From: Escherichia phage arall | Reading direction: 5' to 3' (one strand) | Sequence record: MN850584.1 | DNA: 64,000 nt | Part shown: positions 1-64,000 of the stretch, in pieces | Layout: each line of letters begins with the position of its first letter | How positions within the stretch are numbered: position 1 is the stretch's first letter | Notes under the pieces: generated by a model | Told to the model about the DNA's origin: nothing | Databases searched by the model: none | The model's input: the letters and a program-made list of their open reading frames with translations, nothing else | Translations under genes and position numbers: made by a program

Positions 1-89
1 TCGTTGTGTTTAGTGATGATCCAGAAGATTCTTTCCGTATTGTTCTGGAACCAACTATCACCAATGGTGCAACTTTGGCAAGTGTGTTT
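1..89 (+). CDS. 3' end of upstream gene (partial, frame 3; ...VVFSDDPEDSFRIVLEPTITNGATLASVF*)
   Basis: Open frame running into window start, TAA at 87-89, followed by rho-independent terminator at 111-133. Confidence 0.4.
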
Positions 90-110
90 TAAGTAAGCCA
101 GCAAATAAAA

Positions 111-133
111 ACCCGCTTCGGCGGGTTTTCTTG
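111..133 (+). terminator. Rho-independent terminator (ACCCGC-TTCG-GCGGGT + TTTCTT)
   Basis: GC stem with tetraloop followed by T-run; identical copy at 25028-25049. Confidence 0.75.
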
Positions 134-166
134 CATTAATGCCAGATTTAATAAGAGGAGTAGTAG

Positions 167-1360
167 ATGGCAGCACCAAAATCATGGGAACAATATAAAG
201 AAGAGTGTCAACCTATTGCGAATAATAAAGGGATTGAGATCCTAGGATATGTTGAACCGTTTATAGGTTGTGATACGAAAATGATTCTACGCTGTAGGCA
301 GGAACATGAATGGAAGACTTGTAGTATTAGTAATTTCAAGCACGGTAACAGTTGTCCTATCTGTTCTGGTAAGAAGCCGTTAACATGGGAAACAGAATTG
401 CCGATCTTGGAAGAGATAGCACAGAAGAAGGGGTATCAGGTGTTAGGGTACGTTGGAGAATGGAAAGGGAATAAAACAAAACTTGATTTGTTGTGCCATT
501 GTGGGAATAGATGGCAAAGTACAGCAATTCATCAATTTAAAGGCGGTCGAGGTTGTCCACAATGTAGGGGGGAGAATACAAGGAAGGCACTAACAATGTC
601 CGACGATCAACATATTGCAGATTTCTTTTCTACAGGGAAATTTAAGGAAGGCACTATCTTCACTAACACAGGAACACGGAGTAAAGGATGCAGGCATAGT
701 ATCTGGATGGTTGAATGTCCTGTTTGCTCTCATGATGAATATGTTCAAGCAGGTGTTTGTGATGGTAAATTTTACTCTGAAGGAAATAACCTTAAACGAG
801 GGTGCATTCCGTGTCGTTGTGGGAACTATCGGTATACAGAAGACCAGATCACCTATAGGGTAAAAAAGGAAGTAGAAGGGCAAGGGTATGTCTGGGTAGG
901 TTGGATCGGTAAACCGTCTAGAAGTCACGGTAAGTTTAAATATCTTTGTCTTGTGCATGGGGAACAGACAGGGAGGGCTAATAACTTATTAAGCCTCGGT
1001 CAAGGTTGTCCACAGTGTGCTGGTCATAATCAACAGCAATTATATATTAATATTGTTAAAGATAATGATATTATAGTGGCTCTTAAGTTTGGTATAGCTA
1101 AAGATAGTGATAGGCGATTAAATAGTCAAAATAGTTGTAATATGTTTTTTATGGAGCGTATTTGTTTATATGATTTTAGCACAGTGAAACAATGTAAGGC
1201 TGCTGAAAGAGCTATAAAGAAAAAATTAAAAACTGGTATTTTAACGGAAAGAGAGTTGAAAGACGGTTATACAGAAACAGTAAGTGTTTCTGATTTGGAA
1301 AATCTTCAAGAAATTATTACACAACATGGTGGCAAATTAGTATATAATAAGGAGATGTAA
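167..1360 (+). CDS. Cys-rich repeat protein with C-terminal T5orf172/GIY-YIG-like domain (putative homing-endonuclease-like)
   Basis: RBS AGGAG upstream; three ~55-aa modules each ending GCPQC/SCPIC with upstream CxC/CH pairs; C-terminal LYINIV...KFGIAKD...RRL pattern resembles T5orf172/MUG113 fold; motif recall only. Confidence 0.55.
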   Translation: MAAPKSWEQYKEECQPIANNKGIEILGYVEPFIGCDTKMILRCRQEHEWKTCSISNFKHGNSCPICSGKKPLTWETELPILEEIAQKKGYQVLGYVGEWKGNKTKLDLLCHCGNRWQSTAIHQFKGGRGCPQCRGENTRKALTMSDDQHIADFFSTGKFKEGTIFTNTGTRSKGCRHSIWMVECPVCSHDEYVQAGVCDGKFYSEGNNLKRGCIPCRCGNYRYTEDQITYRVKKEVEGQGYVWVGWIGKPSRSHGKFKYLCLVHGEQTGRANNLLSLGQGCPQCAGHNQQQLYINIVKDNDIIVALKFGIAKDSDRRLNSQNSCNMFFMERICLYDFSTVKQCKAAERAIKKKLKTGILTERELKDGYTETVSVSDLENLQEIITQHGGKLVYNKEM

Positions 1361-1912
1361 ATGCGGATTACTGATAAGTATGTGTTCTTCTTTTCGGCAA
1401 AAGATGAATTTAGCAACTGGTATCTATCATCTTTTATTGAACCTTTAGCTCCCAAGTATAATAATTCTATCACAAGTTCTGTCGAATTTACTTGTGTGGA
1501 ACAATATATGATGTGGAGAAAAGCATGTTTGTTTTATGATTACAATATTGCATCTTCTATTTTAACCGGAGATCTAAGATATACAGGAGAAAAAGAACAA
1601 GCATATTATAAGCGACTAGGTAGATTAGTTAAAGATTATGATGAAGACACCTGGACTTCTTTACGGGAGAAGATTGTCAAACGTGGTTTGTATCTTAAAT
1701 ACACACAAAATGAAGATCTCAAAAATAAACTTATTGCTTACGCAGATAAGGAGTTCGTAGAGGCAAGCCCTTATGATTCTATTTATGGTATCAAAATGGG
1801 GATGTGGGATCGGGACGTGGAAAATAAGGATTGTTGGAAAGGACAAAATCTTTTAGGAAAATGGCATACAGACCTTGCTGTTTATCTAAAAACACAATCT
1901 GATATTTCCTGA
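1361..1912 (+). CDS. NADAR (YbiA/DUF1768)-family protein, putative ADP-ribose-processing hydrolase
   Basis: Start overlaps previous stop (TAAATG); N-terminal FFFSAKDEFSNW and internal EQYMMWRKA, ASPYDSIYGIKMG, GQNLLGKWH match NADAR/YbiA conserved blocks. Confidence 0.7.
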   Translation: MRITDKYVFFFSAKDEFSNWYLSSFIEPLAPKYNNSITSSVEFTCVEQYMMWRKACLFYDYNIASSILTGDLRYTGEKEQAYYKRLGRLVKDYDEDTWTSLREKIVKRGLYLKYTQNEDLKNKLIAYADKEFVEASPYDSIYGIKMGMWDRDVENKDCWKGQNLLGKWHTDLAVYLKTQSDIS

Positions 1913-2130
1913 TATTTTGAAAATTTTTATTTTTATAAAAAGGGGTGTGGTTTCATGTACGGAAATCCACCCTCTGAATAATATATCCAGAGTAAATATT
2001 ATTCTGTACTCTGTTAATAAAGTATTTAATTTGTTTGTTGGACTATGGTATCTGATCTTTAAAAGGTATACTATCTCTTAACTACTACTTATAACAGAAC
2101 AGTAAAATCATTTTTATAAAAAGGATAAAA

Positions 2131-2327
2131 TTATTTAAAGTTTTTACAGATTTTTGGATACAAATTTTGAAAATGAAAAGTTCAAGTTTGGTCAAAATTA
2201 TTTAAAGTTTTTGTACGTATTTCTATCCAGATTTTGAAAATGAAAACTTCAATTTTTTAAAAATTCCCCAGTTTATTTAAAGTTTTTTTGCCTTTTTCCG
2301 TAGAAAAATCAAAAATGAAAAGTTCAA
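2131..2327. repeat. Three direct repeats (~55 bp units: TTATTTAAAGTTTTT...TTTTGAAAATGAAAAGTTCAA)
   Basis: Units start at 2131, 2208 and 2273; each ends with TTGAA-N9-TTCAA inverted motif. Confidence 0.8.
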
Positions 2328-2352
2328 TTTCGTGTTTTTATGGGTGTGCGGA

Positions 2353-2409
2353 TGATAATCATTCTCACTAAGAGAATGAGAATCATTAGCAAATGAGAAT
2401 TTTTCTCAT
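2353..2409. promoter_or_regulatory. Cluster of GATAAT/GAGAAT palindromes (TGATAATCATTCTC; GAGAATGAGAATCATT; ATGAGAA-TTT-TTCTCAT)
   Basis: Perfect 7-3-7 inverted repeat at 2393-2409 plus overlapping dyads; same TGATAATCATTCT motif recurs at 12237, 12295, 13148. Confidence 0.6.
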
Positions 2410-2672
2410 TTAGAGAATAACGCGCAGGGGTGGTGTTTGTCTCGCGCTCCCGTGTCCCCTCGCCATACAATAAGAATAGCATAACCAACAACAAAAGCAA
2501 GCGATTATTTTTATCTTTACATTTCTTTACAAATTTATTTTAGACGAGCTACCGGCGATCAACCTTCCAACCAGTGCCCCCTGGTATGTTAGCCCCGCCT
2601 TTACGCCGTGGGGGTGGCGTTTCCTCTTCTGTATGTAAAACAGTATAAGCCCGATCCCTGGGCTTGTCAAGA

Positions 2673-2939
2673 TTATTTTTTGTTTTCTTGCCAGGATAGG
2701 ACACCTAACCAAAAATACATGTCGCCCCGCGCCCCTGGCGGGATCTTGCTTTCCCCGCCGCCACTGCAAGCCCATAGATAACCATTTACGAACGTATCAA
2801 AGTGATCTATCTCTTCCACCTTATGATTGCCCAGGTTGAGAACGGTTTCAACCTTTAAGCCCGTTGCGCTTGCTACCTGGTGCACCGTGCCGCCTTGCCA
2901 GCCCAATGAGTGCATGAGGTGTAAAGTAGTATTTGTCAT
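2673..2939 (-). CDS. Hypothetical protein in GC-rich island
   Basis: 88-aa ORF (MTNTTLHLMHSLGWQGGTVHQV...) with upstream minus-strand promoter-like TTGCTA-17-TATTAT and AAAGGG RBS; local GC clearly higher than flanks. Confidence 0.4.
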   Translation of the reverse strand: MTNTTLHLMHSLGWQGGTVHQVASATGLKVETVLNLGNHKVEEIDHFDTFVNGYLWACSGGGESKIPPGARGDMYFWLGVLSWQENKK

Positions 2940-2985
2940 GGTATCGCCCTTTCTTTGATGTGCGCCCTGGTTGGCGCGGTAGAAA

Positions 2986-3015
2986 GATAATAGCCCTTTC
3001 CTTTATAGATAGCAA
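2986..3015 (-). promoter_or_regulatory. Sigma70-like promoter (TTGCTA-17-TATTAT) for 2673..2939
   Basis: Consensus-like hexamers on minus strand, divergent from + strand promoter at 3056. Confidence 0.4.
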
Positions 3016-3055
3016 GCAAAAAAAAAGAAATGAAAAAAAGATTAAAAAAAAGGGG

Positions 3056-3084
3056 TTGACGTTCCTCACCTGGTAGCGTATTAT
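3056..3084 (+). promoter_or_regulatory. Sigma70-like promoter (TTGACG-17-TATTAT)
   Basis: Hexamers with 17-nt spacer; divergent partner of minus promoter. Confidence 0.45.
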
Positions 3085-3211
3085 TCATCTTGTCGAGGGG
3101 GGCGAGGCACAACGACAATAAACAAAAGGAGGGCGCAATGTAGGACGGGCAAAGGTGAGGATCTCCATAATCCACCGTCACAATAACATTACTTATAAAA
3201 GGTTGATAACG

Positions 3212-3307
3212 ATGATCAAGAAAGAAAACAGCTTGACGGTTGGAACGATTAACGCTATCATTCTAGCCGTTCCATTTTGGGTTGTAGTAGCGGTTATTAT
3301 CTTTTAA
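3212..3307 (+). CDS. Small hydrophobic peptide (31 aa, MIKKENSLTVGTINAIILAVPFWVVVAVIIF)
   Basis: ATG with AAAGG upstream, single predicted TM helix. Confidence 0.3.
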   Translation: MIKKENSLTVGTINAIILAVPFWVVVAVIIF

Positions 3308-3315
3308 AAATATTC

Positions 3316-3371
3316 TTGACAACGTTTTTTAATCTGATAAGATGTATCACATAGGGCGGCAATAGTGCCGC
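3316..3371 (+). promoter_or_regulatory. Early promoter cassette: TTGACA-16-TAAGAT + 5' hairpin GCGGCA-ATAG-TGCCGC
   Basis: Conserved module CAC-ATAGGGCGG-hairpin then AACAGAAGAGA leader and ATG at 3396. Confidence 0.7.
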
Positions 3372-3395
3372 TCATAACAGAAGAGAGAAATAATC

Positions 3396-3668
3396 ATGGC
3401 ATCATATAGCGCATCAATGATCGTAATGGGTATCACTGGTAAACCTATGCGCGGTGGCGGATCTTTCGCTAACATCAATATTGATGGGCGTTTATCCCTG
3501 GATGCAGCGATCACCGTGGCACGGGAAACATTTAAAAAAGAATGTAATTTCAATAAACAAGATTATCTCGGTTTCGCTATTGAAAAAACCGCGCGCTTTG
3601 TTGATTATAAAAGCCCGAAAATGGTTGATACTACACTAAAAGCGCAAGATGTAGCATTTTTGCTTTAA
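3396..3668 (+). CDS. Hypothetical early protein (90 aa)
   Basis: ORF directly downstream of promoter-hairpin cassette with A/G-rich RBS. Confidence 0.6.
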   Translation: MASYSASMIVMGITGKPMRGGGSFANINIDGRLSLDAAITVARETFKKECNFNKQDYLGFAIEKTARFVDYKSPKMVDTTLKAQDVAFLL

Positions 3669-3671
3669 GGC

Positions 3672-3732
3672 TTGACACTGAAAAATAATTTGGTAATATA
3701 TACTACATAGGGCGGGGAAATGGTTTCCCGCC
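3672..3732 (+). promoter_or_regulatory. Early promoter cassette: TTGACA-16-TAATAT + hairpin GCGGGGAAA-TGG-TTTCCCGC
   Basis: Same module as 3316. Confidence 0.7.
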
Positions 3733-3754
3733 AAATCAAAGAAAGGGTAACACA

Positions 3755-4117
3755 ATGAGCAAGCAAATCAATACTATCATGTTAAACCTGGTATCTTTCC
3801 GCGACGACGTGAAAAATCTTCCACGTGATGCAGTGGATGCACGTATCGAAAGCTATCGCTCACAGATCGCAACGCTACCGCTAAAACGTGATCAACATGC
3901 CGCTAATATGATGCTTAATGCTATGCTTAAAAAGATGATTCAATGTGATCTTACCCTGGCTTATGAATATGCTGGCGATCTCTTTGTAACATATAGCAAG
4001 CCCGTACCAGGTATGAGCACAACCGAAGAATTGCATGCCTTAAATCTGCGACAAGATGCATGGGATAACATGCGCCGTGTTATGGTATGGGTAGAAAGCG
4101 GTAAAATTTACGAATAA
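3755..4117 (+). CDS. Hypothetical early protein (120 aa)
   Basis: ORF after cassette, RBS AAGGG. Confidence 0.6.
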   Translation: MSKQINTIMLNLVSFRDDVKNLPRDAVDARIESYRSQIATLPLKRDQHAANMMLNAMLKKMIQCDLTLAYEYAGDLFVTYSKPVPGMSTTEELHALNLRQDAWDNMRRVMVWVESGKIYE

Positions 4118-4123
4118 AAACGG

Positions 4124-4176
4124 TTGACATTGCACTAAAACCTGATAAGCTATCTTAAAGCGGGAATAGTTCCCGC
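4124..4176 (+). promoter_or_regulatory. Early promoter cassette: TTGACA-16-TAAGCT + hairpin GCGGGAA-TAG-TTCCCGC
   Basis: Module variant with compensatory stem. Confidence 0.65.
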
Positions 4177-4195
4177 TTACATAGGATAAAACTTT

Positions 4196-4342
4196 ATGAA
4201 ACAATATGTAATGAGTATTCACACCAAAAACGGCGCTACTGTTACGACTCCGGCACGGTTTGCACTTGTAAACCGTTGCAAGAGACTAAAACGAGAGCTA
4301 AAAAACAACCGTGCAACGGGCTTTAAACGCTGGGGAGGATAA
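4196..4342 (+). CDS. Small basic protein (48 aa)
   Basis: ATG 20 nt after hairpin; stop precedes GGAGG RBS of next ORF. Confidence 0.45.
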   Translation: MKQYVMSIHTKNGATVTTPARFALVNRCKRLKRELKNNRATGFKRWGG

Positions 4343-4344
4343 TC

Positions 4345-4605
4345 TTGTTTTTTCTAAAAGTTTTTGATAATGTGATCGCTTTTGAACATGCTGCAACGTT
4401 CAACCTGGCGAGATACGCTATCAGGTTTAAAGATAATGTTTATCCCCGTGCTGGTGGCGGTTACACTATCTTTAATCATCGTAACGCTCAATTAACGGAT
4501 ATAACGAATCCAGATCCTGGAGTGTATCGCATAGGTTGGCTACCGTCAAAAGACGCGGCAAGCATGTTTAAGGTATGTAAACTACTAACAGAAGAGGCAA
4601 ATTAG
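4345..4605 (+). CDS. Hypothetical protein (86 aa), probable TTG start
   Basis: GGAGGA 6 nt upstream of TTG at 4345; no in-frame ATG near RBS. Confidence 0.5.
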   Translation: MFFLKVFDNVIAFEHAATFNLARYAIRFKDNVYPRAGGGYTIFNHRNAQLTDITNPDPGVYRIGWLPSKDAASMFKVCKLLTEEAN

Positions 4606-4606
4606 C

Positions 4607-5161
4607 ATGGGGCGTGAGTATGTGATCCAGTCCTGGGTAAAGCATGACGCTAATGATCCGCGCATAATACCAGATGACATGATCGATCACATGGTAGGGT
4701 ATAGCGGGGAGCAGATAGGAAATCGAGCGGCAAAGAGCAACGGCAACACAAAGGCGCGATCCGTTCGCCCTGGTTGGCTGGCAAATGGTAACGCTGACAT
4801 TACAAGCGCCGCAGATCCAAGCGATGACGCTAAAAATAATCCCTTATACAGCATTGATCCGGCTTTTAAGGTGTTAGAAGAATATCCCGCTAAATTAGCC
4901 GCACTAGATAAAGCATACGAAGAAAAACGGGTGGCATGGACTGTATACAACACCGCTAAAATGGTGCTAGATGCAAAATTGATTAAAGCCCAGGAGAAGA
5001 TCAATAAACTTGTTACCATAGCGCAAGAGGAAGACCAGGACGACCAGGAGGAAGAGGAAGAAATCATGCCTATCCTGGAAGAGGAAGAGATCCAGCCATA
5101 CATGCCGACGGAAGAGGAAAAAAGACAAGCCTTAAAAAATTACGAAAATTGTATTGTGTAA
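4607..5161 (+). CDS. Hypothetical protein with strongly acidic C-terminal tail (EDQDDQEEEEEIMPILEEEEIQ)
   Basis: Start overlaps previous stop (TAGCATG); 184 aa. Confidence 0.6.
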   Translation: MGREYVIQSWVKHDANDPRIIPDDMIDHMVGYSGEQIGNRAAKSNGNTKARSVRPGWLANGNADITSAADPSDDAKNNPLYSIDPAFKVLEEYPAKLAALDKAYEEKRVAWTVYNTAKMVLDAKLIKAQEKINKLVTIAQEEDQDDQEEEEEIMPILEEEEIQPYMPTEEEKRQALKNYENCIV

Positions 5162-5164
5162 GGC

Positions 5165-5220
5165 TTGACATATGCAAACAAGCCCCGTAATATGTACCAC
5201 ATAAAGCGGGGCAACGCCCC
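5165..5220 (+). promoter_or_regulatory. Early promoter cassette: TTGACA-17-TAATAT + hairpin GGGGC-AAC-GCCCC
   Basis: Module variant. Confidence 0.6.
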
Positions 5221-5242
5221 ATAAGGTGAAATAAAAAATCAC

Positions 5243-5270
5243 TTGACACCTGAAATCAGTAAGCTATAAT
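5243..5270 (+). promoter_or_regulatory. Sigma70 consensus promoter TTGACA-16-TATAAT (no hairpin)
   Basis: Near-perfect hexamers upstream of 5308. Confidence 0.7.
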
Positions 5271-5307
5271 GCTTATATAAATTAAAGCGTTACTAAGGAA
5301 TAAAATC

Positions 5308-5673
5308 ATGGCTAAAAATATCAATGTTTCTGCTTATGCTACCCTGGCTAACACTGCTAAAATTGAACTATCCAGCATTGAAGCGGTACATATTAGCGCC
5401 CGTCGCTGGTTTCAAAAGTCTTATGGTAATACTTATTTCTCTTTGATGGTTGACGTTGAGATCGGCGGTAAATTGGTCGAAGTGGTTAACGTTCCGTTTC
5501 AATATGGTTATGGTGATCATTTTGATACCGTCGCCCTGGAAGAGTTTAGCAAGGTTATCAACCTGGAAGGTAAAGACTTTTCAAATTATGCTTACCTTTC
5601 CCGTTTTTGCCGTGACAATGGGATCGCTGTATACAGTCATGCAAGCGATGTTAAACGTAAAAAAGATTTATAA
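5308..5673 (+). CDS. Hypothetical early protein (121 aa)
   Basis: RBS AAGGAATAAAATC-ATG; downstream of tandem promoters. Confidence 0.6.
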   Translation: MAKNINVSAYATLANTAKIELSSIEAVHISARRWFQKSYGNTYFSLMVDVEIGGKLVEVVNVPFQYGYGDHFDTVALEEFSKVINLEGKDFSNYAYLSRFCRDNGIAVYSHASDVKRKKDL

Positions 5674-5679
5674 AAAGCA

Positions 5680-5737
5680 TTGACAGCACGAATAAAAAGC
5701 ATATAATACTTATATCGAGAGCGGGAATAGTTCCCGC
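5680..5737 (+). promoter_or_regulatory. Early promoter cassette: TTGACA-16-TATAAT + hairpin GCGGGAA-TAG-TTCCCGC
   Basis: Module. Confidence 0.7.
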
Positions 5738-5761
5738 CTCACTGAAAAAGAGATTAACATC

Positions 5762-6001
5762 ATGGCTAAATCTAAAATGTACAACGGTCACAAAAATAAA
5801 ACTCATTGGAATGTAAGCCTTTGGATCAACAACGATGAAGGTTTTTATAATCTTGCGCGTGAATTTATCGCAGCTAACACCAATAAGAATGACGCAGCGC
5901 GTGATATGATGTTATTTCTTGAAAGTATGGATCAAGATAAAACGCCAGACGGATTCAAGTTCAGTAAAACCGCGATCCGTGCCGCTATGGTTGGAATGTA
6001 A
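5762..6001 (+). CDS. Hypothetical early protein (79 aa)
   Basis: ORF after cassette. Confidence 0.6.
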   Translation: MAKSKMYNGHKNKTHWNVSLWINNDEGFYNLAREFIAANTNKNDAARDMMLFLESMDQDKTPDGFKFSKTAIRAAMVGM

Positions 6002-6096
6002 AGGAGACATAAAAATGAAACATCGTTCGACCTATCTCACAAAACGTTTTAGCTTAGATCATAAATTGGGCTACTACGGAAGAAATAGAAAATAAT

Positions 6097-6155
6097 TTGA
6101 CAACGTTTTAAATTAGTGTAAGATATATCACATAAGGCGGGAAATGGTTTCCCGC
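6097..6155 (+). promoter_or_regulatory. Early promoter cassette: TTGACA-16-TAAGAT + hairpin GCGGGAAA-TGG-TTTCCCGC
   Basis: Module. Confidence 0.7.
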
Positions 6156-6178
6156 CAAATCAAAGAAAGGTTATAATT

Positions 6179-6406
6179 ATGGCTATCGTTATTGTTCGCG
6201 TATCCGGTACGGTTGGAAGCTCCCAGGTAGTAGCAGTTATCACAGAGAAGAAAGGGGATGATCTTCACTCTTCCTTGAATAGCTGGGCGGTCGCTAATTT
6301 TGGTCAGTGGTCGAGCGTCGAGTATATCGAATCCTACCAGGTGCCAACGATTAGCCTGACCGATCTCAACGTTGATCGTCTGTTATGCCTGGATGAATTA
6401 ATCTGA
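6179..6406 (+). CDS. Hypothetical early protein (75 aa)
   Basis: ORF after cassette. Confidence 0.6.
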   Translation: MAIVIVRVSGTVGSSQVVAVITEKKGDDLHSSLNSWAVANFGQWSSVEYIESYQVPTISLTDLNVDRLLCLDELI

Positions 6407-6415
6407 AAAAGATTG

Positions 6416-6471
6416 TTGACACGGGAAAGAAAAAGAGTAAACTGTATTACATAGGGCGGCAATAGTGCCGC
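6416..6471 (+). promoter_or_regulatory. Early promoter cassette: TTGACA-16-TAAACT + hairpin GCGGCA-ATAG-TGCCGC
   Basis: Near-identical to cassette at 3316. Confidence 0.7.
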
Positions 6472-6496
6472 TCATAACAGAAGAGAGATTATCACG

Positions 6497-6712
6497 ATGG
6501 CTAATATCCGCACACTGTTAAAAAATGCAAAGCAAGTTTTATTTTCAGATGACGAATATTTTAATAAAGATATCACAGGCGTGAAAAATCTTAAAGATGT
6601 GAAAGATGTGATAGGTATTCGCGGATCTTTACGTAAAGGTGACACATACGGTAACAAGGTGCAATATAAGTTAGATCAGTTTTATGATTTTACTTTGACA
6701 ATTATTTCATAA
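6497..6712 (+). CDS. Hypothetical early protein (71 aa)
   Basis: ORF after cassette. Confidence 0.6.
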   Translation: MANIRTLLKNAKQVLFSDDEYFNKDITGVKNLKDVKDVIGIRGSLRKGDTYGNKVQYKLDQFYDFTLTIIS

Positions 6713-6718
6713 AACCGC

Positions 6719-6779
6719 TTGCAATCTTAATAAAATAAAGTAAACTAAATTCATCAAGGCGGTGGAATAGCCCACCGCC
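6719..6779 (+). promoter_or_regulatory. Early promoter cassette: TTGCAA-16-TAAACT + hairpin GGCGGTGG-AATAGC-CCACCGCC
   Basis: Module with different stem sequence (covariation). Confidence 0.6.
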
Positions 6780-6803
6780 TAACAAAGAGAAGAGGAAAAT
6801 ATC

Positions 6804-6974
6804 ATGATCACTTTCGCCACCCGTGAAGCCGCTCGCAACGTTGCACGTAAAGTTAACGCCGCCAACCTGGGCGCTACGCTTAAAGCCCCGGTGAAAGATG
6901 AATCAGGTAAATGGATCTTCCCTGGTCTGCGTCACGCTGATAAGCTGGGAACGTTAACGCTAAAAAATAAATAA
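6804..6974 (+). CDS. Small protein (56 aa, MITFATREAARNVARKVNAAN...)
   Basis: ATG 25 nt after hairpin with AGAGGAAAAT RBS; below ORF-track size cut-off. Confidence 0.5.
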   Translation: MITFATREAARNVARKVNAANLGATLKAPVKDESGKWIFPGLRHADKLGTLTLKNK

Positions 6975-6981
6975 GATCCGC

Positions 6982-7039
6982 TTGACAGTAGCATCATTTA
7001 TAAGTAAAGTAACAACAACGGCGGGAAATGGTTTCCCGC
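6982..7039 (+). promoter_or_regulatory. Early promoter cassette: TTGACA-17-TAAAGT + hairpin GCGGGAAA-TGG-TTTCCCGC
   Basis: Module. Confidence 0.7.
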
Positions 7040-7060
7040 CATCAATAAAGAGATAAAATC

Positions 7061-7420
7061 ATGAAATCAGTAAAAGCAATTAAAACCTACATTGTGTCGG
7101 CTATTTCTTTTGAAGGTACTACAACAGAAAAAGAAAAGATCACCGAACTGATGCGCCGTTTTAACTCTGAATACTGGTATCCCGATAATCAAAAACGTTA
7201 CAATTATAACGTGATCAAGGCGATAGCCTCATGGTTACAAGGTTTACCGTCAGACATTAACATCGCCTTTGATTATAACGAGATTGATCATTTATTAATT
7301 GAATGGAAGTACATAAAAGAAACAAGCAAAGAAACAACCGTTACCCGTGAGCGGGAAAATTATTGGTTATATATTGCAAGCATGATCGTAATCCTGGCAA
7401 AACAGCATAACGTGGCGTAA
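7061..7420 (+). CDS. Hypothetical early protein (119 aa)
   Basis: ORF after cassette. Confidence 0.6.
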   Translation: MKSVKAIKTYIVSAISFEGTTTEKEKITELMRRFNSEYWYPDNQKRYNYNVIKAIASWLQGLPSDINIAFDYNEIDHLLIEWKYIKETSKETTVTRERENYWLYIASMIVILAKQHNVA

Positions 7421-7435
7421 TTAAGAGGAAGAAAC

Positions 7436-7573
7436 ATGAACGCATCACAGCAGATCGAAAAATTCAACCGCAGCAAGGCGCGTAAAGATTGGAACGAAGA
7501 GATCACCAAAAAAGGCGACAAGCGGAACAAAACAAAGAGAGATCGCAGCACAAAAAGATACTGGAACGAATAA
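7436..7573 (+). CDS. Small lysine/arginine-rich protein (45 aa)
   Basis: AAGAGGAAGAAAC-ATG; ends just before terminator. Confidence 0.45.
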   Translation: MNASQQIEKFNRSKARKDWNEEITKKGDKRNKTKRDRSTKRYWNE

Positions 7574-7580
7574 CAAAAAA

Positions 7581-7603
7581 GGGCGCAATAAGCGCCCTTT
7601 TAG
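7581..7603 (+). terminator. Rho-independent terminator (GGGCGC-AATAA-GCGCCC + TTTT)
   Basis: GC stem + T-run. Confidence 0.7.
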
Positions 7604-7692
7604 CTTATATAGAGGCTTGTTACCCATAGGCAATGGTAACGCCAGGATAAGCCTATAAATCAACGTTAAACGGCTTTACAGGAGCTTTAAAA

Positions 7693-7875
7693 ATGAAATT
7701 AGACGAAATAAGCAAGGCACTAGCCCAGGGGCAAAGGTTATGCGCCCGATATCGTGATCAATATGGCTTCATAACTAGCGGCGTGATCCTGGGGATTGAA
7801 GGCAATAAGATTTTTATTGACACGTTGAAAAACGTTGTATATAGTGACAATATAATCTCAATAAAACATATATGA
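7693..7875 (+). CDS. Hypothetical protein (60 aa)
   Basis: ORF with RBS AGGAG. Confidence 0.5.
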   Translation: MKLDEISKALAQGQRLCARYRDQYGFITSGVILGIEGNKIFIDTLKNVVYSDNIISIKHI

Positions 7876-7883
7876 GGCAAGAA

Positions 7884-8285
7884 ATGAAAAAATTATTGAT
7901 CGCTGGTTTAATCTCTTTTGGCATGGTTGGAACATCTAGCGCGGCGATATCCTCCACAGTAGCAGAATTAAGCGCCGTTGATGCAATGGAAAACGTCATG
8001 CTTATTAATAATGCGATCCCCGATGAAATCATGGAGGATTCACACATGATCGCTTATGGTGCTGTTACACAACTAACGGCAAAAATAGATAAATCTATTG
8101 TTAACGGCTTAAATGAAGATGTGCCATGTGAAATTATTACCAGTGTGCTGACTACTCAAAATTTTACGCCGTGGTTAAAAAGTATTCAAAAAGTACACAG
8201 TACAGCCGCAGATCGTAGCAATGAAAAACTAGTGTCAGCACTTGCAACGTATACCCTAGCAAAATGCACCGAGATAAAAGATTGA
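7884..8285 (+). CDS. Secreted/periplasmic hypothetical protein (signal peptide MKKLLIAGLISFGMVGTSSA)
   Basis: Start moved to MKKLL (RBS GAGGCAAGAA); classic n-h-c signal peptide with AxA. Confidence 0.55.
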   Translation: MKKLLIAGLISFGMVGTSSAAISSTVAELSAVDAMENVMLINNAIPDEIMEDSHMIAYGAVTQLTAKIDKSIVNGLNEDVPCEIITSVLTTQNFTPWLKSIQKVHSTAADRSNEKLVSALATYTLAKCTEIKD

Positions 8286-8311
8286 CAACATAGAAAGCAC
8301 GTTATAAGATA
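8283..8311 (+). promoter_or_regulatory. Sigma70-like promoter TTGACA-17-TAAGAT
   Basis: Hexamers upstream of 8333. Confidence 0.5.
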
Positions 8312-8332
8312 CACACAACAAAGGAGAACTAC

Positions 8333-8635
8333 ATGAACGGCATAGCTAAAACGTTTTTTCTTTTTTCTGGTGTAAATGATCCATCAATAAAAGTCGATAG
8401 TGTAAAAGAAAACAATACTATCACCGCTAAATTGTTTCAAGATGAAACAAATAACGTGCTAATCATTAATCTTAAAGAAATAACGAAAGGTTATTATACT
8501 ATTGCTTACCATGCGATCTATCATGCGGGTACTAGTGAGGAAGTGCAAACAAGCAACAACGAAAGCGCGGCGCTACCTGGTGATCTGGTGCTGGGCGTTA
8601 TCAGTTTAATTGTCAATGATTTTTTTAAGGAGTAA
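8333..8635 (+). CDS. Hypothetical protein (100 aa), possible N-terminal signal sequence
   Basis: RBS AAGGAGAACTAC-ATG. Confidence 0.55.
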   Translation: MNGIAKTFFLFSGVNDPSIKVDSVKENNTITAKLFQDETNNVLIINLKEITKGYYTIAYHAIYHAGTSEEVQTSNNESAALPGDLVLGVISLIVNDFFKE

Positions 8636-8639
8636 AACC

Positions 8640-8735
8640 ATGCCCTATTTACATTTATTTTTCGGTATCTTATTGACAGGATCTTTTTTCTTCTGTATGC
8701 TTGTTTCTATTGTAAACCACGTTTTAAGACATTAA
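8640..8735 (+). CDS. Small membrane peptide (31 aa)
   Basis: RBS AAGGAG 8 nt upstream; one hydrophobic helix. Confidence 0.35.
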   Translation: MPYLHLFFGILLTGSFFFCMLVSIVNHVLRH

Positions 8736-8744
8736 GGAAACAGC

Positions 8745-8864
8745 ATGAAAATTATTCCCGTACAGTATAGCGTAATAAATCCAGCATATGAGGAAGGAAG
8801 GAAAACAAGCATGGCTTTATGTTGTATTGCTACTATAGCCATGTTGTTATATATTGTGTTTTAA
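8745..8864 (+). CDS. Small membrane peptide (39 aa)
   Basis: RBS AAGGAAACAGC-ATG; C-terminal hydrophobic segment. Confidence 0.35.
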   Translation: MKIIPVQYSVINPAYEEGRKTSMALCCIATIAMLLYIVF

Positions 8865-8893
8865 TAGGTTTTATAGTTGTACGCTTTAAAGGC

Positions 8894-8921
8894 TTGACAA
8901 TTTTTTGTTATGCTTTAAAAT
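8894..8921 (+). promoter_or_regulatory. Sigma70-like promoter TTGACA-16-TAAAAT
   Basis: Hexamers upstream of 8965. Confidence 0.5.
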
Positions 8922-8964
8922 ATATCTTGAAAACGGCAAAGGCCGCAAACAAAAGGGTAAAATT

Positions 8965-9288
8965 ATGAAATCTGTGATCGGTGTTTATTTGGATAACTCT
9001 GATTTTTTCTATCATCGCGCTCGTTTCCTTGATGCGATTGAAATGATAGAATCAGGCTTTAAAGAGTATCGCCTTGCACATGATGACCTAGAAGCATTAC
9101 AGGGCAATAGTGTTTTTACATTGCAAGCGAAAGCACTATGCAAAAGCCGGATCGACATTGCGAGCAAAAAGATAGAACGCGGCATGTCCTGGTTACGCAC
9201 CGCAGAAATCAACATGGGGCAATGGTACGGCGAAAACTTAGAAAATAAACGCACTTTTGTAAATGTAGAAAATCTTAAAGATTATTGA
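8965..9288 (+). CDS. Hypothetical protein (107 aa)
   Basis: Start set at MKSVIG with RBS AAAGGGTAAAATT. Confidence 0.55.
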   Translation: MKSVIGVYLDNSDFFYHRARFLDAIEMIESGFKEYRLAHDDLEALQGNSVFTLQAKALCKSRIDIASKKIERGMSWLRTAEINMGQWYGENLENKRTFVNVENLKDY

Positions 9289-9350
9289 TTGACAGCACAC
9301 CTAACAGATAGTATATTGTATCTCATAGAGCGGGGAAATGGTTTCCCCGC
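9289..9350 (+). promoter_or_regulatory. Early promoter cassette: TTGACA-17-TATATT + hairpin GCGGGGAAA-TGG-TTTCCCCGC
   Basis: Module. Confidence 0.7.
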
Positions 9351-9370
9351 CTTAACAGAAGAGATAAGCT

Positions 9371-9655
9371 ATGAAGATCACAAAAGCACTTTCCAACTAT
9401 GCAGCACGTCGCGGATTATGTTTAACCGTTGAAAATTTAGGGAAAGAAGATTTTTTGTGCTTTTGGGAGCTTGAGAATGATAATGAGTGGATCTTCTCTT
9501 ATTCTATCTGCGAAGATCAAAACGGTTGTTTATTAACCTGGCGCGGTAATATCTATCTACCGGAAGAAATCAAAGAAGAATTACCAGGCACGATCATGAC
9601 TGAGAAACAGCTTAAGGAAGTGATCAATTTTGTAGGGCAAAACATTAAAAAATAA
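9371..9655 (+). CDS. Hypothetical early protein (94 aa)
   Basis: ORF after cassette. Confidence 0.6.
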   Translation: MKITKALSNYAARRGLCLTVENLGKEDFLCFWELENDNEWIFSYSICEDQNGCLLTWRGNIYLPEEIKEELPGTIMTEKQLKEVINFVGQNIKK

Positions 9656-9656
9656 T

Positions 9657-9716
9657 TTGACACTAGGCAAACAACGTAGTAAAGTTTATCACATAGGGCG
9701 GGAAATGGTTTCCCGC
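9657..9716 (+). promoter_or_regulatory. Early promoter cassette: TTGACA-17-TAAAGT + hairpin GCGGGAAA-TGG-TTTCCCGC
   Basis: Module. Confidence 0.7.
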
Positions 9717-9739
9717 TCACAACAGAAGAGAAACAAATC

Positions 9740-9910
9740 ATGATCCCAACTATGTTTTATGTATCGCGCAAAGGTCACAATATTTTTTGGTCTGAAGATT
9801 TAAATGAAGCCATGACGTTTGCCCGTGATCGTGTTGCTATCGGTGGCGTTAACATTACTGTAACCGATGAAAACGGCATTGAATACTATAACGGCGACGA
9901 TGAAGAGTAA
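9740..9910 (+). CDS. Small protein (56 aa)
   Basis: ATG 24 nt after hairpin, RBS AGAGAAACAAATC. Confidence 0.5.
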   Translation: MIPTMFYVSRKGHNIFWSEDLNEAMTFARDRVAIGGVNITVTDENGIEYYNGDDEE

Positions 9911-9918
9911 TTAATGAG

Positions 9919-9939
9919 GCGGGGGGAGTATTCCCCGCC
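9919..9939 (+). promoter_or_regulatory. Conserved 5'-leader hairpin (GGCGGGG-GGAGTAT-TCCCCGCC) without clear -35
   Basis: Same flanking context (…GTCAATAAAGAGG…ATG) as other cassettes. Confidence 0.45.
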
Positions 9940-9958
9940 GTCAATAAAGAGGTAAATC

Positions 9959-10228
9959 ATGAAAATATCATTGGACGTTGCAATCAAGGCCATCGAATCC
10001 GGTTACACCCTGGTAAAAGATGATAAGGCTAAAATAGTGCATCATGTTAACAAGGAAACAGGCGAAAGCATGATCACATATAAAGCCGCCTACTTTCTCC
10101 AATCAGTAGCAGATCCGCGCGTACAACGCCAGGTTACAGCGGCTATTGCTAAAAAATTATGTGCTTTACAGGGCACAAGTTTTAACGAGATCGCCCCGTG
10201 TTTTGACTGGTCGAGCTTGAAAAAATAG
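9959..10228 (+). CDS. Hypothetical early protein (89 aa)
   Basis: ORF after hairpin. Confidence 0.6.
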   Translation: MKISLDVAIKAIESGYTLVKDDKAKIVHHVNKETGESMITYKAAYFLQSVADPRVQRQVTAAIAKKLCALQGTSFNEIAPCFDWSSLKK

Positions 10229-10229
10229 T

Positions 10230-10290
10230 TTGATAATATGCTGTTATCTGGTAAAGTGTACGACATAGGGCGAGGCAATAAGGCAACGCC
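10230..10290 (+). promoter_or_regulatory. Early promoter cassette: TTGATA-16-TAAAGT + hairpin GGGCG-N14-CGCCC
   Basis: Module variant. Confidence 0.5.
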
Positions 10291-10310
10291 CATTAATGAG
10301 GGGTAGAATC

Positions 10311-10415
10311 ATGTTAGAGAAAATTTTCACGGTTGTAATAGTGGGCCTGGCGTTATCGGTTGGATTGGTTGCAACTATGGCTAACATGATCCTATCTTCC
10401 CACGGTATCGGCTAA
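10311..10415 (+). CDS. Small membrane peptide (34 aa)
   Basis: RBS GAGGGGTAGAATC-ATG; hydrophobic. Confidence 0.35.
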   Translation: MLEKIFTVVIVGLALSVGLVATMANMILSSHGIG

Positions 10416-10429
10416 AAGAGAAACACAAC

Positions 10430-10594
10430 ATGAAAACAGAAATCATTATTGAAATCATCAACGGTTATAAAGAAGCCTTTATTTTTGCCGAACCAGCGAC
10501 GGATAACAATGGGGAATATATTGAGAATCTAGACGATTATGATTTTTCTCCTAGCGCCCTGAAATATACACTACTAACACCGCCAACCGTTTAA
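10430..10594 (+). CDS. Small acidic protein (54 aa)
   Basis: RBS AAGAGAAACACAAC-ATG. Confidence 0.4.
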   Translation: MKTEIIIEIINGYKEAFIFAEPATDNNGEYIENLDDYDFSPSALKYTLLTPPTV

Positions 10595-10672
10595 CTGATG
10601 CAGCTAAATTAATGCCATCGGTGCATGCTTACATTGGTGAAGATAATTTGATTTATATTGAATAAAAAGTAT

Positions 10673-10729
10673 TGACACCGATCCCCAATATGTTATTATT
10701 TACCACGTAAGCGGGAAATGGTTTCCCGC
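10673..10729 (+). promoter_or_regulatory. Early promoter cassette: TTGACA-16-TATTAT + hairpin GCGGGAAA-TGG-TTTCCCGC
   Basis: Module. Confidence 0.7.
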
Positions 10730-10753
10730 TAGGTAATCAAAAAGGTAAATACT

Positions 10754-11143
10754 ATGCGCAACCTGGTTTCTGTTTCTAACGTTGAAAAATTCCAATCTTT
10801 ACATGGTATCGTTAACAACGTGGCGCCTTTTTTAGTAAACGGCTTGATTGCAAAGATGAAAAATAAACATCATGCGGCATGGTCTGCTTACTGCTTTGAT
10901 AATGATGAAAAAGCGGCTGAAATGATGTTAAATATGCTGTTAGACAGTGTAGAATCATCTTTACCGGAAAACATCGCAGAAGAGATCACCTATCGTTATA
11001 ATATGGCGATCACTTACCAGGAGGTTGCGCAATTCAATATGATGGACGATGACGAACAACAGGATCAGGAAATGTTTTGGGAGTATGCAGATCGTAAATC
11101 GGCTTTTGATGAAAAGTTAGCGATGTATTATAACGAATATTAA
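10754..11143 (+). CDS. Hypothetical early protein (129 aa), acidic
   Basis: ORF after cassette. Confidence 0.6.
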   Translation: MRNLVSVSNVEKFQSLHGIVNNVAPFLVNGLIAKMKNKHHAAWSAYCFDNDEKAAEMMLNMLLDSVESSLPENIAEEITYRYNMAITYQEVAQFNMMDDDEQQDQEMFWEYADRKSAFDEKLAMYYNEY

Positions 11144-11159
11144 TACACGGTAAAAGAAA

Positions 11160-11184
11160 GGGGCGCACTAAGCGCCCTTTTTTG
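11160..11184 (+). terminator. Rho-independent terminator (GGGCGC-ACTAA-GCGCCC + TTTTTT)
   Basis: GC stem + T-run. Confidence 0.8.
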
Positions 11185-11528
11185 TATTCTTTTTTCACAA
11201 TGGAAGCGACACGTAAAGAATAGGCGTAAAGGTGGCGTAAAACCATCTAAAACCGACTGTAACCGCTTAAACAAGGTAGGAATGATTAATCACCTTACCA
11301 GGATGAAAAAGCTGTTATAAAGCTATCTAGGGCGTTTAAAGCACATAGGAAATAATTTGCTTTTTATCTTGCCTTTTATCCTGCTTTTGATTATTATTAT
11401 GGAACGGGCGGCACCTGGGGACAGGGGAAGATAATCACCGGAAGATCCCGCTATATATTAATAGCTAATACCTATTAAACAACAAAACATCAAAGGTATA
11501 AACTATCAAATCTTTACAATTCTACCTA

Positions 11529-11557
11529 TTGACACCGGATCACGCTTACACTATTAT
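11529..11557 (+). promoter_or_regulatory. Sigma70 promoter TTGACA-17-TATTAT
   Basis: Consensus hexamers; the ORF-track TTG 'start' at 11529 is the -35 element. Confidence 0.65.
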
Positions 11558-11603
11558 TTATCACGTAGGGCAAATCATTTTAAACGGTAAACGAGGAATC
11601 ACC

Positions 11604-11987
11604 ATGAGCAATATCATCAACCTGGCAGCGACTGTAAACGGTAAAGATTTTAACGGCGCTGTAGATCGTGATCCTATGTGGTGCTTATCAGTGTTTAAAG
11701 GCGATCTGGTTGAAGTTAGAACAACCGAAGGTTATAGCGACGATTATAAATGCGAGATCCATTTACATAACTGGTACACGGGTAAAACTTATGCGCTGAA
11801 TCATGCGTTTATCGGGAAAATTGAATATCGCGAGATGATCGACGAAGAAACCGGGCAAGATTTTAGCGAAAACGTTTATATTCGTTCAGAAACATTAGCC
11901 GAACGTTTGATCGAGAAAATGAAAGCAAAAAATAAAATTAATTTAACTCATTGGATTGATATAACAAACGATCCAGCTTATCAGTAA
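11604..11987 (+). CDS. Hypothetical protein (127 aa)
   Basis: ATG with RBS ACGAGGAATCACC; in frame with ORF-track entry. Confidence 0.6.
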   Translation: MSNIINLAATVNGKDFNGAVDRDPMWCLSVFKGDLVEVRTTEGYSDDYKCEIHLHNWYTGKTYALNHAFIGKIEYREMIDEETGQDFSENVYIRSETLAERLIEKMKAKNKINLTHWIDITNDPAYQ

Positions 11988-12003
11988 ATAACATTCCATA
12001 CAA

Positions 12004-12029
12004 GGGCGCACAAAGCGCCCTTTCTTTTT
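12004..12029 (+). terminator. Rho-independent terminator (GGGCGC-ACAAA-GCGCCC + TTTCTTTTT)
   Basis: GC stem + T-run. Confidence 0.8.
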
Positions 12030-12117
12030 ACCTCAATAAAGATGATAGCTTTTACCTATCAAAAACGTTCACCGAAAAAAGTGAATAGATCGCGGTATCG
12101 AGCTAATCAAGGAGCAG

Positions 12118-12258
12118 ATGAATAACCATACCATGAAGATCATAAGGCGCTTACAACGTGTTTTAGACCGCTTATTTTTAATTTCTTCATGCAACTATCT
12201 GGCAAAAACAGCCTTTTTCTTGTCTTTCCTCTTAAATGATAATCATTCTTATTTATAG
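12118..12258 (+). CDS. Possible small ORF (46 aa)
   Basis: Good RBS AAGGAGCAG-ATG but lies in otherwise non-coding AT-rich region. Confidence 0.3.
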   Translation: MNNHTMKIIRRLQRVLDRLFLISSCNYLAKTAFFLSFLLNDNHSYL

Positions 12259-12698
12259 CTGATTATTTATGCAATAAACTGCATAATTCAATAATGATAA
12301 TCATTCTTAACTTATGACCATCTAACCTATAAAATAATAAGTTATCTAACTAAATTAAAACTAATTATCTTACTTTTATTTATAACTTACTGTTACTATC
12401 TCATTGATAACCTTATATTAAACAACAATAACTAATATAAATCATTACTAAGCTAACTATAATCTATCTAACCCTTAAAACTACAACTATAATCTATCGA
12501 ATTGTTGCACAAAGTAACTATTAAATTGTTAGTAACATTGCTAAATAATTAATATCCTATCTATTTATGATCTAATCTTTACCTTCCTATTTATTACCTA
12601 ACTAATCATTTCATACAGTAATCATTGCATACAGTAACTATGACAAGAAATATAATTCGCAAGCGTATCATTAGCAGCCTATGCCGGACACATAGGCG

Positions 12699-12845
12699 GC
12701 TAATATTAACGCAACTACACACCCCACATAATAACCATCGGTGATGGTTATTATTTGTGTTTATGTAGCTTGCAACAATTGCAAGCGCAACAATATACAT
12801 GGTATATTGTATTCCCTTACATTGTTGCGGTGCGTTAATATTAGC
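12699..12845. repeat. Nested inverted-repeat complex
   Basis: Outer 15-bp IR GCTAATATTAACGCA (12699-12713) / TGCGTTAATATTAGC (12831-12845); inner perfect palindromes ATAACCATC-GGT-GATGGTTAT (12731-12751), CTTGCAA-CAA-TTGCAAG (12769-12785), CAATATAC-ATG-GTATATTG (12791-12809), IR CGCAACAAT/ATTGTTGCG. Confidence 0.85.
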
Positions 12846-13147
12846 TAATGTTTAGAACATTGGCTATAATATAAGCTGCATATAATAAGCTATACAATAA
12901 TAAACATGGTGAATAATGACCCTGATGATCATAATGCGCCACCCTCCAGGGGGCGCTATGTGTACACAAAAAATCTTTCTTGTCAAGAAAATATTAACAC
13001 TATTGCGCAAAATTATTTACAACTGAATAGATGATTTTTCATACTATTGCCCCTATAACATACCTCATTTGTTGAGCCTACTTTCTTAAAAGCGCAATAA
13101 ATCAGAATTATCTTGATTTTTAGGGCGTTTTATAGTATAGAAAATAT

Positions 13148-13166
13148 GCAAATGATAATCATTATC
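13148..13166. promoter_or_regulatory. Fur-box-like 19-mer GCAAATGATAATCATTATC
   Basis: 17/19 match to recalled E. coli Fur consensus GATAATGATAATCATTATC. Confidence 0.4.
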
Positions 13167-13332
13167 AGCTATCTTCCACGGGTGGCACTATTTCACGCCA
13201 GATCATTTCATTTGGCAAGGTGTATATAGATGTTTAGACTTGCCAAGCCATTGATTTACTTAGAATTTATCTGTTTTGTTGTGAGTAGTACCTTTCTTGC
13301 TTAGAAAATAATCAAAAGTCTTATAAGTCATT

Positions 13333-13365
13333 GAATGATAATGCAAATGATAATTATTCTCATTG
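13333..13365. promoter_or_regulatory. GATAAT-repeat element (GAATGATAATGCAAATGATAATTATTCTCATTG)
   Basis: Two GATAAT hexamers plus ATTCTCATT half-site shared with 2353-2409 cluster. Confidence 0.4.
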
Positions 13366-13809
13366 ATATTTGAGGGGGACGGTCGGCAGAAATCGGGGGG
13401 CGCTGAAAATCGCGTTAAGCACCTCTCGCAAGCGAGCAGTGTTTTGCGGCAAGTTATTGATATTATTGACTTTACGCTTATGAAAAGGGGGTGTGTCGAA
13501 ATAAATCGGGTATACCGGAAAATTTTTGTGGCATAGATATTTATTTGTCTATATTATGTACAAAGGGGTGTATTAAAAATAATAGGTATATATAGAATAA
13601 TTGATAGGGAAATCCTATACTAAATCCTTCATTAATGATGTTCCTATGTTGCTGTTCTTGTAACAGATGAAAAGACGCTATATGATGTGTGGCATGAGAC
13701 GTAAATTTATAAGATGCAAATAATGCTTGCATTGAATAGAAATGTCTATACACTGTGTTTCATAAGATATGCAATATCGCGCATAACAAACTACTAATGA
13801 GAGGTGTAA

Positions 13810-14127
13810 ATGAGAACCTTAGCTTTGTATATTGATCCTCACTCCATTCGAGAAATGCGAGATGTACAACAGGATTACGAATTCTACCCAGAAATTTGTG
13901 AACGCTATGAAACTATTCTTAGTTCTGTAGAAGATCCAGATACTAGTGAAACAGGTGCTTCCCACTTACTGTGGATGTTGAATGAAATTCAGGATGTGTG
14001 TAATGGTATGTCTGAAACCAAACACCATCGTTGGCTAGGCTATATTCAGGGTGTTATGGTTATGAAAAACCTTATTACAGTGAACGATGAACGTAATGCT
14101 ACACGCCCCGTCTTTAATGGAGCATAA
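13810..14127 (+). CDS. Hypothetical protein (105 aa)
   Basis: First ORF of co-directional array; RBS GAGG. Confidence 0.55.
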   Translation: MRTLALYIDPHSIREMRDVQQDYEFYPEICERYETILSSVEDPDTSETGASHLLWMLNEIQDVCNGMSETKHHRWLGYIQGVMVMKNLITVNDERNATRPVFNGA

Positions 14128-14128
14128 C

Positions 14129-14344
14129 ATGAAAAGCATTCAGGTGTGTATTGAAAATAATTGTGGTTATCTGGGATTGACACACGTTGCTTTCCCTCTT
14201 ATGTTAGATGCCGATATCGCTTACAGCGGAGTTGCTTATGTGTCATTCAAGACAATGAGCCAAGTACCTGGCTGGAAGTGGGGAGTAGTTGATGTTGTTG
14301 AAGGAGAAGATTATGTTTTCCTTCCACACGAATATACTGTTTAA
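14129..14344 (+). CDS. Hypothetical protein (71 aa)
   Basis: Start at MKSIQ with RBS GGAG; ORF-track upstream start overlaps previous gene. Confidence 0.5.
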   Translation: MKSIQVCIENNCGYLGLTHVAFPLMLDADIAYSGVAYVSFKTMSQVPGWKWGVVDVVEGEDYVFLPHEYTV

Positions 14345-14359
14345 AGAGAGGAAAAGAAG

Positions 14360-14530
14360 ATGGATAAACAAACTACTGTGTACTTAGTAACAAAGAATAC
14401 CCCAGGCTGGAGCCAATGCAGCACTGTCCCTTACAAGATCTGTGCAACACTAGCACAACGTGCAGAAGCAGAAGTGAATGCCATGCAATACAGCTATGGT
14501 GAGATCATTCCTTTTACTCTTGAACAATAA
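14360..14530 (+). CDS. Small protein (56 aa)
   Basis: RBS GAGAGGAAAAGAAG-ATG. Confidence 0.45.
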   Translation: MDKQTTVYLVTKNTPGWSQCSTVPYKICATLAQRAEAEVNAMQYSYGEIIPFTLEQ

Positions 14531-14541
14531 GGAGTTGTGTA

Positions 14542-14994
14542 ATGTTTGAAATTGGTAAAGTGTATCGTTTTAAGAACGCATCTTATATCCGTAAGTTTGC
14601 TAATGTGTCTGAGTGCAATAGCAGGATTGCTTCTTTCTTAGGTGATTCCTATTTTCGTGTATTAGATGTGGATGACTGGTATGGTGTCACTGCTTTGCAA
14701 TCCTTAGCAGGAGAACAAGAAATTATCGCTCAAAATGAAGGAGACTTTCTTCAGTGTTACACGTTACTTGCAAAAAGTGAGTTTGAGTATTTTGTAGAAG
14801 TCTTAGAGGAAGCACCAAAAAGTAAACACGAAGAGAAATACCTGCTTGTAGTGGATGGAGTTCCGATCATGGAAACCATCTCCCGTGAGGAAGTTGAAAA
14901 AGAGGCAAAACGTTACAAGCTGGATCGTACACAGAGTGTAGTTGAAGTCTATTCTCTTGTTGGTGTTGCAGATATTAATGTGACCATTGTATAA
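14542..14994 (+). CDS. Hypothetical protein (150 aa)
   Basis: RBS AAGGAG. Confidence 0.6.
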   Translation: MFEIGKVYRFKNASYIRKFANVSECNSRIASFLGDSYFRVLDVDDWYGVTALQSLAGEQEIIAQNEGDFLQCYTLLAKSEFEYFVEVLEEAPKSKHEEKYLLVVDGVPIMETISREEVEKEAKRYKLDRTQSVVEVYSLVGVADINVTIV

Positions 14995-14997
14995 TAT

Positions 14998-15210
14998 ATG
15001 TGTAATGACAGATACATTCTTCGTGTATCTGATAAGTCTCCTATGTTTGACTGGCGGGGCTGGTGGCTACTAGCTCCGATGCAAGGTCTGACAGACGTGG
15101 AAAAGGAGGCTTATGTGTATACAAAAGAAGAGATAGAAGATAACCTTTATTTGACAGATAACATTAAGAATGGTATCTTTGAGTGTAAATTGAAAGGAGA
15201 GGAAGAATGA
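14998..15210 (+). CDS. Hypothetical protein (70 aa)
   Basis: Tightly packed. Confidence 0.5.
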   Translation: MCNDRYILRVSDKSPMFDWRGWWLLAPMQGLTDVEKEAYVYTKEEIEDNLYLTDNIKNGIFECKLKGEEE

Positions 15211-15506
15211 CTATTACAGAAAAACTGCGCTGTATTGCAAAGCAAAGTGGAGAAGGTTTATGGTTTCCTATTGAGGAAATTATTCAGGACTGTTATGATC
15301 AGGCTAAGACTGGCAAATACTCCAAAGCATTTAAACCATCTGTTTTCGGTTTGGATGATTATCCAAAAAATAAACAAGCAAAGAAACGCCAAGTTGATTT
15401 GATTGATCTTGCTATGGAAGCACTACGAGAGCGTGGACTTAGTAAGGTGTATGCTTTAAACACCAAAGAGGGTTTTGTAGATTCAGTGATCGTAGATTGG
15501 CATTAA
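15207..15506 (+). CDS. Hypothetical protein (99 aa)
   Basis: Start overlaps stop (ATGA). Confidence 0.55.
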   Translation: MTITEKLRCIAKQSGEGLWFPIEEIIQDCYDQAKTGKYSKAFKPSVFGLDDYPKNKQAKKRQVDLIDLAMEALRERGLSKVYALNTKEGFVDSVIVDWH

Positions 15507-15515
15507 GGAGAAACC

Positions 15516-15884
15516 ATGCAAGAGAATAGTAAAGTGTGTAGCATGAAAAGCAGCCCCTATTTGCTACAATTTTATGAGTGGTGGTTAGAACAAGAAGATA
15601 CAAACTTTAGCAAAAAGCATTATGGTCTTTGCACGTGTCTTGTAGACTTTTTGTACAATATTGCTTGGATAAAAGATGTTGAGAATGTATCAAAGCTCCA
15701 ATCCTCTGTACGAGAGGAAATGAAGGAACAATTTAAGAAAGCGGGTTTGAACCATTTACATCCGTTTAATACGGATTTCTCGCACTACTTTACGGAAACA
15801 GAACTAGGCATTGCACACCTTAATAAAGAACGTGTACAATGGGTGATTGATCGTATTCGTGATATGGAGGAATACAATGGTTAA
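15516..15884 (+). CDS. Hypothetical protein, paralog family A (LLQFY...HPFN...HLNKERVQWV)
   Basis: RBS AAGGAG; shares blocks with 16794..17378. Confidence 0.6.
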   Translation: MQENSKVCSMKSSPYLLQFYEWWLEQEDTNFSKKHYGLCTCLVDFLYNIAWIKDVENVSKLQSSVREEMKEQFKKAGLNHLHPFNTDFSHYFTETELGIAHLNKERVQWVIDRIRDMEEYNG

Positions 15885-16086
15885 GTTTAAAACTTTCTGT
15901 GCAATCACTGTTTGTCTTATTCTTGCATACGTGTTATTCTCTAGTATCATTCGTTTAGGTGAGTATATGGCAAGAGAAGCTCGTGAAAGTGAAGCTAAAA
16001 AAGAACAGTGCATCGTGTTAAAGCACCAAAGGGATGCTGAAAAATTTCTTGAACAGGATTGTGGGCGCTATGTGAATTATAATTAG
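15877..16086 (+). CDS. Small membrane-anchored protein, paralog family B (…KEQCIVLKHQRDAEKFLEQDC)
   Basis: Start at MVKFKTF overlapping previous stop; similar to 20875..21099. Confidence 0.55.
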   Translation: MVKFKTFCAITVCLILAYVLFSSIIRLGEYMAREARESEAKKEQCIVLKHQRDAEKFLEQDCGRYVNYN

Positions 16087-16095
16087 GAGGGAAGT

Positions 16096-16344
16096 ATGTT
16101 AGATATTTTTACCTTTGATCGTGTTGGTACACCGATTACCGAAGAAGAACGTACCAAAATTGAACAAGAATTGGATGCTTTACGTGCGTCTCTTACAGAC
16201 ACAGCCTCACTACAACGTGAAGCTGCACATCTCACAGAGATCACTGGTATTCAGTGGAGCACGGAGTGGGTTGTAATTACAATTGAAGCGGATATTTGGG
16301 GACATGAAGAGACGCTACGTACCGGAGTAGTAACGGTTTGGTGA
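16096..16344 (+). CDS. Hypothetical protein (82 aa)
   Basis: RBS AGGAGGGAAGT. Confidence 0.55.
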   Translation: MLDIFTFDRVGTPITEEERTKIEQELDALRASLTDTASLQREAAHLTEITGIQWSTEWVVITIEADIWGHEETLRTGVVTVW

Positions 16345-16390
16345 TAGATGTTATTCTTTTGTGTTTCTTGATATATAAATAGGAGGGTTT

Positions 16391-16615
16391 ATGGTAAAAC
16401 GTCTGGAATGGGATGCGTGTACTGCTCACGCTTGCCACTGTGATATTGTTGAAGATCCTAATGGAGAGATGGTGTATTATGAAGATTACGAAGCATTGCA
16501 CAATGCTGTGATTGCTTTACTGGATGATATTAGCTCACGCTATCCAGGACAACAATTCACGTGTCCACATATCCAACTATTAGCCGAACTTACGGAGTAT
16601 CCAAGTGTTCCATAA
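16391..16615 (+). CDS. Hypothetical Cys-containing protein, paralog family C (CDIVxDPxGxxV..DY)
   Basis: RBS AGGAGGG; similar to 21760..22023. Confidence 0.55.
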   Translation: MVKRLEWDACTAHACHCDIVEDPNGEMVYYEDYEALHNAVIALLDDISSRYPGQQFTCPHIQLLAELTEYPSVP

Positions 16616-16616
16616 T

Positions 16617-16784
16617 ATGGGTGTCCCTGAACAACTGCTCTTTATTGTAGGATTAGTAGGCTTATTGGCGGCTGGCGCTAAAGCCGCTTCTCACACGCAT
16701 CACATAATGTTAAGATTTCTGTTCCTACTCCCTTCTATCCTTGTATTATTAGTCATATTGATTGATAACATTTTTCACAATTAA
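16617..16784 (+). CDS. Small membrane protein (55 aa)
   Basis: Start 1 nt after previous stop; two hydrophobic segments. Confidence 0.45.
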   Translation: MGVPEQLLFIVGLVGLLAAGAKAASHTHHIMLRFLFLLPSILVLLVILIDNIFHN

Positions 16785-16793
16785 GGAGAGGTT

Positions 16794-17378
16794 ATGAATA
16801 AAATTATACCAAGCAGTTATGAATTATTGCAGTTTTATGTATATTACTTAGACTGGGTTAATAGATCGAATGTTAAAGACAATGCGATGTTTAGTAAAAA
16901 CATCTGTTTAACAGAAAGTATCTTCCGTTATTGGCACACAGGTAGAAAGTGTACACACAGTGAAGCTATGCGCATTGTAGGAGAATATCTGGAGCAATTG
17001 CAAAAAGCAGAGCTACCTGTCCTTCACCCATTCAATGAATCTAAAGAAGAATTAGAACAAGAGTGTAGAGAAGGTAAGTGCCATTTGAATGAAAAACGTA
17101 TCGAATGGGTGAGGCAACGTTTAGCCGATGCAGGAAAGCCTCCTAGTGACTCTGACTATACGTGGTATGATGTAGAGGGTTTAGTTCAAGGTTTTGAGGC
17201 TTGTGCTATAGATAATACCAACTTTGCCAAAGTTTTATGTGAGGCTTATGATCTGGCAGATAAAATCCGAAATCACGGATGGAAACAAGAGCATAAAGAA
17301 TCATATGAACGCCTTGACAAGATTTTCAAACAGATCTATTCTAACCACAAGAAGATGTTCCAAATGGAGGATGTGTAA
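16794..17378 (+). CDS. Hypothetical protein, paralog family A (194 aa)
   Basis: RBS AAGGAGAGG; LLQFY/HPFN/HLNEKRIEWV blocks. Confidence 0.6.
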   Translation: MNKIIPSSYELLQFYVYYLDWVNRSNVKDNAMFSKNICLTESIFRYWHTGRKCTHSEAMRIVGEYLEQLQKAELPVLHPFNESKEELEQECREGKCHLNEKRIEWVRQRLADAGKPPSDSDYTWYDVEGLVQGFEACAIDNTNFAKVLCEAYDLADKIRNHGWKQEHKESYERLDKIFKQIYSNHKKMFQMEDV

Positions 17379-18064
17379 TGAAAGAGATTATGTTTGAAGG
17401 GCATTGTTACGAAGTTCCAGACAATGCAAATTTCATGGCTCGTGATATCACTGGAGATGTGTTCTGGTTTGAAGATGAACCTATGTTTTCTTCGAACAAA
17501 CACTGGTTTTCACAACAATCTTCTTCGGAAAATATGACTTTTGGCTACGTAGAGCCTAAAGTGCGCTGCAAAGCAGCTTCTTCTTTGGTAAAAATTTCCC
17601 AAGATGATCAAGAAAATACTCAAGATGTTGTTAGTGCGCTACTGAAGTACATTGCAGAACTTGAGAAGAAAATTAAAGAAGCAGAAACTAAGGTGAAAGC
17701 ACGATCAGCAATCATCGAAGCCATGTCTGAACGTATTTTAGAACTAGAAGATTTGTGTGGAGAGGCTTATCAAGTGGTTGGTGCGCTGGCTTGTGAAGCA
17801 CAAATGTTTGAAACTTCAGAACAAGTTTCACATATGTTAGATAATTTGAGTGAATGTAAAATGATTCATGATGATGTATTGCCATTTTGTTGCAATGTTA
17901 ACAAAACAGAGCAAACACAAGATTCAGAAACAGTTTATGTTCCGCTAATGTGTGTTCCAGATCATCTAAAAGGTGTATTCTCTTGTAAATGGTCGCTGTT
18001 GAGCGTTACTAATTGTGGTGAAAACTATTCTGCCAACATTGAATTGCTAAAACACGTTAAATAA
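17378..18064 (+). CDS. Hypothetical protein with central coiled-coil (228 aa)
   Basis: Overlapping stop/start; heptad-like segment LLKYIAELEKKIKEAETKVKA. Confidence 0.6.
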   Translation: MKEIMFEGHCYEVPDNANFMARDITGDVFWFEDEPMFSSNKHWFSQQSSSENMTFGYVEPKVRCKAASSLVKISQDDQENTQDVVSALLKYIAELEKKIKEAETKVKARSAIIEAMSERILELEDLCGEAYQVVGALACEAQMFETSEQVSHMLDNLSECKMIHDDVLPFCCNVNKTEQTQDSETVYVPLMCVPDHLKGVFSCKWSLLSVTNCGENYSANIELLKHVK

Positions 18065-18074
18065 GGAGAGTAAT

Positions 18075-18479
18075 ATGTGGTCTGTTAAAATCAAATATAA
18101 TGCGCAGTATTATGGTGGAAAGCCTTACGAAGTTGTTATTTGTGACTGTATCTCTAAAGAAGTTGCACAGCTTTGTGGCGCTGGTGTTAGTGAAGCTATG
18201 AACAAAATGCATAACTCTACTGTGCGTTACCTGGATCAAGATATTCCAGAAGATGTAAATGACTATGCTTACGAAATTATTTACAGTGAAGGTAAAAAGC
18301 TCTCTATTGAAGATGCACTTAAAGCACTACCTGCTATGTGCAACCCGACACCAGAAGCAGTTAAAGAGATTTTACCAGAATCCAACCCCGATGAATATGC
18401 CTCTATGGTTGCTTCAGATATGTGGAATCTCTGTCGAGAAACTATGATTAAAAATCTGGTGGAAATGGCGCATGAGTAA
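18075..18479 (+). CDS. Hypothetical protein (134 aa)
   Basis: RBS AAGGAGAG. Confidence 0.6.
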   Translation: MWSVKIKYNAQYYGGKPYEVVICDCISKEVAQLCGAGVSEAMNKMHNSTVRYLDQDIPEDVNDYAYEIIYSEGKKLSIEDALKALPAMCNPTPEAVKEILPESNPDEYASMVASDMWNLCRETMIKNLVEMAHE

Positions 18480-18690
18480 AACGCACTTTATACATCCGTT
18501 TGATCCAAAGAACAAGGCGGTTATACACCGCCGTTGGACTGAAACGCGCATTACAAAATGTCCTGTGCCAGCAGCACAGGAATATAACAAAACATATAAA
18601 GCAGAATTTGTGGAGTACACCTTTGTAAATAACAAAGGGAAGGAGGTTTATGTTCCAGAATACTGCCTTTGGATAAAATGGGAGGAATAA
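18472..18690 (+). CDS. Hypothetical protein (72 aa)
   Basis: Overlaps previous gene by 8 nt. Confidence 0.5.
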   Translation: MSKTHFIHPFDPKNKAVIHRRWTETRITKCPVPAAQEYNKTYKAEFVEYTFVNNKGKEVYVPEYCLWIKWEE

Positions 18691-18857
18691 TGCAAACATT
18701 TTTTATCGACAAGTTTAATAAAAATATGAACACGTGGATGGCAACATTCACTATGCAATTTGCGTCATTTAAAGAGGCTCAAGAATGGTGCGATCAGCAC
18801 AAGGATTTTGATTTTTACTATCAAATTAATACAAATCTTTCTCCAGAGGATAAATAA
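18690..18857 (+). CDS. Hypothetical protein (55 aa)
   Basis: Start at MQTFF, RBS GGGAGGAATA, TAATG overlap. Confidence 0.5.
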   Translation: MQTFFIDKFNKNMNTWMATFTMQFASFKEAQEWCDQHKDFDFYYQINTNLSPEDK

Positions 18858-18858
18858 T

Positions 18859-19203
18859 ATGTTGGCTGATATTGAAATCCTTATGTACCGCCAAGGTATG
18901 ATCAAAATGTGGCTGGATTCTTTTAGCAACATATACTGCACAGTGCGATCAGCAGAGGAGCGTAAAACGCTTATTTTATCTGCTATTGTTGATAAACAAC
19001 GTTTCTTCAAAGAAGTTTTGCAAACAGGCTTCTCCGATGCAGGAGTAGAGATTGCAACTCTTAGTCTTGGGGTGCTGTCTTACTTGGAATCCGTTGTTTT
19101 ATATGTCTTCTCTTTAGAAGAACACTTGCAATTTGAAGCATTAAAACTTATCTTAGACGCTGCAATTGACATAGAACAAAATCGAATTGATTCTTTTGAA
19201 TAA
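18859..19203 (+). CDS. Hypothetical protein (114 aa)
   Basis: Start at MLADIE (ORF-track upstream extension lacks RBS). Confidence 0.5.
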   Translation: MLADIEILMYRQGMIKMWLDSFSNIYCTVRSAEERKTLILSAIVDKQRFFKEVLQTGFSDAGVEIATLSLGVLSYLESVVLYVFSLEEHLQFEALKLILDAAIDIEQNRIDSFE

Positions 19204-19219
19204 AAATAAGGAGAAAACC

Positions 19220-19678
19220 ATGCAAGAGGTTAAACATTATCCACATGGTCGTAGTTTTGTAGCTGTATGGCATGTTCCTGCTCGTAATGAACTGTTTTGT
19301 GCATCTTTTCATTACAAAGATGGACAATATTTCACCTATGACGAGACGATGGATGATTTTATCCCAGAGTGCGATCATGGGTATACACCAATGTTCTTTA
19401 AACGTATGAAAGCTCGTTTCTTCGTTACAGATGTTGATGGTGAACCTACTTGGCACATCGAAGAAGATTGGCAAGATTCTGTGGATATTAAAGAAGCCCC
19501 AGAATGGGCTACACTACTGGTACACGTGAAAACCCCTACCCTTGACATTATGGCGTGGGTTAATCATGATGATACCCATTACCAATACATAAACAGTAGC
19601 ACAGAGATTTCTGGTGAGATTATTGGTCGTTGGAAGCCTACGAATCAGGTTGCTATTGTCGGATATAAGACAGTATAA
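19220..19678 (+). CDS. Hypothetical protein (152 aa)
   Basis: Start at MQEVKH with RBS AAGGAGAAAACC. Confidence 0.6.
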   Translation: MQEVKHYPHGRSFVAVWHVPARNELFCASFHYKDGQYFTYDETMDDFIPECDHGYTPMFFKRMKARFFVTDVDGEPTWHIEEDWQDSVDIKEAPEWATLLVHVKTPTLDIMAWVNHDDTHYQYINSSTEISGEIIGRWKPTNQVAIVGYKTV

Positions 19679-19679
19679 T

Positions 19680-19874
19680 ATGAAAAGTAGCGTAGATTGG
19701 GATGATTTATCCGCTTTTGAAAAATGGTTCTTAGGTAGTGGTTGTTATGCAGATGGGGATCTCGAAAGAGATCCTTCTGGAAACTACATTATGCCATTAA
19801 CCCAAGGTTTTTATGAGTGCTGGTGCGCAGCACAAAACAACGTACTGAATAAGGAGACAACACAATGCAATTAA
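19680..19874 (+). CDS. Hypothetical protein (64 aa)
   Basis: Start at MKSSVDW right after previous stop. Confidence 0.5.
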   Translation: MKSSVDWDDLSAFEKWFLGSGCYADGDLERDPSGNYIMPLTQGFYECWCAAQNNVLNKETTQCN

Positions 19875-20104
19875 ACATCGGACAACCAATTTTTGATGCA
19901 GATACTGGTCAATATGCAGTGATTGTTGCTCGTATGAGCGGTGATGACTTTATTGTTTCAGAACTACTGGAATCAGATCCGCAACTGCGTGTGGTTTGTG
20001 ACCTATATCTTCGAGACGAAAGTGATCGCATTGCACTGAAAGAAGATGGTATGCTTTACTACACCTGGACTAGAGATCCTGGTGTAAAGGAGGTAGAGGT
20101 ATAA
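19865..20104 (+). CDS. Hypothetical protein (79 aa)
   Basis: RBS AAGGAGACAACAC. Confidence 0.55.
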   Translation: MQLNIGQPIFDADTGQYAVIVARMSGDDFIVSELLESDPQLRVVCDLYLRDESDRIALKEDGMLYYTWTRDPGVKEVEV

Positions 20105-20403
20105 TGGTAAGGAATAGGGGTTTACATAAAAGAAGACACCTTACTTACTGGCATCGCAAAGTACATGAACCTGTATCAAAGAAAGAATGGCAATACCTTC
20201 CTTATGGAAAGGAGCGAAGGAAGTATTTGTTAGCTCATTTAAGGGTACATGGTTCGCTTCCTGTTAACAGTAAGTGGCAATTGCAAACAGCTTATGACGA
20301 AGATATGAAATATCTGTTAAAGAGAGGCATTATTTGCCTTGTTAAGATAGGACGATGGAAATCTCGTCAATCTTATATCGTACTTAAACAGGAGAAACGA
20401 TGA
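20104..20403 (+). CDS. Basic hypothetical protein (99 aa), possibly nucleic-acid binding
   Basis: RBS AAGGAGGTAGAGG; K/R-rich. Confidence 0.55.
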   Translation: MVRNRGLHKRRHLTYWHRKVHEPVSKKEWQYLPYGKERRKYLLAHLRVHGSLPVNSKWQLQTAYDEDMKYLLKRGIICLVKIGRWKSRQSYIVLKQEKR

Positions 20404-20651
20404 ATATCAAAGATGTTGTAGCATACGTAGAAGATGAAGTTAAAAACCATACAAGTTTACTGAAAGTAATGGTTGTGGTTAAAGATGGTATTGGACAAGT
20501 AAACGTACAACATGTCTTATCTGACACTGTATATAATGTGTTTGAATGTAAAGAAACACCTCATGGAGTACGTGTGGTTTATATTGATAACAATTTCAAA
20601 GAATGTGTGAGACATACCTTAGAAAATGAACTAAGGATCACAATCTTATGA
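20400..20651 (+). CDS. Hypothetical protein (83 aa)
   Basis: ATGA overlap. Confidence 0.55.
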   Translation: MNIKDVVAYVEDEVKNHTSLLKVMVVVKDGIGQVNVQHVLSDTVYNVFECKETPHGVRVVYIDNNFKECVRHTLENELRITIL

Positions 20652-20821
20652 GTTATTATGTTGTACCTTATGCCAATAAGTGGAGAGTAAGAGAAACTTG
20701 TTTTCTGTTCTCCTGGTGGGCTACATTCGGAGATGGCTGTGGAAATGATACAGGGAAGCCTGTAGAGTATGACACAAAAGAAGAATGTGAACAGTGGATA
20801 AAATTAACACAAAGATGTTGA
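20648..20821 (+). CDS. Small Cys/Trp-containing protein (57 aa)
   Basis: ATGA overlap with previous gene. Confidence 0.4.
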   Translation: MSYYVVPYANKWRVRETCFLFSWWATFGDGCGNDTGKPVEYDTKEECEQWIKLTQRC

Positions 20822-20846
20822 CACGATCTTAACTTCTTGTTAGTAT
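20818..20846 (+). promoter_or_regulatory. Sigma70-like promoter TTGACA-17-TAGTAT (internal to array)
   Basis: Hexamers upstream of 20875. Confidence 0.5.
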
Positions 20847-20874
20847 CAATGTGTACTAACGATAAGGAGGGTTT

Positions 20875-21099
20875 ATGAAGTCTGTAAACAAGTTGCAACA
20901 ATTTTTGTTATCAACAGCAATCTTTTTGCTTTTGTTAATTGGTATTCTGTATGGTGCATCTAACTTATACAATCTACATAATGATGTAGAACAGAATAAA
21001 GAGAAGTGCATCATTCTAAAACACAAGAAACAAGCAGAAGATTTCTTAAAGAATAAGTGTTACAACTACATTGATTATGAGGAGACAAACAATGATTAA
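20875..21099 (+). CDS. Small membrane-anchored protein, paralog family B
   Basis: RBS AAGGAGGG; N-terminal TM; KEKCIILKHKKQAEDFLKNKC block. Confidence 0.55.
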   Translation: MKSVNKLQQFLLSTAIFLLLLIGILYGASNLYNLHNDVEQNKEKCIILKHKKQAEDFLKNKCYNYIDYEETNND

Positions 21100-21334
21100 A
21101 GAATTAGGTATGCGAGTATACAGTGAGTGGACTCCAAGCAATGGCCCAGGAGTTGTTGCAGCTAAATGTATCAATGGTCGTATTGAGTACCTGGAAGGGT
21201 ATGAAGATAATGAAGAATTAGTAGATTATGCTAAATCTTTTATTGAAGATGATACAGACTTTATTGTATTATATGATACAGGAGAGTTAGAGTATGGATA
21301 TGATGGAGATGGGGATATCTTTGAACTTCAATAA
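21092..21334 (+). CDS. Acidic hypothetical protein (80 aa)
   Basis: Start at MIKELG with RBS GAGGAG. Confidence 0.5.
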   Translation: MIKELGMRVYSEWTPSNGPGVVAAKCINGRIEYLEGYEDNEELVDYAKSFIEDDTDFIVLYDTGELEYGYDGDGDIFELQ

Positions 21335-21541
21335 GAGTAGTAAGTAAGGTATAAAGAGTATATAGTTAGTTATAGAGTTAGTAACATTACATATACTCTT
21401 TCCATGTATAACATGGAATATTCTCTACCTCGCTATCGCTCGGTATATAAGATTAGGGTAGCATGTTTTTTACGAAAAGTAAAACTGTTTATACCGATTG
21501 ATAGCAGGTTTTTAATAGATTCTATCTGTGAGGAGTAGAAA

Positions 21542-21760
21542 GTGTACAAATTATATAAAGGAAAAGATAAGTTTACGGGTAATACATCTGGTTTCTATGT
21601 AACACCACGCGGCGTTGCCGTATTTGATTGGATTCCTGGTACTCCAGATCGTGAAATGATCTCTCTTGTAAAACTGTCGGAACAAGAGTACACTTACGGT
21701 GACATTACAACATTCTATTCTCGTGCAGAAAATCCAAAACTGATTGCGGAGTGGGAATAA
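21542..21760 (+). CDS. Hypothetical protein (72 aa), GTG start
   Basis: RBS GAGGAG 8 nt upstream of GTG. Confidence 0.5.
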   Translation: MYKLYKGKDKFTGNTSGFYVTPRGVAVFDWIPGTPDREMISLVKLSEQEYTYGDITTFYSRAENPKLIAEWE

Positions 21761-22023
21761 TGGTTACACGATATGATTTAGAGGTGTACAGCCAAGGTGC
21801 TGCTGGTCAATGTGATATTGTACCAGATCCAGAAGGAGACTATGTTCTTCTTGCTGATTACAACAAGCTAGAAGAAAGACTTCTGGCTGTGTATGCTAAA
21901 GAGAACAAAACAATCTGTCCTTATTGCAATGGAATGGGTTGGGTGGTTGCAGATGTTGGACAAATGTATGAGTGTGTACCTTGTAAAACCACAGGCTTTA
22001 TTGAAAAGGATACTGACAAATGA
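21760..22023 (+). CDS. Cys-rich hypothetical protein, paralog family C (CPYCNG...CVPC)
   Basis: TAATG overlap; CxxC pairs suggest Zn binding. Confidence 0.55.
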   Translation: MVTRYDLEVYSQGAAGQCDIVPDPEGDYVLLADYNKLEERLLAVYAKENKTICPYCNGMGWVVADVGQMYECVPCKTTGFIEKDTDK

Positions 22024-22268
22024 CTGTAGCAGATAAAATGAGAGAACTGGCAGAAAACGCAGAACTTAACAAAGCAAAGGAGAGTTTACAAAACATCTAC
22101 GCGTATATTGAAAGAGCAGCTAAAGATGGAGACAGAGAAGCCGCTATATACACGCTTTATCCAACTTTTGTAAAAGTTAGTTTGGATGCTGAAGGTTTTT
22201 CAACTTTTATTGATACAGAAACATCTCATTACGATGAAAACTTTACTCGAATAGTTATTCGATGGTAA
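22020..22268 (+). CDS. Hypothetical protein (82 aa)
   Basis: ATGA overlap. Confidence 0.55.
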   Translation: MTVADKMRELAENAELNKAKESLQNIYAYIERAAKDGDREAAIYTLYPTFVKVSLDAEGFSTFIDTETSHYDENFTRIVIRW

Positions 22269-22373
22269 ATTTCTGATATTTATGCGCCCTGGCTACCTGG
22301 GCGTAATAAATTCAGCTTATATTTGATCCGCGCCTTCGGCGCTTAGGCAAAGCCACGCCACATAGGAGAGTTT

Positions 22374-22784
22374 ATGTTCAAATGGTTAAAAGAGTTTCTA
22401 ACATCTTTGGCAGAACCTAAGCAAGATGTTATTAAAAGCTCTATCACAGGAAAACCGCTTGTTATAGTTACAGGCGTCTTTGGTCATGGGTTTTCTCTTA
22501 AACAAACAGACATAGGTTTACAGGGATGTTTGATTAGTTTTAGAATCACTCAATTAGGAGATAATAGACAAACAATCTTAGACCTTTTCAATGGGGAGTT
22601 TGATGATTATTTATCTAAGAGTGGTAAAGAACGTCTGATCGAACATATAAAACACCGCTATGAGCATGGTGGTTACTACTTAGATACAAAACGTAATGCA
22701 CAAGGTGATCTTGACATAGTTCGTATAGCGTGGGATAATGAATTTAAAACTAAACTTGGTAAACTTCTGGAGGAGTTGTGGTAA
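22374..22784 (+). CDS. Hypothetical protein (136 aa)
   Basis: RBS AGGAGAG. Confidence 0.55.
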   Translation: MFKWLKEFLTSLAEPKQDVIKSSITGKPLVIVTGVFGHGFSLKQTDIGLQGCLISFRITQLGDNRQTILDLFNGEFDDYLSKSGKERLIEHIKHRYEHGGYYLDTKRNAQGDLDIVRIAWDNEFKTKLGKLLEELW

Positions 22785-22960
22785 ATATTAAAACAGGTGA
22801 TATTGTACGTCTTGCCAGTGAAGAAATGTTAATGACTGTAATGGTATCTACCTATGATACTTGCGAAGTGGTATGGTTTGATGTTAATGAACAACTACAG
22901 AAAGCTACATTTGATAAACGTATGCTTCGTAAAGTTGAAGAAGTGAAGGAGGAAGAATAA
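22778..22960 (+). CDS. Hypothetical protein (60 aa)
   Basis: Overlaps previous gene. Confidence 0.5.
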   Translation: MVNIKTGDIVRLASEEMLMTVMVSTYDTCEVVWFDVNEQLQKATFDKRMLRKVEEVKEEE

Positions 22961-22961
22961 T

Positions 22962-23174
22962 ATGACAATGTTGCTTCGTATGTTTGTGTTTCTTATGTTC
23001 TGGATTATCGTTGGTAACGGTATTGTGTTTTTGATTTTTCCTGAAGTAATGACAGGTAATGAAAATAAGGCAGTGCCTTACATTATGCTTATCGGTTACG
23101 GTATTGGTACACTCGGATTACTGTTTGCTGACTGGTTAGTCAATACTTTGTTCTCTAAGTACAGGAACAACTAA
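22962..23174 (+). CDS. Membrane protein (70 aa, two TM segments)
   Basis: RBS AGGAGGAAGAATAAT. Confidence 0.55.
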   Translation: MTMLLRMFVFLMFWIIVGNGIVFLIFPEVMTGNENKAVPYIMLIGYGIGTLGLLFADWLVNTLFSKYRNN

Positions 23175-23175
23175 T

Positions 23176-23448
23176 ATGTCGGAAAAATTACCTAATGTTT
23201 TCTTTTGTTTTGTAGATTGTGTTACACAAGAAATTATAGTTGACGAAGAAGGTATGTTTACTTATTTTGCATCTGAAGAAGAGGCAAAACTGTCAGCTAT
23301 GAAATGTATAAGCCAATTGTCAGTACCTGCTGTCAACAGGTTCGGTATTGCACAGGTGTATAAAACAGTAACAGAGTTTACACCAGATCGAAAACTAACT
23401 TTTCTTAACGTTCACTTTGTTTGTAAGTTTAGTGAACTACGACATTAA
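23176..23448 (+). CDS. Hypothetical protein (90 aa)
   Basis: Start 2 nt after previous stop. Confidence 0.5.
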   Translation: MSEKLPNVFFCFVDCVTQEIIVDEEGMFTYFASEEEAKLSAMKCISQLSVPAVNRFGIAQVYKTVTEFTPDRKLTFLNVHFVCKFSELRH

Positions 23449-23461
23449 ATCAGGAGTGAAA

Positions 23462-24061
23462 ATGAAAGAATATTGGAGTGGTGAGAAGGGCTTACTAAAG
23501 CCAGGAATGCTTTTGCGAGTAAAGAACATGTTGATCACACAGGATTACATAATGCCTAATCCTGGGGCATTAGTAGAATTCCTTACTGCACGAGATCAAC
23601 CTGGGGTTGGTGAAATGTGGATTGTAACGTGGATATCTCTTGATGGTAAGTTGCGCGTTGCTCCTATCGACCCAAAACATTTGGAATCTCCTTACGCCAG
23701 CATTGATTCTCGGATCATAGATTTGGCTAGAGTTTATAAGGCTAGGACTGGTGTAGAATTAGATGTAGAAATTTTAAATCAATGTATTGACTTCTTACCT
23801 GAAAAAGTGCATAATGCACAACAAGAAGATAGCGGTTTAGAAGTTATTCTTCTGAATGATGGGATGTTCTCTGGTTTGGCATCTGTAGATTTTCCAATAA
23901 CATTAAGATTGTTACCTGGGGAATACGTACTGGATGAAACAACTATTGCTATATCCTCTAAAATTTTAGAACTCATTCCAGGTGCAAGGTGTGTTGGTGA
24001 TACCTCTTCCTTGCTGTTTACTCTGAATGAAGAAGCCATTATAGTTAAAAAGGAGAAGTAA
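23462..24061 (+). CDS. Hypothetical protein (199 aa)
   Basis: Start at MKEYW with RBS CAGGAGTGAAA. Confidence 0.6.
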   Translation: MKEYWSGEKGLLKPGMLLRVKNMLITQDYIMPNPGALVEFLTARDQPGVGEMWIVTWISLDGKLRVAPIDPKHLESPYASIDSRIIDLARVYKARTGVELDVEILNQCIDFLPEKVHNAQQEDSGLEVILLNDGMFSGLASVDFPITLRLLPGEYVLDETTIAISSKILELIPGARCVGDTSSLLFTLNEEAIIVKKEK

Positions 24062-24166
24062 ATGATGACGTTTATTGTTGGTGTTGTTGTTGGTTATTTT
24101 GGTCACAAGTACCAGGATGTTATCATCGCTAAAGTTGACGAAGTAATCGAAAAATTTAAACACTAA
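24062..24166 (+). CDS. Small membrane peptide (34 aa)
   Basis: TAAATG overlap; hydrophobic N-terminus. Confidence 0.35.
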   Translation: MMTFIVGVVVGYFGHKYQDVIIAKVDEVIEKFKH

Positions 24167-24217
24167 TTTTCTAAAAGGCTGTACTATTGTGCAGCCTATC
24201 TTTCAAAGGAGAGTAAA

Positions 24218-24391
24218 ATGTTCAAAGATACCAATTATAAATGTGTACATTGTGGTAAATCTTTTGGTGATCACCAAGCTAAAACATTCAATTGTCCACG
24301 AAAAGGGCGAGGTAGCTTTAAAGGTTTTAATCCATCCCACGTTTATTCTCCCAACTACGAGAAACCAGAAGAAGAAAAATTTGTAATCTGA
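24218..24391 (+). CDS. Small zinc-ribbon protein (57 aa; CVHCG...CPRKG)
   Basis: RBS AAGGAGAG; two CxxC-like pairs. Confidence 0.5.
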   Translation: MFKDTNYKCVHCGKSFGDHQAKTFNCPRKGRGSFKGFNPSHVYSPNYEKPEEEKFVI

Positions 24392-24400
24392 GGAGGCAAT

Positions 24401-24688
24401 ATGGAACTAGTACAAGAAGTTTATGAAAAACTAAAAGAAGAGAATCTTGATTGGCCTGAACATGCTCTTATTGTCGTCAAAGATACTAATGGTGAAATAA
24501 AATTCTCAAGTGTAAGTGAAGACGATGTTGTTTTAAGTCCTACAGGATATTATATGAGAGGTGTTACGTGCCTATTCAACACCAAAGTGTATCCTGAAGT
24601 TAAACTTAGTTACGGTGAACCTGATCATCCAGAAATCGTTACACGTAATGAATATGAAAATTATTATTTTGCTCGTGAAAGCAAATAA
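24401..24688 (+). CDS. Hypothetical protein (95 aa)
   Basis: RBS GAGGAGG. Confidence 0.6.
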   Translation: MELVQEVYEKLKEENLDWPEHALIVVKDTNGEIKFSSVSEDDVVLSPTGYYMRGVTCLFNTKVYPEVKLSYGEPDHPEIVTRNEYENYYFARESK

Positions 24689-24696
24689 GGAAAGCT

Positions 24697-25020
24697 ATGC
24701 AAAAAATAAACACTGGTTCTCGTCCTAAACAGAAGCAAACAAAAGCAAGGGTATCTTATGTTGACAACTCTTGTTATAATTTCAAAAATGTTAAAGAAGT
24801 TATCATTGATGAAAAAGAAGGTTTGATTCACATTTCATCTGAACGTTTGAAAGGTAGTGTTACTCTTCGTGAGAATGTATCTATACCTATGAAAGTTGTG
24901 GCTACACTCTGTGTTGATAAACCAGATGTTGTTAACTACTATGTGTTCCGTGATAGTTGTATTTCATTACATAATAAGATTTTTAAATCTTCGCACGTTA
25001 AAACAAAACACATTGTATAA
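24697..25020 (+). CDS. Hypothetical protein (107 aa)
   Basis: RBS AAGGAAAGCT. Confidence 0.6.
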   Translation: MQKINTGSRPKQKQTKARVSYVDNSCYNFKNVKEVIIDEKEGLIHISSERLKGSVTLRENVSIPMKVVATLCVDKPDVVNYYVFRDSCISLHNKIFKSSHVKTKHIV

Positions 25021-25027
25021 CACATAA

Positions 25028-25049
25028 ACCCGCTTCGGCGGGTTTTCTT
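25028..25049 (+). terminator. Rho-independent terminator, identical to 111-133
   Basis: ACCCGC-TTCG-GCGGGT + TTTCTTG. Confidence 0.75.
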
Positions 25050-25094
25050 GTATGTGTGTTTTTATTTGTCTTAGCATAAACAATAGGAGGTATT

Positions 25095-25316
25095 ATGTCT
25101 GTAGTTGTAGAAGGTAGTATTGGTTTCTTAGTAGATAACCCTCACCCTTTCGTGGTTAAGGTTCATATTCAAGAAAAGGTAAGCAACAATACGTGGTTGT
25201 GCTTGTTAGATAGTAAGATACACTCTTATACAGAGGTTTATCTTCACACTTGGCAAATTGGTACGATAACAGCAGAGGATGAATTGATAATTGAACTATA
25301 TGAACGAGATCTGTAG
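25095..25316 (+). CDS. Hypothetical protein (73 aa)
   Basis: RBS AGGAGGT. Confidence 0.55.
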   Translation: MSVVVEGSIGFLVDNPHPFVVKVHIQEKVSNNTWLCLLDSKIHSYTEVYLHTWQIGTITAEDELIIELYERDL

Positions 25317-25396
25317 ATGACTTTATTAGAGAGTATCGTAGTGTTAATCATCTTTATCATTGTTGTCATAGGATATTTTACAGAAGACTAAAATAA

Positions 25397-25429
25397 AGCC
25401 CCTAGAATCGCTTCTAGGGGCTTTTGTTT
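25397..25429. terminator. Bidirectional terminator hairpin (11-bp stem AGCCCCTAGAA/TTCTAGGGGCT) at convergence of + and - blocks
   Basis: Long perfect stem, T-runs on both sides. Confidence 0.7.
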
Positions 25430-25491
25430 GCATTAGATAGGGAAACGTATTACTAAAATAAAAAGTGCGTTAGAATGCGTTACAGGAGGTT

Positions 25492-25749
25492 TTAAGAATG
25501 CATAAAATCTTCTTCAGGGCAGGTTGAGAGATAAGAGATGCACGTTGGGACAACAACAACATTATCTTTAAGGTTTGCAACCAAGCCTTTTGTGATTCCA
25601 GCCACTGCCCCGTTAATATCTGCTTGACGGATACCAAAACCTTGTTGTGCGGATAGATAACAAAATCCCTCACCTTTCTGTTGATTATTATTGAAGTAAT
25701 AAACGTAGTGCATCATAAAATGGTCTTTAACGATTTGTTCTGTGGTCAT
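25492..25749 (-). CDS. Hypothetical protein (85 aa)
   Basis: RBS AGGAGA; last gene of minus block. Confidence 0.5.
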   Translation of the reverse strand: MTTEQIVKDHFMMHYVYYFNNNQQKGEGFCYLSAQQGFGIRQADINGAVAGITKGLVANLKDNVVVVPTCISYLSTCPEEDFMHS

Positions 25750-25760
25750 AATATTCTCCT

Positions 25761-25785
25761 ATAAGAAAAGGGGCTTTCGCCCCTT
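25761..25785 (-). terminator. Hairpin AAAGGGGC-TTTC-GCCCCTT, one of three identical copies
   Basis: GC stem with flanking T/A runs; same 20-mer at 37056 and 50147. Confidence 0.6.
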
Positions 25786-25792
25786 GGTCAAG

Positions 25793-26605
25793 TTACTTAG
25801 TCAAATGATCTTCTATCATTTTTATGAAAGCAGGATTGCTAAAAGCATCTGCTGCCTTTTCTCTGTAAACAAAGACTCCTCTATCTTCGTAAAGAAGAGT
25901 TTCTTCGTAATTAATTCCTGGGTTAACAACAATCATTTTTGTACCCATATTAAGTGCAGGGAATAATTCCCAATTAAAATTGATAACTTGGTTTGAACAT
26001 CCTACTACAACAACCAAATCTTGCATGGTCAAAGTATCAAACAAGTGAGCCATATCTGCATACAAAGGTGCAGCCTCACCAAAAAATACAACATTAGGCT
26101 TCACCCAGTTATAATCATCTATGTTTATACTATTGTAACCAATATCTACCAGTGTTTTGTAATCTCCAGGATGCATACGGTAAACTACTTCAGGAAGATA
26201 CCCGTGCACGTGAATAACAGAATCCCTGTCCACACCTGCTCGCTCTAGTAGATCATCAACGTTTGTTGTCAAGTTTACTACTTGGTTAGGATATTCCTTA
26301 AACCACTTTGCTATTTGAATATGTGCAGCATTAGGTTGTACATCTTTAAGCTCAACACGTCTTTTGTTATAAAATTCGTGTGTTTTGGCATACAAGTCCA
26401 TACCGTTCTCGTCTACACCACCGACCACTGGAAGATCTGGAGATGTTCTCACACGATAACCTGCTTGGAAAGCTCCAATATCGCAGACCTCTTCTAAGTC
26501 ATATTCTTCCCATAAGGCACGACCACTATCTGTGTCTGTTCGGAACGTTCGAATCCCACTGTCTGCACTTAAACCTGCGCCACTAACAAAAATTACTCTT
26601 CGCAT
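25793..26605 (-). CDS. Sir2 (sirtuin)-family protein, Zn-ribbon-less
   Basis: GAGLSADSGIRTFR (sirtuin GAGxSxxSGIPxFR), TTNVDDL (TQNID), HVHG catalytic His, VVFFGE; no Cys4 Zn module; RBS AAGAGGA. Confidence 0.8.
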   Translation of the reverse strand: MRRVIFVSGAGLSADSGIRTFRTDTDSGRALWEEYDLEEVCDIGAFQAGYRVRTSPDLPVVGGVDENGMDLYAKTHEFYNKRRVELKDVQPNAAHIQIAKWFKEYPNQVVNLTTNVDDLLERAGVDRDSVIHVHGYLPEVVYRMHPGDYKTLVDIGYNSINIDDYNWVKPNVVFFGEAAPLYADMAHLFDTLTMQDLVVVVGCSNQVINFNWELFPALNMGTKMIVVNPGINYEETLLYEDRGVFVYREKAADAFSNPAFIKMIEDHLTK

Positions 26606-26616
26606 TCAATATCCTC

Positions 26617-27162
26617 TTAGTAATCATCATCCCAAGAAGATGCGTCGTAACGCTCTTCCTCTTCGAAATCCCAATTAATTTCTACTCCAAAATCTAAAAA
26701 CAATTTAACAATGTTTTCTGTAGAGTAGTATTTATCATAAGCATTAGCTAGTTCCCAATACTTGTCACTCAATTTTTTATATTTAGGATCATTATAGTCA
26801 TAATCTACTTTATAACCATAATCATACATCTCTTGTTTAGCTTTAAGCATAGCTTCTGGTGTAAGAAGATTAGGGAACGGACGATTTCTTTCTTTTAACT
26901 TAGAAGCAATCCAGTTTGCAACATTCGCCACTTCACCATCTCGATTATCACCTAAACAACTTGCATAATCTCCATCTTCGTAAGTGCCTAAATCCCCACA
27001 GACCACATGTACAATACTTGAATACGATCCACACGTTTCACAATCTGAAAAAGTGTCTACTGTTGTAATATCAATAGATAAAACTGGTAAAGCCATAGCT
27101 TCTTTCACACAAGCCTCCTCATATAATAACATATCATCAAAACCCATATATCCTCCACACAA
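26617..27162 (-). CDS. Highly acidic, Tyr/Asp-rich hypothetical protein (181 aa)
   Basis: ORF in operon; composition only. Confidence 0.55.
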   Translation of the reverse strand: MCGGYMGFDDMLLYEEACVKEAMALPVLSIDITTVDTFSDCETCGSYSSIVHVVCGDLGTYEDGDYASCLGDNRDGEVANVANWIASKLKERNRPFPNLLTPEAMLKAKQEMYDYGYKVDYDYNDPKYKKLSDKYWELANAYDKYYSTENIVKLFLDFGVEINWDFEEEERYDASSWDDDY

Positions 27163-27164
27163 AT

Positions 27165-27185
27165 AAAGCCCCTGATTGGGGCTTT
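27165..27185 (-). terminator. Intergenic hairpin AAAGCCCC-TGATT-GGGGCTTT (weak terminator/attenuator)
   Basis: 8-bp GC stem; poor T-run. Confidence 0.4.
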
Positions 27186-27201
27186 GGTTAAGTTTTATGG
27201 A

Positions 27202-27813
27202 TTATACCAGACTTTTAAGGTACTTGTCAAGGGCTTCTTGATCACCTTGACAAACATAGCAACGGAAGTCTTGAGCAGAAGGTTCTTTGTCCTCGTCCCA
27301 ATCCCAATAAACAGTACCTTTATAACGTGAACCTGGGAACTCGAAATATGCCACATGAGTAATATGGTGTGGGCCACCCCAAAATTCTGTAAAAGTAAAT
27401 TGAGGATACGCTGCTTTAACTGTATTCTCAAACCAAGTTTTACGATCTAATGCTTCGTTTATAAAATAAGCATGGCGTTCCATTTCATCCCAATCTTTCC
27501 AAACGCATTTTTCATCCAGAGAAAAAACAAAATCTTCACTGTTAAAATCGTCTGTATCTGATTCCAAAATATCATAATCATGTGCACTAGGTATCCACCA
27601 TCCAGCTTCTAATAGTGCTTTTGCAGGTACAAAACCTTTTTCAGCATATTGATCAAATTCTTTTACTCTACGTACAGTGCAGTATTCATCTTCACCACCA
27701 ATGTCCAGCAGACAAGCACCTTTGCGTCTTGCTGCAAGACCATGTGTATCAAAAACTACAACACTACCTTCACCATCTTCACGATCTACTTGATATGCAA
27801 CTTTTTGAGTCAT
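27202..27813 (-). CDS. Hypothetical protein (203 aa)
   Basis: ORF with ATG; no recognised motifs. Confidence 0.55.
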   Translation of the reverse strand: MTQKVAYQVDREDGEGSVVVFDTHGLAARRKGACLLDIGGEDEYCTVRRVKEFDQYAEKGFVPAKALLEAGWWIPSAHDYDILESDTDDFNSEDFVFSLDEKCVWKDWDEMERHAYFINEALDRKTWFENTVKAAYPQFTFTEFWGGPHHITHVAYFEFPGSRYKGTVYWDWDEDKEPSAQDFRCYVCQGDQEALDKYLKSLV

Positions 27814-27814
27814 A

Positions 27815-27952
27815 TTACCCCCAATGTATATGGGAAATTAACCAAAAGATAAATTCCCAAAAACACCAACCAAGAAAAGTTAATGGAATTATAAAAGCTA
27901 TCAGAGCAGTCTTCCAGCCTTTCCACAATGTTTCCACTATTCCTCCATACAT
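27815..27952 (-). CDS. Possible small membrane protein (45 aa) filling Dcm-27813 gap
   Basis: Hydrophobic ORF exactly spanning intergenic gap; weak RBS. Confidence 0.3.
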   Translation of the reverse strand: MYGGIVETLWKGWKTALIAFIIPLTFLGWCFWEFIFWLISHIHWG

Positions 27953-28926
27953 TTAAGAATATGTGCAATGACAGGTATAGTCCAACCGTTGCCTAACATC
28001 TTATATGCTTGTGTGTTACTACTCACTTTAAAGTAATCATCTGGAACACCTTGTAAGCGGCAACACTCTTTAACCGTTAACTTTCTGTAATGTACGCCTT
28101 CACTCAATTTTTCAAAGGCATCTAGATATCTTCCAGGTGGAATGTAAGCTAATAGTACGTCTTTCGGCACAGTCGTGAGGCAACGAGTTTTTTCACTGTC
28201 CTGAACTTCCAAACAATGTACCAAACGATCAGTTTTAGATGTACTACGTTTGCCATTCTCATTAATTCTACGCCCATATATTGCTGCCGGATAAAAAACC
28301 AGTTGTCTGCGACTCTTTTCAAAATACTGTTCTATATTACCACCTTTGGCATAATTTGCATCTATGCAATAAGCCTTATCTCTGTCTACAATACTATCAT
28401 CTTCAATAATATCTTGCAACACTTCATTGGTAATCTCCCAGGGTTTTATTTCCCAGTTGCACCAGTATAAACGTTGTCTATTCTGTGCCGTGAAATCTGC
28501 GGAGTTAATGAATACGGGATCAACACCTAAGTAACTTGTGATCACGTTTTCCCACTCCACTTTCATCTTAACGTTTTCAAGCATGAACTTAACATTAGGA
28601 TTAAACTTTTTAATATGTTCAAGAATTTCAACATATTCGAAGAATAGCTTAGATCGCGGATCTTGAAAGTTCAAACCCTTACCAGAAGAAGAGAAGCCTT
28701 GACACGGACTACCACCTAACAAAAGATCAATTTCTCCCCACGGGATATCCCATTCTCTCCATTTTGTAACATCACCTAACTGAATAATATCTGGAAAATT
28801 TGCTTGGCTTTCAGCTATGGCAAATTTGTCTAATTCTGAAGCATAATATGTATCTACTTCAATACCTGCACTTTTTAGCGCAAGCATTCCTCCTGACATA
28901 CCATCAAAAAGACTTAAAACTTTCAT
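27937..28926 (-). CDS. DNA (cytosine-5)-methyltransferase
   Basis: Motif I LFDGMSGG, motif IV GSPCQGFS, motif VI ENV, C-terminal NGWTIPV-like block. Confidence 0.85.
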   Translation of the reverse strand: MKVLSLFDGMSGGMLALKSAGIEVDTYYASELDKFAIAESQANFPDIIQLGDVTKWREWDIPWGEIDLLLGGSPCQGFSSSGKGLNFQDPRSKLFFEYVEILEHIKKFNPNVKFMLENVKMKVEWENVITSYLGVDPVFINSADFTAQNRQRLYWCNWEIKPWEITNEVLQDIIEDDSIVDRDKAYCIDANYAKGGNIEQYFEKSRRQLVFYPAAIYGRRINENGKRSTSKTDRLVHCLEVQDSEKTRCLTTVPKDVLLAYIPPGRYLDAFEKLSEGVHYRKLTVKECCRLQGVPDDYFKVSSNTQAYKMLGNGWTIPVIAHILKCMEE

Positions 28927-28928
28927 TA

Positions 28929-29339
28929 TTACTTCTTCTCCTTAACACTAGCTGGTAATTCTGCCTTGAGGCAGAAGTTTAAACGGTAAGCCTCATTCTC
29001 ATTTAAAAGTACAGATTCACACGATAACCAGAACAAGAGATCCTCAATACCAGGGCTGTTAAGCCAACAGTGCAGAAGAGAATGTTGTTCTATATCAATG
29101 TAATTTAGTAACAAGGCTTGTAAGGCGTAACTAGTTCCTGTCGTTTTTGCTTTTTCAAGGATGATATTGTGTTTACTAACAACTTTCTTCTTAAGACCAA
29201 ACCATTTATTAACAACAACAGTCTCTTCTTGTAGTTGTTTTCTTATTTTCTCACATTCTTTAACTACAATCTGCATCTTATCCACTGCTGATTGAAGTTG
29301 TTCTTTTGTTGGGTTTACAAAATAGTCACTATAGTACAT
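28929..29339 (-). CDS. Hypothetical protein (136 aa)
   Basis: ORF in operon. Confidence 0.55.
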   Translation of the reverse strand: MYYSDYFVNPTKEQLQSAVDKMQIVVKECEKIRKQLQEETVVVNKWFGLKKKVVSKHNIILEKAKTTGTSYALQALLLNYIDIEQHSLLHCWLNSPGIEDLLFWLSCESVLLNENEAYRLNFCLKAELPASVKEKK

Positions 29340-29396
29340 GCTAATCTTCTCCTCTTCTGTTTTTCTGTAGTTTATTCGAAAAAACTGGTGTTGTCA

Positions 29397-29424
29397 ACAA
29401 AAAACCCGCCGAAGCGGGTTTATA
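29397..29424 (-). terminator. Terminator hairpin AACCCGC-CGAA-GCGGGTT with T-run on minus strand, followed by TTGACA
   Basis: Variant of 111-133 family; internal terminator/promoter junction in minus block. Confidence 0.6.
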
Positions 29425-29682
29425 TTATTCTACAGGAACTTCTTCACCAAGAGAAACTTCTAAACGGAATGCTTTACTTTCAATACACTCACTACCTTTT
29501 AGAAAATCAAATTGCACTATAGACTGACTTAATAGGATAGATAGAATCACATCACAATCTTCACTAGGAGCTAGATGTTTGTATTCTTCCTTCAAGGTAA
29601 CATCATAAAAACATAAATCCCCTACTCCTAGTTCATCCCATCCTTCCCACGCATCTACAAAGTTAAACTCTAAACCTTTCAT
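29425..29682 (-). CDS. Hypothetical protein (85 aa)
   Basis: ORF. Confidence 0.5.
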   Translation of the reverse strand: MKGLEFNFVDAWEGWDELGVGDLCFYDVTLKEEYKHLAPSEDCDVILSILLSQSIVQFDFLKGSECIESKAFRLEVSLGEEVPVE

Positions 29683-30203
29683 ACAACCTCCTCGTAGTTG
29701 TTATTGTGTTTTACTGTCTCAACATACAATAAAGATTCCATCTGTAATACATTACCAGAAATAATAAACCCGTAAGCCATTTCAGATGTGTCTATATCAT
29801 ATGCCCCGTCTTCCGGTTTAGCAAAGTGTAAAACTATTTCATCTGGGTTTTCTTCATCCCATAGTTTAGAAATTTTCCGAACCAGAATGTTAGCTAAAAT
29901 AGTTGACATTCGGGATAAAGCTGTATCCTCGTATCTTTTAAAACCTAACCAATAGAGGTTAAGAATTTCTACTTCTTCTTGTGTTAAGTTTTTGTCTAAA
30001 GTAATCAGATCTGTAGGATACATCGTTTTTGTTGAACCTACTGTTACAAAACCTGGAGTGTTATGAAAAACAATCTTAACTTTATCACGTATAAAGTTTA
30101 AACCTTGTGCCTCAACTATATATTGTATTGTAGGTACAATATCGTTTGTTACATCAATAAAACTATCTTTAATGACGCTTATATTATTTCTGGACAAGAC
30201 CAT
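29679..30203 (-). CDS. Hypothetical protein (174 aa)
   Basis: ORF, overlapping stop/start. Confidence 0.55.
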   Translation of the reverse strand: MVLSRNNISVIKDSFIDVTNDIVPTIQYIVEAQGLNFIRDKVKIVFHNTPGFVTVGSTKTMYPTDLITLDKNLTQEEVEILNLYWLGFKRYEDTALSRMSTILANILVRKISKLWDEENPDEIVLHFAKPEDGAYDIDTSEMAYGFIISGNVLQMESLLYVETVKHNNNYEEVV

Positions 30204-30762
30204 TCTCCTCTAAAATAGGCTTAATAAATTCGAAAATTTGTTTTTTACTTTTATCTCGAATATTAAAACAAGGAACATTAAACTTTTTAGCCAACATCCA
30301 AGCTGTTCTTGTACCACCTAAAGGATCTCCATTTTTATCTGTATTTGCACAAGCTAAAAGAAAACAAGATGGTTTTGGATTCTCAAGATCTCTTCCAAGA
30401 ACTTGGTGGATATTTCTTTGATGTAATTTTTTAGCACCTTGAGATAATCTGTCCCAAGCTGGATGCAATTCTTTTGCATATTGCAAGGTTAGAGCATAGT
30501 TTACACTATCTGGTCTGTCAAGAACAATAACCTCTCCCTCTATTTCATTACCTTTAAACGAGAGCCAAGGGATGTATATTTCTTTCTTTGTATTGTTCCC
30601 ACTATCATATACCCCGCATTCAAATGCGGAATCTGCACCTTCTGCTTTACCAGATCGCAAAATGAACCATGTAGATAACCATTTTGCAACAGATACCATA
30701 GTATCCCATTCTTCGTCTGTAATATCTCTGCTACCAACACCTGTGTAGAATAAATCGCTCAT
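30184..30762 (-). CDS. DprA/Smf-like Rossmann-fold (SLOG-superfamily) protein
   Basis: Start at MSDLFY (RBS AAGGAG); TGVGSR ... SGKAEGAD pattern typical of DprA/LOG/SLOG nucleotide-binding folds; motif recall only. Confidence 0.4.
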   Translation of the reverse strand: MSDLFYTGVGSRDITDEEWDTMVSVAKWLSTWFILRSGKAEGADSAFECGVYDSGNNTKKEIYIPWLSFKGNEIEGEVIVLDRPDSVNYALTLQYAKELHPAWDRLSQGAKKLHQRNIHQVLGRDLENPKPSCFLLACANTDKNGDPLGGTRTAWMLAKKFNVPCFNIRDKSKKQIFEFIKPILEENGLVQK

Positions 30763-30772
30763 GGTTTTCTCC

Positions 30773-31093
30773 TTAACAAGTAATATTGGGAGTAACAATT
30801 GGATTAACAATTGGAGTAATAGGGTACGTAAACCAAGGGCTTCCAATTTCCCAAGGATAATAAGGTCTACGAGGATCGTATGGAGGAGTTACTTCAGGCT
30901 TTTTCCAAATCTCCGCTAATTGTTTCTTCCATTTATCCCTTGCTGTCTCATTATCTTCATCCAACTGTTCATCATTATCTTTTATTTCTGGTTTTGGAAA
31001 TAAAAGCTCTTTGACTAATTCAACATCTTCCGTCTCAATAGTAGTTTCTTTCGTAAGTTCTCCTACTGTTTCTTTAATTGTGATTTTATACAT
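30773..31093 (-). CDS. Pro/Glu-rich hypothetical protein (106 aa)
   Basis: ORF. Confidence 0.5.
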   Translation of the reverse strand: MYKITIKETVGELTKETTIETEDVELVKELLFPKPEIKDNDEQLDEDNETARDKWKKQLAEIWKKPEVTPPYDPRRPYYPWEIGSPWFTYPITPIVNPIVTPNITC

Positions 31094-31839
31094 TAGTCCT
31101 CCTCTAAAGTAGAATAAAATTGTAACGTATTTGAATCATCAAAATATGCAAAGGTTAAATTACCATTGAAGCAAGATCCTGTGTCCATATATACCCTATT
31201 ACTGCTAATCACAGGTTTAGGAACATAAGAATGCCCGTGAAATACATAATCTACTCCTGAAACCCTAGGAAGAAGAATCCCTTCAAGTGCGCAATCTATC
31301 ATATCACGATCCCACATTAAAGATTCTGTGAATTGAGAAACTTGCTCTTTATTCATATTCAAACAAAATGGCAAAACTTCTGTCACTGGTAAATGTTCCA
31401 AAACTGAAGGATACCCACCGTGAATAAAGCCTAGTTTCATATTACGATAATTGACAACAAGTACAACAGGTAAATCTTCTAGCATCAAAGCAAGAGCAGT
31501 TGCACCCTCTTCTCCACACTCGTCTAGAACTGTATGGCCTCCGTTCTGAAACCAACATTCGTAATATCGTCTATCACCTTCTAACAACCCTTTAATCATC
31601 ATATCTTCATGATTTCCACGAATACCATAACGATTTAGCTTTCTGGTGAATTCAACAACACAACGAAAATTCTGCTTGCCGCGATCTGTAAGATCTCCTA
31701 AAGATACAACAACATCTTGATCTCGGATACCTAAAGTATTAACACCTTTCTGGTACAAATCAAAGCAACCATGTAAATCACCAATAATAAACAGGTCTTG
31801 ATCATCTTTTACACTAATTTCTTGATATACTAACATCAA
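31093..31839 (-). CDS. Calcineurin-like metallophosphatase (Ser/Thr protein phosphatase family)
   Basis: GDLHG, GDLTDRG, GNHE motifs. Confidence 0.8.
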   Translation of the reverse strand: MMLVYQEISVKDDQDLFIIGDLHGCFDLYQKGVNTLGIRDQDVVVSLGDLTDRGKQNFRCVVEFTRKLNRYGIRGNHEDMMIKGLLEGDRRYYECWFQNGGHTVLDECGEEGATALALMLEDLPVVLVVNYRNMKLGFIHGGYPSVLEHLPVTEVLPFCLNMNKEQVSQFTESLMWDRDMIDCALEGILLPRVSGVDYVFHGHSYVPKPVISSNRVYMDTGSCFNGNLTFAYFDDSNTLQFYSTLEED

Positions 31840-32162
31840 CTCTCCTCAAAATCCATAAGTATAAAGATATTAACTTTACCTTCTATATTATGTTCTACAA
31901 CAAGATCTGCAAATTCTTTGTAGGCTTTTTCTTCTATTTGTTCAATGTGAGACGCTACATCTTTGTATATAGCGTCACCATCTACTTTAACAAGGAGGAA
32001 TAGAGATCTTACTTCAATCTCTTTATTTTTACGGGGTAGAAAATCGACGGCTTCTTGTATACGCCAGCCGAGATACCCTGGAGTCCTTTGAATATCCTCC
32101 AAATGACTTTCTAAGATTTCCCTTCCTTTGTCTATTAAAGCCTGTTCTGTCGTTATTTTCAT
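31836..32162 (-). CDS. Hypothetical protein (108 aa)
   Basis: ORF. Confidence 0.5.
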   Translation of the reverse strand: MKITTEQALIDKGREILESHLEDIQRTPGYLGWRIQEAVDFLPRKNKEIEVRSLFLLVKVDGDAIYKDVASHIEQIEEKAYKEFADLVVEHNIEGKVNIFILMDFEES

Positions 32163-32172
32163 CCCCTTCTCC

Positions 32173-32745
32173 TTAATGTGTTAATGAAACTGCGTAGCTA
32201 AACACAGGTTCAGATATTACATCGGCTACAGTAATAAAAACGTCTTCGTCTTGAGTTGTTTCTACACGACATACAGTTACACCATTCACCACGAATTCAA
32301 CGCAATGTGGAATATCTTCACAAACGAAGGTAGTGTAAGTAACACCCAAAGCATCATACAAAGATTTAACAGTGTTTGCAAGTGCCGCAGTTTCTTCTTT
32401 TTCTGAGACAATGAATGCTGTAACAACAAGATTGTTTGCATAGTTTAGACTGTCCTCTATAGCCAATGATTTACAAGGTAGTAATGCAAAATATTTACCT
32501 GGTTTAATCAGACCTGCTTCCCATTGATTCAAAATTGCCTGGGATGGTTTAGTAATATAAAACAGATTTTCACTTGGGTTATCAATATTACTTCTGGCGA
32601 TACAACGTGAAGGATTATTATTATCAAATACATGATCAAAATCTACACAAACAGGTAAACTGAAAGGTGTGAATTTTTTACCTAATAATCCTATGGCTGA
32701 TAATATGTTTGCTGTGCTTATCTTCCCGTTAAAAGCTAAACGCAT
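32173..32745 (-). CDS. Hypothetical protein (190 aa)
   Basis: ORF. Confidence 0.55.
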   Translation of the reverse strand: MRLAFNGKISTANILSAIGLLGKKFTPFSLPVCVDFDHVFDNNNPSRCIARSNIDNPSENLFYITKPSQAILNQWEAGLIKPGKYFALLPCKSLAIEDSLNYANNLVVTAFIVSEKEETAALANTVKSLYDALGVTYTTFVCEDIPHCVEFVVNGVTVCRVETTQDEDVFITVADVISEPVFSYAVSLTH

Positions 32746-32756
32746 ATTTAACTCCT

Positions 32757-32960
32757 TTAACTAGCAACCGTAACTTCCGAACTTTCTTCTTTCGTACTGT
32801 CTACGATATGCCTGGTGGCAATATACGAGACTTGCCAGTTACCATCTGGTGTAGTCTCAATAAGTACCCTATCTACTTCGAGAAAATGCAAAAATTCAAC
32901 CATCGCTCGCTTCGATAGGAATTGTTTTTTAACAGTCTCCTCAAAAGATTGAACTGCCAT
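32757..32960 (-). CDS. Hypothetical protein (67 aa)
   Basis: ORF. Confidence 0.45.
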   Translation of the reverse strand: MAVQSFEETVKKQFLSKRAMVEFLHFLEVDRVLIETTPDGNWQVSYIATRHIVDSTKEESSEVTVAS

Positions 32961-32969
32961 GTTTCCTCC

Positions 32970-33632
32970 TTATTTAATATTCAATTTTGCACAAAGACGT
33001 TGTACCGCTTTGGCATCGAACAAACTCCCACGAATAGTTCTCTTTCCTGATTCATTCAGATGTTTTGCAATCGTCATATATGGCGTTTTACAAGCTCTGT
33101 ATGCAACTAAAGAATCTTTTAAAGAAAGCGCAAACTCTTTTGAGCGTTTTGCTTCTTCCGTTTTCGTATAATCTGTTCTTTTGTATTTAGGGTTTGCTGC
33201 ACCAAGAAGCGTTCCCTTCGCTTTTGCTACTTTAAGGCTCTTCTTAACACGATCAGATATTGCACGAGCCTCTTCTTCTGCCAGAACTGCTAAAATATTT
33301 ATTATCATATTTTCAGCGGAGGGCATAGTTGCTATTCGTACATTAATCATCTCTAACAAGGTTGCAACAGAAGCTGTGTTACGTCCAAGACGGTCAACCT
33401 TAGCAACAACAAGTGTAGCACCTGTTTCTTTGCAAAGATTAACAGCTTTTACAAGCTCTCTACGTTGCTTCCAATCGCCTTTACCCGAATAAAACTCTGC
33501 AAAGCTACCTACAATAGTATAATTTTCTTGTGAATCCAGGAAGCGTTGGATATCTGCTTCCTGTGATTCTATACCATACTGGTTGCCTTGTTGTTTCTTC
33601 TTAGAAAGTCGATGATACAGTACAAACTTCAT
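32970..33632 (-). CDS. Serine recombinase (resolvase/invertase family) with C-terminal HTH
   Basis: YHRLSKKKQ (catalytic Ser region), VAKVDRLGRN hallmark, ~220 aa. Confidence 0.8.
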   Translation of the reverse strand: MKFVLYHRLSKKKQQGNQYGIESQEADIQRFLDSQENYTIVGSFAEFYSGKGDWKQRRELVKAVNLCKETGATLVVAKVDRLGRNTASVATLLEMINVRIATMPSAENMIINILAVLAEEEARAISDRVKKSLKVAKAKGTLLGAANPKYKRTDYTKTEEAKRSKEFALSLKDSLVAYRACKTPYMTIAKHLNESGKRTIRGSLFDAKAVQRLCAKLNIK

Positions 33633-33689
33633 AATACCCTCCTGTTCTGTTACAGGAAGTATGCACTACCTTAACGTTAAAGTCAACAG

Positions 33690-33905
33690 TTAAGTAGTGG
33701 TAATATCATCTTCTTGAATATCAGGATCAACTTCTGCAAAGATAGCTTCTACAGGAATTTCTTCACCTGCTATTCTAGAAAGAAGCACTGAACCAATAGC
33801 TTTTGCGTGTTCTTCGGATTCCGCATAAACATTAGTCCCTGTGTCTTTTTTCTTAGTTTCGTTAAAATATACCAGATAGTAATTGTATGCCATTATTCTT
33901 CCCAA
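33690..33905 (-). CDS. Hypothetical protein (71 aa)
   Basis: ORF. Confidence 0.5.
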   Translation of the reverse strand: MGRIMAYNYYLVYFNETKKKDTGTNVYAESEEHAKAIGSVLLSRIAGEEIPVEAIFAEVDPDIQEDDITTT

Positions 33906-34144
33906 TCGTTGTTACGAGCATTTTCAAGAACCTTGACAACTTCTGCATACTCTACAGCTAAACCAGCACACACTTCAGCTTGTTTTGCAATTGCTTGTTT
34001 AAAGAACATAGCGATTGCAACACTCTGTGTTGTGTGAATGTTATCTGCTTTAGTTGATACGTGAAGATCAAAATCTTCTTCATCAAAGGTGAGTTCCATA
34101 GTAACAATAAATTTCTCGGTCATAAAAATGCTCCTCTTAAACAA
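33893..34144 (-). CDS. Hypothetical protein (83 aa)
   Basis: ORF. Confidence 0.5.
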   Translation of the reverse strand: MFKRSIFMTEKFIVTMELTFDEEDFDLHVSTKADNIHTTQSVAIAMFFKQAIAKQAEVCAGLAVEYAEVVKVLENARNNDWEE

Positions 34145-34646
34145 AATAGAAAGGTTGAGTTAAACCCAGCCTGTTTTTTGGGTCGTAGACGTACCAAGCA
34201 TATGCTGTCTTATCAGTACCACCTGCAACAAAAGATGGTCGTTCAGAAAGAACAATCAAATTTGTTGGTGGATTCTGTTTATGGAATTCCCTTCGTTTAA
34301 TAGACTCTAGGAAACCAAGACGCAACAAGTATATGCAAACGTCTGCTTCTTTTAAGCTCTTTTGCAAGAACTCAAGTGCAAGTTTGAATGGGGGATTTGT
34401 GATTATAATATCCGGCTTAGTATACCATTCATGGTTAAAATAATCTTTCCCTTCTTCTAACTCACAATATTCTGATCCTTCTGGAAAATGTTGATAAATT
34501 GCAGCAGCAGCGCCTTTACACGGTTCTGCAAAAATAAAACCTTCTTCTTTAAGGTTATTAAAATCTATTACACTAAATAATGCATTTATACATTTTTGTG
34601 GAGTAGGATAGTAATCAGTTGGTGGACGATCATACTTATTTGCCAC
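34137..34646 (-). CDS. Putative N6-adenine (amino-) DNA methyltransferase, small
   Basis: IIITNPPF (motif IV NPPF) preceded by AEPCKGAAA (AdoMet-binding-like). Confidence 0.6.
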   Translation of the reverse strand: MANKYDRPPTDYYPTPQKCINALFSVIDFNNLKEEGFIFAEPCKGAAAAIYQHFPEGSEYCELEEGKDYFNHEWYTKPDIIITNPPFKLALEFLQKSLKEADVCIYLLRLGFLESIKRREFHKQNPPTNLIVLSERPSFVAGGTDKTAYAWYVYDPKNRLGLTQPFYFV

Positions 34647-35064
34647 TACTTAAAATCTCCTCTTTTGTGATTTCAGGGTCTTCTTCAAAAACCATAATAT
34701 CTCTTAAGAACGTTAATTCTTCCATAGATACTGGTATTGTATCTTCTTCTGTTTTTCGTTTACATAAATCGTCAAGAAAGTTTTTAAAGTTTTCTGACAA
34801 ATCGTAAAATTTCAACAGTTGATAATCACAGGAGGAGATCCTATCTAGTTCTAACATTCTTTCTAAGATATTTTCTGTGTTGCCATACAGCACACGAACT
34901 TCTCCGAAAGGGTTGACTGAATATTGTGAAGTTCTGAACCATCCCTTTTTAGATACAGTGTAACGCTGTTCTGCTAAACTTTCAATAAAATTTTTAGCTC
35001 TTTTACAGTTTTGTTCTAAAGAGTAGTAGGCTTTTTCTACAAAGGTTACAGGTACTGGTAACAT
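34636..35064 (-). CDS. Hypothetical protein (142 aa)
   Basis: ORF. Confidence 0.5.
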   Translation of the reverse strand: MLPVPVTFVEKAYYSLEQNCKRAKNFIESLAEQRYTVSKKGWFRTSQYSVNPFGEVRVLYGNTENILERMLELDRISSCDYQLLKFYDLSENFKNFLDDLCKRKTEEDTIPVSMEELTFLRDIMVFEEDPEITKEEILSSGK

Positions 35065-35105
35065 ATCTCCTCCTAATAAACCCCCTTGAGGGGGTTTGTG
35101 TTAGA

Positions 35106-35759
35106 TTAATTATCAGAGGATACTTTATCAAGTTTTTCAGAGACTGTCAATACTTTTTCTTGTGATTCTTTCATTTCTGCTAAAATACTTTCAGCTTCAT
35201 CACTATCAGGATCACCAGTCAACAGCATACTAATTAGTTGCTCCTTGCTGAAGTTCAGAATATCTTCCGCTGTTAGTTCCAGTTGTTCTTCGATCTCTTC
35301 AATAAAAGTTTCACCACCGGAAAAAGCATCTCGTAGTTTTGCAACTTCCATCGCTTCTTCTGGAGTTGCCCCTGCATCTAAAGCTGCTAAAGCAAAATCT
35401 GCCCCACTACCAACAGCATAATAATCTTCAGTTAAAGGATATGCTCGCGTTGGATTATTACCCTCGTGCATATAAATTTTACCGTCTGGGTGAACAACCA
35501 ATGCCACAAACTCTTCATCTTCTTTATCAGGATCTGACTGGATCACCAAACCTGGGATTGTCTCTTGTGCTGCTTGGCATTGTAAGTTTTGTTCGAACCA
35601 AGAAAAGAAAGTCAGGATAGAAGACAGACGTCCTGCACCACCAACAAGGTAATCCCCAATTTTACGCACTTTCTTGAAATTTAAAGTGTCTACACGACTA
35701 CCTACTGTTACTTTACCATCAGATAGAATTTTGTTATGTGTTGCAATAATTGTTGTCAT
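35106..35759 (-). CDS. HslV-like N-terminal-nucleophile (proteasome beta-type) peptidase
   Basis: MTTII (Thr right after Met), SDGKVTVG, KKVRKI, GGAGRLSSILTFFSWFE, AVGSGADFALAA match recalled HslV blocks; acidic C-terminal extension. Confidence 0.7.
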   Translation of the reverse strand: MTTIIATHNKILSDGKVTVGSRVDTLNFKKVRKIGDYLVGGAGRLSSILTFFSWFEQNLQCQAAQETIPGLVIQSDPDKEDEEFVALVVHPDGKIYMHEGNNPTRAYPLTEDYYAVGSGADFALAALDAGATPEEAMEVAKLRDAFSGGETFIEEIEEQLELTAEDILNFSKEQLISMLLTGDPDSDEAESILAEMKESQEKVLTVSEKLDKVSSDN

Positions 35760-36250
35760 TGTACTTCCTCCTGTAGTGTTTTAAGGACTGCTTTACCACC
35801 GCTTACATATTTACGGAGGTAATCAATAGCTCTTAGTGTTTCTTTATCCACAAGAATTTTATTAGTTCTTGTCAATGGATGATTCAGTAAGTCACTGCAA
35901 TTTCTTACTAACATAGATTTCTTGTGAAAGATACTGCTAAGAAAAAGAAGTTTAGAATCTTCTTCATCAATCAGGAGTAATTCTGAATTAGACCCAGCTA
36001 CATTTATTATACACTCAAACAAGCCTTCTTGACTATCAGATAATTCCTGGTAATATTTAGTTAGCCAATCCTCTCCTTTTAACCAACTAAAAAACATCTG
36101 AACTTTTTGCAAAGTTGTCATGTTCTCTAAACGAAGAGATATTTCTTTTTCAATCTTGTCAATATAAATCTGTCTAAACTCATTCGGCTTAACTAAGCCA
36201 GCTTGATAGCATTCATCAATACCATTGCGATCAATCTCAATTAGCGTCAT
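35756..36250 (-). CDS. Hypothetical protein (164 aa)
   Basis: ORF; not HslU-like. Confidence 0.55.
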   Translation of the reverse strand: MTLIEIDRNGIDECYQAGLVKPNEFRQIYIDKIEKEISLRLENMTTLQKVQMFFSWLKGEDWLTKYYQELSDSQEGLFECIINVAGSNSELLLIDEEDSKLLFLSSIFHKKSMLVRNCSDLLNHPLTRTNKILVDKETLRAIDYLRKYVSGGKAVLKTLQEEVQ

Positions 36251-36286
36251 TTAACCTCCATAATAGGCATCCTTGCCTTGTAATTA

Positions 36287-37039
36287 TTAATATACTTCCG
36301 TGATGAACTGAGACAAACGGGAACGTTGGTTATCAGCAGTTGTCATTTCAACATAACCAATAAAATCTACAATAGCTTCCCTTTCTCCTTCTTCGTTAAT
36401 AGGAACAACACGATCTAACAAATCACCTAACCCGTTAGCTCTTCGTTTAATTGCATATGTTTGATTAACATCGCCCATAATGACAATACGTGTATTAAGA
36501 CCTGCTCGCTCAAGGAGAAGTTTTACTGTATTTGGTGACATAAGTTGAACTTCATCAATAAGAATAATACTGTTATCCCACGTAGCACCTAGTGCATAGT
36601 TTGGAATATTAAGTTCAATTTTGCCACTTGCAATATCGTTTTCCAATTTATTTGCAGTCATAAACTGTTGGAAAATTCTTTTAGTTGATTCGTAGTGTGC
36701 TGCTAGTTTATCAGTCTTATCTCCAGATAAGAAACCAATTTGATCATCACCTACTTCTGTCGGGTTTTTAAGGAAAATCAACTTTCTGAAATCACCAGCT
36801 TTAAGCATTTGCAATGCTTTCCATAGTGCTGTTGTCGTTTTTCCTGTTCCTGCTGGGGCATTAACAATGGTTAAATCATTCCAAACCATGCTTCTTACAA
36901 TAGCTTCTTGATTCCCAACAGGGGTAAATTCATCAAGACGGTAATCATCATTTCCTACTGCTTTAGCCGCATAACGACTGGCACGTTTGTCATCATTGGC
37001 TGCTGATTGACGACGAGCCTTTGCGGTTTTATTTCCCAT
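36287..37039 (-). CDS. phoH: PhoH-like ATPase
   Basis: Walker A VNAPAGTGKTT, Walker B ILIDEVQ, typical PhoH size. Confidence 0.85.
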   Translation of the reverse strand: MGNKTAKARRQSAANDDKRASRYAAKAVGNDDYRLDEFTPVGNQEAIVRSMVWNDLTIVNAPAGTGKTTTALWKALQMLKAGDFRKLIFLKNPTEVGDDQIGFLSGDKTDKLAAHYESTKRIFQQFMTANKLENDIASGKIELNIPNYALGATWDNSIILIDEVQLMSPNTVKLLLERAGLNTRIVIMGDVNQTYAIKRRANGLGDLLDRVVPINEEGEREAIVDFIGYVEMTTADNQRSRLSQFITEVY

Positions 37040-37055
37040 GTTTGCACTCCTTATA

Positions 37056-37078
37056 AAAGGGGCTTTCGCCCCTTTGTT
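37056..37078. terminator. Hairpin AAAGGGGC-TTTC-GCCCCTTT (copy 2 of 3), bidirectional-type
   Basis: Between lysozyme stop and phoH start. Confidence 0.6.
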
Positions 37079-37578
37079 TAGTTATAAGCGTCTAATGTTC
37101 CAGTTTTAAGTACCTGAATTACACGCTCTGCGCGATTAGGCGTTTGGCGATACCATTTACTTTTACGTAAATTTATAGAGGCTTGAGTATAATATGAATT
37201 ACTCACTAAAGTCAAGCTATTTTTGAAAGATTCTGCACCTTTCAATCCCATTTGAAATACCATATTGATAATAGCCATTTTACGATTAGGACTTACTTTA
37301 TCGTAAATAGGAGATAATATGGTACTTGAATGGATTTGTTGTATCGCTTTCTTTACGTCACTTTCAAAGATTCTTCTAGCTTCCGCTTCAGTAATAACTC
37401 CATTGGTTTTTCTACCTACTAAGTTATCAAGAATGCGTATAGCTTCTGCTTTATCTTTGCGTTTTGTCAGAAGGTGTCCAATACCAACTGTCCAATACCC
37501 TTCGGTATCAGGATATACAGTTAGCTTTAGTCCTTCATCAAAACGTAACATATCAAACACATCAACTACTTTAGCCAT
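37078..37578 (-). CDS. T4-type lysozyme (GH24 endolysin)
   Basis: DMLRFDEGLKLTVYPDTEGYWTVGIGHLLTK...WYRQTPNRAERV closely parallels recalled T4 gpe. Confidence 0.9.
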   Translation of the reverse strand: MAKVVDVFDMLRFDEGLKLTVYPDTEGYWTVGIGHLLTKRKDKAEAIRILDNLVGRKTNGVITEAEARRIFESDVKKAIQQIHSSTILSPIYDKVSPNRKMAIINMVFQMGLKGAESFKNSLTLVSNSYYTQASINLRKSKWYRQTPNRAERVIQVLKTGTLDAYN

Positions 37579-37590
37579 GTTTTCCTTATA

Positions 37591-37734
37591 TCAGTCGCCC
37601 TCCCCATGATCTAGCTCTTGAAACAGTAGGTGTTCAGGAGACATTTCACGTTTAGGCTTCGTCTTTTTAGTTTGGGACTTAAGCTCTGTTGCCAAAGCAC
37701 GAGAAAAGATCTTACGTTTCTGTTTACCTTTCAT
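37591..37734 (-). CDS. Possible small lysine-rich protein (47 aa)
   Basis: ORF in gap between glutaredoxin and lysozyme. Confidence 0.3.
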   Translation of the reverse strand: MKGKQKRKIFSRALATELKSQTKKTKPKREMSPEHLLFQELDHGEGD

Positions 37735-37738
37735 ATTG

Positions 37739-38005
37739 TTACTCCGCAATCTGAGCCATGAATTCACGTAGTTCAGAAAAACCTCCTACGTGGGTTAGCT
37801 GTTCACCATCTTCCACAAAAATCTGAGGAAATGTGCGTGGTAGAACACCTGTTTTCTCTAAAACCAGATTCTGAATCTGATCTAAAGAATAGTCTTCATC
37901 TAAGGTAAGATATTTAAAATCCTGTTCACGCTGTTCTAGTAGAATCTTAGCGTTAGTGCAGAAAGGACAATTTGGTTTACCGTAGATAATAAAATTCATT
38001 TTCAC
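37739..38005 (-). CDS. Glutaredoxin-like protein (CPFC active site)
   Basis: IIYGKPNCPFCTNAK, ~88 aa thioredoxin fold size. Confidence 0.8.
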   Translation of the reverse strand: MKMNFIIYGKPNCPFCTNAKILLEQREQDFKYLTLDEDYSLDQIQNLVLEKTGVLPRTFPQIFVEDGEQLTHVGGFSELREFMAQIAE

Positions 38006-38832
38006 TCCTTGTTTAAAAGTATAGTTAAAGTTCTTACAATACCGCTATCAACACTTCGCGGATTTAAAGTAGGATCTGTTTTTAAATAAGATGTTGCTGG
38101 TCTGACTGCTTTGGAATTATAGGTTGAAGCAGATACAGGATTAACTGTAACAGATAAATCTATAACAAGAAATATCTTTCGTGCAAAATCATACCAAGAA
38201 ATATAATCTGCACCTGCATAGTGTACAACTTTACTATTTACACCATCTTTTACAAGTTTAAAAATTGTTTCTGCAAGATCAGGTGCATAAGTAGGACATG
38301 ACAAATGATCACATACTACATTAAATTCTTTTTGACCACCGTTGTAGCGTTCCAACATAGTTTTCAAAAAGTTATGTCCAAATTCACTATAAACAGAAGC
38401 TGTTCTGATAATAAGTGCTGTAGGACAAACTGTTTGTACTAAAGTTTCACCTAATTGTTTACTGTAACCGTAGGTGTTCAAGGGGTTTGTTTTACTATCT
38501 TCTGTGCCAGCAACATGCCCATCAAAAACATAGTCTGTTGAAATATGTACAAACTGTATCAGTAAATCATTACATGCTTTGGCAATGTTTGTTGCACCGT
38601 ATGCATTAACATTTATACAGGTGTTAACATCTTCTTCAGCTTTATCTACTGCCGTGTAAGCCGCACAATTCACAACAACATCAGGCACGTGCTGTACAAG
38701 ACTATTCATAACATCTTTAAAGTTGGTAATGTCTATATCACTTGCTTCAATCAAAATAACATCTTCGGGCGCAACTTTTGCCAAAGACTGTCCTAATTGA
38801 CCTTTTGAACCAAAGATTAAAAATTTTGTCAA
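38002..38832 (-). CDS. rmlD: dTDP-4-dehydrorhamnose reductase
   Basis: N-terminal GxxGQLG Rossmann, HISTDYVFDG, YGYSK. Confidence 0.85.
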   Translation of the reverse strand: MTKFLIFGSKGQLGQSLAKVAPEDVILIEASDIDITNFKDVMNSLVQHVPDVVVNCAAYTAVDKAEEDVNTCINVNAYGATNIAKACNDLLIQFVHISTDYVFDGHVAGTEDSKTNPLNTYGYSKQLGETLVQTVCPTALIIRTASVYSEFGHNFLKTMLERYNGGQKEFNVVCDHLSCPTYAPDLAETIFKLVKDGVNSKVVHYAGADYISWYDFARKIFLVIDLSVTVNPVSASTYNSKAVRPATSYLKTDPTLNPRSVDSGIVRTLTILLNKE

Positions 38833-39383
38833 AATATGATCTCCTTTAGTGTTTTGGCTTGCTGATCTTTTTGTGACAAGATAGGTTTAAAATTAATATC
38901 ATTAAAGATTAAATCAAAACCCCAATCAATATTGATATCTGGATCATTCCACGCAAGACTACACTCTGAAGTCGGATCGTAATATTCTGTACATTTATAT
39001 TCAAAATCAGCAATGTCACTAATCACAACAAAGCCATGAGCGAAACCAGGAGGAATCCAAAATTGTGTTTTATTCTTTTCAGATAAGAGAACACCTACCC
39101 ATTCTCCAAATGTTGGACTACCAACCCTAATATCTACAGCAACATCATAAACTTCACCACGAACACAACGTACTAACTTCCCTTGTGGGTTTTTCTTTTG
39201 AAAATGAAGCCCACGTAGAACTCCTCGAATAGAACGTGAATGGTTATCTTGGACAAAGTTTTGTTTACCTATGTATTGATCATATAAAGCCTGATTAAAA
39301 CTTTCTAAGAAAAAACCACGTTCATCTCCGTAAACGTCAGGTTGAATGATCAACAAATCTTCGATTTTTGTTGCTTGAATCAT
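38829..39383 (-). CDS. rmlC: dTDP-4-dehydrorhamnose 3,5-epimerase
   Basis: GDERGFFLESF and cupin-like blocks, 184 aa. Confidence 0.85.
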   Translation of the reverse strand: MIQATKIEDLLIIQPDVYGDERGFFLESFNQALYDQYIGKQNFVQDNHSRSIRGVLRGLHFQKKNPQGKLVRCVRGEVYDVAVDIRVGSPTFGEWVGVLLSEKNKTQFWIPPGFAHGFVVISDIADFEYKCTEYYDPTSECSLAWNDPDINIDWGFDLIFNDINFKPILSQKDQQAKTLKEIIF

Positions 39384-39395
39384 TTAATTTCCCCT

Positions 39396-40265
39396 TTATT
39401 TTAATTTAAGTAAATACTTACCGTAGTCTGTTTTACTTAAAACCTCTCCAGAACTTTTTACAGAGTCTAAAGTAATCCATTCATTTTTAAAAGCAATCTC
39501 TTCCAGGCATGCAACCTTCATACCTTGTTGCTTTTCTATTGCATGAACAAATTGAGATGCTTCCATAAGACTTTCATGTGTTCCTGTATCCAGCCAAGTG
39601 AAACCTCTTCCTAGTTTACAGACACGTAAAGCCTTTTCTTTCCAGTACATCTCATTTATATCTGTAATCTCTAACTCCCCTCTAGCAGAAGGTTTAACGC
39701 TTTTAGCTTTCTGTACAACAGAATTATCGTAAAAGTACAAGCCTGTGATTGCATAGTTGCTTTTTGGTGCTTTTGGTTTTTCTTCAATACTCACCACTGT
39801 ACCTTCAGAATCAAACTCAACAACACCAAATCTTTCAGGATCATTTACGTGATACCCAAAAATATTAGCTCCACCATTCTTTTCAATATGTTCTTTAGCA
39901 GAATCTAAAATGCTACCAAAACTCTGACCAAAGAATAAATTATCACCTAGCACAAGTGCTACAGAATCTTCACCAATAAAGTTCTCACCAATAATAAACG
40001 CTTCTGCTAAACCTCTTGGGCTATCCTGTATTGCATACTGTAAGGAAATACCAAAAGAAGAACCATCACCTAGAAGATTTACAAAATTAATTTGATCTTC
40101 TGGTGTTGTAATTATTAGTATTTCCCTAATTCCAGAAAGCATTAGGACAGAGAGTGGATAATAAATCATAGGCTTATCATAAATTGGTAATAGTTGTTTA
40201 CTAACCCCTTTAGTAACTGGGTAAAGTCTTGTTCCACTACCACCTGCTAAGATAATACCTTTCAT
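39396..40265 (-). CDS. rmlA: Glucose-1-phosphate thymidylyltransferase
   Basis: [52 protein letters not shown] near-identical to recalled RmlA N-terminus. Confidence 0.92.
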
Positions 40266-40273
40266 ACTCCTCC

Positions 40274-41263
40274 TTAAACTTTATTTTCCCACCACTCTTT
40301 GTTATCTACATACCAATCAATGGTTGAATAAAGTTTTTCTTCAAATGTGCCTTTAGCTTTCCACCCTAATTCCTTTTCAATCTTATAAGGATTCACTTCG
40401 TATCTTAAATCATGTCCAGGTCTATCTGTAACCATTTCAATGAGGCTACAAGCATCTGTTTCAGATGGATACACCGCATCCATATAATCACAAATCATAT
40501 AGATTACATCAATATTAGTTCTAGGGTTTCTGCTCCCAATATTATATGTTTCTCCAGATTTGCCTTTAGTTACTACTAGGTGTAATGCTTCTGCGTGATC
40601 GTCAACGTATAACCAATCTCTTACTTGAAGACCATTGCCATAAACAGGGATTGGTTTATGCATCAAGATATTTGTTATCGTTTTAGGTATTAGTTTTTCT
40701 GGATGATGATATGCTCCAAAATTATTTGAACAATTTGTTATAACTGTCGGAATACCATAAGTACGATGCCATGCTCTTACCAAATGATCGCTTGCAGCTT
40801 TAGATGCAGCATATGGACTACTTGGTTTATAAGGATTCTGTTCTGTAAACGGATAATCCCCTTCTTCCATATCACCATACACTTCATCTGTTGAAATATG
40901 ATGGAACATTTTAAGATTTGATTTATCTCCCATTAAACGAACAGCTTCTAGAAGATTAAATGTTCCAACAATATTTGAATTTATAAAAACACTCGGTGAT
41001 GCTATTGAATTATCTACGTGACTCTCTGCTGCAAGATGCATTATATAATCTGGATTAACATCTGCCACAATCTTAGCAGTTAACTGCGCATTTGTCAAGT
41101 CAACACGACAAAACTTTACATTAGGTGTTTCTGATAAATTTCTAGGGTCTGAAGCGTAACCCCATTTATCTATAACGTAAATATCATTCTTAGTATTTTT
41201 AGCCAGGAAACGAACTACTGCACTTCCAATAAAGCCTAAACCACCTGTTACTAAGTATTTCAT
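40274..41263 (-). CDS. rmlB: dTDP-glucose 4,6-dehydratase
   Basis: [60 protein letters not shown]. Confidence 0.92.
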
Positions 41264-41457
41264 TTAGTCTCCTTCCAATTATTCCCTTCAGTAAAAATAA
41301 TACCTTCATAAAACAACCATCTGGAACCTTTTTCAACAGGAACAGGAATCTCTTCTTCAGTAAAGTTATAAACCTCTCTAGCATCTTCTAAAAGTGATGC
41401 AAATGTTTTTGGACTTACTGTTACGCGAGGAGCATTGATCAGTTGATCTAGCATCAT
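41260..41457 (-). CDS. Hypothetical protein (65 aa)
   Basis: Start at MMLDQ with RBS GGAGGA; stop overlaps rmlB start. Confidence 0.45.
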   Translation of the reverse strand: MMLDQLINAPRVTVSPKTFASLLEDAREVYNFTEEEIPVPVEKGSRWLFYEGIIFTEGNNWKETK

Positions 41458-41470
41458 TCTACTATCCTCC

Positions 41471-41797
41471 TTACCAAACGTGTTGAGAAATAATAGTTTC
41501 CGTTTCAATGTTATATTTTTCAAGAAGTTGTGCGTAGGCTTCTTTTGCATTCTTATTTAGTTGCTCAAGATCTACAGCTATACTTCCTTCGCCACCTTCT
41601 AAATAAATGCCATATATGCAATAAGATTCATCAGCATCATAGAAAGGAGAGATACGGCTTAAATCAAGACCTTCTTGTAAGAACCAATTAAAATCTCCAT
41701 CAAATTCTTCTTCAATTCTAGGATCTTCTCCTACAGCCTCTTCCCATTTATTAAAAGGTGCACCCTGTAACATACGCCATGCAATATCAACCCCCAC
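41471..41797 (-). CDS. Hypothetical protein (108 aa)
   Basis: ORF. Confidence 0.5.
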   Translation of the reverse strand: MGVDIAWRMLQGAPFNKWEEAVGEDPRIEEEFDGDFNWFLQEGLDLSRISPFYDADESYCIYGIYLEGGEGSIAVDLEQLNKNAKEAYAQLLEKYNIETETIISQHVW

Positions 41798-41933
41798 TAT
41801 CTTCCTCCTCTTCTTTTTCTTCTGTATGAACGAAACCTAAGCCGTTACAATTCCAACAAGGAATAAATTGTTCCATACTAACAATAAAATTCCCAGTGCC
41901 GCCGCAGATAGGACAAATACTTACATCGTCCAT
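41787..41933 (-). CDS. Possible small zinc-ribbon protein (48 aa; CPICGG...CWNCNG)
   Basis: Two CxxC pairs; fills gap, no strong RBS. Confidence 0.3.
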   Translation of the reverse strand: MDDVSICPICGGTGNFIVSMEQFIPCWNCNGLGFVHTEEKEEEEDSGG

Positions 41934-41935
41934 TA

Positions 41936-42118
41936 TTAAAGCTCCTCAATCTTTTCTAACATCTGTTTTAACTCATTCTCTGTTAACAGAATTTCTGTGA
42001 TACCATCATAAGTTTCTACCATCAGAGTAAAACATTTCTCTCCATCTGAACATACAAAAGCACCACCTTCATCTTCTGTTAAGTCAGAATTAATATCTAC
42101 ATCAACAAAATCAATCAT
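41936..42118 (-). CDS. Hypothetical acidic protein (60 aa)
   Basis: ATG with RBS AAGGAG. Confidence 0.45.
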   Translation of the reverse strand: MIDFVDVDINSDLTEDEGGAFVCSDGEKCFTLMVETYDGITEILLTENELKQMLEKIEEL

Positions 42119-42329
42119 CTTTTTCTCCTTTGATAATTTCAAACTTGGCTACACCATTAACTATAATATGACCGCAAGACAGAACTCCTAGCCAATGATC
42201 ACCATTCTTTTTTAAACGTTTACCGTAAACATCACAGAAACCATTCTGTAATTCGGAAGCCTCGTAAGAGGCTCCCTTTTCGAAAACGTCTTTGAAGTCA
42301 GAAATTAATCCAACACAAAGTAGTTTCAT
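42111..42329 (-). CDS. Hypothetical protein (72 aa)
   Basis: ORF. Confidence 0.5.
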   Translation of the reverse strand: MKLLCVGLISDFKDVFEKGASYEASELQNGFCDVYGKRLKKNGDHWLGVLSCGHIIVNGVAKFEIIKGEKDD

Positions 42330-43414
42330 TAAAAGTCTAACTCCTCGTCATCACTTACATCTTTATTTGCTGAATTCAGTTTGTAAGCTGTAATTTGGAT
42401 CTCTTGTGCTGCTGCTTGAATTTGATCTGGATTTAACCAAACATCCATCCAAGGCAGTGGACTTTTCTTCGGTGCACGGAATTTGTGTTTCATTTTCAGT
42501 CTGCGATAGATAGGCGCGGCATTGAAGTAAACCCAAAGTTTGAACAACTCTGCGTTACCACCAACGATAACCCTTCCTTCACTAAACAGATAGTCACACC
42601 AATCTTCCTCTTGTCCAACTACCGTATCAAGAATTTCTGTCAGAACGTCGATATTGTCTTCGTATACTTTTCTCCAAACAGGATCTTTCAGCAGTGCATC
42701 AATAATAGCATAATCCATTTTAACGTGCAATAGTTCATCCAACATAATTTTTTGAATGAGTTTAGCTGCACCTACAAACAATTGCTGCTCTGCTAAGGCA
42801 AATGTTGCAGCAAAAGAGGAGATGAACTGAATACCTTCCAGACCGATAAGTGCAATCATTCCTTTCAGGATCAGTAGACGAAGGTTATCATCCTTCTCAA
42901 TCAGACCTAGAGCATATTTATGTCCTGCCTCTGCCAGATCACTCATTATCTCTTCAACTATACCCATCCTCTGGAAGATTCTTTCATTCTCCATGATCTG
43001 ATCGATAACTTCATTCGGATTAGGGATACACTGACGAATAATTTCAGAATATGTCAAAGCGTGTAAAACTTCCATTTCTGATTGCTTCATCATCATTGCA
43101 CATGCTTCGTTGTTGCTTAAAAATGGTGCAAACAAAGTGATGATTGATTTAGCAAGTGAATCATTTTCCCATTGGAAAGATAGGTTTTTGATCATAACAT
43201 CATAGTTGCTTTTAGAACAAGCTACGAAATCTTTTCGTGTCTGATCTAAGTTTACTTCGTTTTCATCCCAATCTTGCTGTTTTTGTAGTTTGTACAGACG
43301 ATGCATTTCTGGGTATGTTACGTTAATAGAATCAAAAATACCTAACTGTTCTCCCAAAAATACAGGGTAGAAACCTTCTTTGTAAGTGTCGTTGTATAAA
43401 TTAATTGCTGCCAT
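42329..43414 (-). CDS. nrdB: Ribonucleotide reductase class Ia beta subunit
   Basis: Ferritin-like di-iron blocks and size as in NrdB. Confidence 0.88.
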   Translation of the reverse strand: MAAINLYNDTYKEGFYPVFLGEQLGIFDSINVTYPEMHRLYKLQKQQDWDENEVNLDQTRKDFVACSKSNYDVMIKNLSFQWENDSLAKSIITLFAPFLSNNEACAMMMKQSEMEVLHALTYSEIIRQCIPNPNEVIDQIMENERIFQRMGIVEEIMSDLAEAGHKYALGLIEKDDNLRLLILKGMIALIGLEGIQFISSFAATFALAEQQLFVGAAKLIQKIMLDELLHVKMDYAIIDALLKDPVWRKVYEDNIDVLTEILDTVVGQEEDWCDYLFSEGRVIVGGNAELFKLWVYFNAAPIYRRLKMKHKFRAPKKSPLPWMDVWLNPDQIQAAAQEIQITAYKLNSANKDVSDDEELDF

Positions 43415-43736
43415 TTAAATCCTCCACAATATCACACATTGCTTTTATTGTATCAATGTGTTCTCTCTCCATACCATTCTCTATGTAAGCCTTCTCTAAT
43501 GCGTTCCATACACTCTTTGTGAGTAGTACAGTAACTTCTCCCTCATATCTTGCCCTGGTTAAAGCATACCAGGTAGCTATGGGATCATTGGAAGCCCATA
43601 TTTCAACACTGGAAAATTGAAAACCTGCAATATAATGACAACACCAATCGAATGTAAAATCTTTACTCTCTACCAGTGTATAATTTCCCCAGCGTCTTTG
43701 TGGTGTTGCCCCAGGTAATACAACTAATGTAGGCAT
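43401..43736 (-). CDS. Hypothetical protein between nrdA and nrdB (111 aa)
   Basis: ORF. Confidence 0.5.
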   Translation of the reverse strand: MPTLVVLPGATPQRRWGNYTLVESKDFTFDWCCHYIAGFQFSSVEIWASNDPIATWYALTRARYEGEVTVLLTKSVWNALEKAYIENGMEREHIDTIKAMCDIVEDLNGSN

Positions 43737-43745
43737 ATTCCTCCT

Positions 43746-43769
43746 TAAGAAAGGGGGACAAAGCCCCCT
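43746..43769 (-). terminator. Hairpin AGGGGG-N6-CCCCCT + TTTCTT after nrdA
   Basis: GC stem, T-run on minus strand. Confidence 0.55.
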
Positions 43770-43776
43770 AGTTTCA

Positions 43777-46041
43777 TTACATTTTACAGGCGCTACACCC
43801 CTCGTCTTCAGAATCTTCTTGAGCGAGTGAGGATGCCGATTTTGTTCTGCTATTTAGATAGTACAAAGACTTACCACCAAGTTTTGCAAACTGAAGAATA
43901 TATTGCATTTCTGATTTAATGGATAAACGACCACCTTCCATCTTAGAATAGTCAATCCACTTATCACATGATGCACCTTGATCTAAGAATTTAGTCAACA
44001 GTCCATATGCTTCAGCCATATCTTTATCTGGTGTATCCCAAGCCGATTGGTAAATATCTTTTAGTTTATCGTAGTCTGGCACAATAAACAGAACATTACC
44101 CTTTTGGCTTTGTTTATAAACTATAGTATCACGTACAGGATACACAGAGTTAGTCGTATTACTTACAAGACTACTGGACTCATTCGGAGCAATAGCTGCT
44201 AATACACTATTTCGGATACCACCTTGTGCAATTATATCTTGTCGTAAACCTTCCCAATCCATTTTAAGTTTAAAATTGCCAATATCGTCTACAGCTTTAG
44301 CGTAGGTATCAATAGGCAACCATCCTTCAGGCCATTTGGTTTTATGCATCCATTCTGCATTACCTTTCTCTTTTGCCAAACGAAGAGAAGCTCTTGCTAA
44401 CCAATAATAATGTCTTTCTGCTAATTCGTGAATTAGTTTTTTGCCGTAAGGATCTGAATAAGTAACAAAATTACTTGCCAGATAATGTGCAAGGTTTGTA
44501 ATACCTACACCGATAGACCTACGTGCTTTAGCAGTGATTTCGTTATGTTTAAACGGATACTTCATTGTTTCAATAACATTATCAATAGTCAGAACGGTAT
44601 AATATGCAACATCTTCATATTCTTCTGGTGTAACACGACCAGCTACAATAGAAGACAGGAAGCATAATGCCAATTCTTGATCTTCTGTATTCTCACCTGT
44701 GAAAAGATCAGTCATATTGTGAAATGCTTTCGTAGGTAAGAAAATTTCTTGGCACAAGTTTGACTGGTAAATAACATCCTTAAACGGAGTATGCTTATTA
44801 GCATTATCCGCAAAGAACATATAAATACGTCCTGTCTCTGCTCTTTGTGTAATAATTTCTGCCAGAAGATCTCGTGCTTTTACAAACTTCTTCTTAATTC
44901 GTTTGCGACTAACTTTTTCATATACTTCTTCAAACTCTTCCTCGCTTTTATAAAGCGCCTCATAGAGTTCTGGTGCTTCGTCATAACTGACTAGCATCCA
45001 ATCTTTACCTTTTGCTGCACGGCGCAGGAAAGCATTGTTTACTACAATAGAGTAATCAAGTTTATCTACTCGTTTTTCACTAACAGTAGTTGGATTTTTC
45101 AAACGTACCAGATCTTCAAAATCAGGTTCTAGTATTGTAAACGTTACTGTTGCACTTCCACCACGACTTGCTTGTTTTGATGCTCCAACACTTGTCTCCA
45201 TCCATTTCAGATATGGTAAAAGACCACCGTGAACGATACGGTTGTTCTTAACACCTTGTCCTGTGGCACGGGTTTGAAGGTTAACACCAATACCTGCATT
45301 ATTCAATGTATATTCATGCGCAAGATAGTTAGCAATTGCTAAAGATTCTGCTGTATCGTCTGCTCTAAACAGACAACAAGAAGCACTACCTTTAATCTTA
45401 GTACGCAAAGTTGTTAAATAAGGCGATGGTAAATTAATCTTAAGATCACTTACGTAGGTATATAGACGTTTAATGTCTTCTACTCTGCGATCTTTTGGTT
45501 GAATTTCCATTACCTTCATTGCTACACCAATGAATAAAAACTGTGGTGATTCAAAAACAACATCATTGATCGCATCTTTCACAAGATACTTATCAACCAT
45601 CTGGCGCAGTACGGAATAACCATAAGTTAGGTTTTTATCGTGATTGACAATTTTACCAATCTCAATAATTTCTTCTTCTGTATAATCCATTTTTCCCCAA
45701 TAGCCTTTACTTACAGACATATTGTAGAAATCCAGGAGGGAGGGGATATTGTGATATCCCCCATGAGCCTGTTTATAAATCATACCAAGAAGTAACCGAC
45801 CTGCCATATCACTATATGCCTGATCTTTCTTATCAATACATGCTGCTATCATAGCTTTATGTAAATCACGAGTAGGCACACCGTCGTAACAACGTTTAAC
45901 AGCTTCGAGTTCAATTTCAGACCAATTTAATTTACCAGCAGCAAACTCTGACCATTTACGAAGTTTTTCTGGATTAAATTCTTCTTTCTTGCCGTTTGTT
46001 TTTGTTACATAACGGATAGATTTGCTTAGATACTGAGTCAC
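43777..46041 (-). CDS. nrdA: Ribonucleotide reductase class Ia alpha subunit
   Basis: N-terminal ATP-cone-like region; SNLCQEIFLPT, C-terminal EGCSACKM tail; co-linear with recalled E. coli NrdA. Confidence 0.93.
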   Translation of the reverse strand: MTQYLSKSIRYVTKTNGKKEEFNPEKLRKWSEFAAGKLNWSEIELEAVKRCYDGVPTRDLHKAMIAACIDKKDQAYSDMAGRLLLGMIYKQAHGGYHNIPSLLDFYNMSVSKGYWGKMDYTEEEIIEIGKIVNHDKNLTYGYSVLRQMVDKYLVKDAINDVVFESPQFLFIGVAMKVMEIQPKDRRVEDIKRLYTYVSDLKINLPSPYLTTLRTKIKGSASCCLFRADDTAESLAIANYLAHEYTLNNAGIGVNLQTRATGQGVKNNRIVHGGLLPYLKWMETSVGASKQASRGGSATVTFTILEPDFEDLVRLKNPTTVSEKRVDKLDYSIVVNNAFLRRAAKGKDWMLVSYDEAPELYEALYKSEEEFEEVYEKVSRKRIKKKFVKARDLLAEIITQRAETGRIYMFFADNANKHTPFKDVIYQSNLCQEIFLPTKAFHNMTDLFTGENTEDQELALCFLSSIVAGRVTPEEYEDVAYYTVLTIDNVIETMKYPFKHNEITAKARRSIGVGITNLAHYLASNFVTYSDPYGKKLIHELAERHYYWLARASLRLAKEKGNAEWMHKTKWPEGWLPIDTYAKAVDDIGNFKLKMDWEGLRQDIIAQGGIRNSVLAAIAPNESSSLVSNTTNSVYPVRDTIVYKQSQKGNVLFIVPDYDKLKDIYQSAWDTPDKDMAEAYGLLTKFLDQGASCDKWIDYSKMEGGRLSIKSEMQYILQFAKLGGKSLYYLNSRTKSASSLAQEDSEDEGCSACKM

Positions 46042-46052
46042 TTCCTCTCCTA

Positions 46053-46313
46053 TTAATTATGCATATTTAGAACATCTACATCATAACCGCCACGCATCTC
46101 ATTATATAAGCCATTTGCGTATAGAAAACCTTCAAAATGATCTATACCTTCAAAACCTTTTGCCTTTGCTTTGCGGTCTGCTTCTTGTCTTTTTGGGGAT
46201 AATCTTTTAGATGTATCAAGGATAACTGTTACATTGCAACCTAATGTTTCATCAAAATAGACTTCAATTTCACAGCCTTCATATTTATTACTTTCTGTCA
46301 TTTGGCCTCTCAA
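46053..46313 (-). CDS. Hypothetical protein (86 aa)
   Basis: ORF. Confidence 0.5.
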   Translation of the reverse strand: MRGQMTESNKYEGCEIEVYFDETLGCNVTVILDTSKRLSPKRQEADRKAKAKGFEGIDHFEGFLYANGLYNEMRGGYDVDVLNMHN

Positions 46314-46724
46314 TTAGAATTCAGAATCATCATCTCGTGATGGATCATGTTCATTTCCGAAGTCTTCCATTTTGATATGAGAGCTACCCCAACCTGTAAA
46401 ATCTTCTTCTCCAAAGTGCAAAATATCTACACCTTGATAGATTCGCTTATATTTATAGTCTTGTCGAACTGGGAAAGTATACAATGTAGTATTTGCAAAC
46501 ACCACACGTCGATTGTTGTTACTACGAATATTAACACCACGTTCTACTGTATAATGTCCATCGGTAGACATACCAAGCATTACTAATGCTGCTCGCAATG
46601 TAGTGTTATGATACTCGTGAGGAATTTTTCCTCCGTGTTTTTTAGCCATTTCTTTCCAGATCGGTGTAGCCTTAATGGTAGACATACTTACGGTCGCCCA
46701 AACGGTTGTATTAATTAGTGACAT
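46314..46724 (-). CDS. Hypothetical protein (136 aa)
   Basis: ORF. Confidence 0.5.
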   Translation of the reverse strand: MSLINTTVWATVSMSTIKATPIWKEMAKKHGGKIPHEYHNTTLRAALVMLGMSTDGHYTVERGVNIRSNNNRRVVFANTTLYTFPVRQDYKYKRIYQGVDILHFGEEDFTGWGSSHIKMEDFGNEHDPSRDDDSEF

Positions 46725-46822
46725 AAATTCTCCTTCTCTCTTTTTAAGGAGAGCTACGCTCTCCTAACGTTAGCCTATACTACACGAATCTCAATTAAAA
46801 GTCAACTATAATTTTAAGTTGA

Positions 46823-47794
46823 TCACCATTTTGTATGGTTAGTCAAAAGTTGACGATGTTGAATCCAAGCGCAGAAGTTTCCACTCCACAAACGATGTTT
46901 ACGATCCATATGTGTAATACCTTCTTCCCAAGAAGTAGGGAACGGAGGAATATTAATACCACCTTTCTGTTGTTTTAATCCTGACAAATCCATTTCTTTC
47001 ATTGGCGTTGCCTGGTGTTCAAACGGAGATGCATGTACCTTTTGTCCAGACAGCAAACGAGAATAGATATCCAATGCTTTATCTTTAGTATCATTCAACT
47101 TACGATAACTTACCTGAGCGCAACAAGAAGCTGAAATAGCTTTTGCTTCCTCTTCTGTCAACATTTTCTCGTTGGAGAAGGTTTCACCCAAGAAATAACG
47201 GATCATACCAGTTTCTGGATCTCGATCACGATTAACGTAAGGTGTATGCCATTCCCCTGGGAAAAGAAGATATGGTTCAGAAGATTCATACAGTTTTTTA
47301 ATTTCTTTAGCAAGAGCCTCAATAGTAGGATCTGCATCAGCATCTACACGCAACCACAAGAAGTTTTCTAGCTCTGTAGTGGTTACTACAGTCTTCATAC
47401 GCTGGAATGGTTCTAGTAGGCGGTTTGCAACCTGTTTATGATAACCAGCAAGGGCAAACTCTTCTGCAAAACGTGCAGCACTTAGTGCAGCCAAGTCCCA
47501 CCATTCTTTTGCAGTGTAACCTGCATCAATCAGGGCATCGTGATCTGTGCCTTTATCTTGCATACCTGGTTGGTTAGCACCAAAACGATAAGGACGTGCT
47601 GGAGATTGCCGTACCATTTCAATTAGAGTTTTAACAGGGATAGCTCGACTTGATGCAGCATTACGAGAAAACAAACGATGCGTCATCAATTCAGAGTGAA
47701 TGATTCGAGGATATTCAAGTTCAAAGGTAACAATATCCTTACCTTCAGATGTTTGAGAGTGTGCAATAATTTTTGCTGAAATAGAATCTGTCAT
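46823..47794 (-). CDS. thyX: Flavin-dependent thymidylate synthase
   Basis: ThyX signature region MTHRLFSRNAASSRAIP (RHRxxxxxS). Confidence 0.82.
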   Translation of the reverse strand: MTDSISAKIIAHSQTSEGKDIVTFELEYPRIIHSELMTHRLFSRNAASSRAIPVKTLIEMVRQSPARPYRFGANQPGMQDKGTDHDALIDAGYTAKEWWDLAALSAARFAEEFALAGYHKQVANRLLEPFQRMKTVVTTTELENFLWLRVDADADPTIEALAKEIKKLYESSEPYLLFPGEWHTPYVNRDRDPETGMIRYFLGETFSNEKMLTEEEAKAISASCCAQVSYRKLNDTKDKALDIYSRLLSGQKVHASPFEHQATPMKEMDLSGLKQQKGGINIPPFPTSWEEGITHMDRKHRLWSGNFCAWIQHRQLLTNHTKW

Positions 47795-47803
47795 TATTTC
47801 TCC

Positions 47804-48394
47804 TTAAGGTAGTAAAATACTTTCAATTTCTTCCCACTGATTATCTAAACCAGTGATAATTACATTAGGAAGTTTCTTTAACTCTTCCAAGTACGGATCT
47901 TCATAAATAGTGTTGAAATATATTTTCAACGTTTCATCTGGGAATAGGACAAGATTTTCAGCCCTATCATCAATAGTTACGTCGCAAGGCAATAAGTATT
48001 TTTCTTTTGTTGCGAAAAAACCATTACCAGATGTTCTACTAAAATCCACTTTATCTAAAGATCGTGTTACGTGTCTATATTTAGAACTAAGGTGTCCACC
48101 CTTAGTGTGGCTTGCTATAGATATATTAGCTCCATTTGCAATTATACGATGAACAACATCTGTACTATTAGGTACTACTCCCATAGTATCATATAGATGT
48201 TGGTTATCCCAAAAAGAGTAAGGATCTACACCAAATTGCTTTTTAAAATCAGGAAAATATTTCGTAATATCATAATGCACAGTCTTTTGTGTCTTATCAA
48301 ACTTGATATTAGATCTACTTACCGCATTTAACCAACTCAACCATTCTATATCGGCAGGAGCTATTACTAAATCCCAATCACATACTAGACGCAT
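47804..48394 (-). CDS. Putative HAD-family 5'(3')-deoxyribonucleotidase
   Basis: Start at MRLVCDWDLV (HAD motif I DxD near N-terminus, RBS AGGAG); C-terminal TIDDRAEN; motif recall only. Confidence 0.45.
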   Translation of the reverse strand: MRLVCDWDLVIAPADIEWLSWLNAVSRSNIKFDKTQKTVHYDITKYFPDFKKQFGVDPYSFWDNQHLYDTMGVVPNSTDVVHRIIANGANISIASHTKGGHLSSKYRHVTRSLDKVDFSRTSGNGFFATKEKYLLPCDVTIDDRAENLVLFPDETLKIYFNTIYEDPYLEELKKLPNVIITGLDNQWEEIESILLP

Positions 48395-48941
48395 TATTTC
48401 TCCTGTTATAACATTTTCTACACATTGTTTCGTAAATGTCTTCTCCTCCAATAACAATCTGTTCTTTAGAGTCGATAAGTCTAGCATTGAAAATAGCTTT
48501 TCTTCCACATTTACAAATGCTTTTCAATTCTGTAATTGAATCTGCTATGGCTAATAACCGTTCAGAACCTTCAAACAATTCTGTAGCAAAATCTGTTTTA
48601 AGTCCATAGCAGAATACAGGAATATCGTAATTATCTACCACATCTCCAAGAATGTCAACCATATCTTTAGTTAGGAATTGTGATTCGTCCACAAATACTG
48701 CATCTACTGGATTTTCTTTAAGCTGTGTATAAATTTCCAGCATATCTTCTTTTGTTTTAACTGGTTTTGCTTCCTCTTTAATACCTATCCTAGAAGCAAT
48801 AGCACAACCAGATCTGGTATCTAAAGCTGAAGTTAAAAGAAGAACTTTCATATTTCTTTCTTTATAGTTCCAAGCTGTTTGTAGCAGATGTGTGCTTTTA
48901 CCACTGTTCATTGGACTATATCGGAAATAAAGTTTAGCCAT
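48378..48941 (-). CDS. tdk: Thymidine kinase
   Basis: P-loop SPMNSGKST, C-terminal Zn-ribbon CKCGRKA; typical Tdk size. Confidence 0.85.
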   Translation of the reverse strand: MAKLYFRYSPMNSGKSTHLLQTAWNYKERNMKVLLLTSALDTRSGCAIASRIGIKEEAKPVKTKEDMLEIYTQLKENPVDAVFVDESQFLTKDMVDILGDVVDNYDIPVFCYGLKTDFATELFEGSERLLAIADSITELKSICKCGRKAIFNARLIDSKEQIVIGGEDIYETMCRKCYNRRNNASSM

Positions 48942-48983
48942 ATTTTCTCCTCTAACGCTCCCATTTGTGGGAGCGATAATACT

Positions 48984-49562
48984 TTATTTTTTCTCTTCGT
49001 CAAGAAGAATTTTTACTATTTGTTTTCTTCGCTTACTTACTGTACTTTCTGGTGAAATTCCGCGCTTCGTTAGCCAATTTTTATCCTTTTTAGACTGGCA
49101 TAAAGCTATCGCTTCTTTCTCCGCTTTTGCTTCCCTGAATGTCATATCGTGCTTGTCAGCATAAGCCAGGATAGCGTTACACTGCTTACAAACTACACGC
49201 AGGTCGTCTTCTGTTACGTACAATAGGCGTGAAACAAAACTTGGGATATCTTCATAACAGGTTAATGTACCTGCTGCATTAATATGGTCTACTTGAAAGT
49301 CTTTCATACCTCCTGTATGTCCACACAATTCACATTTACAATTCCAAACCTGTTTCGGTTTGCCTGTTTTCTTATCTAAAACTATATTTCCATCTTTATC
49401 CAACCTATCCGCTTTAAATCGTACAGATTGGATCTTTTTTATCTTATTCGGGTGTCTCACCCATGCTTTCCTTAAGCAACCCCTTAAATATGTATAAAAG
49501 GCTGCTTGAGTTTTCCAAGGTGTTCCATCTCCCCAAATAACTTTAGGTTCTTTATTTTCCAA
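48984..49562 (-). CDS. HNH endonuclease
   Basis: CELCGH...QVDHINAAG...CKQCN HNH motif. Confidence 0.7.
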   Translation of the reverse strand: MENKEPKVIWGDGTPWKTQAAFYTYLRGCLRKAWVRHPNKIKKIQSVRFKADRLDKDGNIVLDKKTGKPKQVWNCKCELCGHTGGMKDFQVDHINAAGTLTCYEDIPSFVSRLLYVTEDDLRVVCKQCNAILAYADKHDMTFREAKAEKEAIALCQSKKDKNWLTKRGISPESTVSKRRKQIVKILLDEEKK

Positions 49563-49746
49563 TAGTGCTCACCTTTTTAGCTACATAATCTCCAGGTGGA
49601 ATGTTATATTTAAAGAAAAGCATACGGTCTAAACCAGCTTTACACATGTTTTCTGGGATTGTGATTGTATATAGGAGTTTATCTCCACGTTTATTGTATA
49701 TTTTATATACTTCACCCTCTCCGTATTGTTTACCGTGAGAAGCCAT
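49552..49746 (-). CDS. Hypothetical protein (64 aa)
   Basis: ORF. Confidence 0.45.
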   Translation of the reverse strand: MASHGKQYGEGEVYKIYNKRGDKLLYTITIPENMCKAGLDRMLFFKYNIPPGDYVAKKVSTIGK

Positions 49747-50131
49747 CTACGCTCTCCTTCAATGTTTCAATAGCATCTGCTGCTTCAATATACTTACCTT
49801 TGTACATTGCTTTTAAAGCCTTACGAACAAGATCATCGTCTGTGTATAAATCAATTAGCTGATTAGCTAACTCAATTTTTACAGGATTTTTTAAGTTAGG
49901 GTAGGCTTCATACAACATATTGTAATACTTATCACTTAATTCTTTTTCAATATGAATAACGTGAATCGCTTTGTTTAGGTTGATCACACGATCACCTTTG
50001 TTTCGACAAGCATACTTAGCTAACTTAGTGAAACAAGGAGTTGCACCAATTAGATATGCAAGTTCCAAAGGTTGCATACGCATACGTTTGTAGTGATCAC
50101 CATCAATTTGAATATCCAGTGCTGTAGTCAT
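49730..50131 (-). CDS. Hypothetical protein (133 aa)
   Basis: ORF. Confidence 0.5.
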   Translation of the reverse strand: MTTALDIQIDGDHYKRMRMQPLELAYLIGATPCFTKLAKYACRNKGDRVINLNKAIHVIHIEKELSDKYYNMLYEAYPNLKNPVKIELANQLIDLYTDDDLVRKALKAMYKGKYIEAADAIETLKESVDGFSR

Positions 50132-50146
50132 AAATCCTCCAAAAAT

Positions 50147-50170
50147 AAAGGGGCTTTCGCCCCTTTTTAT
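50147..50170. terminator. Hairpin AAAGGGGC-TTTC-GCCCCTTTTT (copy 3 of 3), bidirectional-type
   Basis: GC stem flanked by T/A runs on both strands. Confidence 0.6.
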
Positions 50171-51132
50171 TAAATTCCAATAACAGTGTTTACACGCTTC
50201 TCTTTGCTACGCAAATTAACACGTCCACGAGACAGGCTATTACATGATGTGCATCTTAGCACTTGGAATGTACTAACCGCTGTTGTGTAAACCTTACCAG
50301 GAACAACTTCAAGGTGCTCTTTACCGCAACGAGGACAACGAAGTTTTTCATCGTCATAGAATGCAGATACGTTAGGATGTTGTGGAATCCATGCACGAAG
50401 TTTGATGTAAAGATCTCTAAGAGAAACAACATCACCATCATTGTATGTTTGCATACGGAAGAAGGCATGTCTATCTCCTTCACAACATGCTTTCCACAAA
50501 GGAAAACCTTCATTATCAAGTTTAAAGTTTTCTGTATCAAAATACAAACACATTTCTTTAAGCGCATTAGAAGGTAGTGCAAACTGCTTCTTAGCTGCCT
50601 TGAGTGTATCAATTACAACATAATGTGATGGTGGCTCCATACCGTGAAAAGCAAAACGTTGGTTAATATAAGCCTTATCAAACTTAATACCATTGTGCGC
50701 GATCACAATATCTGCATCGTCAAGTAAGTGCCAGAGATCTTGACATAATTCCCAATCATCTGTATGATCTATGTCAAACAAAGGGTAATTGCTAAGGTTC
50801 TTACCTTCTACTTCCCCTGTTTCTAAATCAGCAGATGAATAGGAAAGCAAGTAACCTCGACGAATAACTTGTTCAGGTGCAATAAAGGCTTTGAAACGTG
50901 AGAAGCTATACACAATCTCCGGTGCTGTCTCTACGTCAATAATTTTAATTACTGGCCCACCTTTATCTTGCGGAGCACCGCGATGTGGTGAATTTACACG
51001 AGCTAAGTAATCATTTACTGTGCTCTTCTTAGTAGAACTTCCCAACACCTCTTGTGCAATCTTACGCGAAGAATAACCTTGTGCTTTCATAGATACAATC
51101 AAGGCTTTCTGTTCGTCTGTTAATTTACTCAA
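50170..51132 (-). CDS. DEDD-type 3'-5' exonuclease with N-terminal HTH and C-terminal Zn-ribbon
   Basis: IIDVETAP (Exo I), IAHNGIKFD (Exo II), CPRCG...CTSCN. Confidence 0.6.
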   Translation of the reverse strand: MSKLTDEQKALIVSMKAQGYSSRKIAQEVLGSSTKKSTVNDYLARVNSPHRGAPQDKGGPVIKIIDVETAPEIVYSFSRFKAFIAPEQVIRRGYLLSYSSADLETGEVEGKNLSNYPLFDIDHTDDWELCQDLWHLLDDADIVIAHNGIKFDKAYINQRFAFHGMEPPSHYVVIDTLKAAKKQFALPSNALKEMCLYFDTENFKLDNEGFPLWKACCEGDRHAFFRMQTYNDGDVVSLRDLYIKLRAWIPQHPNVSAFYDDEKLRCPRCGKEHLEVVPGKVYTTAVSTFQVLRCTSCNSLSRGRVNLRSKEKRVNTVIGI

Positions 51133-52163
51133 TGTTCCTCCTGCTCTGAAATATATGCTTGTAGCATACTTTCAAAAGTTGTTTCATCATTCGCCCAACG
51201 TTTCATATATACCAACTGAAAAATTGTCTCTATCCATTCGTCAGTTGTCATCTCTACTTCTTCACCATCCCAAGAAGTAAATTTAACGCCATCTGGGAAC
51301 CATTCATAATACTGATCTTTAACTGTCTGAAAAAGTTCAGCCTGTGTTTTACATTTGGAAATAAGATTAAAGCAAGTAATATCTCCAAACTTAACATCGA
51401 AATCTTGGTAAGGTCGAATACTATCTGTCTTATCGCCCATTAGCATTTGATAAGCTAACCAGTAACTACCCCAACCCTTAACTTCTTTTTTCTTACCTTT
51501 TTCTACGATCCAGATATCACCAATAGATTCATCAATCAGAATAACACAAGGATTTTTATAAACACCATCCTCTTTATAAAAGTTAAAGAGTAAACTTGGT
51601 GTGTGTAAGCTATCTTTGTCGATAGATGCTACAATATGAGAAAACTTACCAGTTTCCTTGTAGGCTTTATACCCTGCATATCCATAGATTTCTAAAGCAT
51701 CATCTGCCTCAATACCAGTAACAACGTCACCGTTATGTTTTTCAACTAGATAATCTTTAGTATCTGATAATTGGATTGGTCTTAAATCTGATCGCTCTGA
51801 TTTATATTCTTTTGGCATTTTGAAAGAATGCCGGAAGGTTTTTCCTACCCCGATGACACCGCAATACTTTTGAAGTTTTAGGTGATCCACCATCTGGGTT
51901 ATTTTTGTCTTTGCAGCTTGAAACGTAAAAGAAATATTCTCTGGGACTATTTGAACATCTTTTATTTCAAAATCTTCTTTGGAGAACAACTTCTTACCAG
52001 CAGCTTCGCGTTGCGCGTTAAGTGCTCCTAACCATCCTCCAATATTTTTTGAAGATTTACCCCAAAAATCTGTTCTTGTTTCAAACTCTTTTACATTACC
52101 GGAAGCCTTGTGTACAGCGTGGATTTTTCTTTGTTCTAAAGCTGAAGACGCTTGGAACGCCAC
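51129..52163 (-). CDS. FEN-type 5'-3' exonuclease/flap endonuclease
   Basis: GIEADDALEIYGY (GxEADD), LMGDKTDSIRP (H3TH-like). Confidence 0.65.
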   Translation of the reverse strand: MAFQASSALEQRKIHAVHKASGNVKEFETRTDFWGKSSKNIGGWLGALNAQREAAGKKLFSKEDFEIKDVQIVPENISFTFQAAKTKITQMVDHLKLQKYCGVIGVGKTFRHSFKMPKEYKSERSDLRPIQLSDTKDYLVEKHNGDVVTGIEADDALEIYGYAGYKAYKETGKFSHIVASIDKDSLHTPSLLFNFYKEDGVYKNPCVILIDESIGDIWIVEKGKKKEVKGWGSYWLAYQMLMGDKTDSIRPYQDFDVKFGDITCFNLISKCKTQAELFQTVKDQYYEWFPDGVKFTSWDGEEVEMTTDEWIETIFQLVYMKRWANDETTFESMLQAYISEQEEH

Positions 52164-52255
52164 TTGATCGTAGTCTATTGCAAGAATTGTGTTCTCGTCA
52201 ACATATTTGTGCAGGTCTTCCGGTTGGATTAAAATGTAACCGCTAATATTACCTC

Positions 52256-52468
52256 CTATTCATCATCTGAACTCTCTGTTGAGAATGTTCGTGTGTAGGG
52301 ACACTGACGACTTGCAGAAACCTCTATAACCTTGTCGTACATACCGTTAGAGTAAAAACAGTATTTTGTACTTCCAGAAACTTGTTCTCCAGAATTAATT
52401 AAAGTTATTTGACCAGCATAAGAATAAGAACTGATTACTAAAAGTAAACCGACAAGAAGTTTTTTCAT
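52256..52468 (-). CDS. Small secreted protein (signal peptide MKKLLVGLLLVISSYSYA)
   Basis: n-h-c signal peptide, 70 aa. Confidence 0.55.
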   Translation of the reverse strand: MKKLLVGLLLVISSYSYAGQITLINSGEQVSGSTKYCFYSNGMYDKVIEVSASRQCPYTRTFSTESSDDE

Positions 52469-52543
52469 TGGTGTGTCTCCTTAAAAGCCCACCTAACTAA
52501 GTAGGTAGGCATATTAACACATATTAAATTAGTAAGTCAAGTA

Positions 52544-53428
52544 TTATTTTTGAATAGTTGACTTAATAAGGTCTTGCATAATACCACGGATTTCATTAAA
52601 GCACAGAAGGACAGATGCTTCAAAAGATCCTTCTTCATCGTTAAAGTATTTAGGGAATTTAATACCACTCAACTTAAATTCTTTATCAACAATAAAGTTA
52701 ACGAAACCGTCATATTCCAGGCCAATGGCAACAACGTGCTTACCATCTTCCATAAGTTCTACTGCACGAGATTCATAAAGGGATTCTTTACTCCATACAA
52801 CCACACCTTCAGAATCTTCAAGTTTAATATAATTACCAAGGGTCAGTCGTTCAGCCTCATGTTCTTCTAAGATGGTATCAAAACCTTTAATAATGGCTTC
52901 TTCGTGTACACTAAACGGCAGAACTGGGAAAGTACCCAACACCTCACGAAGAAACACAGCAATATCTTCACTAATTTTCTTAGTACCATTAAGAACGTAG
53001 GTAATACTGTTCTCAGTGTCTACAACAACATAGTTATAGAAATCATCTGCCTCTGTTTCTGGGAGCAGAGAAAACACGATATCAGCCTCAATTGCTTTTT
53101 TACTTTCTTTATCCAAGAAGAATTCTTTAGTAGGATTTGCAGCAATAAACTCTTGTTCCATCTCTTGGAGTTTTTCATTAAGAATGCGTTTAACTTTTTT
53201 CTTGTTAACTTTCTTAACAGATTGCCCTACTTTAATAACCTCTAAACCAGAGAACACTTTTACATAGGAACCATCATCTTCAAAACGAACAAGACCAATG
53301 GTATGTGCTTGTTGACCCTGTGCCACAACAAAATCCAGCGGTTTGTCTGTTACTGTGTTCAGTGCGGAAATAGACAGACCATCACCAGAAATCAGGGTTA
53401 CGCAAGATTTGAAATTTTTAGCAAACAT
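52544..53428 (-). CDS. RdgC-like recombination-associated protein
   Basis: LGTFPVLPFS vs recalled RdgC LGSLPVVPLS, SLLP block, C-terminal similarity; ~300 aa. Confidence 0.5.
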   Translation of the reverse strand: MFAKNFKSCVTLISGDGLSISALNTVTDKPLDFVVAQGQQAHTIGLVRFEDDGSYVKVFSGLEVIKVGQSVKKVNKKKVKRILNEKLQEMEQEFIAANPTKEFFLDKESKKAIEADIVFSLLPETEADDFYNYVVVDTENSITYVLNGTKKISEDIAVFLREVLGTFPVLPFSVHEEAIIKGFDTILEEHEAERLTLGNYIKLEDSEGVVVWSKESLYESRAVELMEDGKHVVAIGLEYDGFVNFIVDKEFKLSGIKFPKYFNDEEGSFEASVLLCFNEIRGIMQDLIKSTIQK

Positions 53429-53438
53429 AGTTTTCTCC

Positions 53439-53717
53439 TCAAATAATAACTACAAAATATTTTACACCATCATATTCGACAATATGATCAGGATATTTAA
53501 ATCCTTTATAAGATTTACCAAACAGACTAACAGCCTCATTAGCTTTGTTTTGCGGATTACTCAGCCACTGTTCTTCTGTGTAAAACTTAAACTCTGTTCT
53601 CTTACCTTCTTTTTCTAAACCAACAATTTCCTGTGTGATATCTTCAATACCTGCATTCTTCAAGGATTTGATTACCTGACGCAAACCGTGTTTAAAGATA
53701 TCTTCTGCTGTTAACAT
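53439..53717 (-). CDS. Hypothetical protein (92 aa)
   Basis: ORF. Confidence 0.5.
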   Translation of the reverse strand: MLTAEDIFKHGLRQVIKSLKNAGIEDITQEIVGLEKEGKRTEFKFYTEEQWLSNPQNKANEAVSLFGKSYKGFKYPDHIVEYDGVKYFVVII

Positions 53718-53730
53718 AATACCTCCAATA

Positions 53731-53754
53731 AGCCCCCGAAGGGGCTTTATTTCT
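53731..53754. terminator. Hairpin AGCCCC-CGAA-GGGGCT + TTATTTCTT
   Basis: GC stem; T-run is on + strand though flanking genes are on -. Confidence 0.45.
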
Positions 53755-54476
53755 TAAGCAATGATTGCTGCGATATTAGGTTTAACAAAGGTAGATGGTT
53801 TCATAATTTTACCTTTGTCATCAAAGAATACGTACACCTTTTGAACTTCGTTATATACAGCATGTACCCCAGTATAAGAACCTTCTGCACGATCTTTGCT
53901 TCGCATCTCGATAGCATCGCACTCTTTTTCAAGAGCTTCAATAATATCCTTAGTTTCCCAAATAGCCAGGAGTTGCTTCTTGGTAGGATACTTGGACTCA
54001 TTGCTATTCAACACTTCACGCATAACCTTCTTCTCGTTATAAACAGAACGCACCAAAGTATCTCGTGCCATACGGGTAAGTGTAAGAGACATTAAGGCAA
54101 ATTGCAAGTCATTTTCTACCATTTTATCAAATTCAATGATAACATCGTAAATGTTTTCTGCCAGAACATCTCCTGTCGGCATTTCCAGAGCTTTATCAAC
54201 ACCTTCTTTACCAAAGAACATAAATGCCAGGTAGGATGCTACCACAAAAATATCTGCTGCTGCATCAAGTAATTCAACGTGATCATTTTCCTGTGCTGCT
54301 GCTTGAAACTCTTTAAGTTCTTCTCGTACAAAAGAAAGTTGAGCTTCAAACATCTCTTGAGTAAATTCTGGAGTTACTCCACCGCGTGCCTTAGCATTCC
54401 AAGCAACAATTTGATCGGCAGCTTTGATAAAGAAGCTATTGTCCACTTTTACTTGTTTGAAAAAATTCTCGATCAT
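53754..54476 (-). CDS. Hypothetical protein, possibly all-alpha NTP pyrophosphohydrolase (MazG-like)
   Basis: Spaced acidic residues in helices (ELKEF...ELLDAAADI); weak. Confidence 0.3.
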   Translation of the reverse strand: MIENFFKQVKVDNSFFIKAADQIVAWNAKARGGVTPEFTQEMFEAQLSFVREELKEFQAAAQENDHVELLDAAADIFVVASYLAFMFFGKEGVDKALEMPTGDVLAENIYDVIIEFDKMVENDLQFALMSLTLTRMARDTLVRSVYNEKKVMREVLNSNESKYPTKKQLLAIWETKDIIEALEKECDAIEMRSKDRAEGSYTGVHAVYNEVQKVYVFFDDKGKIMKPSTFVKPNIAAIIA

Positions 54477-54485
54477 TGTTTCTCC

Positions 54486-54665
54486 TTATTTAAAATATTG
54501 TTCTAACAAAACACTAATGCGAACTACCGATTCGCCCATATACGCCCCAGCACAGAGGAAAACAACAAATCTACAAAAATTGCAGTACCATTTGTCCACT
54601 GGAAACGAGGCTAACATTATAATTGCAATAGCAATTAACATCATAAGAACTGTTACTAATACCAT
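54486..54665 (-). CDS. Small membrane protein (59 aa)
   Basis: RBS AAGAGG, two hydrophobic segments; fills 200-bp gap. Confidence 0.5.
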   Translation of the reverse strand: MVLVTVLMMLIAIAIIMLASFPVDKWYCNFCRFVVFLCAGAYMGESVVRISVLLEQYFK

Positions 54666-54673
54666 ATTACCTC

Positions 54674-55789
54674 TTACTCTGCTGGTTCCCAAGTACCTGG
54701 AATCATCTTACGTAAACGGACACCTGTTGGTTTCGTAGGTATTCCACCATCGGAAAACTCTTCATACTCAATCTCAACAAATTTACCAATTAACATTTCA
54801 GCATTTTCTGCTTTACGATAGTTAATAGTTTCGTCTGAATCCTTACGCATCAGGAATTCGACTACTTTACCATTTTCCATCTCTCCTGTCAATACCCCGT
54901 CACCATTTTTATCACGCTTTGCACTTACCACTTTAACTTCAAGCGTCTGGCGTGGTTTACGTTTAATAACATCATAAGAACGTTTATCAAATTCGTAAAC
55001 ACCTTTTGCATTACGATACACCACACCTTCCGCTTTCTCACGTAGAGCTTTTGCATAGAAAGCATCAAACTGTTCTTGGTTTTCAATGTACTCTGTATGT
55101 ACTACACAAATAAGTTCATCTAAACCTTTGTCTTCAACAACTTCTTTTAGAGCAGCCAAAACTTGAACCCTCTTCTCAAATGGTACAGATGCCACAGGAA
55201 CATCATATACATAGTATTTAAGAAGTGGTGTGTTAGCATTATGCTTTTTCCACGCACTATTAATTTGTTGAAGGCTAAGAACACCCAAGCCAGCAAAAAC
55301 TTCACCGTCAAGAGGATGACCAACTACTTCTTTAATAAAGGTTGGAATTTCTTCCCAGTGAGGTGGAAGTTTATATACCTCCCCAGCTTTAGATAAACAT
55401 TCACCTTGCATGTTAATCATTGAACGTAGACCATTCAATTTATATTGTGCATAACCTGGGAACAAAACACGGTCAGCATAATCTTTATAATCCTGACATT
55501 TCATGGGTGTGGAAGGAACATGGTTTTCAGCTTCCTCTTTTGTTTTATAGTACCCATTCTTAAGTTGCTTTGTCCATTTGGCAAGAGCTTCTATTTCAGC
55601 TTGTTCTTCTGCTGTTGTTTCATTTGAGCGACCAATATTTTTAGGTTCTGCCGTATAAGATTTGCTAGTGATCTTTCCACCTAATTGACCATGAGCAACA
55701 GTTACAACACTACCTTCGGTATAGACTGACCACTGTCTAATTTTACCTGTAGAAGTTTTACCATATAATGTAGGATTAGTTTGTTTCAT
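54674..55789 (-). CDS. ATP-dependent DNA ligase-like nucleotidyltransferase
   Basis: Start at MKQTNP (RBS GGAGG); KLNGLR (motif I variant), LDGEVF (III), EGVVYR (IV), VIKRK (V), C-terminal OB-like region. Confidence 0.6.
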   Translation of the reverse strand: MKQTNPTLYGKTSTGKIRQWSVYTEGSVVTVAHGQLGGKITSKSYTAEPKNIGRSNETTAEEQAEIEALAKWTKQLKNGYYKTKEEAENHVPSTPMKCQDYKDYADRVLFPGYAQYKLNGLRSMINMQGECLSKAGEVYKLPPHWEEIPTFIKEVVGHPLDGEVFAGLGVLSLQQINSAWKKHNANTPLLKYYVYDVPVASVPFEKRVQVLAALKEVVEDKGLDELICVVHTEYIENQEQFDAFYAKALREKAEGVVYRNAKGVYEFDKRSYDVIKRKPRQTLEVKVVSAKRDKNGDGVLTGEMENGKVVEFLMRKDSDETINYRKAENAEMLIGKFVEIEYEEFSDGGIPTKPTGVRLRKMIPGTWEPAE

Positions 55790-55979
55790 CTTTAACCTCC
55801 AGTTGCGAAAGAACCCATTTAGCCATTTCAATTTCACCGTGTAGTCTGCCTAGTTCATAGGCATCATCAATATTACCACCAGTGTAATCATCCACCATAA
55901 AGTAAGGATCTTCACTACTGTTAGGCGCGTTTGCAATTCTCGTTAGTTCTTCAATAAATGTCATAGTTAACCTTACCAA
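55776..55979 (-). CDS. Hypothetical protein (67 aa)
   Basis: ORF. Confidence 0.5.
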   Translation of the reverse strand: MVRLTMTFIEELTRIANAPNSSEDPYFMVDDYTGGNIDDAYELGRLHGEIEMAKWVLSQLEVKDETN

Positions 55980-56197
55980 TTATACACAAGAGTTTGAATT
56001 TGTTCCATCAAATCTTCAAGATCTGTATCAACATATTCAGAAGATGTTGCCATAAAGTATGTAATCATTGTGAACCCTTCCGAAGAAAGGGCATCAAGGA
56101 TATCATTAAACATATCTTCCATTTCAGTATTCTCACCAAATGAGAATAACATTTGTTGATCTTCGCTTACACCTTTAACATAGATAGCTGTACTCAT
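55973..56197 (-). CDS. Hypothetical acidic protein (74 aa)
   Basis: ORF. Confidence 0.5.
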   Translation of the reverse strand: MSTAIYVKGVSEDQQMLFSFGENTEMEDMFNDILDALSSEGFTMITYFMATSSEYVDTDLEDLMEQIQTLVYNW

Positions 56198-56200
56198 ATA

Positions 56201-56521
56201 TTAATCCTTAAGACGTTCATTTAAATCTGCAATAACATCACCTAAATCTTCACATTCCAGCGTTAACTCTGAAACTTGTCCACTCAAATAAGAAACTTCT
56301 TCGTTTAGATCTGAAATAATGTTTTCTAATGAATCTACTTGGTCATCATATGCACGTTTTGTTTCTTCAAGTTCTTCCGTAAGATCATTAATCAAACGGA
56401 GCAAAGATAAGATATAGCCGTCTCCTGTCTCGTTCCTCCACTCACTTCCATAGCGATAAATAATAATTTTACCATCATCGACTACTGTAAAATACTTACC
56501 TTTACCAGAATAAATTTCCAT
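56201..56521 (-). CDS. Coiled-coil hypothetical protein (106 aa)
   Basis: ORF. Confidence 0.5.
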   Translation of the reverse strand: MEIYSGKGKYFTVVDDGKIIIYRYGSEWRNETGDGYILSLLRLINDLTEELEETKRAYDDQVDSLENIISDLNEEVSYLSGQVSELTLECEDLGDVIADLNERLKD

Positions 56522-56530
56522 AAATTCTCC

Positions 56531-56935
56531 TTATTGTAGCTTAAGTGAACTGCGAAGACGTTTCTCTTGCTGATCACGAATATGTTGTGGAACCTCATGA
56601 ATTGAGTCGTTACCGTGCCTATTTTCAACAACTAAAGAGATAACTTGATAACCAAACTCTTCAGCAAGAGTTAAATAAGGTTTAAGTTCTTTCTCTGTGG
56701 TTGAAGTGTTAGAGACAATAATCTTTTTAATATTAGATGCCATAGCATCACGAACAATACTCTGACACCATGCGTGGGCTTTACCTACATTTTCTGGCTT
56801 CCAATCGTAAACACCCCTTTCTGTGTAATGGTATTGATCTGCCTCACAGATAGGCCAATAACCTTCAGAAATAATTTCTGCTACTGTAGATTTACCTGCA
56901 CCTGAAACACCACGTAAAATGATAAGTTGTTTCAT
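56531..56935 (-). CDS. P-loop polynucleotide kinase (Pnk kinase-domain-like)
   Basis: IILRGVSGAGKST (Walker A), IIVSNT; parallels recalled T4 Pnk kinase domain. Confidence 0.65.
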   Translation of the reverse strand: MKQLIILRGVSGAGKSTVAEIISEGYWPICEADQYHYTERGVYDWKPENVGKAHAWCQSIVRDAMASNIKKIIVSNTSTTEKELKPYLTLAEEFGYQVISLVVENRHGNDSIHEVPQHIRDQQEKRLRSSLKLQ

Positions 56936-57868
56936 TTAGCCTCCAAAGAAGTTTTCTATTTCTTTACGTCGCTCTTGTGGAGCTAGAGCAGCCCATTGAA
57001 CCTTCGTAAAATTATTTCGAAGCCATTCTATCAAAGTATAATATTCTTCGTCAACAATTTGTTTAGCATTATTTGGGTTGTCCCAAATCATATCCCACTT
57101 CTTATTACCACCACGCATAAGGAACTTCTTAGCAAGATAGTATGGTGACTTAATTTTTAAGAGTAAGTTAAACGGGTAGTTTGTTTCACGAACAACAAAG
57201 CCTTCGTGTCTACAATGTTTAGACATTTCAACAACATCTGAAAATTTAATCATCGGATAAACTTCAGGACGTTTAAATTTTGTAATAGATGCAATCCCAT
57301 CAAGAACACCTTCAGGTAACATGAAACTTGTCCCATCAAGATTTTGAATTCTTGCTCCAATTAAGTATGCGCCTGGTTCTTCTTCGACAATATGTGGATC
57401 AGAAGGATCACAGATTTCAAAAAGGAAAGTTGCTTTTGCACTTTCTGTCCACTTAATGAAATACTCTATGTCATCACACTCGGAAACAATACGGTTCTTG
57501 GCAATAGTTGCAAAGTCTGACTCTAGGCTCCCTGTTGTTGATACAACAAGTTTCCCTTTGTACACACCTACAGATGCCATAAAACCGTTTACTTTACGGA
57601 CAGCATCTACAAATTCATCTCCTGGAAGATCTGTACCATTCTCAAAACGATTAAAGATTTTAGTAAAAGGCCAAATAACAATATTATCTTCTGAGTCAAC
57701 AACCAACCCACGACAATCTAAAAGTCGTTTGTCAACGTTCCACAAGTTATCCCAGAATACATTGTTTTTGTATTTAAGTACAGCAAGACCAGCATACTCT
57801 CCAGATTTAACTTCTTTTTTATGCACTAAACCTTTTGCAATCAGGTCATCACAATTGAACTTAGCCAC
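56936..57868 (-). CDS. RNA ligase-like nucleotidyltransferase (GTG start)
   Basis: RKVNGFMA (motif I KxNG), HEGFVVRE (motif IV), LLLKIKSPYY (motif V); RBS AAGGAG. Confidence 0.55.
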   Translation of the reverse strand: MAKFNCDDLIAKGLVHKKEVKSGEYAGLAVLKYKNNVFWDNLWNVDKRLLDCRGLVVDSEDNIVIWPFTKIFNRFENGTDLPGDEFVDAVRKVNGFMASVGVYKGKLVVSTTGSLESDFATIAKNRIVSECDDIEYFIKWTESAKATFLFEICDPSDPHIVEEEPGAYLIGARIQNLDGTSFMLPEGVLDGIASITKFKRPEVYPMIKFSDVVEMSKHCRHEGFVVRETNYPFNLLLKIKSPYYLAKKFLMRGGNKKWDMIWDNPNNAKQIVDEEYYTLIEWLRNNFTKVQWAALAPQERRKEIENFFGG

Positions 57869-57869
57869 C

Positions 57870-58421
57870 TTAATCTCCTTTGATTATCTTATGATGGTCT
57901 ACAACAATAATATCACGCTTATCCATAATAGAGATGATTTCGTCAAAATGCAAGATTTTCCCGTGTGCATCCCAACCAACATCCAACATTTTCCCATACA
58001 AATGATCAGGGAATGATCCGTGAGAGTGTCCGTGTAGCATGATTGATCCATGCCCTTGTTTATTCCAGGCAGCCATAGGGTAATGACTTAAGACGAAGAA
58101 CAATTTCTGATATTTCACTTCGTCATAATACACAACTTCTCCATACTCTGCAAGCACTTTTCTGTGTTTACTGTAATCATGGTTCCCAACACAGTAAGTA
58201 ATATCCCCTTGGAGACGGGAAGCAATCTTACGGGTATCTTCTTCAGTCCCGAAACAGAAGTCCCCAAGATGGTACATCTTTACTCCTGGTGTTGTGGCAC
58301 ATTTATTCCATGCTTCGATCAGTGCTTCTGTCATATGCTCCATATCTTCCCACGGGCGATATTCAGGAGCAAACTCTCGGATACGTTTGTGCATAAAATG
58401 CAAATCACTTGTAATAAACAT
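57870..58421 (-). CDS. Calcineurin-like metallophosphoesterase (putative RNA 3'-end healing phosphatase)
   Basis: DLHFMH, GDFCFG, GNHD, HGHSHG motifs. Confidence 0.75.
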   Translation of the reverse strand: MFITSDLHFMHKRIREFAPEYRPWEDMEHMTEALIEAWNKCATTPGVKMYHLGDFCFGTEEDTRKIASRLQGDITYCVGNHDYSKHRKVLAEYGEVVYYDEVKYQKLFFVLSHYPMAAWNKQGHGSIMLHGHSHGSFPDHLYGKMLDVGWDAHGKILHFDEIISIMDKRDIIVVDHHKIIKGD

Positions 58422-58783
58422 TAGTATAATCCCTCGCTGAATAGTTCACTGTTGTGACCATTTCTTTCGTAGTTAATTTGTTTGGCGTTATCTGCAATGA
58501 CATAAGCATCTTTGCGACTCCACCAGTTATAATACTGATCAATAAACCCTTGATTATCAGGTAAGCAAAACAGTTTATCGATCAATCCTGCATCTTTTAA
58601 AACATTAAGTTGTGCAGATAGTACAGGATTTGCATGCCTAACACAAGGAATAATTAACTCTTCACCATTGTTAAGAATATACTTGTTCGCAGCGCAGACT
58701 ATAACACGTTGAGCATAGTGATCCTCACCAATCCAAGTGAGAGGTTGGTAACAAATATCATGTTGATTAGTAGCGCACATCAA
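58421..58783 (-). CDS. Hypothetical protein (120 aa)
   Basis: ORF. Confidence 0.5.
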   Translation of the reverse strand: MMCATNQHDICYQPLTWIGEDHYAQRVIVCAANKYILNNGEELIIPCVRHANPVLSAQLNVLKDAGLIDKLFCLPDNQGFIDQYYNWWSRKDAYVIADNAKQINYERNGHNSELFSEGLY

Positions 58784-58938
58784 TTTTCTCCATACTCTTT
58801 TAGTCTATCAGCTAAAAAACTGTAATCAGGAAGTAAAAGATCATTACTCGTATCGCTCCAATTTTCTTCCTCTCTATAGATAAAATGCCCTTCATCCTCT
58901 TCTTGCTCTGACCAGACTGAGTAATGCATAACACCTAC

Positions 58939-59313
58939 TTAATAGTTAACACGTTTAATTTCAACACCATAGGATGCAATAAAATTTTCCTTAGCTAACA
59001 TATATTTACCAGCAGCAGAAGGATTTGATGTATGAACATAGATAGTTTTAAGAGCATCCCATTCACCTGCGTACAACATACATTCTACGTCTAAGAACGC
59101 ATGATATCCTTCTTGATCTTCTCCAAGATCATTATCGAAGTGTATCTCTGAAATATTATTGAAATTATCTTCATCTGAAACAAAAGATGACCAATCCCCA
59201 AAAGATTTTAACCAAATGGCATCCTCATAACCATAATCTTTAGGATCTCTTAAATCGTCTAACCAAAGAATTTTAGCCACTATCAACCCCCTTCCTGTTT
59301 CTCTTCTTTCCAA
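58939..59313 (-). CDS. Hypothetical protein (124 aa)
   Basis: ORF. Confidence 0.5.
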   Translation of the reverse strand: MERRETGRGLIVAKILWLDDLRDPKDYGYEDAIWLKSFGDWSSFVSDEDNFNNISEIHFDNDLGEDQEGYHAFLDVECMLYAGEWDALKTIYVHTSNPSAAGKYMLAKENFIASYGVEIKRVNY

Positions 59314-59474
59314 GTTTTACCTTTATCTACCAATTGCTTAGAAACAGCAAATCTTTCTCCATTGACATAAAACAGATAAAGAATAAAGGATTTTCCTATA
59401 GTTACAGTATCTACTACTTCTGCACGCTTTACACCTTGCATGTATTTGGCTTTACCTGAATAAATAAGGAACAT
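59283..59474 (-). CDS. Hypothetical protein (63 aa)
   Basis: ORF. Confidence 0.45.
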   Translation of the reverse strand: MFLIYSGKAKYMQGVKRAEVVDTVTIGKSFILYLFYVNGERFAVSKQLVDKGKTWKEEKQEGG

Positions 59475-59752
59475 TATTTATTCCTTTTGTTGTTGATCAC
59501 ATCTAAAGCTGTGTAAGGTTTGTTTGTACCACTGTATTCAAGAATAATTGGTGCATGTTCATAGACAAACTCAAAAGTACCATACACAGAATCTGCAACT
59601 GAAATAAGCATTTCAGTGCCTTCATCGTTCTTAATTAATGAAAACCTTGCCCCTGGTTTATTGAGCACTTCATATTTCTTACCTACTGTCAGCAAACCTG
59701 AATACCATTCATTTTGCACAACAGACAAACACTTCAGGTAGGTTTTTCTCAT
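59474..59752 (-). CDS. Hypothetical protein (92 aa)
   Basis: ORF. Confidence 0.5.
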   Translation of the reverse strand: MRKTYLKCLSVVQNEWYSGLLTVGKKYEVLNKPGARFSLIKNDEGTEMLISVADSVYGTFEFVYEHAPIILEYSGTNKPYTALDVINNKRNK

Positions 59753-60090
59753 TTCTTTTTGCTCCTTCTTTTAGGCTTCTCATATAAACCTAACACAGCC
59801 GACTCTTTTGCACAAATAGGAACTGATTTCATTCCTCGTTTTTTAGCTTCTGGTAGATTCAAAACCCACCAGCCAAACCAATACAATTCATCTTCTGTGA
59901 AAGGATCTGCCATAGGATCTGCTTCACGTTCTTCAAATTTAGCAAGAGCTTCTTCTATCTTTTCTATTGGAGTATCAAAGACAAAAGCCTCTGTGTCAAA
60001 TTTTTGTTTCTTAGGAGCGGCCTTTGCCGCCCCATCTTTAGATGCGTGCTTTGTTACGGATCGCTTCTTCGGTGTTTTCGCCATCAACAA
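59749..60090 (-). CDS. Hypothetical protein with basic termini (113 aa)
   Basis: ORF. Confidence 0.5.
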   Translation of the reverse strand: MLMAKTPKKRSVTKHASKDGAAKAAPKKQKFDTEAFVFDTPIEKIEEALAKFEEREADPMADPFTEDELYWFGWWVLNLPEAKKRGMKSVPICAKESAVLGLYEKPKRRSKKK

Positions 60091-60277
60091 CCTCCATACG
60101 GTGTAAGAAATCTTGCTGGAATCGCCAATACTGTTGACCAGTCCTTACATCTTCGTAGATCACAACAGGATCAAATACTTTAGATACACCCGCTGGTTTA
60201 GGAAAGCCAACTACACGATATAAACCACCTTTGCTAATACAAGAATATGTTACATCAGTTAAAATTTCTTTTTTCAT
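60038..60277 (-). CDS. Hypothetical protein (79 aa)
   Basis: ORF. Confidence 0.5.
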   Translation of the reverse strand: MKKEILTDVTYSCISKGGLYRVVGFPKPAGVSKVFDPVVIYEDVRTGQQYWRFQQDFLHRMEVVDGENTEEAIRNKARI

Positions 60278-60471
60278 TTTTTAATAAACTCCAAAACAGG
60301 TACGTGATCAGCAGTCAAAGTTACACAATTGTAACTTACCTTTTCAACTTCAGAGAATGCTTCAACCCAAAGTAAGAAATTCTCTTTAGCTTCTTCATAA
60401 TTCAATGTTGACTTAACAACATGGAACTCACCAAGAATTACTCTATAGATTGTTTGCATAGTTTGATTCAT
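60274..60471 (-). CDS. Hypothetical protein (65 aa)
   Basis: ORF. Confidence 0.5.
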   Translation of the reverse strand: MNQTMQTIYRVILGEFHVVKSTLNYEEAKENFLLWVEAFSEVEKVSYNCVTLTADHVPVLEFIKK

Positions 60472-60537
60472 TTATTTTTCCTTTGTTTAGAATGTGTTAA
60501 ACAATCGCAAATGCTTGTGACGCACTTTGTGATCCCA

Positions 60538-60906
60538 CTAATTAACGTCAGCACTATGATTGTTGAGAGTATAGGATACTCCATCGCCCAAGTCAACATG
60601 AATCTCAACTCCTAACTGTCTTTCTAATGGTAAACGTTTTGAGAATTGATAATTACAAAGTTTGCAATCTAAGTCAAGCAACTCATGTTTGCTTAAGCCT
60701 GGAATGATAACTTTGCTTCCCACTGTCCACTCAATACCTTCAAAGTTATCTCTTCTTTTCAAAATGTCAAGTAAGAAGATGATTTGTTGCCATTCCGTAG
60801 ACAAGTCTTCTTCATAGAACGCAGAACAAAAAGTTTTATCATCGTAGAAAGCATACATTATGCTTCCATCTATTGTTTCACTTCTAACGTAGCGTGTGAC
60901 CCTCAT
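60538..60906 (-). CDS. Hypothetical protein, first gene of minus-strand block (122 aa)
   Basis: RBS AGGAGGGAAT; upstream divergent promoter region. Confidence 0.55.
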   Translation of the reverse strand: MRVTRYVRSETIDGSIMYAFYDDKTFCSAFYEEDLSTEWQQIIFLLDILKRRDNFEGIEWTVGSKVIIPGLSKHELLDLDCKLCNYQFSKRLPLERQLGVEIHVDLGDGVSYTLNNHSADVN

Positions 60907-61247
60907 TATTCCCTCCTATACGGCTCTGTAACGAGCTAATGGCCTTTAAGATATGCAATCACCTTACCTCACAGTAAAACTCGTTACAATCGTTTTTAGG
61001 AGGTTTAGGTTGTACTTAAAAATAATCTAAAAAGGTGTTGACAAACGCAAAAAAGTATGCTACCCTAACCCCCGAAAAACGCCGAGCGCAGCGAGGGGGT
61101 GTTATCTAATCTTGTGATACATGATCTAACAGACAACTGAGTAGTCTACATATAGCACTATGTTATGTCTATAATACTAACATACATGCTCTATACTAAC
61201 AATAGATTCTTTATTAATTTTATTATTAATTAAATAATAAATATCTA

Positions 61248-61276
61248 TTGACTTTAGATCTATCTGTATGTAGAGT
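61248..61276 (+). promoter_or_regulatory. Sigma70-like promoter TTGACT-17-TAGAGT
   Basis: Hexamers 40 nt upstream of 61316, RBS AAGGAG. Confidence 0.55.
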
Positions 61277-61315
61277 AGAAAACATAAAGTCCGAACTCAA
61301 CTAAGGAGATAAACA

Positions 61316-62209
61316 ATGAAAGTTAGTATTCTACATGGTGTTGACTGTTATGTTACTGATGTAGACGTTAAAGTCTTTACATTCTCTGGTGGAGAACAAC
61401 ATGTTCAACTAGATACGAATCTATCAGGTTTCAATCATGCTACAGACAGAATCTTACTCTCTTTAGAAGTAAGATCTGCTAAAGACTTGATGACTTTGGT
61501 TATGACTAAGAATGCATTGGACAATATGCTATATCATAAACCATATTGTGTTGATTTGCTCATGTTGTATGTGCCATATGCACGACAAGACAGAGTGTGT
61601 GAACCTGGGGAAGCATTCGGAGTTAAAGCATTTGCTTCTATAATTAATTCATTAAATTTCTCACGTGTTATCGTTGCTGATCCACATAGTGATGTTACTC
61701 CAGCGGTGTTTGACAGACTCTGTGTAATACCTCAAGAAGAGATTGCTTACGAAACTTTAAAGTGGAAGTTACGTATGGAGAATTTTGCTCTTGTTAGTCC
61801 TGATGGTGGTGCTCTTAAGAAAATATTTAAATTATCTAAGAAAATGTCTTTAGATGTGTTCTGTGCAGAGAAGGTTAGAGATACTGCAACAGGTGCTATT
61901 GTTCGTACAGACATTTCTGTACAGGATTTCAATAAGCGTAACCTGATGATCGTAGATGATATCTGTGACGGCGGTAGAACTTTTATTGAATTGGCTAAAG
62001 TGCTACGTGCTCGTAACGCAGGTAAGATTGAGTTATATGTTACACACGGTATCTTTTCTAAAGGTCTTAAAGAGTTAAGTGAGCACTTTGACTGCATTCA
62101 TTCTCTTAATGTGTGGGAAGATAACATCCAAGAAGATTCCGGTGTTCTTGTTAAGAATCAGTCAGATTTGCAACAACAAATTGTATCTCCATACGTGTGG
62201 AATTTTTAA
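61316..62209 (+). CDS. Ribose-phosphate pyrophosphokinase (Prs)-family protein; candidate ADP-ribose pyrophosphokinase of NARP1-type pathway
   Basis: VPYARQDRV, ADPHS, VSPDGGA, MIVDDICDGGRTFIEL...YVTHGIFSKG parallel recalled Prs; adjacent to NAMPT-like gene. Confidence 0.8.
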   Translation: MKVSILHGVDCYVTDVDVKVFTFSGGEQHVQLDTNLSGFNHATDRILLSLEVRSAKDLMTLVMTKNALDNMLYHKPYCVDLLMLYVPYARQDRVCEPGEAFGVKAFASIINSLNFSRVIVADPHSDVTPAVFDRLCVIPQEEIAYETLKWKLRMENFALVSPDGGALKKIFKLSKKMSLDVFCAEKVRDTATGAIVRTDISVQDFNKRNLMIVDDICDGGRTFIELAKVLRARNAGKIELYVTHGIFSKGLKELSEHFDCIHSLNVWEDNIQEDSGVLVKNQSDLQQQIVSPYVWNF

Positions 62210-62219
62210 ATAATAAGTG

Positions 62220-62254
62220 TTGACAATAGGGAGTATGCTTAGTAAGATACTCCC
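62220..62254 (+). promoter_or_regulatory. Sigma70-like promoter TTGACA-17-TAAGAT overlapped by palindrome GGGAGTAT-N10-ATACTCCC
   Basis: 8-bp inverted repeat spans spacer and -10. Confidence 0.55.
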
Positions 62255-62280
62255 ACACTAACAAACAAGGAGACATAACT

Positions 62281-64000
62281 ATGAATATTTTTGCACCTTT
62301 TGCTACTGATTGGTATAAACCTGGTCACAAGCAGATGTACAACCAAAATACAAAACTCATTTTCTCTAATTTAACTCCTCGTAATGATAAAAACTTTGCA
62401 CACTATGCAGATCGTGAAGCACGTGGTGTAATTGTTTTAGGTATTCGTCGAGCAGTTACTGATGCTCTTGTAACTATGTGGGATAGCTTCTTTAAAATGT
62501 CTCGTAGTGCAGCAGTAAATAAGTTTTATCGTATGTCTAAAAATGCATTAGGTGCTTCTTCTCCTTCTGCTGAATGTTGGGGAGAATTGCACGATTTAGG
62601 TTATCTTCCGCTGGAAGTTCGATCTCTGCCAGAAGGTGTTTTGTGTCCTATTGGTGTTCCTGTGTTTACTGTGCATAATACTTTAGAAAAATTCTTTTGG
62701 TTAACTAACTATGTGGAAACACTATTGTCAGATGAAACTTGGAAGACAATGACTAATGCTACAGCAGCTTTTCAGTATAAGCGTATTGCTATGGCATATG
62801 CGATGGCAACGTGTGATAATATTGATCACGTTAACTTCCAGTGTCATGATTTTAGCCTACGTGGTTTAAGTAATATTGAAGATGGTTATAAGAGTGGTAT
62901 CGCTCATTTGGCATCGTTCACAGGCACAGATAATATTCTGGCTATTGAAACTGTGCATGATTATTATGGTATTGATTATGATCAGTTTGTTGCAGGTTCT
63001 ATTCCGGCAACAGAACATTCAGTAGCAACGACTAACATTGGAGCTATTGTTGAAGATCTGAAGAAACATTTCCCACATCTTAAAGATGATGTTGATGGGC
63101 TTCGTTATGTAGCAGAGAAAGAGTTTCTTCGCCGCTATATTGAAGAAATTGTTCCAGAAGGTTTTTGTTCATATGTAGCAGATTCTTATGATTACTGGGC
63201 TGTCTTGACTCGCATTCTGGTAGAATTGAAAGAGTCCATTATGTCACGAAATGGTCGTCTTGTTATTCGTCCAGATTCAGGAGATCCGGTTAAAGTTGTT
63301 GCAGGATACAATGTTGAATCTTTTGCTAACTATGAAGACCTTTTAAATAATGGTATTGCTACAGCCACTGAAGTAGTTCATTTGGCTGATGTTAATAAGT
63401 ATTACAATGTTCTTCAGGATTGCAGTGTTGCTGATTGTATTGATGAAACTTATGAGATTCCTTATTGTGAAGCAGTAGGTTCTATTCAAATCCTTTGGGA
63501 AGTGTTTGGTGGTACTATCAACCGAAAAGGCTACAAGGTTCTTGATCAGCACATCGGTATGATTTATGGTGATTCTATTACTGTTGAACGAGAACACGAG
63601 ATCTTACGCCGACTGAAGAAGAAAGGTTTTGCAGCTTCCAATATTGTATTTGGTGTTGGTAGTTATACTTATCAGTTCAATACACGAGATACTTTTGGTT
63701 TTGCTGTTAAAGCAACAGGTAGTATCATCGGTGAACACGAAATTTTGGTAAGTAAGGAGCCTAAAACTGATCCTGGTAAACGCTCTGCAAAAGGTTTTAT
63801 TAAGGTTGTTAAGGATACAAATGGTAAACTTTCTCTTGTGGATAATCTTTCTTTTAAAGATATTCAAGATGAAGACAATGAGTTAAAAGTTATCTTCAGG
63901 GATGGTACGGTTATTACACCACAAGTAGAAGGACGTGATGAAACATTTACTGATATCCGCAACCGTGTTGATGTAGAGGTTCTTCGTACTATGGGAACCA
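62281..64000 (+). CDS. Nicotinamide phosphoribosyltransferase (NAMPT/NadV)-family protein, 3'-truncated by window; candidate nicotinamide ADP-ribose transferase
   Basis: TDWYKPGH (TDSYK), CHDFSLRG, GTDN, VIRPDSGDP, GMIYGDSIT, FGVGS. Confidence 0.8.
   Translation, partial: MNIFAPFATDWYKPGHKQMYNQNTKLIFSNLTPRNDKNFAHYADREARGVIVLGIRRAVTDALVTMWDSFFKMSRSAAVNKFYRMSKNALGASSPSAECWGELHDLGYLPLEVRSLPEGVLCPIGVPVFTVHNTLEKFFWLTNYVETLLSDETWKTMTNATAAFQYKRIAMAYAMATCDNIDHVNFQCHDFSLRGLSNIEDGYKSGIAHLASFTGTDNILAIETVHDYYGIDYDQFVAGSIPATEHSVATTNIGAIVEDLKKHFPHLKDDVDGLRYVAEKEFLRRYIEEIVPEGFCSYVADSYDYWAVLTRILVELKESIMSRNGRLVIRPDSGDPVKVVAGYNVESFANYEDLLNNGIATATEVVHLADVNKYYNVLQDCSVADCIDETYEIPYCEAVGSIQILWEVFGGTINRKGYKVLDQHIGMIYGDSITVEREHEILRRLKKKGFAASNIVFGVGSYTYQFNTRDTFGFAVKATGSIIGEHEILVSKEPKTDPGKRSAKGFIKVVKDTNGKLSLVDNLSFKDIQDEDNELKVIFRDGTVITPQVEGRDETFTDIRNRVDVEVLRTMGT

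What the first reader, a model, noticed from the sequence alone, without database searches (positions are those of the whole stretch)
3300..25400. Two contrasting expression architectures on the same strand
Genes in 3300-12000 mostly have individual sigma70-consensus promoters and occasional terminators. Genes in 13800-25300 are packed with overlapping stop and start codons and few recognisable promoters. This suggests different temporal classes or control mechanisms, separated by the structured region at 12000-13800.
Basis: partly seen in the sequence, partly recalled or inferred. Interest (0 to 1): 0.4.

Follow-up and report, generated by a model that had tools for sequence, protein, structure and literature searches.

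The report
Promoter-hairpin cassettes versus packed operon
In this phi92-like coliphage, a 9-kb block of small genes is built from repeated promoter-plus-hairpin cassettes that related phages swap gene by gene, while the next 11.5-kb block is an ordinary tightly packed operon; the two blocks lie at opposite ends of the linear phage chromosome, so the contrast is real but of a kind already known from T4-like phages.

Summary
The window comes from a Justusliebigvirus (phi92-like, 95-97% identical to KKE7M, ESCO8, muut, Paula).

Region A (3308-11987):
- About 25 small + strand genes, median gap 82 nt, weak Shine-Dalgarno (SD) sites.
- 16 near-consensus TTGACA-N16/17-TAnnnT promoters, against 0.3 expected.
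- 14 intergenic regions are copies of one cassette: promoter, then a GC hairpin 10-12 nt after the -10, then an A/G-rich leader and the ATG.

Region B (13810-25316):
- 39 genes, median gap 1 nt, strong SD sites.
- Colinear at 97.9% identity among relatives.
- Not promoter-less: 7 embedded sigma70-like sites, against 0.5 expected.

Cassettes occur only in region A. They coincide with indel breakpoints between relatives. In phAPEC8 they match features annotated as 'PHIRE promoters'. They resemble the PeSL cassettes of T4-type phages.

The 'structured region' between A and B holds the homolog of phi92's 343-bp direct terminal repeat (13075-13417). A is therefore the right end and B the left end of the virion DNA.

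Different temporal classes are possible but unproven. Both blocks look dependent on host RNA polymerase. This is a new member of a known kind, of modest interest.

The parts
3308..11987 (+). Region A: array of about 25 small ORFs, most with their own promoter. It is homologous to phi92 gp226-gp248, the right-terminal block of the linear genome.
3316..3395 (+). Cassette: promoter 3316-3343 (TTGACA-16-TAAGAT), hairpin 3354-3373, leader, then gene 3396-3668
3672..3754 (+). Cassette: promoter 3672-3699, hairpin 3711-3732, then gene 3755-4117
4124..4195 (+). Cassette: promoter 4124-4151, hairpin 4158-4178, then gene 4196-4342. It is the right-hand crossover partner of the muut deletion.
5165..5307 (+). 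Double unit: promoter 5165-5193 with a degenerate hairpin at 5208-5220, then the perfect promoter 5243-5270 (TTGACA-16-TATAAT), then gene 5308-5673. Paula and EmilieFrey carry an extra gene here.
5680..5761 (+). Cassette: perfect promoter 5680-5707, hairpin 5717-5740, then gene 5762-6001
6097..6178 (+). Cassette: promoter 6097-6124, hairpin 6136-6156 (GGCGGGAAATGGTTTCCCGCC), then gene 6179-6406
6416..6496 (+). Cassette: promoter 6416-6443, hairpin 6454-6473, then gene 6497-6712
6719..6803 (+). Cassette with a degenerate promoter (TTGCAA-16-TAAACT) and a compensated stem variant at 6757-6780 (GGCGGTGG..CCACCGCC), then gene 6804-6974
6982..7060 (+). Cassette: promoter 6982-7010, hairpin 7020-7040, then gene 7061-7420
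7577..7601 (.). GGGCGC-N5-GCGCCC terminator-type hairpin after gene 7436-7573. Paula annotates it on both strands.
7817..7845 (+). Promoter without a cassette hairpin (TTGACA-17-TATAGT), inside the 3' end of gene 7693-7875
8282..8310 (+). Promoter without a hairpin, upstream of gene 8333-8635
8673..8701 (+). Promoter without a hairpin
8894..8921 (+). Promoter without a hairpin (TTGACA-16-TAAAAT), upstream of gene 8965-9288
9289..9370 (+). Cassette: promoter 9289-9317, hairpin 9330-9350, then gene 9371-9655
9657..9739 (+). Cassette: promoter 9657-9685, hairpin 9696-9718, then gene 9740-9910
9911..9958 (+). Hairpin and leader only, with no promoter. Hairpin 9916-9942, then gene 9959-10228.
10230..10310 (+). 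Cassette: promoter 10230-10257 (TTGATA, extended -10), divergent hairpin 10268-10291, then gene 10311-10415. It is a chimeric junction relative to Paula and muut.
10672..10753 (+). Cassette: promoter 10672-10699, hairpin 10711-10729, then gene 10754-11143
11155..11183 (+). Intrinsic terminator (GGGGCGC..GCGCCCC followed by T6) after gene 10754-11143
11529..11557 (+). Promoter (TTGACA-17-TATTAT) of the last A gene, 11604-11987 (T4 gp30.8 family). It has the leader but no hairpin.
12002..12022 (+). Intrinsic terminator that closes region A
11988..13809 (.). Non-coding junction between the right and left ends of the genome
13075..13417 (.). Homolog (97.7% identity) of the phi92 343-bp direct terminal repeat. 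The ends of the BME3 record map to 13416 and 13075.
13810..25316 (+). Region B: 39 tightly packed, translationally coupled small genes with strong SD sites. It is homologous to phi92 gp002-gp036, the left-terminal block.
15151..15179 (+). Embedded sigma70-like promoter (TTGACA-17-TATCTT), 28 nt upstream of the start at 15207. Kept in phi92.
17314..17342 (+). Embedded promoter, 36 nt upstream of the start at 17378. Kept in phi92.
20818..20846 (+). Promoter in the 53-nt gap upstream of the start at 20875. Kept in phi92.
22711..22739 (+). Embedded promoter (TTGACA-17-GATAAT, with TG), 39 nt upstream of the start at 22778. Kept in phi92.
25026..25045 (.). Bidirectional terminator hairpin after gene 24697-25020
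25395..25424 (.). Bidirectional terminator between region B and the convergent - strand cluster

Best explanation
The window spans the concatemer junction of a phi92-like linear genome with short direct terminal repeats.

Region A, the right-terminal 8.7 kb, is a hyperplastic accessory block made of autonomous expression cassettes. Each cassette holds, in order:
- an AT-rich upstream tract;
- a near-consensus sigma70 promoter;
- a GC-rich hairpin of about -15 kcal/mol that begins 10-12 nt after the -10, which is about +3 to +6 of the transcript;
- an A/G-rich leader with a weak SD;
- a small ORF.

Inferred function of region A:
- Host RNA polymerase fires these promoters immediately after DNA entry.
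- The hairpin sits at the 5' end of each cassette's own mRNA, where it would hinder RppH and 5'-end-dependent RNase E attack.
- In read-through transcripts the same hairpin lies 3' of the upstream cistron.

Shown: the repeated cassettes serve as patches of homology at which relatives have gained, lost or replaced single genes.

Region B, the left-terminal 11.5 kb, has the genome's normal architecture. It is a conserved, colinear block of translationally coupled genes. It is read as long polycistronic mRNAs from a few sigma70-like promoters embedded in upstream coding sequence, and it ends at two terminators.

Both blocks are most likely early, that is, dependent on host polymerase. They differ in autonomy, in the likely speed and strength of expression, in how translation starts, and in evolutionary turnover. 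They probably do not differ in the polymerase that reads them.
For: Shown:
- Identity of the phage and gene homology.
- Gap, SD and GC3 contrasts.
- Promoter excess: 16 against 0.28 expected in A and 7 against 0.49 in B, coding strand only.
- The cassette alignment and the position of the hairpin.
- The covariance model finds 14 copies in the window, all on the + strand within 3344-10742, and none elsewhere in 64 kb.
- In the whole phi92 genome it finds 14 copies in 138.3-146.5 kb and only 1 elsewhere.
- All 55 distinct copies from 7 loci fold into a hairpin at the same place. Median dG is -15.3, median z is -3.8, and there are 40 different hairpin cores.
- Hairpins with unrelated stems occupy the same offset after promoters in phAPEC8 and in a Vequintavirus.
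- None of the cassette hairpins meets the terminator criterion on the + strand.
- Upstream tracts are 73% A+T, against 60% for the region.
- 13 of 19 rearrangement breakpoints lie in cassettes that cover 21% of the span (binomial p = 1e-5). HSP ends overlap at the junctions.
- Junctions are chimeric: the muut crossover lies inside the -35, and an extra Paula gene is flanked by two cassettes.
- B is a single 11.8-kb HSP at 97.9% identity in three relatives.
- Terminal repeat mapping (papers PMC12210895 and PMC12695924).
- Some A genes belong to families found in other coliphages: T7 gp1.1 and T4 gp30.8.

Established knowledge: RppH and RNase E need single-stranded 5' ends, which explains stabilisation by 5' stem-loops (review PMC3997798).
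Against: - There are no expression data. Transcription start sites are assumed to lie about 7 nt after the -10.
- With 3-6 unpaired 5' nucleotides, protection could be partial.
- Column-wise covariation on the model-fitted alignment is only modest and not cleanly above a slid control: 27 double changes against 12.3 +/- 2.8, but a slide of -1 gives 26.
- Breakpoints fall between genes partly because selection removes events that disrupt genes.
- No strong promoter was found at the head of region B. Only sites of at most 9/12 occur in 13418-13809, so the transcription of B1-B5 is unexplained.
- In T4-type PeSLs the stem-loop was shown to terminate transcription (PMC2839356). An attenuator role is therefore not excluded here.
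Confidence: 0.6

Rival explanations
1. A and B are different temporal classes. A is immediate-early, from host promoters. B is a middle or delayed class that needs a phage-made factor, a modified RNA polymerase, or read-through.
For: - B has no strong promoter at its head and far fewer promoters per kb than A.
- B uses GGAG-type SD sites and A does not. A post-transcriptional discriminator could act on that difference.
- The rV5 paper proposes an Srd-like anti-sigma switch in the wider group (PMC3606486).
Against: - B carries 14 times the expected number of sigma70-like sites, all on the coding strand. Four are conserved in phi92 just upstream of gene starts.
- No shared non-sigma70 motif occurs in B's gaps, and there is no excess of the T4-late-like motif.
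- The replication and nucleotide-metabolism cluster on the - strand has the same architecture as B.
Confidence: 0.3
2. The cassette hairpins are transcription terminators or attenuators, as shown for T4-type PeSLs. They would insulate each gene so that every ORF is monocistronic and dosage does not build up along the array.
For: - A PeSL stem-loop reduced lacZ expression as strongly as rrnB T1 (PMC2839356).
- The hairpins are stable and GC-rich.
- Only three canonical terminators exist across 8.7 kb that hold 16 strong promoters.
Against: - The hairpin lies downstream of its own promoter, so it would also stop its own transcript.
- It is followed by A-rich sequence with at most 3 T in the next 8 nt, and none was called as a + strand terminator.
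Confidence: 0.2
3. The palindromes are DNA operators for a dimeric phage repressor that shuts off early transcription by binding at about +3 to +25.
For: - The position is typical of repressor operators.
- The commonest variant, GGCGGGAAATGGTTTCCCGCC, recurs almost unchanged in several cassettes.
Against: - There are 40 different hairpin cores. The two arms change together within a single genome, for example GGAA/TTCC, GGCA/TGCC and GTGG/CCAC. That preserves pairing, not a fixed recognition sequence.
- No DNA-binding family was detected in the neighbouring candidate genes.
Confidence: 0.1
4. The contrast is evolutionary history only. A is a dump of horizontally acquired moron-like genes and B is an ancestral operon. 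There is no functional difference in timing or control.
For: - A is mosaic and B is colinear.
- GC3 and skew differ between the blocks.
- A genes have homologs in T4, T7 and rV5.
Against: - The cassette design, with its fixed hairpin offset, leader and weak SD, is conserved across two subfamilies. That argues for selection on how these genes are expressed.
Confidence: 0.25

Closest known systems
PeSL (promoter-early stem-loop) mobile regulatory cassettes of T4-type phages (Arbiol et al. 2010, PMC2839356; Comeau et al. 2014, PMC4122927)
   Same: - A strong sigma70-consensus promoter with an AT-rich upstream tract and an adjacent G/C-tract stem-loop.
- Repeated in the intergenic spaces of a hyperplastic block of small ORFs of unknown function.
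- Indels and replacements between close relatives have their crossovers in the cassettes.
   Different: - The host lineage is Stephanstirmvirinae, not T4-like.
- No sequence similarity was found beyond the promoter: BLAST of a cassette hits only phi92, phAPEC8 and rV5-type phages.
- The hairpin position is fixed, 10-12 nt after the -10 and so inside the 5' UTR. T4-type PeSLs have five variable positions.
- No U-tract follows the hairpin.
- Terminator activity and mini-circles were not tested here.
'Putative promoter determined with PHIRE' and 'host dependent promoter determined with MEME' features in the phAPEC8 RefSeq record NC_020079
   Same: They are the same elements. The MEME features are the sigma70 promoters. 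The 20-nt PHIRE features fall on the leader and hairpin that my model detects. The same dichotomy is visible there: these annotated promoters lie only in the cassette block, followed by a 1.5-kb gap and then a packed block.
   Different: The record labels the hairpin half as a second promoter. It does not link the elements to RNA structure, to recombination or to the genome ends.
5'-terminal stem-loop mRNA stabilisers of E. coli (ompA and papA 5' UTRs; reviewed in PMC3997798)
   Same: A stable hairpin within a few nucleotides of the 5' end, followed by an unstructured leader and a ribosome binding site.
   Different: The distance from the real 5' end is unknown here, and no half-life data exist.
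Immediate-early versus delayed-early organisation of large lytic phages (T4 early genes, T7 class I, T5 pre-early terminal block). This comparison rests on my own knowledge.
   Same: Host-polymerase promoters drive many small host-takeover ORFs near the genome ends. Distal genes are reached by long transcripts.
   Different: The order of DNA entry, any anti-termination and any shut-off factor are unknown for phi92-like phages. The terminal repeat is only 343 bp and non-coding, unlike T5's 10-kb repeat that carries the pre-early genes.
Morons of lambdoid phages: an autonomous promoter-gene-terminator insert. This comparison rests on my own knowledge.
   Same: Self-contained transcription units that carry accessory genes and turn over horizontally.
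   Different: Here they form a tandem array that shares one cassette design, in a virulent myovirus, and mostly lacks individual terminators.

Membership tests
PeSL-type regulatory cassette | Near-consensus sigma70 promoter (-35 TTGACA, -10 TATAAT-like, 16-18 nt spacer) | tested here: met
   16 sites in A against 0.28 expected, coding strand only
PeSL-type regulatory cassette | AT-rich tract upstream of the -35 | tested here: met
   The 25 nt upstream of 17 promoters are 73% A+T, against 60% for the region, with A-tracts next to the -35
PeSL-type regulatory cassette | Adjacent stable stem-loop with G-tract and C-tract arms | tested here: met
   14 copies in the window. 55 distinct copies across relatives all fold, with median dG -15.3 and z -3.8.
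PeSL-type regulatory cassette | Concentrated in a hyperplastic region of small ORFs | tested here: met
   All window copies lie in 3344-10742. In phi92, 14 of 15 copies lie in the right-terminal 8 kb. The region is mosaic among relatives.
PeSL-type regulatory cassette | Indel or replacement breakpoints between close relatives lie in the cassettes | tested here: met
   13 of 19 breakpoints lie in 21% of the span (p = 1e-5), with overlapping HSP ends and chimeric junctions. Caveat: selection also favours intergenic breakpoints.
PeSL-type regulatory cassette | The stem-loop acts as a transcription terminator or attenuator | not testable with these tools
   The sequence argues against a canonical intrinsic terminator, because no T-run follows the hairpin. 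Activity needs an experiment.
PeSL-type regulatory cassette | Formation of cassette mini-circles during infection | not testable with these tools
   Needs inverse PCR on infected cells
PeSL-type regulatory cassette | Resident in a T4-type (Tevenvirinae-like) genome | tested here: not met
   The window is a Justusliebigvirus (Stephanstirmvirinae). It is therefore an analogue in another lineage, not a member of the original set.
Linear genome with short direct terminal repeats (phi92 type) | The sequence homologous to the annotated DTR lies between the A and B blocks | tested here: met
   The phi92 DTR (343 bp, identical at both record ends) maps to 13075-13417 at 97.7% identity. The BME3 record ends map to 13416 and 13075.
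Linear genome with short direct terminal repeats (phi92 type) | Physical ends of this particular isolate at those positions | not testable with these tools
   Needs read-coverage analysis of the termini or run-off sequencing. The window shows a single collapsed copy.
Intrinsic (rho-independent) terminator, for the cassette hairpins | GC stem-loop followed by a T-run | tested here: not met
   No cassette hairpin was called on the + strand. The downstream 8 nt contain at most 3 T. The three GGGCGC..GCGCCC hairpins at 7577, 11155 and 12002 do meet the criterion.
Rfam RNA families | A match at the gathering score | tested here: not met
   0 matches in the 64-kb window

The most novel reading that the evidence does not exclude
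The two architectures may encode an entry-coupled programme.
- A and B are the two ends of a linear chromosome that enters the cell end-first, so one block would be exposed to host polymerase well before the other.
- This would be a T5- or T7-like polarity not yet described for Stephanstirmvirinae.
- The nearly invariant terminal non-coding DNA could act as entry, packaging or host-sensing signals. That DNA includes the DTR, the Fur-box-like palindromes and the inward-facing DTR promoter.
- In addition, the conserved 5' leader and hairpin (CACATAGGGCGG...) may be a specific handle for a phage factor that co-regulates or shuts off all cassette mRNAs together.
Probability: 0.12. Interest if true: 0.65.

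Novelty: new member of a known kind. Interest (0 to 1): 0.35.

Why it matters
- It gives a concrete, testable map of early transcription for a widely isolated group of therapeutic-candidate coliphages (phi92, phAPEC8 and rV5 relatives): about 20 promoters, 14 leader hairpins, 5 terminators and the position of the genome ends.
- It shows that PeSL-style 'plug-and-play' expression cassettes are not peculiar to T4-like phages.
- It re-interprets the elements annotated as 'PHIRE promoters' in phAPEC8.
- It marks the cassette block as the place where accessory genes turn over, so it is a likely location for host-takeover or anti-defence genes. It is also a place where foreign genes could probably be inserted, with a ready-made promoter and leader.
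- It warns that adjacency in circularly permuted assemblies can hide the true end-of-genome position of such blocks.

Tried and rejected
- The MAFFT alignment of hairpin segments gave a poor consensus structure with RNAalifold: 3 pairs at -0.47 kcal/mol. I imposed the structure by hand for the covariance model.
- Column-wise covariation on the model-fitted alignment was inconclusive, because stems differ in length and register. The observed score is 0.125 against 0.086 in shuffles, but a slide of -1 gives 0.216. I relied on per-copy folding instead.
- A T4-late-type (TATAAATA) or rV5-type (TggTAaAAtA) motif as a B promoter is rejected. Only one TATAAATA occurs on the + strand of B, and it abuts the SD.
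- tRNA genes or Rfam families in A, B or the junction: none found.
- Function of the A and B proteins. Pfam gives only T4 gp30.8, T7 gp1.1, DUF7249 and DUF7202. All 20 proteins scanned against PHROGs fall in 'unknown function' families, with one faint goF-like hit.
- The 'putative transcription factor' labels of EmilieFrey are not supported by Pfam.
- Literature searches for transcriptomes or promoter studies of phi92, phAPEC8 or rV5-like phages found only the rV5 genome paper and no time-course data. The phi92 genome paper is not held.
- Cassette hairpins as intrinsic terminators, and as repressor operators, were considered and ranked low. See the rival explanations.

Full report
**What the window is.** Megablast of 3300-25400 finds 243 phage records. 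The best are Justusliebigvirus (phi92-like) and Phapecoctavirus myophages of about 146-150 kb, at 95-97% identity (KKE7M, ESCO8, muut, Paula, EmilieFrey). In their annotation almost every gene in this stretch is 'hypothetical'. Relative to the phi92 reference, 3300-12000 corresponds to gp226-gp248, the last genes of the record. 13800-25300 corresponds to gp002-gp036, the first genes.

**Checking the observation.** I built a gene map from ORFs, SD scoring and the relatives' annotation.
- Region A has 25 + strand genes (3396-11987, mean 86 aa).
- Region B has 39 + strand genes (13810-25316, mean 94 aa).
- 11988-13809 is non-coding.

Intergenic gaps are 82.5 nt (median) in A and 1 nt in B (Mann-Whitney p = 3.7e-6). 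22 of 38 B junctions are at most 3 nt or overlap, against 3 of 24 in A. Coding density is 0.76 in A and 0.96 in B.

With a strict promoter definition (perfect TTGACA, 16-18 nt spacer, a -10 with at least 4/6 matches including A2 and T6), the counts on the coding strand are as follows:

| Stretch | Observed | Expected | Maximum in 300 shuffles | Other strand |
|---|---|---|---|---|
| Region A | 16 | 0.28 | 3 | 0 |
| Region B | 7 | 0.49 | 4 | 0 |
| - strand cluster 25400-61000 | 8 | 1.2 | 6 | 1 |

At the scanning tool's lax threshold, B shows no excess (40 against 39.8) and A a small one (56 against 41.3 +/- 6.0). The description is therefore right, with one correction: B is not devoid of promoters. 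Seven of its eight TTGACA hexamers have a -10 exactly 17 nt downstream. Four of them (15151, 17314, 20818, 22711) lie 28-39 nt upstream of a gene start and are kept in phi92.

Two further contrasts emerged:
- A genes have weak SD sites (GAG or AAGG; duplex dG -5.0). B genes have AGGAG(G) sites (-8.8; p = 9e-5).
- GC3 is 0.396 in A and 0.306 in B.

The - strand replication and nucleotide-metabolism cluster looks like B. B is therefore the genomic norm and A is the exception.

**What region A is made of.** Printing the A intergenic regions side by side shows that they are copies of one unit of about 85 nt:
- an A-rich tract;
- TTGACA, 16-17 nt, TAnnnT;
- about 10 nt ending in CA(C/T)ATAG;
- a GC-rich hairpin, commonly GGCGGGAAATGGTTTCCCGCC;
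- an A/G-rich leader such as AAATCAAAGAAAGG or ACAGAAGAGAGA;
- the ATG.

Fourteen units carry the hairpin. One of these has lost its promoter, and one or two have degenerate promoters. Five or six further promoters lack the hairpin.

The hairpin starts 10-12 nt after the -10 hexamer and has a dG of -14 to -19 kcal/mol. If transcription starts about 7 nt after the -10, which is an inference, the hairpin starts at about +3 to +6 of the mRNA.

A covariance model of the leader and hairpin gave these results:
- 14 hits in the window, all on the + strand between 3344 and 10742, and none elsewhere in 64 kb.
- In the complete phi92 genome, 14 hits between 138.3 and 146.5 kb and a single one elsewhere, upstream of gp182.

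All 55 distinct copies collected from seven loci fold into a hairpin at the same place. Median dG is -15.3, median z against shuffles is -3.8, and there are 40 different hairpin cores. The arms change together, for example GGAA/TTCC, GGCA/TGCC, GTGG/CCAC and GGGG/CCCC.

In phAPEC8 and in a Vequintavirus, promoters of the homologous block are followed at the same offset by hairpins with other stems.

A formal column-by-column covariation count is only weakly positive and is not clean against a slid control, because stems differ in length. I therefore treat 'structure is selected' as well supported but not proven.

No cassette hairpin is followed by a T-run or was called as a + strand terminator. 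Three hairpins of a different type (GGGCGC-N5-GCGCCC followed by Ts) at 7577, 11155 and 12002 are the real terminators of the block.

**The cassettes are recombination joints.** I aligned A with Paula, EmilieFrey, muut and phi92.
- A breaks into 5-9 colinear pieces per comparison.
- 13 of the 19 distinct breakpoints lie within cassettes that occupy 21% of the span (binomial p = 1e-5).
- At several junctions the HSP ends overlap by 7-26 nt, which means the same cassette sequence flanks the indel.

Examples:
- muut lacks 3064-4115. Its junction is a chimera that crosses over inside the -35 hexamer.
- Paula has an extra gene flanked by two cassettes that both start AAAAAATAGTTTGACAA, where the window has a single chimeric cassette.

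Selection against gene disruption inflates the share of intergenic breakpoints, so the flanking-repeat evidence is the more telling part.

Region B, by contrast, aligns as one 11.8-kb HSP at 97.9% identity with three relatives. It has only two differences from phi92: the first genes next to the terminus and one extra gene.

**The 'structured region' is the genome end.**
- The phi92 RefSeq record annotates identical 343-bp direct terminal repeats at both ends. This sequence maps once, at 97.7% identity, to window 13075-13417.
- The first and last bases of the BME3 record map to 13416 and 13075. Its paper reports 342-bp DTRs (PMC12210895).
- Another paper states that Stephanstirmvirinae genomes end in DTRs (PMC12695924).

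In the virion, A is therefore the right-terminal block, transcribed toward the end. B is the left-terminal block, transcribed inward. The window shows them joined, as in a concatemer or a circularised assembly.

The DNA from 13075 to about 13625 is almost invariant among five phages and then becomes variable up to the first B gene. Only weak promoter candidates (at most 9/12) lie there. How the first five B genes are transcribed is therefore an open point.

**Mechanism.**
- Shown: the architecture, the cassette composition, its confinement to A, its role as crossover sites, and the terminal position.
- Inferred: (i) host sigma70 polymerase initiates at the A promoters immediately after entry, so each ORF is an autonomous unit. 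(ii) The hairpin at the 5' end protects the mRNA, because RppH and RNase E need single-stranded 5' ends (PMC3997798). In read-through RNA it lies 3' of the upstream cistron and could block exonucleases. (iii) B is read as long polycistronic RNAs with translational coupling, from embedded promoters, and stops at 25026-25045 and 25395-25424.

Both blocks then belong to the host-polymerase (early) programme. They differ in onset, strength and mRNA handling. A separate temporal class for B remains possible; I put it at about 0.3.

**Comparison with what is known.** The closest system is the PeSL cassette of T4-type phages. A PeSL is a strong sigma70 promoter, an AT-rich tract and a G/C stem-loop, repeated in hyperplastic regions and mediating modular shuffling (PMC2839356, PMC4122927).
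- Five of the testable defining features are met here.
- The lineage criterion is not met. The hairpin position is fixed rather than variable. Terminator activity and mini-circles could not be tested.
- A BLAST of one cassette hits only phi92, phAPEC8 and rV5-type phages (135 records), so there is no detectable common origin with T4 PeSLs.

The elements have been seen before without this interpretation. The phAPEC8 record annotates the promoter halves as 'host dependent promoter (MEME)' and the leader-hairpin halves as 'promoter (PHIRE)'. These annotated promoters lie only in the cassette block, which is followed by a 1.5-kb gap and a packed block. The rV5 paper lists 33 consensus promoters and a 'non-coding' box.

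Protein content is uninformative apart from the T7 gp1.1 and T4 gp30.8 family members in A.

**Verdict.** It is explained as a PeSL-like cassette array (a hyperplastic, terminal accessory block) next to a conventional conserved operon, with the genome ends between them. The temporal-class interpretation is unproven. This is a new member of a known kind, with interest about 0.35.

Noticed in passing
window 12235-12247, 12293-12305, 13151-13166, 13346-13358, 2351-2363, 2375-2387: Fur-box-like palindrome AATGATAATCATT. There are three exact copies and three with one mismatch. The copy at 13151 extends to AATGATAATCATTATC, which is 16 of the 19 bases of the E. coli Fur consensus as I recall it. 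In all there are 19 hits with at most 2 mismatches, against 6.6 +/- 2.6 expected. They cluster in the terminal non-coding DNA, two of them inside the DTR homolog, and in the non-coding stretch just upstream of region A. They could be host Fur sites or sites for a phage packaging or replication protein.
   Followed up: partly
window 2127-2331: Three iteron-like direct repeats of about 63 nt (spacing 67 and 75 nt, 71-83% identical), immediately upstream of the 2351/2375 palindromes, in a non-coding AT-rich stretch. This may be a replication origin or a regulatory array.
   Followed up: no
window 13075-13625: The DTR homolog and the 200 bp inside it are almost invariant among five phages. That is more conserved than the neighbouring genes. 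The sequence then becomes variable up to the first B gene. The first one or two B genes are replaced between relatives.
   Followed up: partly
L004 138-166 and L005 (phi92 148407); window 13212-13240: The phi92 DTR carries TTGACA-N17-TAGACT. At the left end this site points into region B. In the window and three other relatives the -35 is TTGGCA.
   Followed up: partly
L012 13975-14018 (phi92 113975-114018, - strand): This is the only copy of the leader-hairpin element outside the right-terminal block of phi92. It lies just upstream of gp182, a putative membrane-bound tellurium-resistance protein.
   Followed up: no
L010 1074-2572 (BME3 PP239276, 145873-147371): The end of the BME3 record repeats junction sequence. 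One segment matches window 13712-12682 and is followed by a second segment matching 13489-13075. The annotated 'DTR-L' is offset by 73 nt from the record end. This is an odd representation of the terminus.
   Followed up: no
window 6002-6088: An 88-nt insert relative to phi92 and muut. It starts with an SD and ATG (aggagacataaaaATG) and a short ORF remnant. It looks like the scar of a lost cassette gene.
   Followed up: no
window 3300-25300: The two blocks differ in composition as well as layout. GC3 is 0.396 in A and 0.306 in B. AT skew is about +0.13 in A and about +0.03 in B. GC skew is about 0.08 in A and about 0.17 in B.
   Followed up: partly
window 14542-14994: The fourth B gene gives a faint PHROG hit (E = 2e-6, no stretch passing on its own) to the T4 goF mRNA-metabolism modulator family.
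   Followed up: no

What the first reader, a model, noticed from the sequence alone, without database searches (positions are those of the whole stretch)
3316..10729. Fourteen early-gene cassettes share a covarying hairpin at the predicted transcript 5' end
At least 14 small ORFs are each preceded by TTGACA, a 16-17 nt spacer, TAnnnT, a 7-nt discriminator ending CAC, and then ATAGGGCGG running into an inverted repeat (most often GCGGGAAA-TGG-TTTCCCGC), an A-rich leader and the ATG. The stem sequence differs between copies (GCGGCA/TGCCGC, GCGGTGG/CCACCGC, GGGGC/GCCCC, GCGGGAA/TTCCCGC) while complementarity is kept. Compensatory change argues for selection on structure. There is no T-run, so these are not terminators. 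Candidate roles are a 5'-terminal stem-loop that stabilises early mRNAs, or a site for a phage factor that shuts off early genes.
Basis: partly seen in the sequence, partly recalled or inferred. Interest (0 to 1): 0.7.

Follow-up and report, generated by a model that had tools for sequence, protein, structure and literature searches.

The report
Early-gene promoter cassettes with leader hairpin
A phi92-like E. coli phage drives about a dozen tiny early genes from repeated promoter units, each carrying a GC-rich hairpin at the very start of its transcript; this is a variant of the promoter/stem-loop cassettes known in T4-type phages, and genome annotations currently mislabel the hairpins as terminators.

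Summary
Window 3316-10756 holds 13 near-consensus sigma70 promoters. Each is followed, 7-12 nt after the -10 box, by a GC-rich hairpin of -8 to -19 kcal/mol, then a 17-24 nt A/purine-rich leader and an ATG. One further copy has no promoter. Only 7 copies carry ATAGGGCGG within one mismatch. None has a T-run, whereas the phage's true terminators (7577, 11155, 12002) do. The window is a phi92-like Justusliebigvirus. The same cassette recurs in phi92, in Phapecoctavirus, and more sparsely in rV5-like phages. Orthologous genes carry different hairpins in different phages, and these always still pair, but most of this variation is swapping among about 10 ready-made hairpin versions rather than stepwise compensation. 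Indels between close relatives begin and end at cassettes with 7-36 nt overlaps. The closest known thing is the PeSL cassette of T4-type phages. RB49 PeSL hairpins lie inside or upstream of the promoter; here the hairpin lies downstream of the predicted start, so the cassette's own mRNA carries it. The best reading is a transcribed leader hairpin that protects or insulates mRNA ends, inside a mobile promoter-leader module. Function is untested. There is no Rfam match and I found no prior description.

The parts
3316..3398 (+). Cassette 1: TTGACA-16-TAAGAT, GTATCAC, ATAG, hairpin 3354-3373 (GGGCGGCA-ATAG-TGCCGCTC), 22-nt leader, ATG at 3396
3672..3757 (+). Cassette 2: TTGACA-16-TAATAT, hairpin 3711-3732 (GGCGGGGAAATGGTTTCCCGCC), ATG at 3755
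4124..4198 (+). Cassette 3: TTGACA-16-TAAGCT, hairpin 4158-4178 (AAGCGGGAA-TAG-TTCCCGCTT) starting about at the predicted +1, ATG at 4196
5165..5242 (+). Cassette 4, an orphan: TTGACA-17-TAATAT, hairpin 5207-5221 (GGGGC-AAC-GCCCC). It has no ORF and is followed directly by the hairpin-less consensus promoter at 5243.
5680..5764 (+). Cassette 5: TTGACA-16-TATAAT, hairpin 5721-5737 (GCGGGAA-TAG-TTCCCGC), ATG at 5762 (DUF7249 protein)
6097..6181 (+). Cassette 6: TTGACA-16-TAAGAT, hairpin 6136-6156 (GGCGGGAAA-TGG-TTTCCCGCC), ATG at 6179
6416..6499 (+). Cassette 7: TTGACA-16-TAAACT, hairpin 6454-6473 (identical to cassette 1), ATG at 6497
6719..6806 (+). Cassette 8: TTGCAA-16-TAAACT, hairpin 6757-6780 (AGGCGGTGG-AATAGC-CCACCGCCT), ATG at 6804
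6982..7063 (+). Cassette 9: TTGACA-17-TAAAGT, hairpin 7020-7040 (GGCGGGAAA-TGG-TTTCCCGCC), ATG at 7061
9289..9373 (+). Cassette 10: TTGACA-17-TATATT, hairpin 9330-9350 (GCGGGGAAA-TGG-TTTCCCCGC), ATG at 9371
9657..9742 (+). Cassette 11: TTGACA-17-TAAAGT, hairpin 9696-9718 (GGGCGGGAAA-TGG-TTTCCCGCTC), ATG at 9740
9911..9961 (+). Promoter-less copy: stop codon TAA (9908-9910), 7 nt, hairpin 9918-9939 (GGCGGGGGGAGTATTCCCCGCC), 19-nt leader, ATG at 9959. The orthologous gene in phage A7_1 has a full promoter plus hairpin.
10230..10313 (+). Cassette 12: TTGATA-16-TAAAGT, irregular hairpin 10268-10291 (GGGCG...CGCCC with an inner GC/GC helix), ATG at 10311
10672..10756 (+). Cassette 13: TTGACA-16-TATTAT, hairpin 10710-10730 (AGCGGGAAA-TGG-TTTCCCGCT), ATG at 10754
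11529..11577 (+). Degraded relative: same promoter and CAC/GTAGGGC start, but no hairpin
7577..7601 (.). True bidirectional intrinsic terminator (AAAAGGGCGC...GCGCCCTTTT), shown for contrast. Others lie at 11155-11183 and 12002-12022.

Best explanation
These are repeated promoter-leader cassettes of the early region of a phi92-like phage (Justusliebigvirus). Each unit has four parts: a near-consensus sigma70 promoter; a conserved start (pyrimidine at -1, purine at +1, usually R-U-A-G); a GC-rich stem-loop occupying about +4 to +25 of the transcript; and a 17-24 nt unstructured A/purine-rich leader with a weak Shine-Dalgarno and the ATG of a small gene without known relatives.

Shown: the hairpin is conserved as a structure across phage genera, it is not an intrinsic terminator, and it lies downstream of the predicted start, so the cassette's own mRNA contains it. 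This differs from RB49 PeSLs.

Inferred mechanism: the hairpin acts as an RNA end-barrier or insulator. It would sit 5'-proximal on transcripts from its own promoter. It would also sit 3'-proximal, or between cistrons, on read-through transcripts from the upstream gene. In either position it would slow exonucleolytic and 5'-end-dependent decay and keep the downstream ribosome-binding site in a constant, open context.

Second, separate role (supported by comparative data): the ~80-bp repeated cassettes serve as homology patches, so early genes are inserted, deleted and swapped between related phages, as PeSLs do in T4-type phages.
For: Anatomy. The first paired base is 7-12 nt after the -10 box. 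The distance from hairpin end to ATG is 17-24 nt, median 22.

Predicted start: the 7th and 8th nt after the -10 box are mainly C then A/G.

Enrichment: 10-17 of 13-23 promoters per locus carry a hairpin, against 5-10% of random windows.

The covariance model hits only the early array, and + strand hits score about 10 bits above - strand hits.

Conservation: phi92, ASO2A, tuntematon, Schickermooser and A7_1 all carry the cassette, with a few copies in MiataMamis and rV5.

Structure is kept while sequence changes. 85.7% of cells pair, against 72% in shuffles and 36-64% when partners are slid. Of 26 ortholog groups with a hairpin, 16 carry more than one hairpin sequence. A7_1 has a clean G-C to C-G flip (GCCGCA/TGCGGC). 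phi92 has an A-U to G-U change.

Not terminators: there is no T-run, whereas true terminators in the same region have A and T tracts.

Indel junctions lie at cassettes with 7-36 nt overlaps.

RB49 PeSL hairpins sit in the spacer, over the -10 box, upstream of -35, or straddling the start.
Against: No transcript ends were measured; the start site is predicted only.

The usual predicted overhang is 3-4 nt, which is enough for RppH and RNase E (PMC8833179). In mitigation, nucleotide 2 is U, which RppH disfavours.

A test for G-U versus A-C asymmetry, which would show that the sense RNA is the folded form, was inconclusive: 5 versus 5 internal cases. The sense-versus-antisense energy difference is small and the data are not independent.

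Much of the stem variation is exchange of whole hairpin versions, which preserves pairing without needing selection at each step.

Six promoters in the same array have no strong hairpin (8894 only a weak one).

Breakpoints falling in intergenic cassettes would be expected anyway, because gene-disrupting indels are purged.
Confidence: 0.45

Rival explanations
1. The hairpin is an attenuator or terminator for transcription coming from the upstream gene. This is the function proposed for PeSL stem-loops and the one implied by the GenBank 'rho-independent terminator' features. It would limit the build-up of read-through along the array of very strong promoters.
For: The ASO2A record annotates exactly these hairpins as terminators predicted by WebGeSTer/TransTermHP. 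Arbiol et al. report that a PeSL stem-loop reduced lacZ expression about as much as rrnB T1 (PMC2839356). Promoter-less intercistronic copies exist. Stem energies of -12 to -16 kcal/mol resemble those of the true terminators.
Against: There is no U-tract: 0-2 T in the 9 nt after each hairpin. The same phage uses canonical A-tract/T-tract terminators where arrays end. A terminator at +25 would also abort transcripts from its own promoter. From established knowledge, intrinsic termination by E. coli RNA polymerase requires the U-tract.
Confidence: 0.15
2. The feature works at the DNA level. The palindrome, as a cruciform or a single-strand hairpin, or simply the repeated homology block, exists for recombination and cassette mobility. 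Under this reading the RNA hairpin is a by-product with no function in expression.
For: Indel junctions sit at -35 boxes, hairpin edges and start codons, with 7-36 nt overlaps. Hairpin versions are swapped between orthologous positions. [quoted passage not shown] The strand-asymmetry test was inconclusive.
Against: Homology alone does not require self-complementarity, yet about 10 different versions are all near-perfect hairpins. Position is fixed relative to both the predicted start and the ATG. Hairpin-less promoters in the same array also sit at indel boundaries (5308/5314, 11527-11569).
Confidence: 0.13
3. The hairpin is a recognition site for a trans-acting protein that binds it, together with the conserved RUAG 5' tail or the AAU(R)G loop. 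The protein could be a phage early or middle product, or a host RNA-binding protein. It would co-ordinately shut off, process or protect early mRNAs.
For: The initial sequence RTAGGGC is conserved even in copies that have lost the hairpin (11529; A7_1 13769 and 14071). Loops are often AAT(A/G)G. Geometry is constant. The array encodes many small proteins without known relatives and of unknown function.
Against: Stems and loops vary: loops include TGG, TAG, CAC, TAC, ATAG, AATAGC and ACAAG. The conserved tail could equally reflect promoter-escape needs or shared ancestry. No RNA-binding domain was found in the ten early ORFs scanned.
Confidence: 0.12
4. The hairpin acts co-transcriptionally on RNA polymerase. 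Forming in the exit channel just after escape from a very strong promoter, the nascent hairpin would prevent backtracking, speed sigma release, or set a promoter-proximal pause.
For: The distance from the promoter is fixed. The promoters are near-consensus, a class for which escape tends to be limiting (general knowledge). An A-N3-T motif in many loops resembles the key positions of a -10 element (sequence reading).
Against: The A-N3-T pattern follows trivially from an A-T closing pair and a 3-nt loop. Promoter-less copies exist. Consensus promoters at 5243 and 7817 do without a hairpin.
Confidence: 0.08

Closest known systems
PeSL (promoter-early stem-loop) cassettes of T4-type phages RB49/phi1, PST/T4 and nt-1/KVP40 (Arbiol et al. 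2010, PMC2839356; Comeau et al. 2014, PMC4122927)
   Same: Both are repeated ~80-100 bp intergenic units. Each combines a near-consensus sigma70 early promoter, a stable GC-rich stem-loop, and the Shine-Dalgarno and ATG of a small gene without known relatives. Both are concentrated in a variable early region and are found at insertion, deletion and replacement boundaries between close relatives.
   Different: In RB49 the stem-loop lies in the -35/-10 spacer, over the -10 box, upstream of -35, or straddling the start (checked directly). In PST and nt-1 it lies just upstream of the promoter. The cassette's own transcript therefore lacks it. Here it starts 7-12 nt after the -10 box and is fully transcribed from its own promoter. 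The phage lineage also differs (Stephanstirmvirinae, not Straboviridae), and the hairpin sequences are unrelated.
5'-terminal stabilising stem-loops of E. coli mRNAs (ompA, papA; Emory, Bouvet and Belasco 1992, cited in PMC3997798)
   Same: Both are sequence-independent hairpins near the 5' end of an mRNA, followed by an open leader and a ribosome-binding site. Such hairpins block RppH and 5'-end-dependent RNase E.
   Different: Protection requires fewer than about 2 unpaired 5' nt (PMC8833179). Most copies here are predicted to leave 3-4. Copies also occur without a promoter. No half-life data exist.
Rho-independent (intrinsic) terminators
   Same: Both are GC-rich hairpins of similar energy in intergenic DNA. 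GenBank records of related phages label these hairpins as terminators.
   Different: There is no U-tract. The hairpins sit between a promoter and the ribosome-binding site it serves. The genome's real terminators look different.
Intercistronic or 3' stabiliser hairpins, such as REP elements and the hairpins left by RNase III in T7 early mRNA (from general knowledge, not tested here)
   Same: Both are hairpins between cistrons of a polycistronic phage or bacterial transcript that could stop 3'-5' exonucleases.
   Different: The stems of 6-10 bp are too short for RNase III. No processing sites have been mapped.

Membership tests
PeSL cassettes (T4-type phages) | Near-consensus sigma70 early promoter within a repeated intergenic unit | tested here: met
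   19 + strand promoters with 10 or more of 12 consensus matches lie in 2500-12500, against 2 on the - strand.
PeSL cassettes (T4-type phages) | Stable stem-loop in the same unit, with the Shine-Dalgarno and ATG of a small gene without known relatives at the 3' end | tested here: met
   Pfam finds only DUF7249 among ten early ORFs.
PeSL cassettes (T4-type phages) | Stem-loop placed upstream of, within or over the promoter, ending before the transcription start | tested here: not met
   Here the first paired base is 7-12 nt after the -10 box. The RB49 PeSLs I scanned have the hairpin in the spacer, over the -10 box, upstream of -35, or starting 0-5 nt after the -10 box (PMC2839356 section 14).
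PeSL cassettes (T4-type phages) | Located at indel and replacement boundaries between closely related phages | tested here: met
   Comparing the window with ESCO8, alia, muut and phi92, about 20 of 26 breakpoint ends fall in cassettes, several with 7-36 nt overlaps. Confound: the intergenic space is almost entirely cassette.
PeSL cassettes (T4-type phages) | Stem-loop terminates transcription; recombination between cassettes yields mini-circles | not testable with these tools
   Needs reporter assays and inverse PCR.
5'-terminal mRNA-stabilising stem-loop | Hairpin flush with the 5' end (fewer than 2 unpaired nt) | tested here: inconclusive
   The start is predicted, not measured. The predicted overhang is 0-2 nt in a few copies (4124, 6982) and 3-4 nt (RUAG) in most. 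A possible closing pair between +1/+2 and the 3' flank was not significant: 18 of 22 pairable against 16 expected.
5'-terminal mRNA-stabilising stem-loop | Structure matters rather than sequence | tested here: met
   There are about 10 hairpin versions, and pairing is kept.
5'-terminal mRNA-stabilising stem-loop | Lengthens mRNA half-life | not testable with these tools
   No expression data are available.
Intrinsic terminator | U-rich tract directly 3' of the hairpin | tested here: not met
   The next 9 nt hold 0-2 T, and there are no + strand terminator calls at the hairpins.
Any Rfam family | Score at or above the gathering threshold | tested here: not met
   There are no hits at gathering thresholds over 64 kb. 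In E-value mode there are only chance-level hits far below threshold.

The most novel reading that the evidence does not exclude
The hairpin plus RUAG tail is a structural 'self' tag on phage early mRNAs. It would let them escape a phage-induced acceleration of host mRNA decay (rV5-like phages are reported to encode an Srd homologue, PMC3606486). Alternatively, it would let one phage factor recognise and switch off the whole early class at once. That would be a transcript-class marker defined by shape and position rather than sequence.
Probability: 0.1. Interest if true: 0.8.

Novelty: new variant of a known kind. Interest (0 to 1): 0.5.

Why it matters
If the hairpin is functional RNA, it is a compact, portable 5' leader used about a dozen times per genome by a large group of therapeutic-candidate coliphages; 240 GenBank records match this region. 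It would explain how very strong early promoters give stable, uniformly translated messages for small early genes of unknown function.

It also corrects a systematic annotation error, in which 'terminators' are placed between a promoter and its gene.

It extends the PeSL idea, mobile regulatory cassettes that shuffle genes, beyond T4-type phages. In this version the stem-loop has moved into the transcript. That makes it possible to test separately the expression role and the recombination role of the hairpin.

Tried and rejected
- Rfam: gathering mode over the whole window and E-value mode over 3000-12500 found nothing meaningful.
- Pfam on ten early ORFs found only DUF7249.
- Forcing a structural alignment by padding with N: MAFFT shifted the rows, so I abandoned it. 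I used loop-centred natural sequences instead.
- G-U versus A-C asymmetry, to prove that the sense RNA is the folded strand: 5 versus 5 internal cases and 10 versus 6 at the helix end, so inconclusive.
- Pairing of +1/+2 with the 3' flank, which would make the hairpin flush with the 5' end: 18 of 22 pairable against about 16 expected, so not supported.
- Terminators for the opposite strand: only 2 of 13 hairpins are called on the - strand, so rejected.
- RNase III sites: rejected, because the stems of 6-10 bp are far shorter than the ~20 bp the enzyme needs (general knowledge).
- N4-type DNA hairpin promoters for a virion RNA polymerase: considered and rejected, because each hairpin sits just downstream of a near-consensus sigma70 promoter (not tested further).
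- Dimeric repressor operator: rejected, because the half-site sequences differ between copies.
- Literature searches for a prior description in phi92, phAPEC8, rV5 or PVP-SE1 papers found only generic promoter and terminator lists.
- The other strong match to ATAGGGCGG, at 60027-60035 on the - strand, is an isolated hairpin at a gene end, not a cassette.

Full report
**What the window is.** Region 3300-11200 is 95-97% identical to Escherichia phages vB_EcoM_ESCO8, alia, inny, VEcB and PaulScherrer, and 240 phage records match it. These phages belong to Justusliebigvirus, the phi92-like genus of Stephanstirmvirinae. The right terminal repeat of phi92 maps to window 13075-13417. The early array therefore lies just inside one physical genome end and is transcribed toward it.

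**Check of the observation.** I scanned for TTGACA-like and TAnnnT hexamers and folded what follows. A separate hairpin scan gives the same picture.
- There are 13 + strand promoters, at 3316, 3672, 4124, 5165, 5680, 6097, 6416, 6719, 6982, 9289, 9657, 10230 and 10672.
- Each is followed by a GC-rich hairpin of -8.0 to -18.7 kcal/mol.
- A 14th hairpin (9918-9939) has no promoter.
- The tool's own promoter scan lists 19 + strand sites with 10 or more of 12 consensus matches in 2500-12500, against 2 on the - strand.
- The hairpin ends 17-24 nt (median 22) before the ATG.

- ATAGGGCGG is exact in 4 copies and within one mismatch in 7.
- 'CAC' ends the discriminator in 5 copies.
- The cassette at 5165 has no ORF.
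- Promoters at 5243, 7817, 8282, 8673 and 11529 have no hairpin, and 8894 has only a weak one (-6.0 kcal/mol).

**Is it more than chance?**
- Under a stricter promoter filter, 10 of 18 strong promoters in the window carry a hairpin of -8 kcal/mol or better. The figure for random 34-nt windows of the same region is 7.7%, and that background includes the hairpins themselves.
- A covariance model built from 20 loop-centred copies finds hits only between 3350 and 10734 in the whole 64 kb. The + strand hits score about 10 bits above the - strand hits at the same sites.
- No Rfam family matches.

**They are not terminators.** The 9 nt after each hairpin hold 0-2 T. The terminator scan calls none of them on the + strand. 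The phage's real terminators, at 7577-7601, 11155-11183 and 12002-12022, have the classic A-tract, GC stem and T-tract form. Even so, the GenBank record of the Phapecoctavirus ASO2A annotates exactly these hairpins as 'rho-independent terminator predicted by WebGeSTer', each about 10 nt after an annotated promoter. The phi92 record annotates neither feature.

**Position relative to the transcript.** Across 138 distinct promoter-downstream segments from seven loci, the 7th nt after the -10 box is C in 82 and the 8th is a purine in 106. That is the usual pyrimidine(-1)/purine(+1) signature of a start at the 8th position. A and G alternate there (ATAGGG and GTAGGG). The first paired base lies 7-12 nt after the -10 box, most often 10-11. 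The whole hairpin is therefore predicted to lie in the transcript, usually behind a 3-4 nt tail (R-U-A-G).

**Conservation elsewhere.** The same unit occurs in the following loci.

| Phage (locus) |
|---|
| phi92 (L006) |
| Phapecoctavirus ASO2A (L001), tuntematon (L002), Schickermooser (L003) |
| A7_1 (L007) |

Per locus, 10-17 of 13-23 promoters carry the hairpin. In MiataMamis and rV5 only a few promoters of the homologous array carry one.

I also scanned IMG/VR with a pattern that does not include the hairpin. Of 19 hits in phi92/rV5-sized contigs, 17 have the hairpin. Of 42 hits in other contigs, 16 have a hairpin in the same place. These include a family of 46-48 kb contigs carrying ATAGAGCGGCAATGGTGCTGC. 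I did not follow this further.

**Covariation.**
- On the model-fitted alignment of 40 hits (30 distinct rows), 85.7% of cells pair. This compares with 72% in shuffles and 36-64% when partners are slid. Seven of 10 pairs change on both sides.
- That alignment is fitted to the structure, and part of the signal is a register effect between stems of different length.
- The comparison by orthology is more telling. Among 26 groups of orthologous downstream genes that carry a hairpin, 16 have more than one hairpin sequence, and all of these still pair.
- For example, the MASYSASM gene has GGGCGGCA/TGCCGCTC in the window and phi92, GGGCGGCGGA/TCCAGCCGCTC in ASO2A, and GGGCGGGAAG/TTTCCCGCTC in tuntematon.
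- The variants come from a repertoire of about 10 recurring versions, so most change is exchange of whole hairpins, not stepwise compensation.
- Single-step cases do exist: a G-C to C-G flip in A7_1 (GCCGCA/TGCGGC) and an A-U to G-U change in phi92.
- Cassettes that lost the hairpin keep the RTAGGGC start (11529; A7_1 13769 and 14071).

**RNA or DNA?** Tests for strand asymmetry were inconclusive. Internal G-T and A-C appositions number 5 each. Sense folds are on average 1.1 kcal/mol more stable than antisense folds (43 versus 21 cases, p = 6e-4), but the cases are not independent. The argument for RNA therefore rests on position: always downstream of the predicted start and at a fixed distance from the ATG.

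**Cassette shuffling.** I compared the window with ESCO8, alia, muut and phi92 by BLAST. Insertions, deletions and gene replacements begin and end at cassettes, and several junctions overlap by 7-36 nt. Junction sites include:
- the -35 boxes at 10220-10233, at 11527-11533 and at 3063/4116;
- the hairpin edges at 5716, 6459, 10290 and 10731;
- the start codon motif ATGGCTA at 5308-5314.

At 9657, the window and phi92 share the promoter up to the hairpin and then carry different hairpins and different genes. This is the pattern described for PeSLs. The caveat is that almost all intergenic space here is cassette, so viable indels would map there anyway.

[quoted passage not shown] In PST and nt-1 they lie just upstream of the promoter (PMC4122927). 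I checked RB49 directly.
- Hairpins sit in the spacer (for example TTGACAggggatcggtgatccccTATACT).
- Hairpins sit over the -10 box (gggagtagTAAAATactccc).
- Hairpins sit upstream of -35.
- Hairpins start 0-5 nt after the -10 box, so that the start falls inside the 5' arm.

In all these cases the cassette's own transcript lacks a complete hairpin. Here it has one. That is the defining difference, and it is why I file this as a variant rather than a member.

**Mechanism.**
- A pure 5'-end block is not assured. RppH and RNase E need 2 or more unpaired nt and prefer 3 or more, and RppH prefers a purine at position 2 (PMC8833179). The predicted tail is 3-4 nt with U at position 2.
- Promoter-less copies sit between a stop codon and the next ribosome-binding site in several phages. 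The hairpin therefore also works, or at least persists, inside polycistronic RNA.
- Because no terminator separates most genes, each gene's transcript would run into the next cassette's hairpin.
- The reading that fits all of this is an end-barrier or insulating hairpin that flanks each short cistron on both sides.
- I hold this at 0.45. The rivals are an attenuator role (0.15), a DNA-level recombination role (0.13), a protein-binding site (0.12) and an effect on RNA polymerase (0.08).

**Prior description.** I found none for phi92-like or rV5-like phages in the searchable literature.

Noticed in passing
window 13075-13417: This stretch matches the right direct terminal repeat of phi92 at 98%. 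The window therefore crosses the physical genome end, and the early array is transcribed toward it.
   Followed up: partly
window 9918-9939; L002 11431, 12793, 13075; L007 3820; L005 8721, 10210: Promoter-less copies of the hairpin plus A-rich leader lie between a stop codon and the next Shine-Dalgarno. They are conserved in several phages, and at one orthologous site the hairpin sequence differs between phages.
   Followed up: partly
L016, L045, L064, L067 (46-48 kb IMG/VR contigs); L014, L052 (94-103 kb); L034, L035, L044: Unrelated-sized viral contigs carry a consensus promoter, CAC/ATAG, and a hairpin at the same position (for example ATAGAGCGGCAATGGTGCTGCGGAGG). The design may be wider than phi92-like phages.
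   Followed up: no
window 5308-5314 and other early starts (5762, 6179, 6497): Several early genes begin with ATGGCTA (Met-Ala). One indel junction with ESCO8 and alia overlaps exactly this heptamer.
   Followed up: no
window - strand promoters at 27230, 35150, 46805, 49003, 52540: Elsewhere in the window, - strand genes have a promoter followed by a hairpin (at 27230, 35150 and 52540 with a T-rich tail) and then the Shine-Dalgarno. This design differs from the early array.
   Followed up: no
window ~1920-3300: A 1.3 kb mostly non-coding, G-run-rich stretch lies upstream of the early array, with divergent promoters (2670 on the - strand; 3056 and 3233 on the + strand). It is annotated as repeat_region in alia, muut and tuntematon. 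A 36-nt overlap signature at 2353-2388 appears in every comparison.
   Followed up: no
window 7600-8900: A block after the terminator at 7577 holds three hairpin-less promoters (7817, 8282, 8673). They drive genes whose products look like signal-peptide or membrane proteins. It is a distinct sub-module within the array.
   Followed up: no
window 5165-5308: Two promoters sit in tandem 78 nt apart. The first has a hairpin but no ORF. In phi92 its hairpin is weakened (-5.1 kcal/mol), so this may be a decaying cassette.
   Followed up: partly

What the first reader, a model, noticed from the sequence alone, without database searches (positions are those of the whole stretch)
7884..8635. Early secreted or periplasmic proteins
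7884..8285 has a classic signal peptide and 8333..8635 a probable one. Two small membrane peptides follow at 8640 and 8745. These may act in superinfection exclusion or envelope remodelling.
Basis: partly seen in the sequence, partly recalled or inferred. Interest (0 to 1): 0.35.

Follow-up and report, generated by a model that had tools for sequence, protein, structure and literature searches.

The report
One exported phage protein, not two
In this phi92-like E. coli phage, one small early gene (the counterpart of phi92 gp239) encodes a protein almost certainly exported to the periplasm, its neighbour (gp240) does not, and two tiny membrane peptides follow; all belong to phage-only families of unknown function, so the finding is real but fairly ordinary.

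Summary
The window is a Justusliebigvirus (phi92-like myovirus), 97-99% identical to published genomes.

- **ORF 7884..8285 (Phi92_gp239, 133 aa):** it has a textbook Sec/signal-peptidase-I signal peptide, MKK-LLIAGLISFGMVG-TSSA|A. The phi92 GenBank record already annotates it (SignalP 3.0, p=1.000). All six divergent relatives (31-44% identity) keep the signal peptide and two invariant cysteines. AlphaFold leaves residues 1-20 unstructured and folds the rest as a confident four-helix protein. That fold has no match in PDB or BFVD.
- **ORF 8333..8635 (gp240):** it has no signal peptide. The N-terminal hydrophobic run is only 8 residues with no AxA site. Homologues carry Q/E/R/K there. AlphaFold packs the N-terminus into a confident beta-sheet-plus-helix fold. 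The family is acidic and soluble.
- **Peptides at 8640 (31 aa) and 8745 (39 aa, phrog_10979):** both are real single-pass membrane peptides, intact in all 11 genomes compared. The second is conserved across genera.
- **Early expression:** this is inferred from dense consensus sigma-70 promoters, one of them conserved in position upstream of gp239 homologues.
- **Function:** it is untested. A periplasmic superinfection-exclusion or envelope-protection role is the best guess. The protein is not a Spackle or RI homologue.

Low-to-moderate interest.

The parts
7577..7601 (.). Bidirectional terminator-like hairpin (AAAAGGGCGC-TTATT-GCGCCCTTTT) marking the upstream edge of the gp238-to-gp241 gene block
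   Evidence: terminator scan; inverted repeat I4. Paula and PATM annotate terminators at this place.
7693..7875 (+). gp238-like 60-aa gene (phrog_25271), the conserved upstream neighbour. Its 3' end contains the promoter of the next gene.
   Evidence: A 61-aa homologue precedes the gp239 homologue in L004, L010, L011 and L013.
7817..7845 (+). Sigma-70-like promoter (TTGACA-N17-TATAGT, 11 of 12 matches) upstream of the gp239-like gene
   Evidence: A TTGACA promoter sits at the same distance (-67/-68) in Klebsiella phage phi1_175008 and in metagenomic phage L009. Both hexamers are invariant in 11 Justusliebigvirus sequences.
7884..8285 (+). gp239-like gene (133 aa), precursor of a small periplasmic four-helix protein. 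SD GAGG lies at 7874-7877.
   Evidence: Matches phrog_27054. 28 of 40 variable sites fall at third codon positions. AlphaFold pLDDT is 86.3.
7884..7943 (+). Signal peptide, residues 1-20 (MKKLLIAGLISFGMVGTSSA), with predicted signal-peptidase-I cleavage after SSA
   Evidence: phi92 sig_peptide feature: SignalP 3.0 HMM p=1.000, cleavage p=0.759. Heuristic scan. Conserved in all homologues. pLDDT is below 50 for exactly residues 1-20.
7944..8282 (+). Mature domain of 113 aa: four helices (24-41, 47-77, 82-101, 107-132), acidic in this window's protein (net charge -7; -5 to +1 in the relatives), with invariant C82 and C128
   Evidence: No structural neighbour in PDB or BFVD.
8282..8310 (+). Sigma-70-like promoter (TTGACA-N17-TAAGAT) overlapping the gp239 stop codon. 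Presumed start of the gp240-C-D transcript.
   Evidence: TTGACA promoters sit at -58/-59 of the gp240 homologues in L010, L011 and L013.
8333..8635 (+). gp240-like gene (100 aa, phrog_10737): soluble acidic protein built from a beta-sheet and a C-terminal helix, with no signal peptide
   Evidence: No PDB match by fold or by sequence.
8640..8735 (+). 31-aa single-pass membrane peptide (MPYLHLFFGILLTGSFFFCMLVSIVNHVLRH). Its SD AAGGAG overlaps the end of gp240.
   Evidence: Intact in 11 of 11 genomes, with only T13S and M20I changes. Annotated as a CDS in phage JohannJBalmer/Bas62. An unrelated 35-aa TM peptide occupies the same slot in L011-L013.
8745..8864 (+). 39-aa peptide with a polar N-terminus (motif Y-S/T-V-x-N-P-A/V) and a C-terminal transmembrane segment; member of phrog_10979
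   Evidence: E=1.2e-8. Homologues follow the gp240 homologue in Phapecoctavirus ASO2A_004 and in L011-L013. Intact in 11 of 11 genomes.
8819..8968 (+). 49-aa ORF that overlaps the 39-aa peptide and the next promoter. Probably not a gene.
   Evidence: Frameshifted by a 1-nt insertion in IMG/VR locus L007. It contains the promoter at 8894-8921. No homologue sits at this place in other genera. It is nevertheless annotated as a CDS in Bas62.
8894..8921 (+). Sigma-70-like promoter (TTGACA-N16-TAAAAT) for the gp241-like gene (8965..9288)
9327..9350 (.). Terminator-like hairpin of the repeated GGGAAATGGTTTCCC family, marking the downstream edge of the block
   Evidence: Paula terminator_013, mapped from L001 5328-5351. 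Repeat family D1.

Best explanation
**What is there (shown or strongly inferred).** The block is a short run of early genes in a phi92-like phage, transcribed by host RNA polymerase.
- The gp239-like protein is made with a cleavable Sec signal peptide and exported across the inner membrane.
- Signal peptidase I cuts it after Ser-Ser-Ala20. It then folds in the periplasm as a soluble, acidic four-helix protein.
- A disulfide probably joins C82 (start of helix 3) to C128 (end of helix 4).
- The next transcript encodes a cytoplasmic acidic protein (gp240-like) and two single-pass inner-membrane peptides.

**Function (inferred, not shown).** I think the periplasmic protein most likely protects the already infected cell from the outside. 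It could bind a periplasmic step of infection by a second phage, such as a tail-tip enzyme or the DNA-entry route. This is the role Spackle plays for T4, but reached with an unrelated fold. The membrane peptides would act on the inner membrane in host takeover or exclusion.

**How likely.** I put localisation of gp239-like in the periplasm at about 0.85-0.9. I put the exclusion function at about 0.3. The confidence figure given refers to the function.
For: **Signal peptide.**
- Sequence features.
- SignalP 3.0 result carried in the phi92 record.
- Kept in all relatives at 31-44% identity, although signal peptides drift quickly.
- No lipobox and no twin-arginine motif (read directly from the sequences).

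**Export.**
- The two cysteines are invariant across the family.
- They lie at opposite ends of an antiparallel helix pair in the model. A conserved cysteine pair is what one expects of an oxidised periplasmic protein.
- AlphaFold leaves residues 1-20 disordered and folds 21-133 at pLDDT above 90.

**Early, host-polymerase expression.**
- 17 of the 26 strict TTGACA-N15-18-TAnnnT sites on the + strand lie in 3.3-11.6 kb. In the scanned stretch (5.5-11.5 kb) they sit just upstream of small genes.
- The site before gp239 is conserved in position in three deep lineages.

**Accessory, envelope-directed slot.**
- In Phapecoctavirus the same position, between the gp238-like and gp240-like genes, holds a 70-aa protein with two hydrophobic segments instead (phrog_30003).
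- gp239-like occurs in 57 phage records and gp240-like in 103.
- Homologues occur mostly on phage contigs of about 128-154 kb (the rest are short fragments), in the same gene order where neighbours can be seen.
Against: - No experiment, expression data or literature on gp239 or gp240 was found.
- There is no sequence or structural similarity to any exclusion protein. hhalign against T4 Spackle aligns only signal-peptide residues 1-12. Foldseek finds nothing in PDB or BFVD at E below 0.1 other than the protein itself.
- SignalP itself could not be run here, and cleavage is a prediction.
- T4 RI shows that a predicted cleavable signal can instead be a releasable signal anchor (my own knowledge of the RI literature).
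- The disulfide is inferred from secondary-structure geometry. No inter-cysteine distance was available.
Confidence: 0.3

Rival explanations
1. The periplasmic gp239-like protein is a host-takeover or anti-defence factor. It would bind and block a host periplasmic or envelope component, such as a nuclease, a protease, a cell-wall enzyme, an envelope-stress sensor, or an envelope-located defence or prophage exclusion system. It would not act on incoming phages.
For: - The localisation evidence is the same as for the best explanation.
- It sits among small early genes of unknown function, next to host-interaction genes (a CapR-domain protein and NADAR at 167-1912).
- It is a small helical protein, acidic in this window (net charge -7), which is typical of binders and inhibitors (general knowledge).
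- The slot is swapped for a different envelope protein in a sister genus, as expected of arms-race genes.
Against: No match to any PADLOC, Pfam or NCBIfam family. No target can be named. Nothing separates this reading from exclusion.
Confidence: 0.3
2. gp239-like is a lysis-timing regulator. It would be a periplasmic antiholin or sensor of the T4 RI type, possibly held by an uncleaved, releasable signal-anchor rather than a cleaved signal peptide.
For: - The precursor is only somewhat longer than RI (133 vs 97 aa), and the periplasmic domain is helical.
- The hydrophobic core is fairly rich in Gly and Ser (LLIAGLISFGMVG), as SAR domains are.
Against: - No sequence similarity to RI.
- No RI structure appears among the best 50 Foldseek PDB matches, none of which is significant.
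- Homologues have strongly hydrophobic cores and clean AxA sites (IIIAAILATMSASATA|D and similar), which favours ordinary cleavage.
- The gene lies in the small-gene early block of the window, and no lysis gene was recognised in the flanking genes examined.
Confidence: 0.08
3. One reading: both gp239-like and gp240-like are secreted proteins.
For: - gp240-like begins with M-N-G-I-A-K followed by a short hydrophobic stretch, TFFLFSGV.
- Its C-terminal helix reaches Kyte-Doolittle 1.61 over 19 residues in this phage.
Against: - The hydrophobic run is 8 residues, with no AxA site.
- In 19 homologues the stretch contains Q, E, R or K, and the n-region is often uncharged.
- AlphaFold includes residues 1-10 in the fold at pLDDT 94.
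- The C-terminal segment falls to KD19 of 1.26 or less in homologues.
- phi92's SignalP-based annotation flags gp239 but not gp240.
Confidence: 0.03

Closest known systems
Phi92_gp239, Phi92_gp240 and their orthologues in Justusliebigvirus (phrog_27054, phrog_10737)
   Same: 97-100% identical proteins in the same gene order. The phi92 GenBank record already carries the signal-peptide feature on gp239.
   Different: Essentially nothing differs. These are the same genes, annotated as hypothetical proteins. The two small peptides are not annotated in phi92 itself.
T4 Spackle (Sp, gp61.3), a periplasmic superinfection-exclusion protein that inhibits the gp5 tail lysozyme
   Same: A small phage-encoded protein with an MKK-type cleavable signal peptide. 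My own knowledge: the mature Spackle domain is helical, contains cysteines and acts in the periplasm.
   Different: No homology outside the signal peptide: hhalign aligns residues 1-12 only. No Spackle structure appears among the best 50 Foldseek PDB matches. The mature domain is larger (113 vs about 75 aa). Activity has not been tested.
T4 RI antiholin
   Same: Small phage protein with an N-terminal export signal and a helical periplasmic domain (own knowledge).
   Different: No sequence similarity and no fold match. The homologues carry canonical cleavage sites rather than SAR-like anchors.
T4 Imm, HK97 gp15 and P22 SieA: small inner-membrane exclusion proteins
   Same: The 31-aa and 39-aa peptides are small inner-membrane proteins from an early region, like these (own knowledge of the class).
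   Different: They are much shorter, with one transmembrane segment each. No sequence comparison with these proteins was made; no named family other than phrog_10979 ('membrane protein') matched in PHROGs, Pfam, NCBIfam or PADLOC.
phrog_10979 ('membrane protein; moron, auxiliary metabolic gene and host takeover')
   Same: The 39-aa peptide matches over residues 6-39 (E=1.2e-8). Phapecoctavirus ASO2A_004 matches at 1.4e-22.
   Different: The family has no tested function. The label describes only hydrophobicity and genomic setting.

Membership tests
Sec-type (signal peptidase I) signal peptide, tested on gp239-like 7884..8285 | Positively charged n-region | tested here: met
   MKK gives +2 with no acidic residue before the core. 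All homologues start M-[KR]-K.
Sec-type (signal peptidase I) signal peptide, tested on gp239-like 7884..8285 | Uninterrupted hydrophobic h-region of about 10-15 residues | tested here: met
   LLIAGLISFGMVG. The 12-residue Kyte-Doolittle mean is 2.46, and 2.12-2.57 in homologues.
Sec-type (signal peptidase I) signal peptide, tested on gp239-like 7884..8285 | Small neutral residues at -3 and -1 (AxA rule) a few residues after the core | tested here: met
   S-S-A|A at residues 18-20. Homologues have AVA|D, ATA|D, AMA|D and ALA|S. phi92's SignalP 3.0 places cleavage after residue 20.
Sec-type (signal peptidase I) signal peptide, tested on gp239-like 7884..8285 | Not a lipoprotein (lipobox Cys) and not a Tat (RR) signal | tested here: met
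   No L-x-x-C lipobox and no twin arginine in any of the 7 sequences (read).
Sec-type (signal peptidase I) signal peptide, tested on gp239-like 7884..8285 | Actual export and cleavage in vivo | not testable with these tools
   Needs PhoA fusions, fractionation or N-terminal sequencing.
Sec-type signal peptide, tested on gp240-like 8333..8635 | h-region of at least 10 residues plus an AxA site, conserved in homologues | tested here: not met
   The run is 8 residues with no site. Homologues have polar or charged residues in the stretch. The N-terminus is part of the fold at pLDDT 94.
T4 Spackle (gp61.3) family | Sequence homology of the mature domain | tested here: not met
   hhalign of the family profile against T4 Sp aligns only residues 1-12, the signal peptide, at probability 40%.
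T4 Spackle (gp61.3) family | Shared fold | tested here: not met
   The Foldseek PDB search gives no match at E of 0.001 or better. The best is E=0.85 with TM 0.31, and no Spackle entry is among the best 50 matches.
T4 Spackle (gp61.3) family | Inhibition of a tail-associated lysozyme, and an exclusion phenotype | not testable with these tools
   Requires an experiment.
T4 RI antiholin family | Sequence homology | tested here: not met
   hhalign probability 0.06%.
phrog_27054 / phrog_10737 / phrog_10979 | Significant profile match | tested here: met
   E = 2.5e-56, 5.7e-42 and 1.2e-8 respectively. The phrog_27054 profile covers only residues 55-133.
Single-pass membrane peptide (8640..8735 and 8745..8864) | One uncharged hydrophobic segment of about 19 residues with Kyte-Doolittle mean above 1.6, in an ORF that is conserved | tested here: met
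   KD19 is 2.32 and 2.24. ORFs are intact in 11 of 11 genomes. Cross-genus homologues exist for the 39-aa peptide. Membrane insertion itself was not tested.

The most novel reading that the evidence does not exclude
gp239-like founds a new, structurally unprecedented family of disulfide-stapled periplasmic four-helix proteins confined to phi92-like and related 150-kb myoviruses. Together with the cytoplasmic acidic gp240-like protein and the two membrane peptides, it would form one envelope-spanning module, with parts in the periplasm, inner membrane and cytoplasm. That module would exclude superinfecting phages or disarm an envelope-based host defence by a mechanism unrelated to Spackle/Imm.
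Probability: 0.1. Interest if true: 0.6.

Novelty: new member of a known kind. Interest (0 to 1): 0.22.

Why it matters
Phi92-like phages have very broad host ranges and are used in therapeutic cocktails, yet their early genes are almost all of unknown function. An exported early protein is one of the few such genes whose site of action can be named. If it blocks secondary infection, it would affect how phages in a cocktail interfere with one another. It would also add a second, structurally unrelated solution to the problem that T4 solves with Spackle.

As it stands, the result mainly corrects an over-reading (one exported protein, not two). It also adds two unannotated small membrane genes to the map.

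Tried and rejected
- **Word-indexed homologue searches** for both proteins returned only near-identical sequences. The exhaustive HMMER search found just 6 clusters for gp239-like.
- **IMG/VR scan** gave only 2 loci.
- **Family and structure libraries.** Pfam, NCBIfam and PADLOC gave nothing. The PDB sequence-profile search gave nothing. Foldseek against PDB and BFVD gave no significant neighbour for gp239-like. For gp240-like there were only weak Pur-alpha and capping-protein-like sheet-plus-helix hits (E about 0.2, TM below 0.5). I do not regard these as evidence, especially as the protein is acidic.
- **Rfam** scan of 6.5-10.5 kb gave no credible RNA.
- **Literature** searches for phi92 gp239, transcriptomes of Justusliebigvirus or Phapecoctavirus, and superinfection exclusion in Stephanstirmvirinae found nothing relevant. 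The phi92 genome paper is not held. A mention of phi92 in a Hok-toxin preprint turned out to be only a host-range citation.
- **Readings rejected.**
  - The alternative start at 7872: the SD GAGG is placed for 7884, and all homologues start M-[KR]-K.
  - The 41-aa TTG start at 8610 for the first peptide: there is no SD.
  - The 49-aa ORF 8819..8968: it is frameshifted in L007 and overlies a promoter.
- **Not possible here.** I could not measure the Cys-Cys distance in the model or run SignalP/TMHMM.

Full report
**Identity of the window.** Bases 7000-10000 are 97-99% identical to more than 50 published Justusliebigvirus genomes. These are phi92-like myoviruses of the Stephanstirmvirinae, with genomes of about 146 kb; examples are ESCO9, Paula and phi92. 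The two ORFs in the finding are the orthologues of Phi92_gp239 (7884..8285) and Phi92_gp240 (8333..8635). The window carries no tRNA genes. Its + strand from about 2 to 25 kb holds small genes of unknown function, after a CapR-domain protein and a NADAR protein. The - strand from 26 to 60 kb holds nucleotide-metabolism genes: ribonucleotide reductase, ligase, a dTDP-sugar enzyme and a cytosine methylase.

**Checking the observation: gp239-like.**
- The start at 7884 has the SD GAGG six bases upstream. The 7872 ATG does not.
- The N-terminus is MKK / LLIAGLISFGMVG / TSSA|A: a +2 n-region, a 13-residue hydrophobic core, and small residues at -3 and -1.
- I applied a simple heuristic: an uncharged run of at least 12 residues, an 8-residue hydrophobicity of at least 2.0, a positive n-region, and an AxA-like site. 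Only 5 of 239 ATG-ORFs of at least 40 aa in the window pass, and this is one of them.
- The phi92 GenBank record already carries a sig_peptide feature on residues 1-20 (SignalP 3.0 HMM, signal probability 1.000, cleavage probability 0.759). It carries none on gp240.

**Family evidence for export.**
- An exhaustive HMMER scan of 1.84 billion representative proteins with the mature domain found only six clusters, at 34-98% identity over the matched stretch. A seventh relative is in Klebsiella phage phi1_175008.
- Every relative begins M-[KR]-K, has a 12-16-residue hydrophobic core, and ends in AVA|D, ATA|D, AMA|D or ALA|S.
- Only nine columns are invariant in the whole alignment. Two of them are the cysteines C82 and C128.
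- AlphaFold2, run on the 7-sequence alignment, gives pLDDT below 50 for exactly residues 1-20 and above 90 for nearly all the rest. The helices are 24-41, 47-77, 82-101 and 107-132.
- C82 opens helix 3 and C128 closes helix 4. In an antiparallel hairpin these ends lie side by side. That is my inference; I had no coordinates.
- A conserved cysteine pair in a protein with a conserved signal peptide is what an oxidised periplasmic protein looks like.
- Within Justusliebigvirus, 28 of 40 variable sites in the gene are at third codon positions.

**Checking the observation: gp240-like.** This part of the finding does not hold.
- The only N-terminal hydrophobic run is TFFLFSGV (8 residues), and there is no cleavage-type site.
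- I used an alignment of positional homologues from other phages to retrieve 21 database relatives.
- Their N-termini read MIQANTLMMFQEVQN, MSQANTVFMFQRVEN and MIGQANTFYMFAKVTNN. This is a conserved sequence motif interrupted by Q, E, R or K, not a signal peptide.
- AlphaFold2 on 20 sequences gives pLDDT 93.5 with residues 1-10 at 94. The fold is strands 2-4, 20-26, 29-35, 42-51, 54-63 and 71-75, plus a C-terminal helix 83-97.
- That helix reaches Kyte-Doolittle 1.61 over 19 residues in this phage, but its counterpart reaches at most 1.26 in relatives. All members are acidic, with net charge -4 to -9.
- I conclude it is a soluble, presumably cytoplasmic protein.

**The two small peptides.**
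- 8640..8735 encodes MPYLHLFFGILLTGSFFFCMLVSIVNHVLRH, with SD AAGGAG eight bases upstream. 8745..8864 encodes MKIIPVQYSVINPAYEEGRKTSMALCCIATIAMLLYIVF, with SD AAGGA. Each has one hydrophobic segment.
- Both ORFs are intact in all 11 Justusliebigvirus sequences I aligned, with only conservative changes.
- The 39-aa peptide matches phrog_10979. It has clear homologues directly after the gp240 homologue in Phapecoctavirus (ASO2A_004, MSKYTVEYTVENPVVSEGKK...) and in a deep metagenomic lineage (L011-L013, MRKPIEYTTVNPAYK...).
- In that same lineage, a different 35-aa hydrophobic peptide sits between the gp240 homologue and the 39-aa peptide, in the slot of the 31-aa peptide.
- phi92, Paula and most other records do not annotate these peptides. 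Bas62 annotates the 31-aa one.
- Bas62 also annotates a 49-aa ORF (8819..8968). This ORF overlaps the 39-aa gene and the next promoter, and it is frameshifted in IMG/VR locus L007. I regard it as spurious.

**Expression.**
- Strict TTGACA-N15-18-TAnnnT sites occur 26 times on the + strand of the window. Seventeen of them fall in 3.3-11.6 kb.
- In the scanned stretch (5.5-11.5 kb) they sit just upstream of small genes.
- Sites lie at 7817-7845 (before gp239-like, inside the end of gp238-like), at 8282-8310 (overlapping the gp239 stop, before gp240-like), and at 8894-8921 (before gp241-like).
- The hexamers of the first two are invariant among 11 genomes.
- A TTGACA promoter sits 67-68 bases upstream of the gp239 homologue in this window, in the Klebsiella phage, and in metagenomic phage L009. 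These proteins share only 32-34% identity.
- Terminator-like hairpins at 7577-7601 and about 9327-9350 bound the gp238-to-gp241 block.
- This pattern is that of host-polymerase early genes, but the timing is inferred. I found no transcriptome for this phage group.

**What it is not.**
- No Pfam, NCBIfam or PADLOC family matches any of the four proteins.
- Profile searches of PDB sequences find nothing.
- Foldseek with the confident gp239-like model finds no PDB neighbour (best E=0.85, TM 0.31). In BFVD it finds only itself.
- I fetched T4 sp and rI from the T4 record. The gp239 family profile aligns to Spackle only over signal-peptide residues 1-12, and not at all to RI.
- gp240-like has only weak sheet-plus-helix resemblances.

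**Context that bears on function.**
- Where neighbours can be seen, gp239 homologues lie mostly on phage contigs of about 128-154 kb in the order gp236-like, gp237-like, gp238-like, gp239-like, gp240-like. One lineage (L009) lacks the gp238-like gene, and two homologues are known only from short contigs.
- gp240-like is more widespread (103 phage records) than gp239-like (57).
- In Phapecoctavirus the slot between gp238-like and gp240-like holds a 70-aa protein with two hydrophobic segments (phrog_30003) in place of the periplasmic protein.
- A position that alternates between a periplasmic and a membrane protein suggests an accessory, envelope-directed function under diversifying pressure.
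- That fits superinfection exclusion, and it fits equally well interference with a host envelope component or defence. I cannot separate these two readings. I rate each at about 0.3, a lysis-timing role at about 0.08, and leave the rest unassigned.
- BASEL work shows that phi92-like phages end adsorption on the LPS core glucose and are very sensitive to restriction. It says nothing about these genes.

**Verdict.**
- The signal peptide on gp239 is already in the public annotation.
- New here are:
  - the family-wide conservation of the signal peptide and the cysteine pair;
  - a confident four-helix model with no structural neighbour;
  - the conserved promoter;
  - the slot swap in Phapecoctavirus;
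  - the recurrent trio of gp240, a membrane peptide and phrog_10979.
- Function remains untested, and interest is modest.

Noticed in passing
window 3300-11600, + strand: Seventeen strict sigma-70 consensus sites (perfect TTGACA, 15-18 nt spacer, TAnnnT) lie in 8.3 kb, against 9 in the remaining 55 kb of that strand. In the scanned part (5.5-11.5 kb) they sit just upstream of small genes. This looks like a host-polymerase early region with one promoter per gene.
   Followed up: partly
window 7021-7053, 9333-9364, 9697-9731, 9921-9952: A repeated intergenic palindrome, GGCGGGAAATGGTTTCCCGCC, is followed by ...ACAGAAGAGA and then a start codon. It appears to be a family of terminator hairpins reused between early genes.
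   Followed up: no
window 15877..16086, 20875..21099, 22962..23174 (+) and 52256..52468 (-): Four further small ORFs (69-74 aa) have signal-peptide-like or signal-anchor-like N-termini. The first two are paralogues (phrog_15662 / phrog_23204). The third is phrog_10205 'membrane protein'. The fourth (MKKLLVGLLLVISSYSYAG|Q, phrog_4641) looks like another exported protein, among the metabolism genes.
   Followed up: partly
phrog_27054 versus window 7884..8285: The PHROG profile for this family is 79 positions long and matches only residues 55-133. The member genes were evidently called from an internal Met, so PHROG-based annotation loses the signal peptide.
   Followed up: no
L005 (Phapecoctavirus ASO2A) 319..531: In Phapecoctavirus the slot between the gp238-like and gp240-like genes holds a 70-aa protein with two hydrophobic segments (phrog_30003) instead of the periplasmic protein.
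   Followed up: partly
Public records matched: Some public names look unsupported. The 100-aa gp240 homologue of JLBYU50 is called 'putative NAD(+) synthase'. A 71-aa gp234 homologue in PATM and inny is called 'phosphoribosylpyrophosphate synthetase'. Several records labelled 'Campylobacter phage' (MG0656xx) are 98-99% identical to these E. coli phages.
   Followed up: no
window 7436..7573 (gp237-like, 45 aa); L010 1994..2131: This is a very basic 45-aa protein (MNASQQIEKFNRSKARKDWNEEITKKGDKRNKTKRDRSTKRYWNE), conserved two genes upstream. Its L010 homologue has a weak precomputed Pfam hit to T7 gene 1.1.
   Followed up: no
window 7640-7692: No sigma-70-like site precedes gp238-like. The sequence CCTATAAATCA there resembles the T4-type late motif TATAAATA and the rV5 motif reported in PMC3606486. 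This was read by eye only.
   Followed up: no
LC739536.1 (phiWec187): This genome record starts at the base matching window 8620, inside the end of gp240 and 20 bases before the first small peptide. It is probably an arbitrary linearisation point, but I did not check.
   Followed up: no
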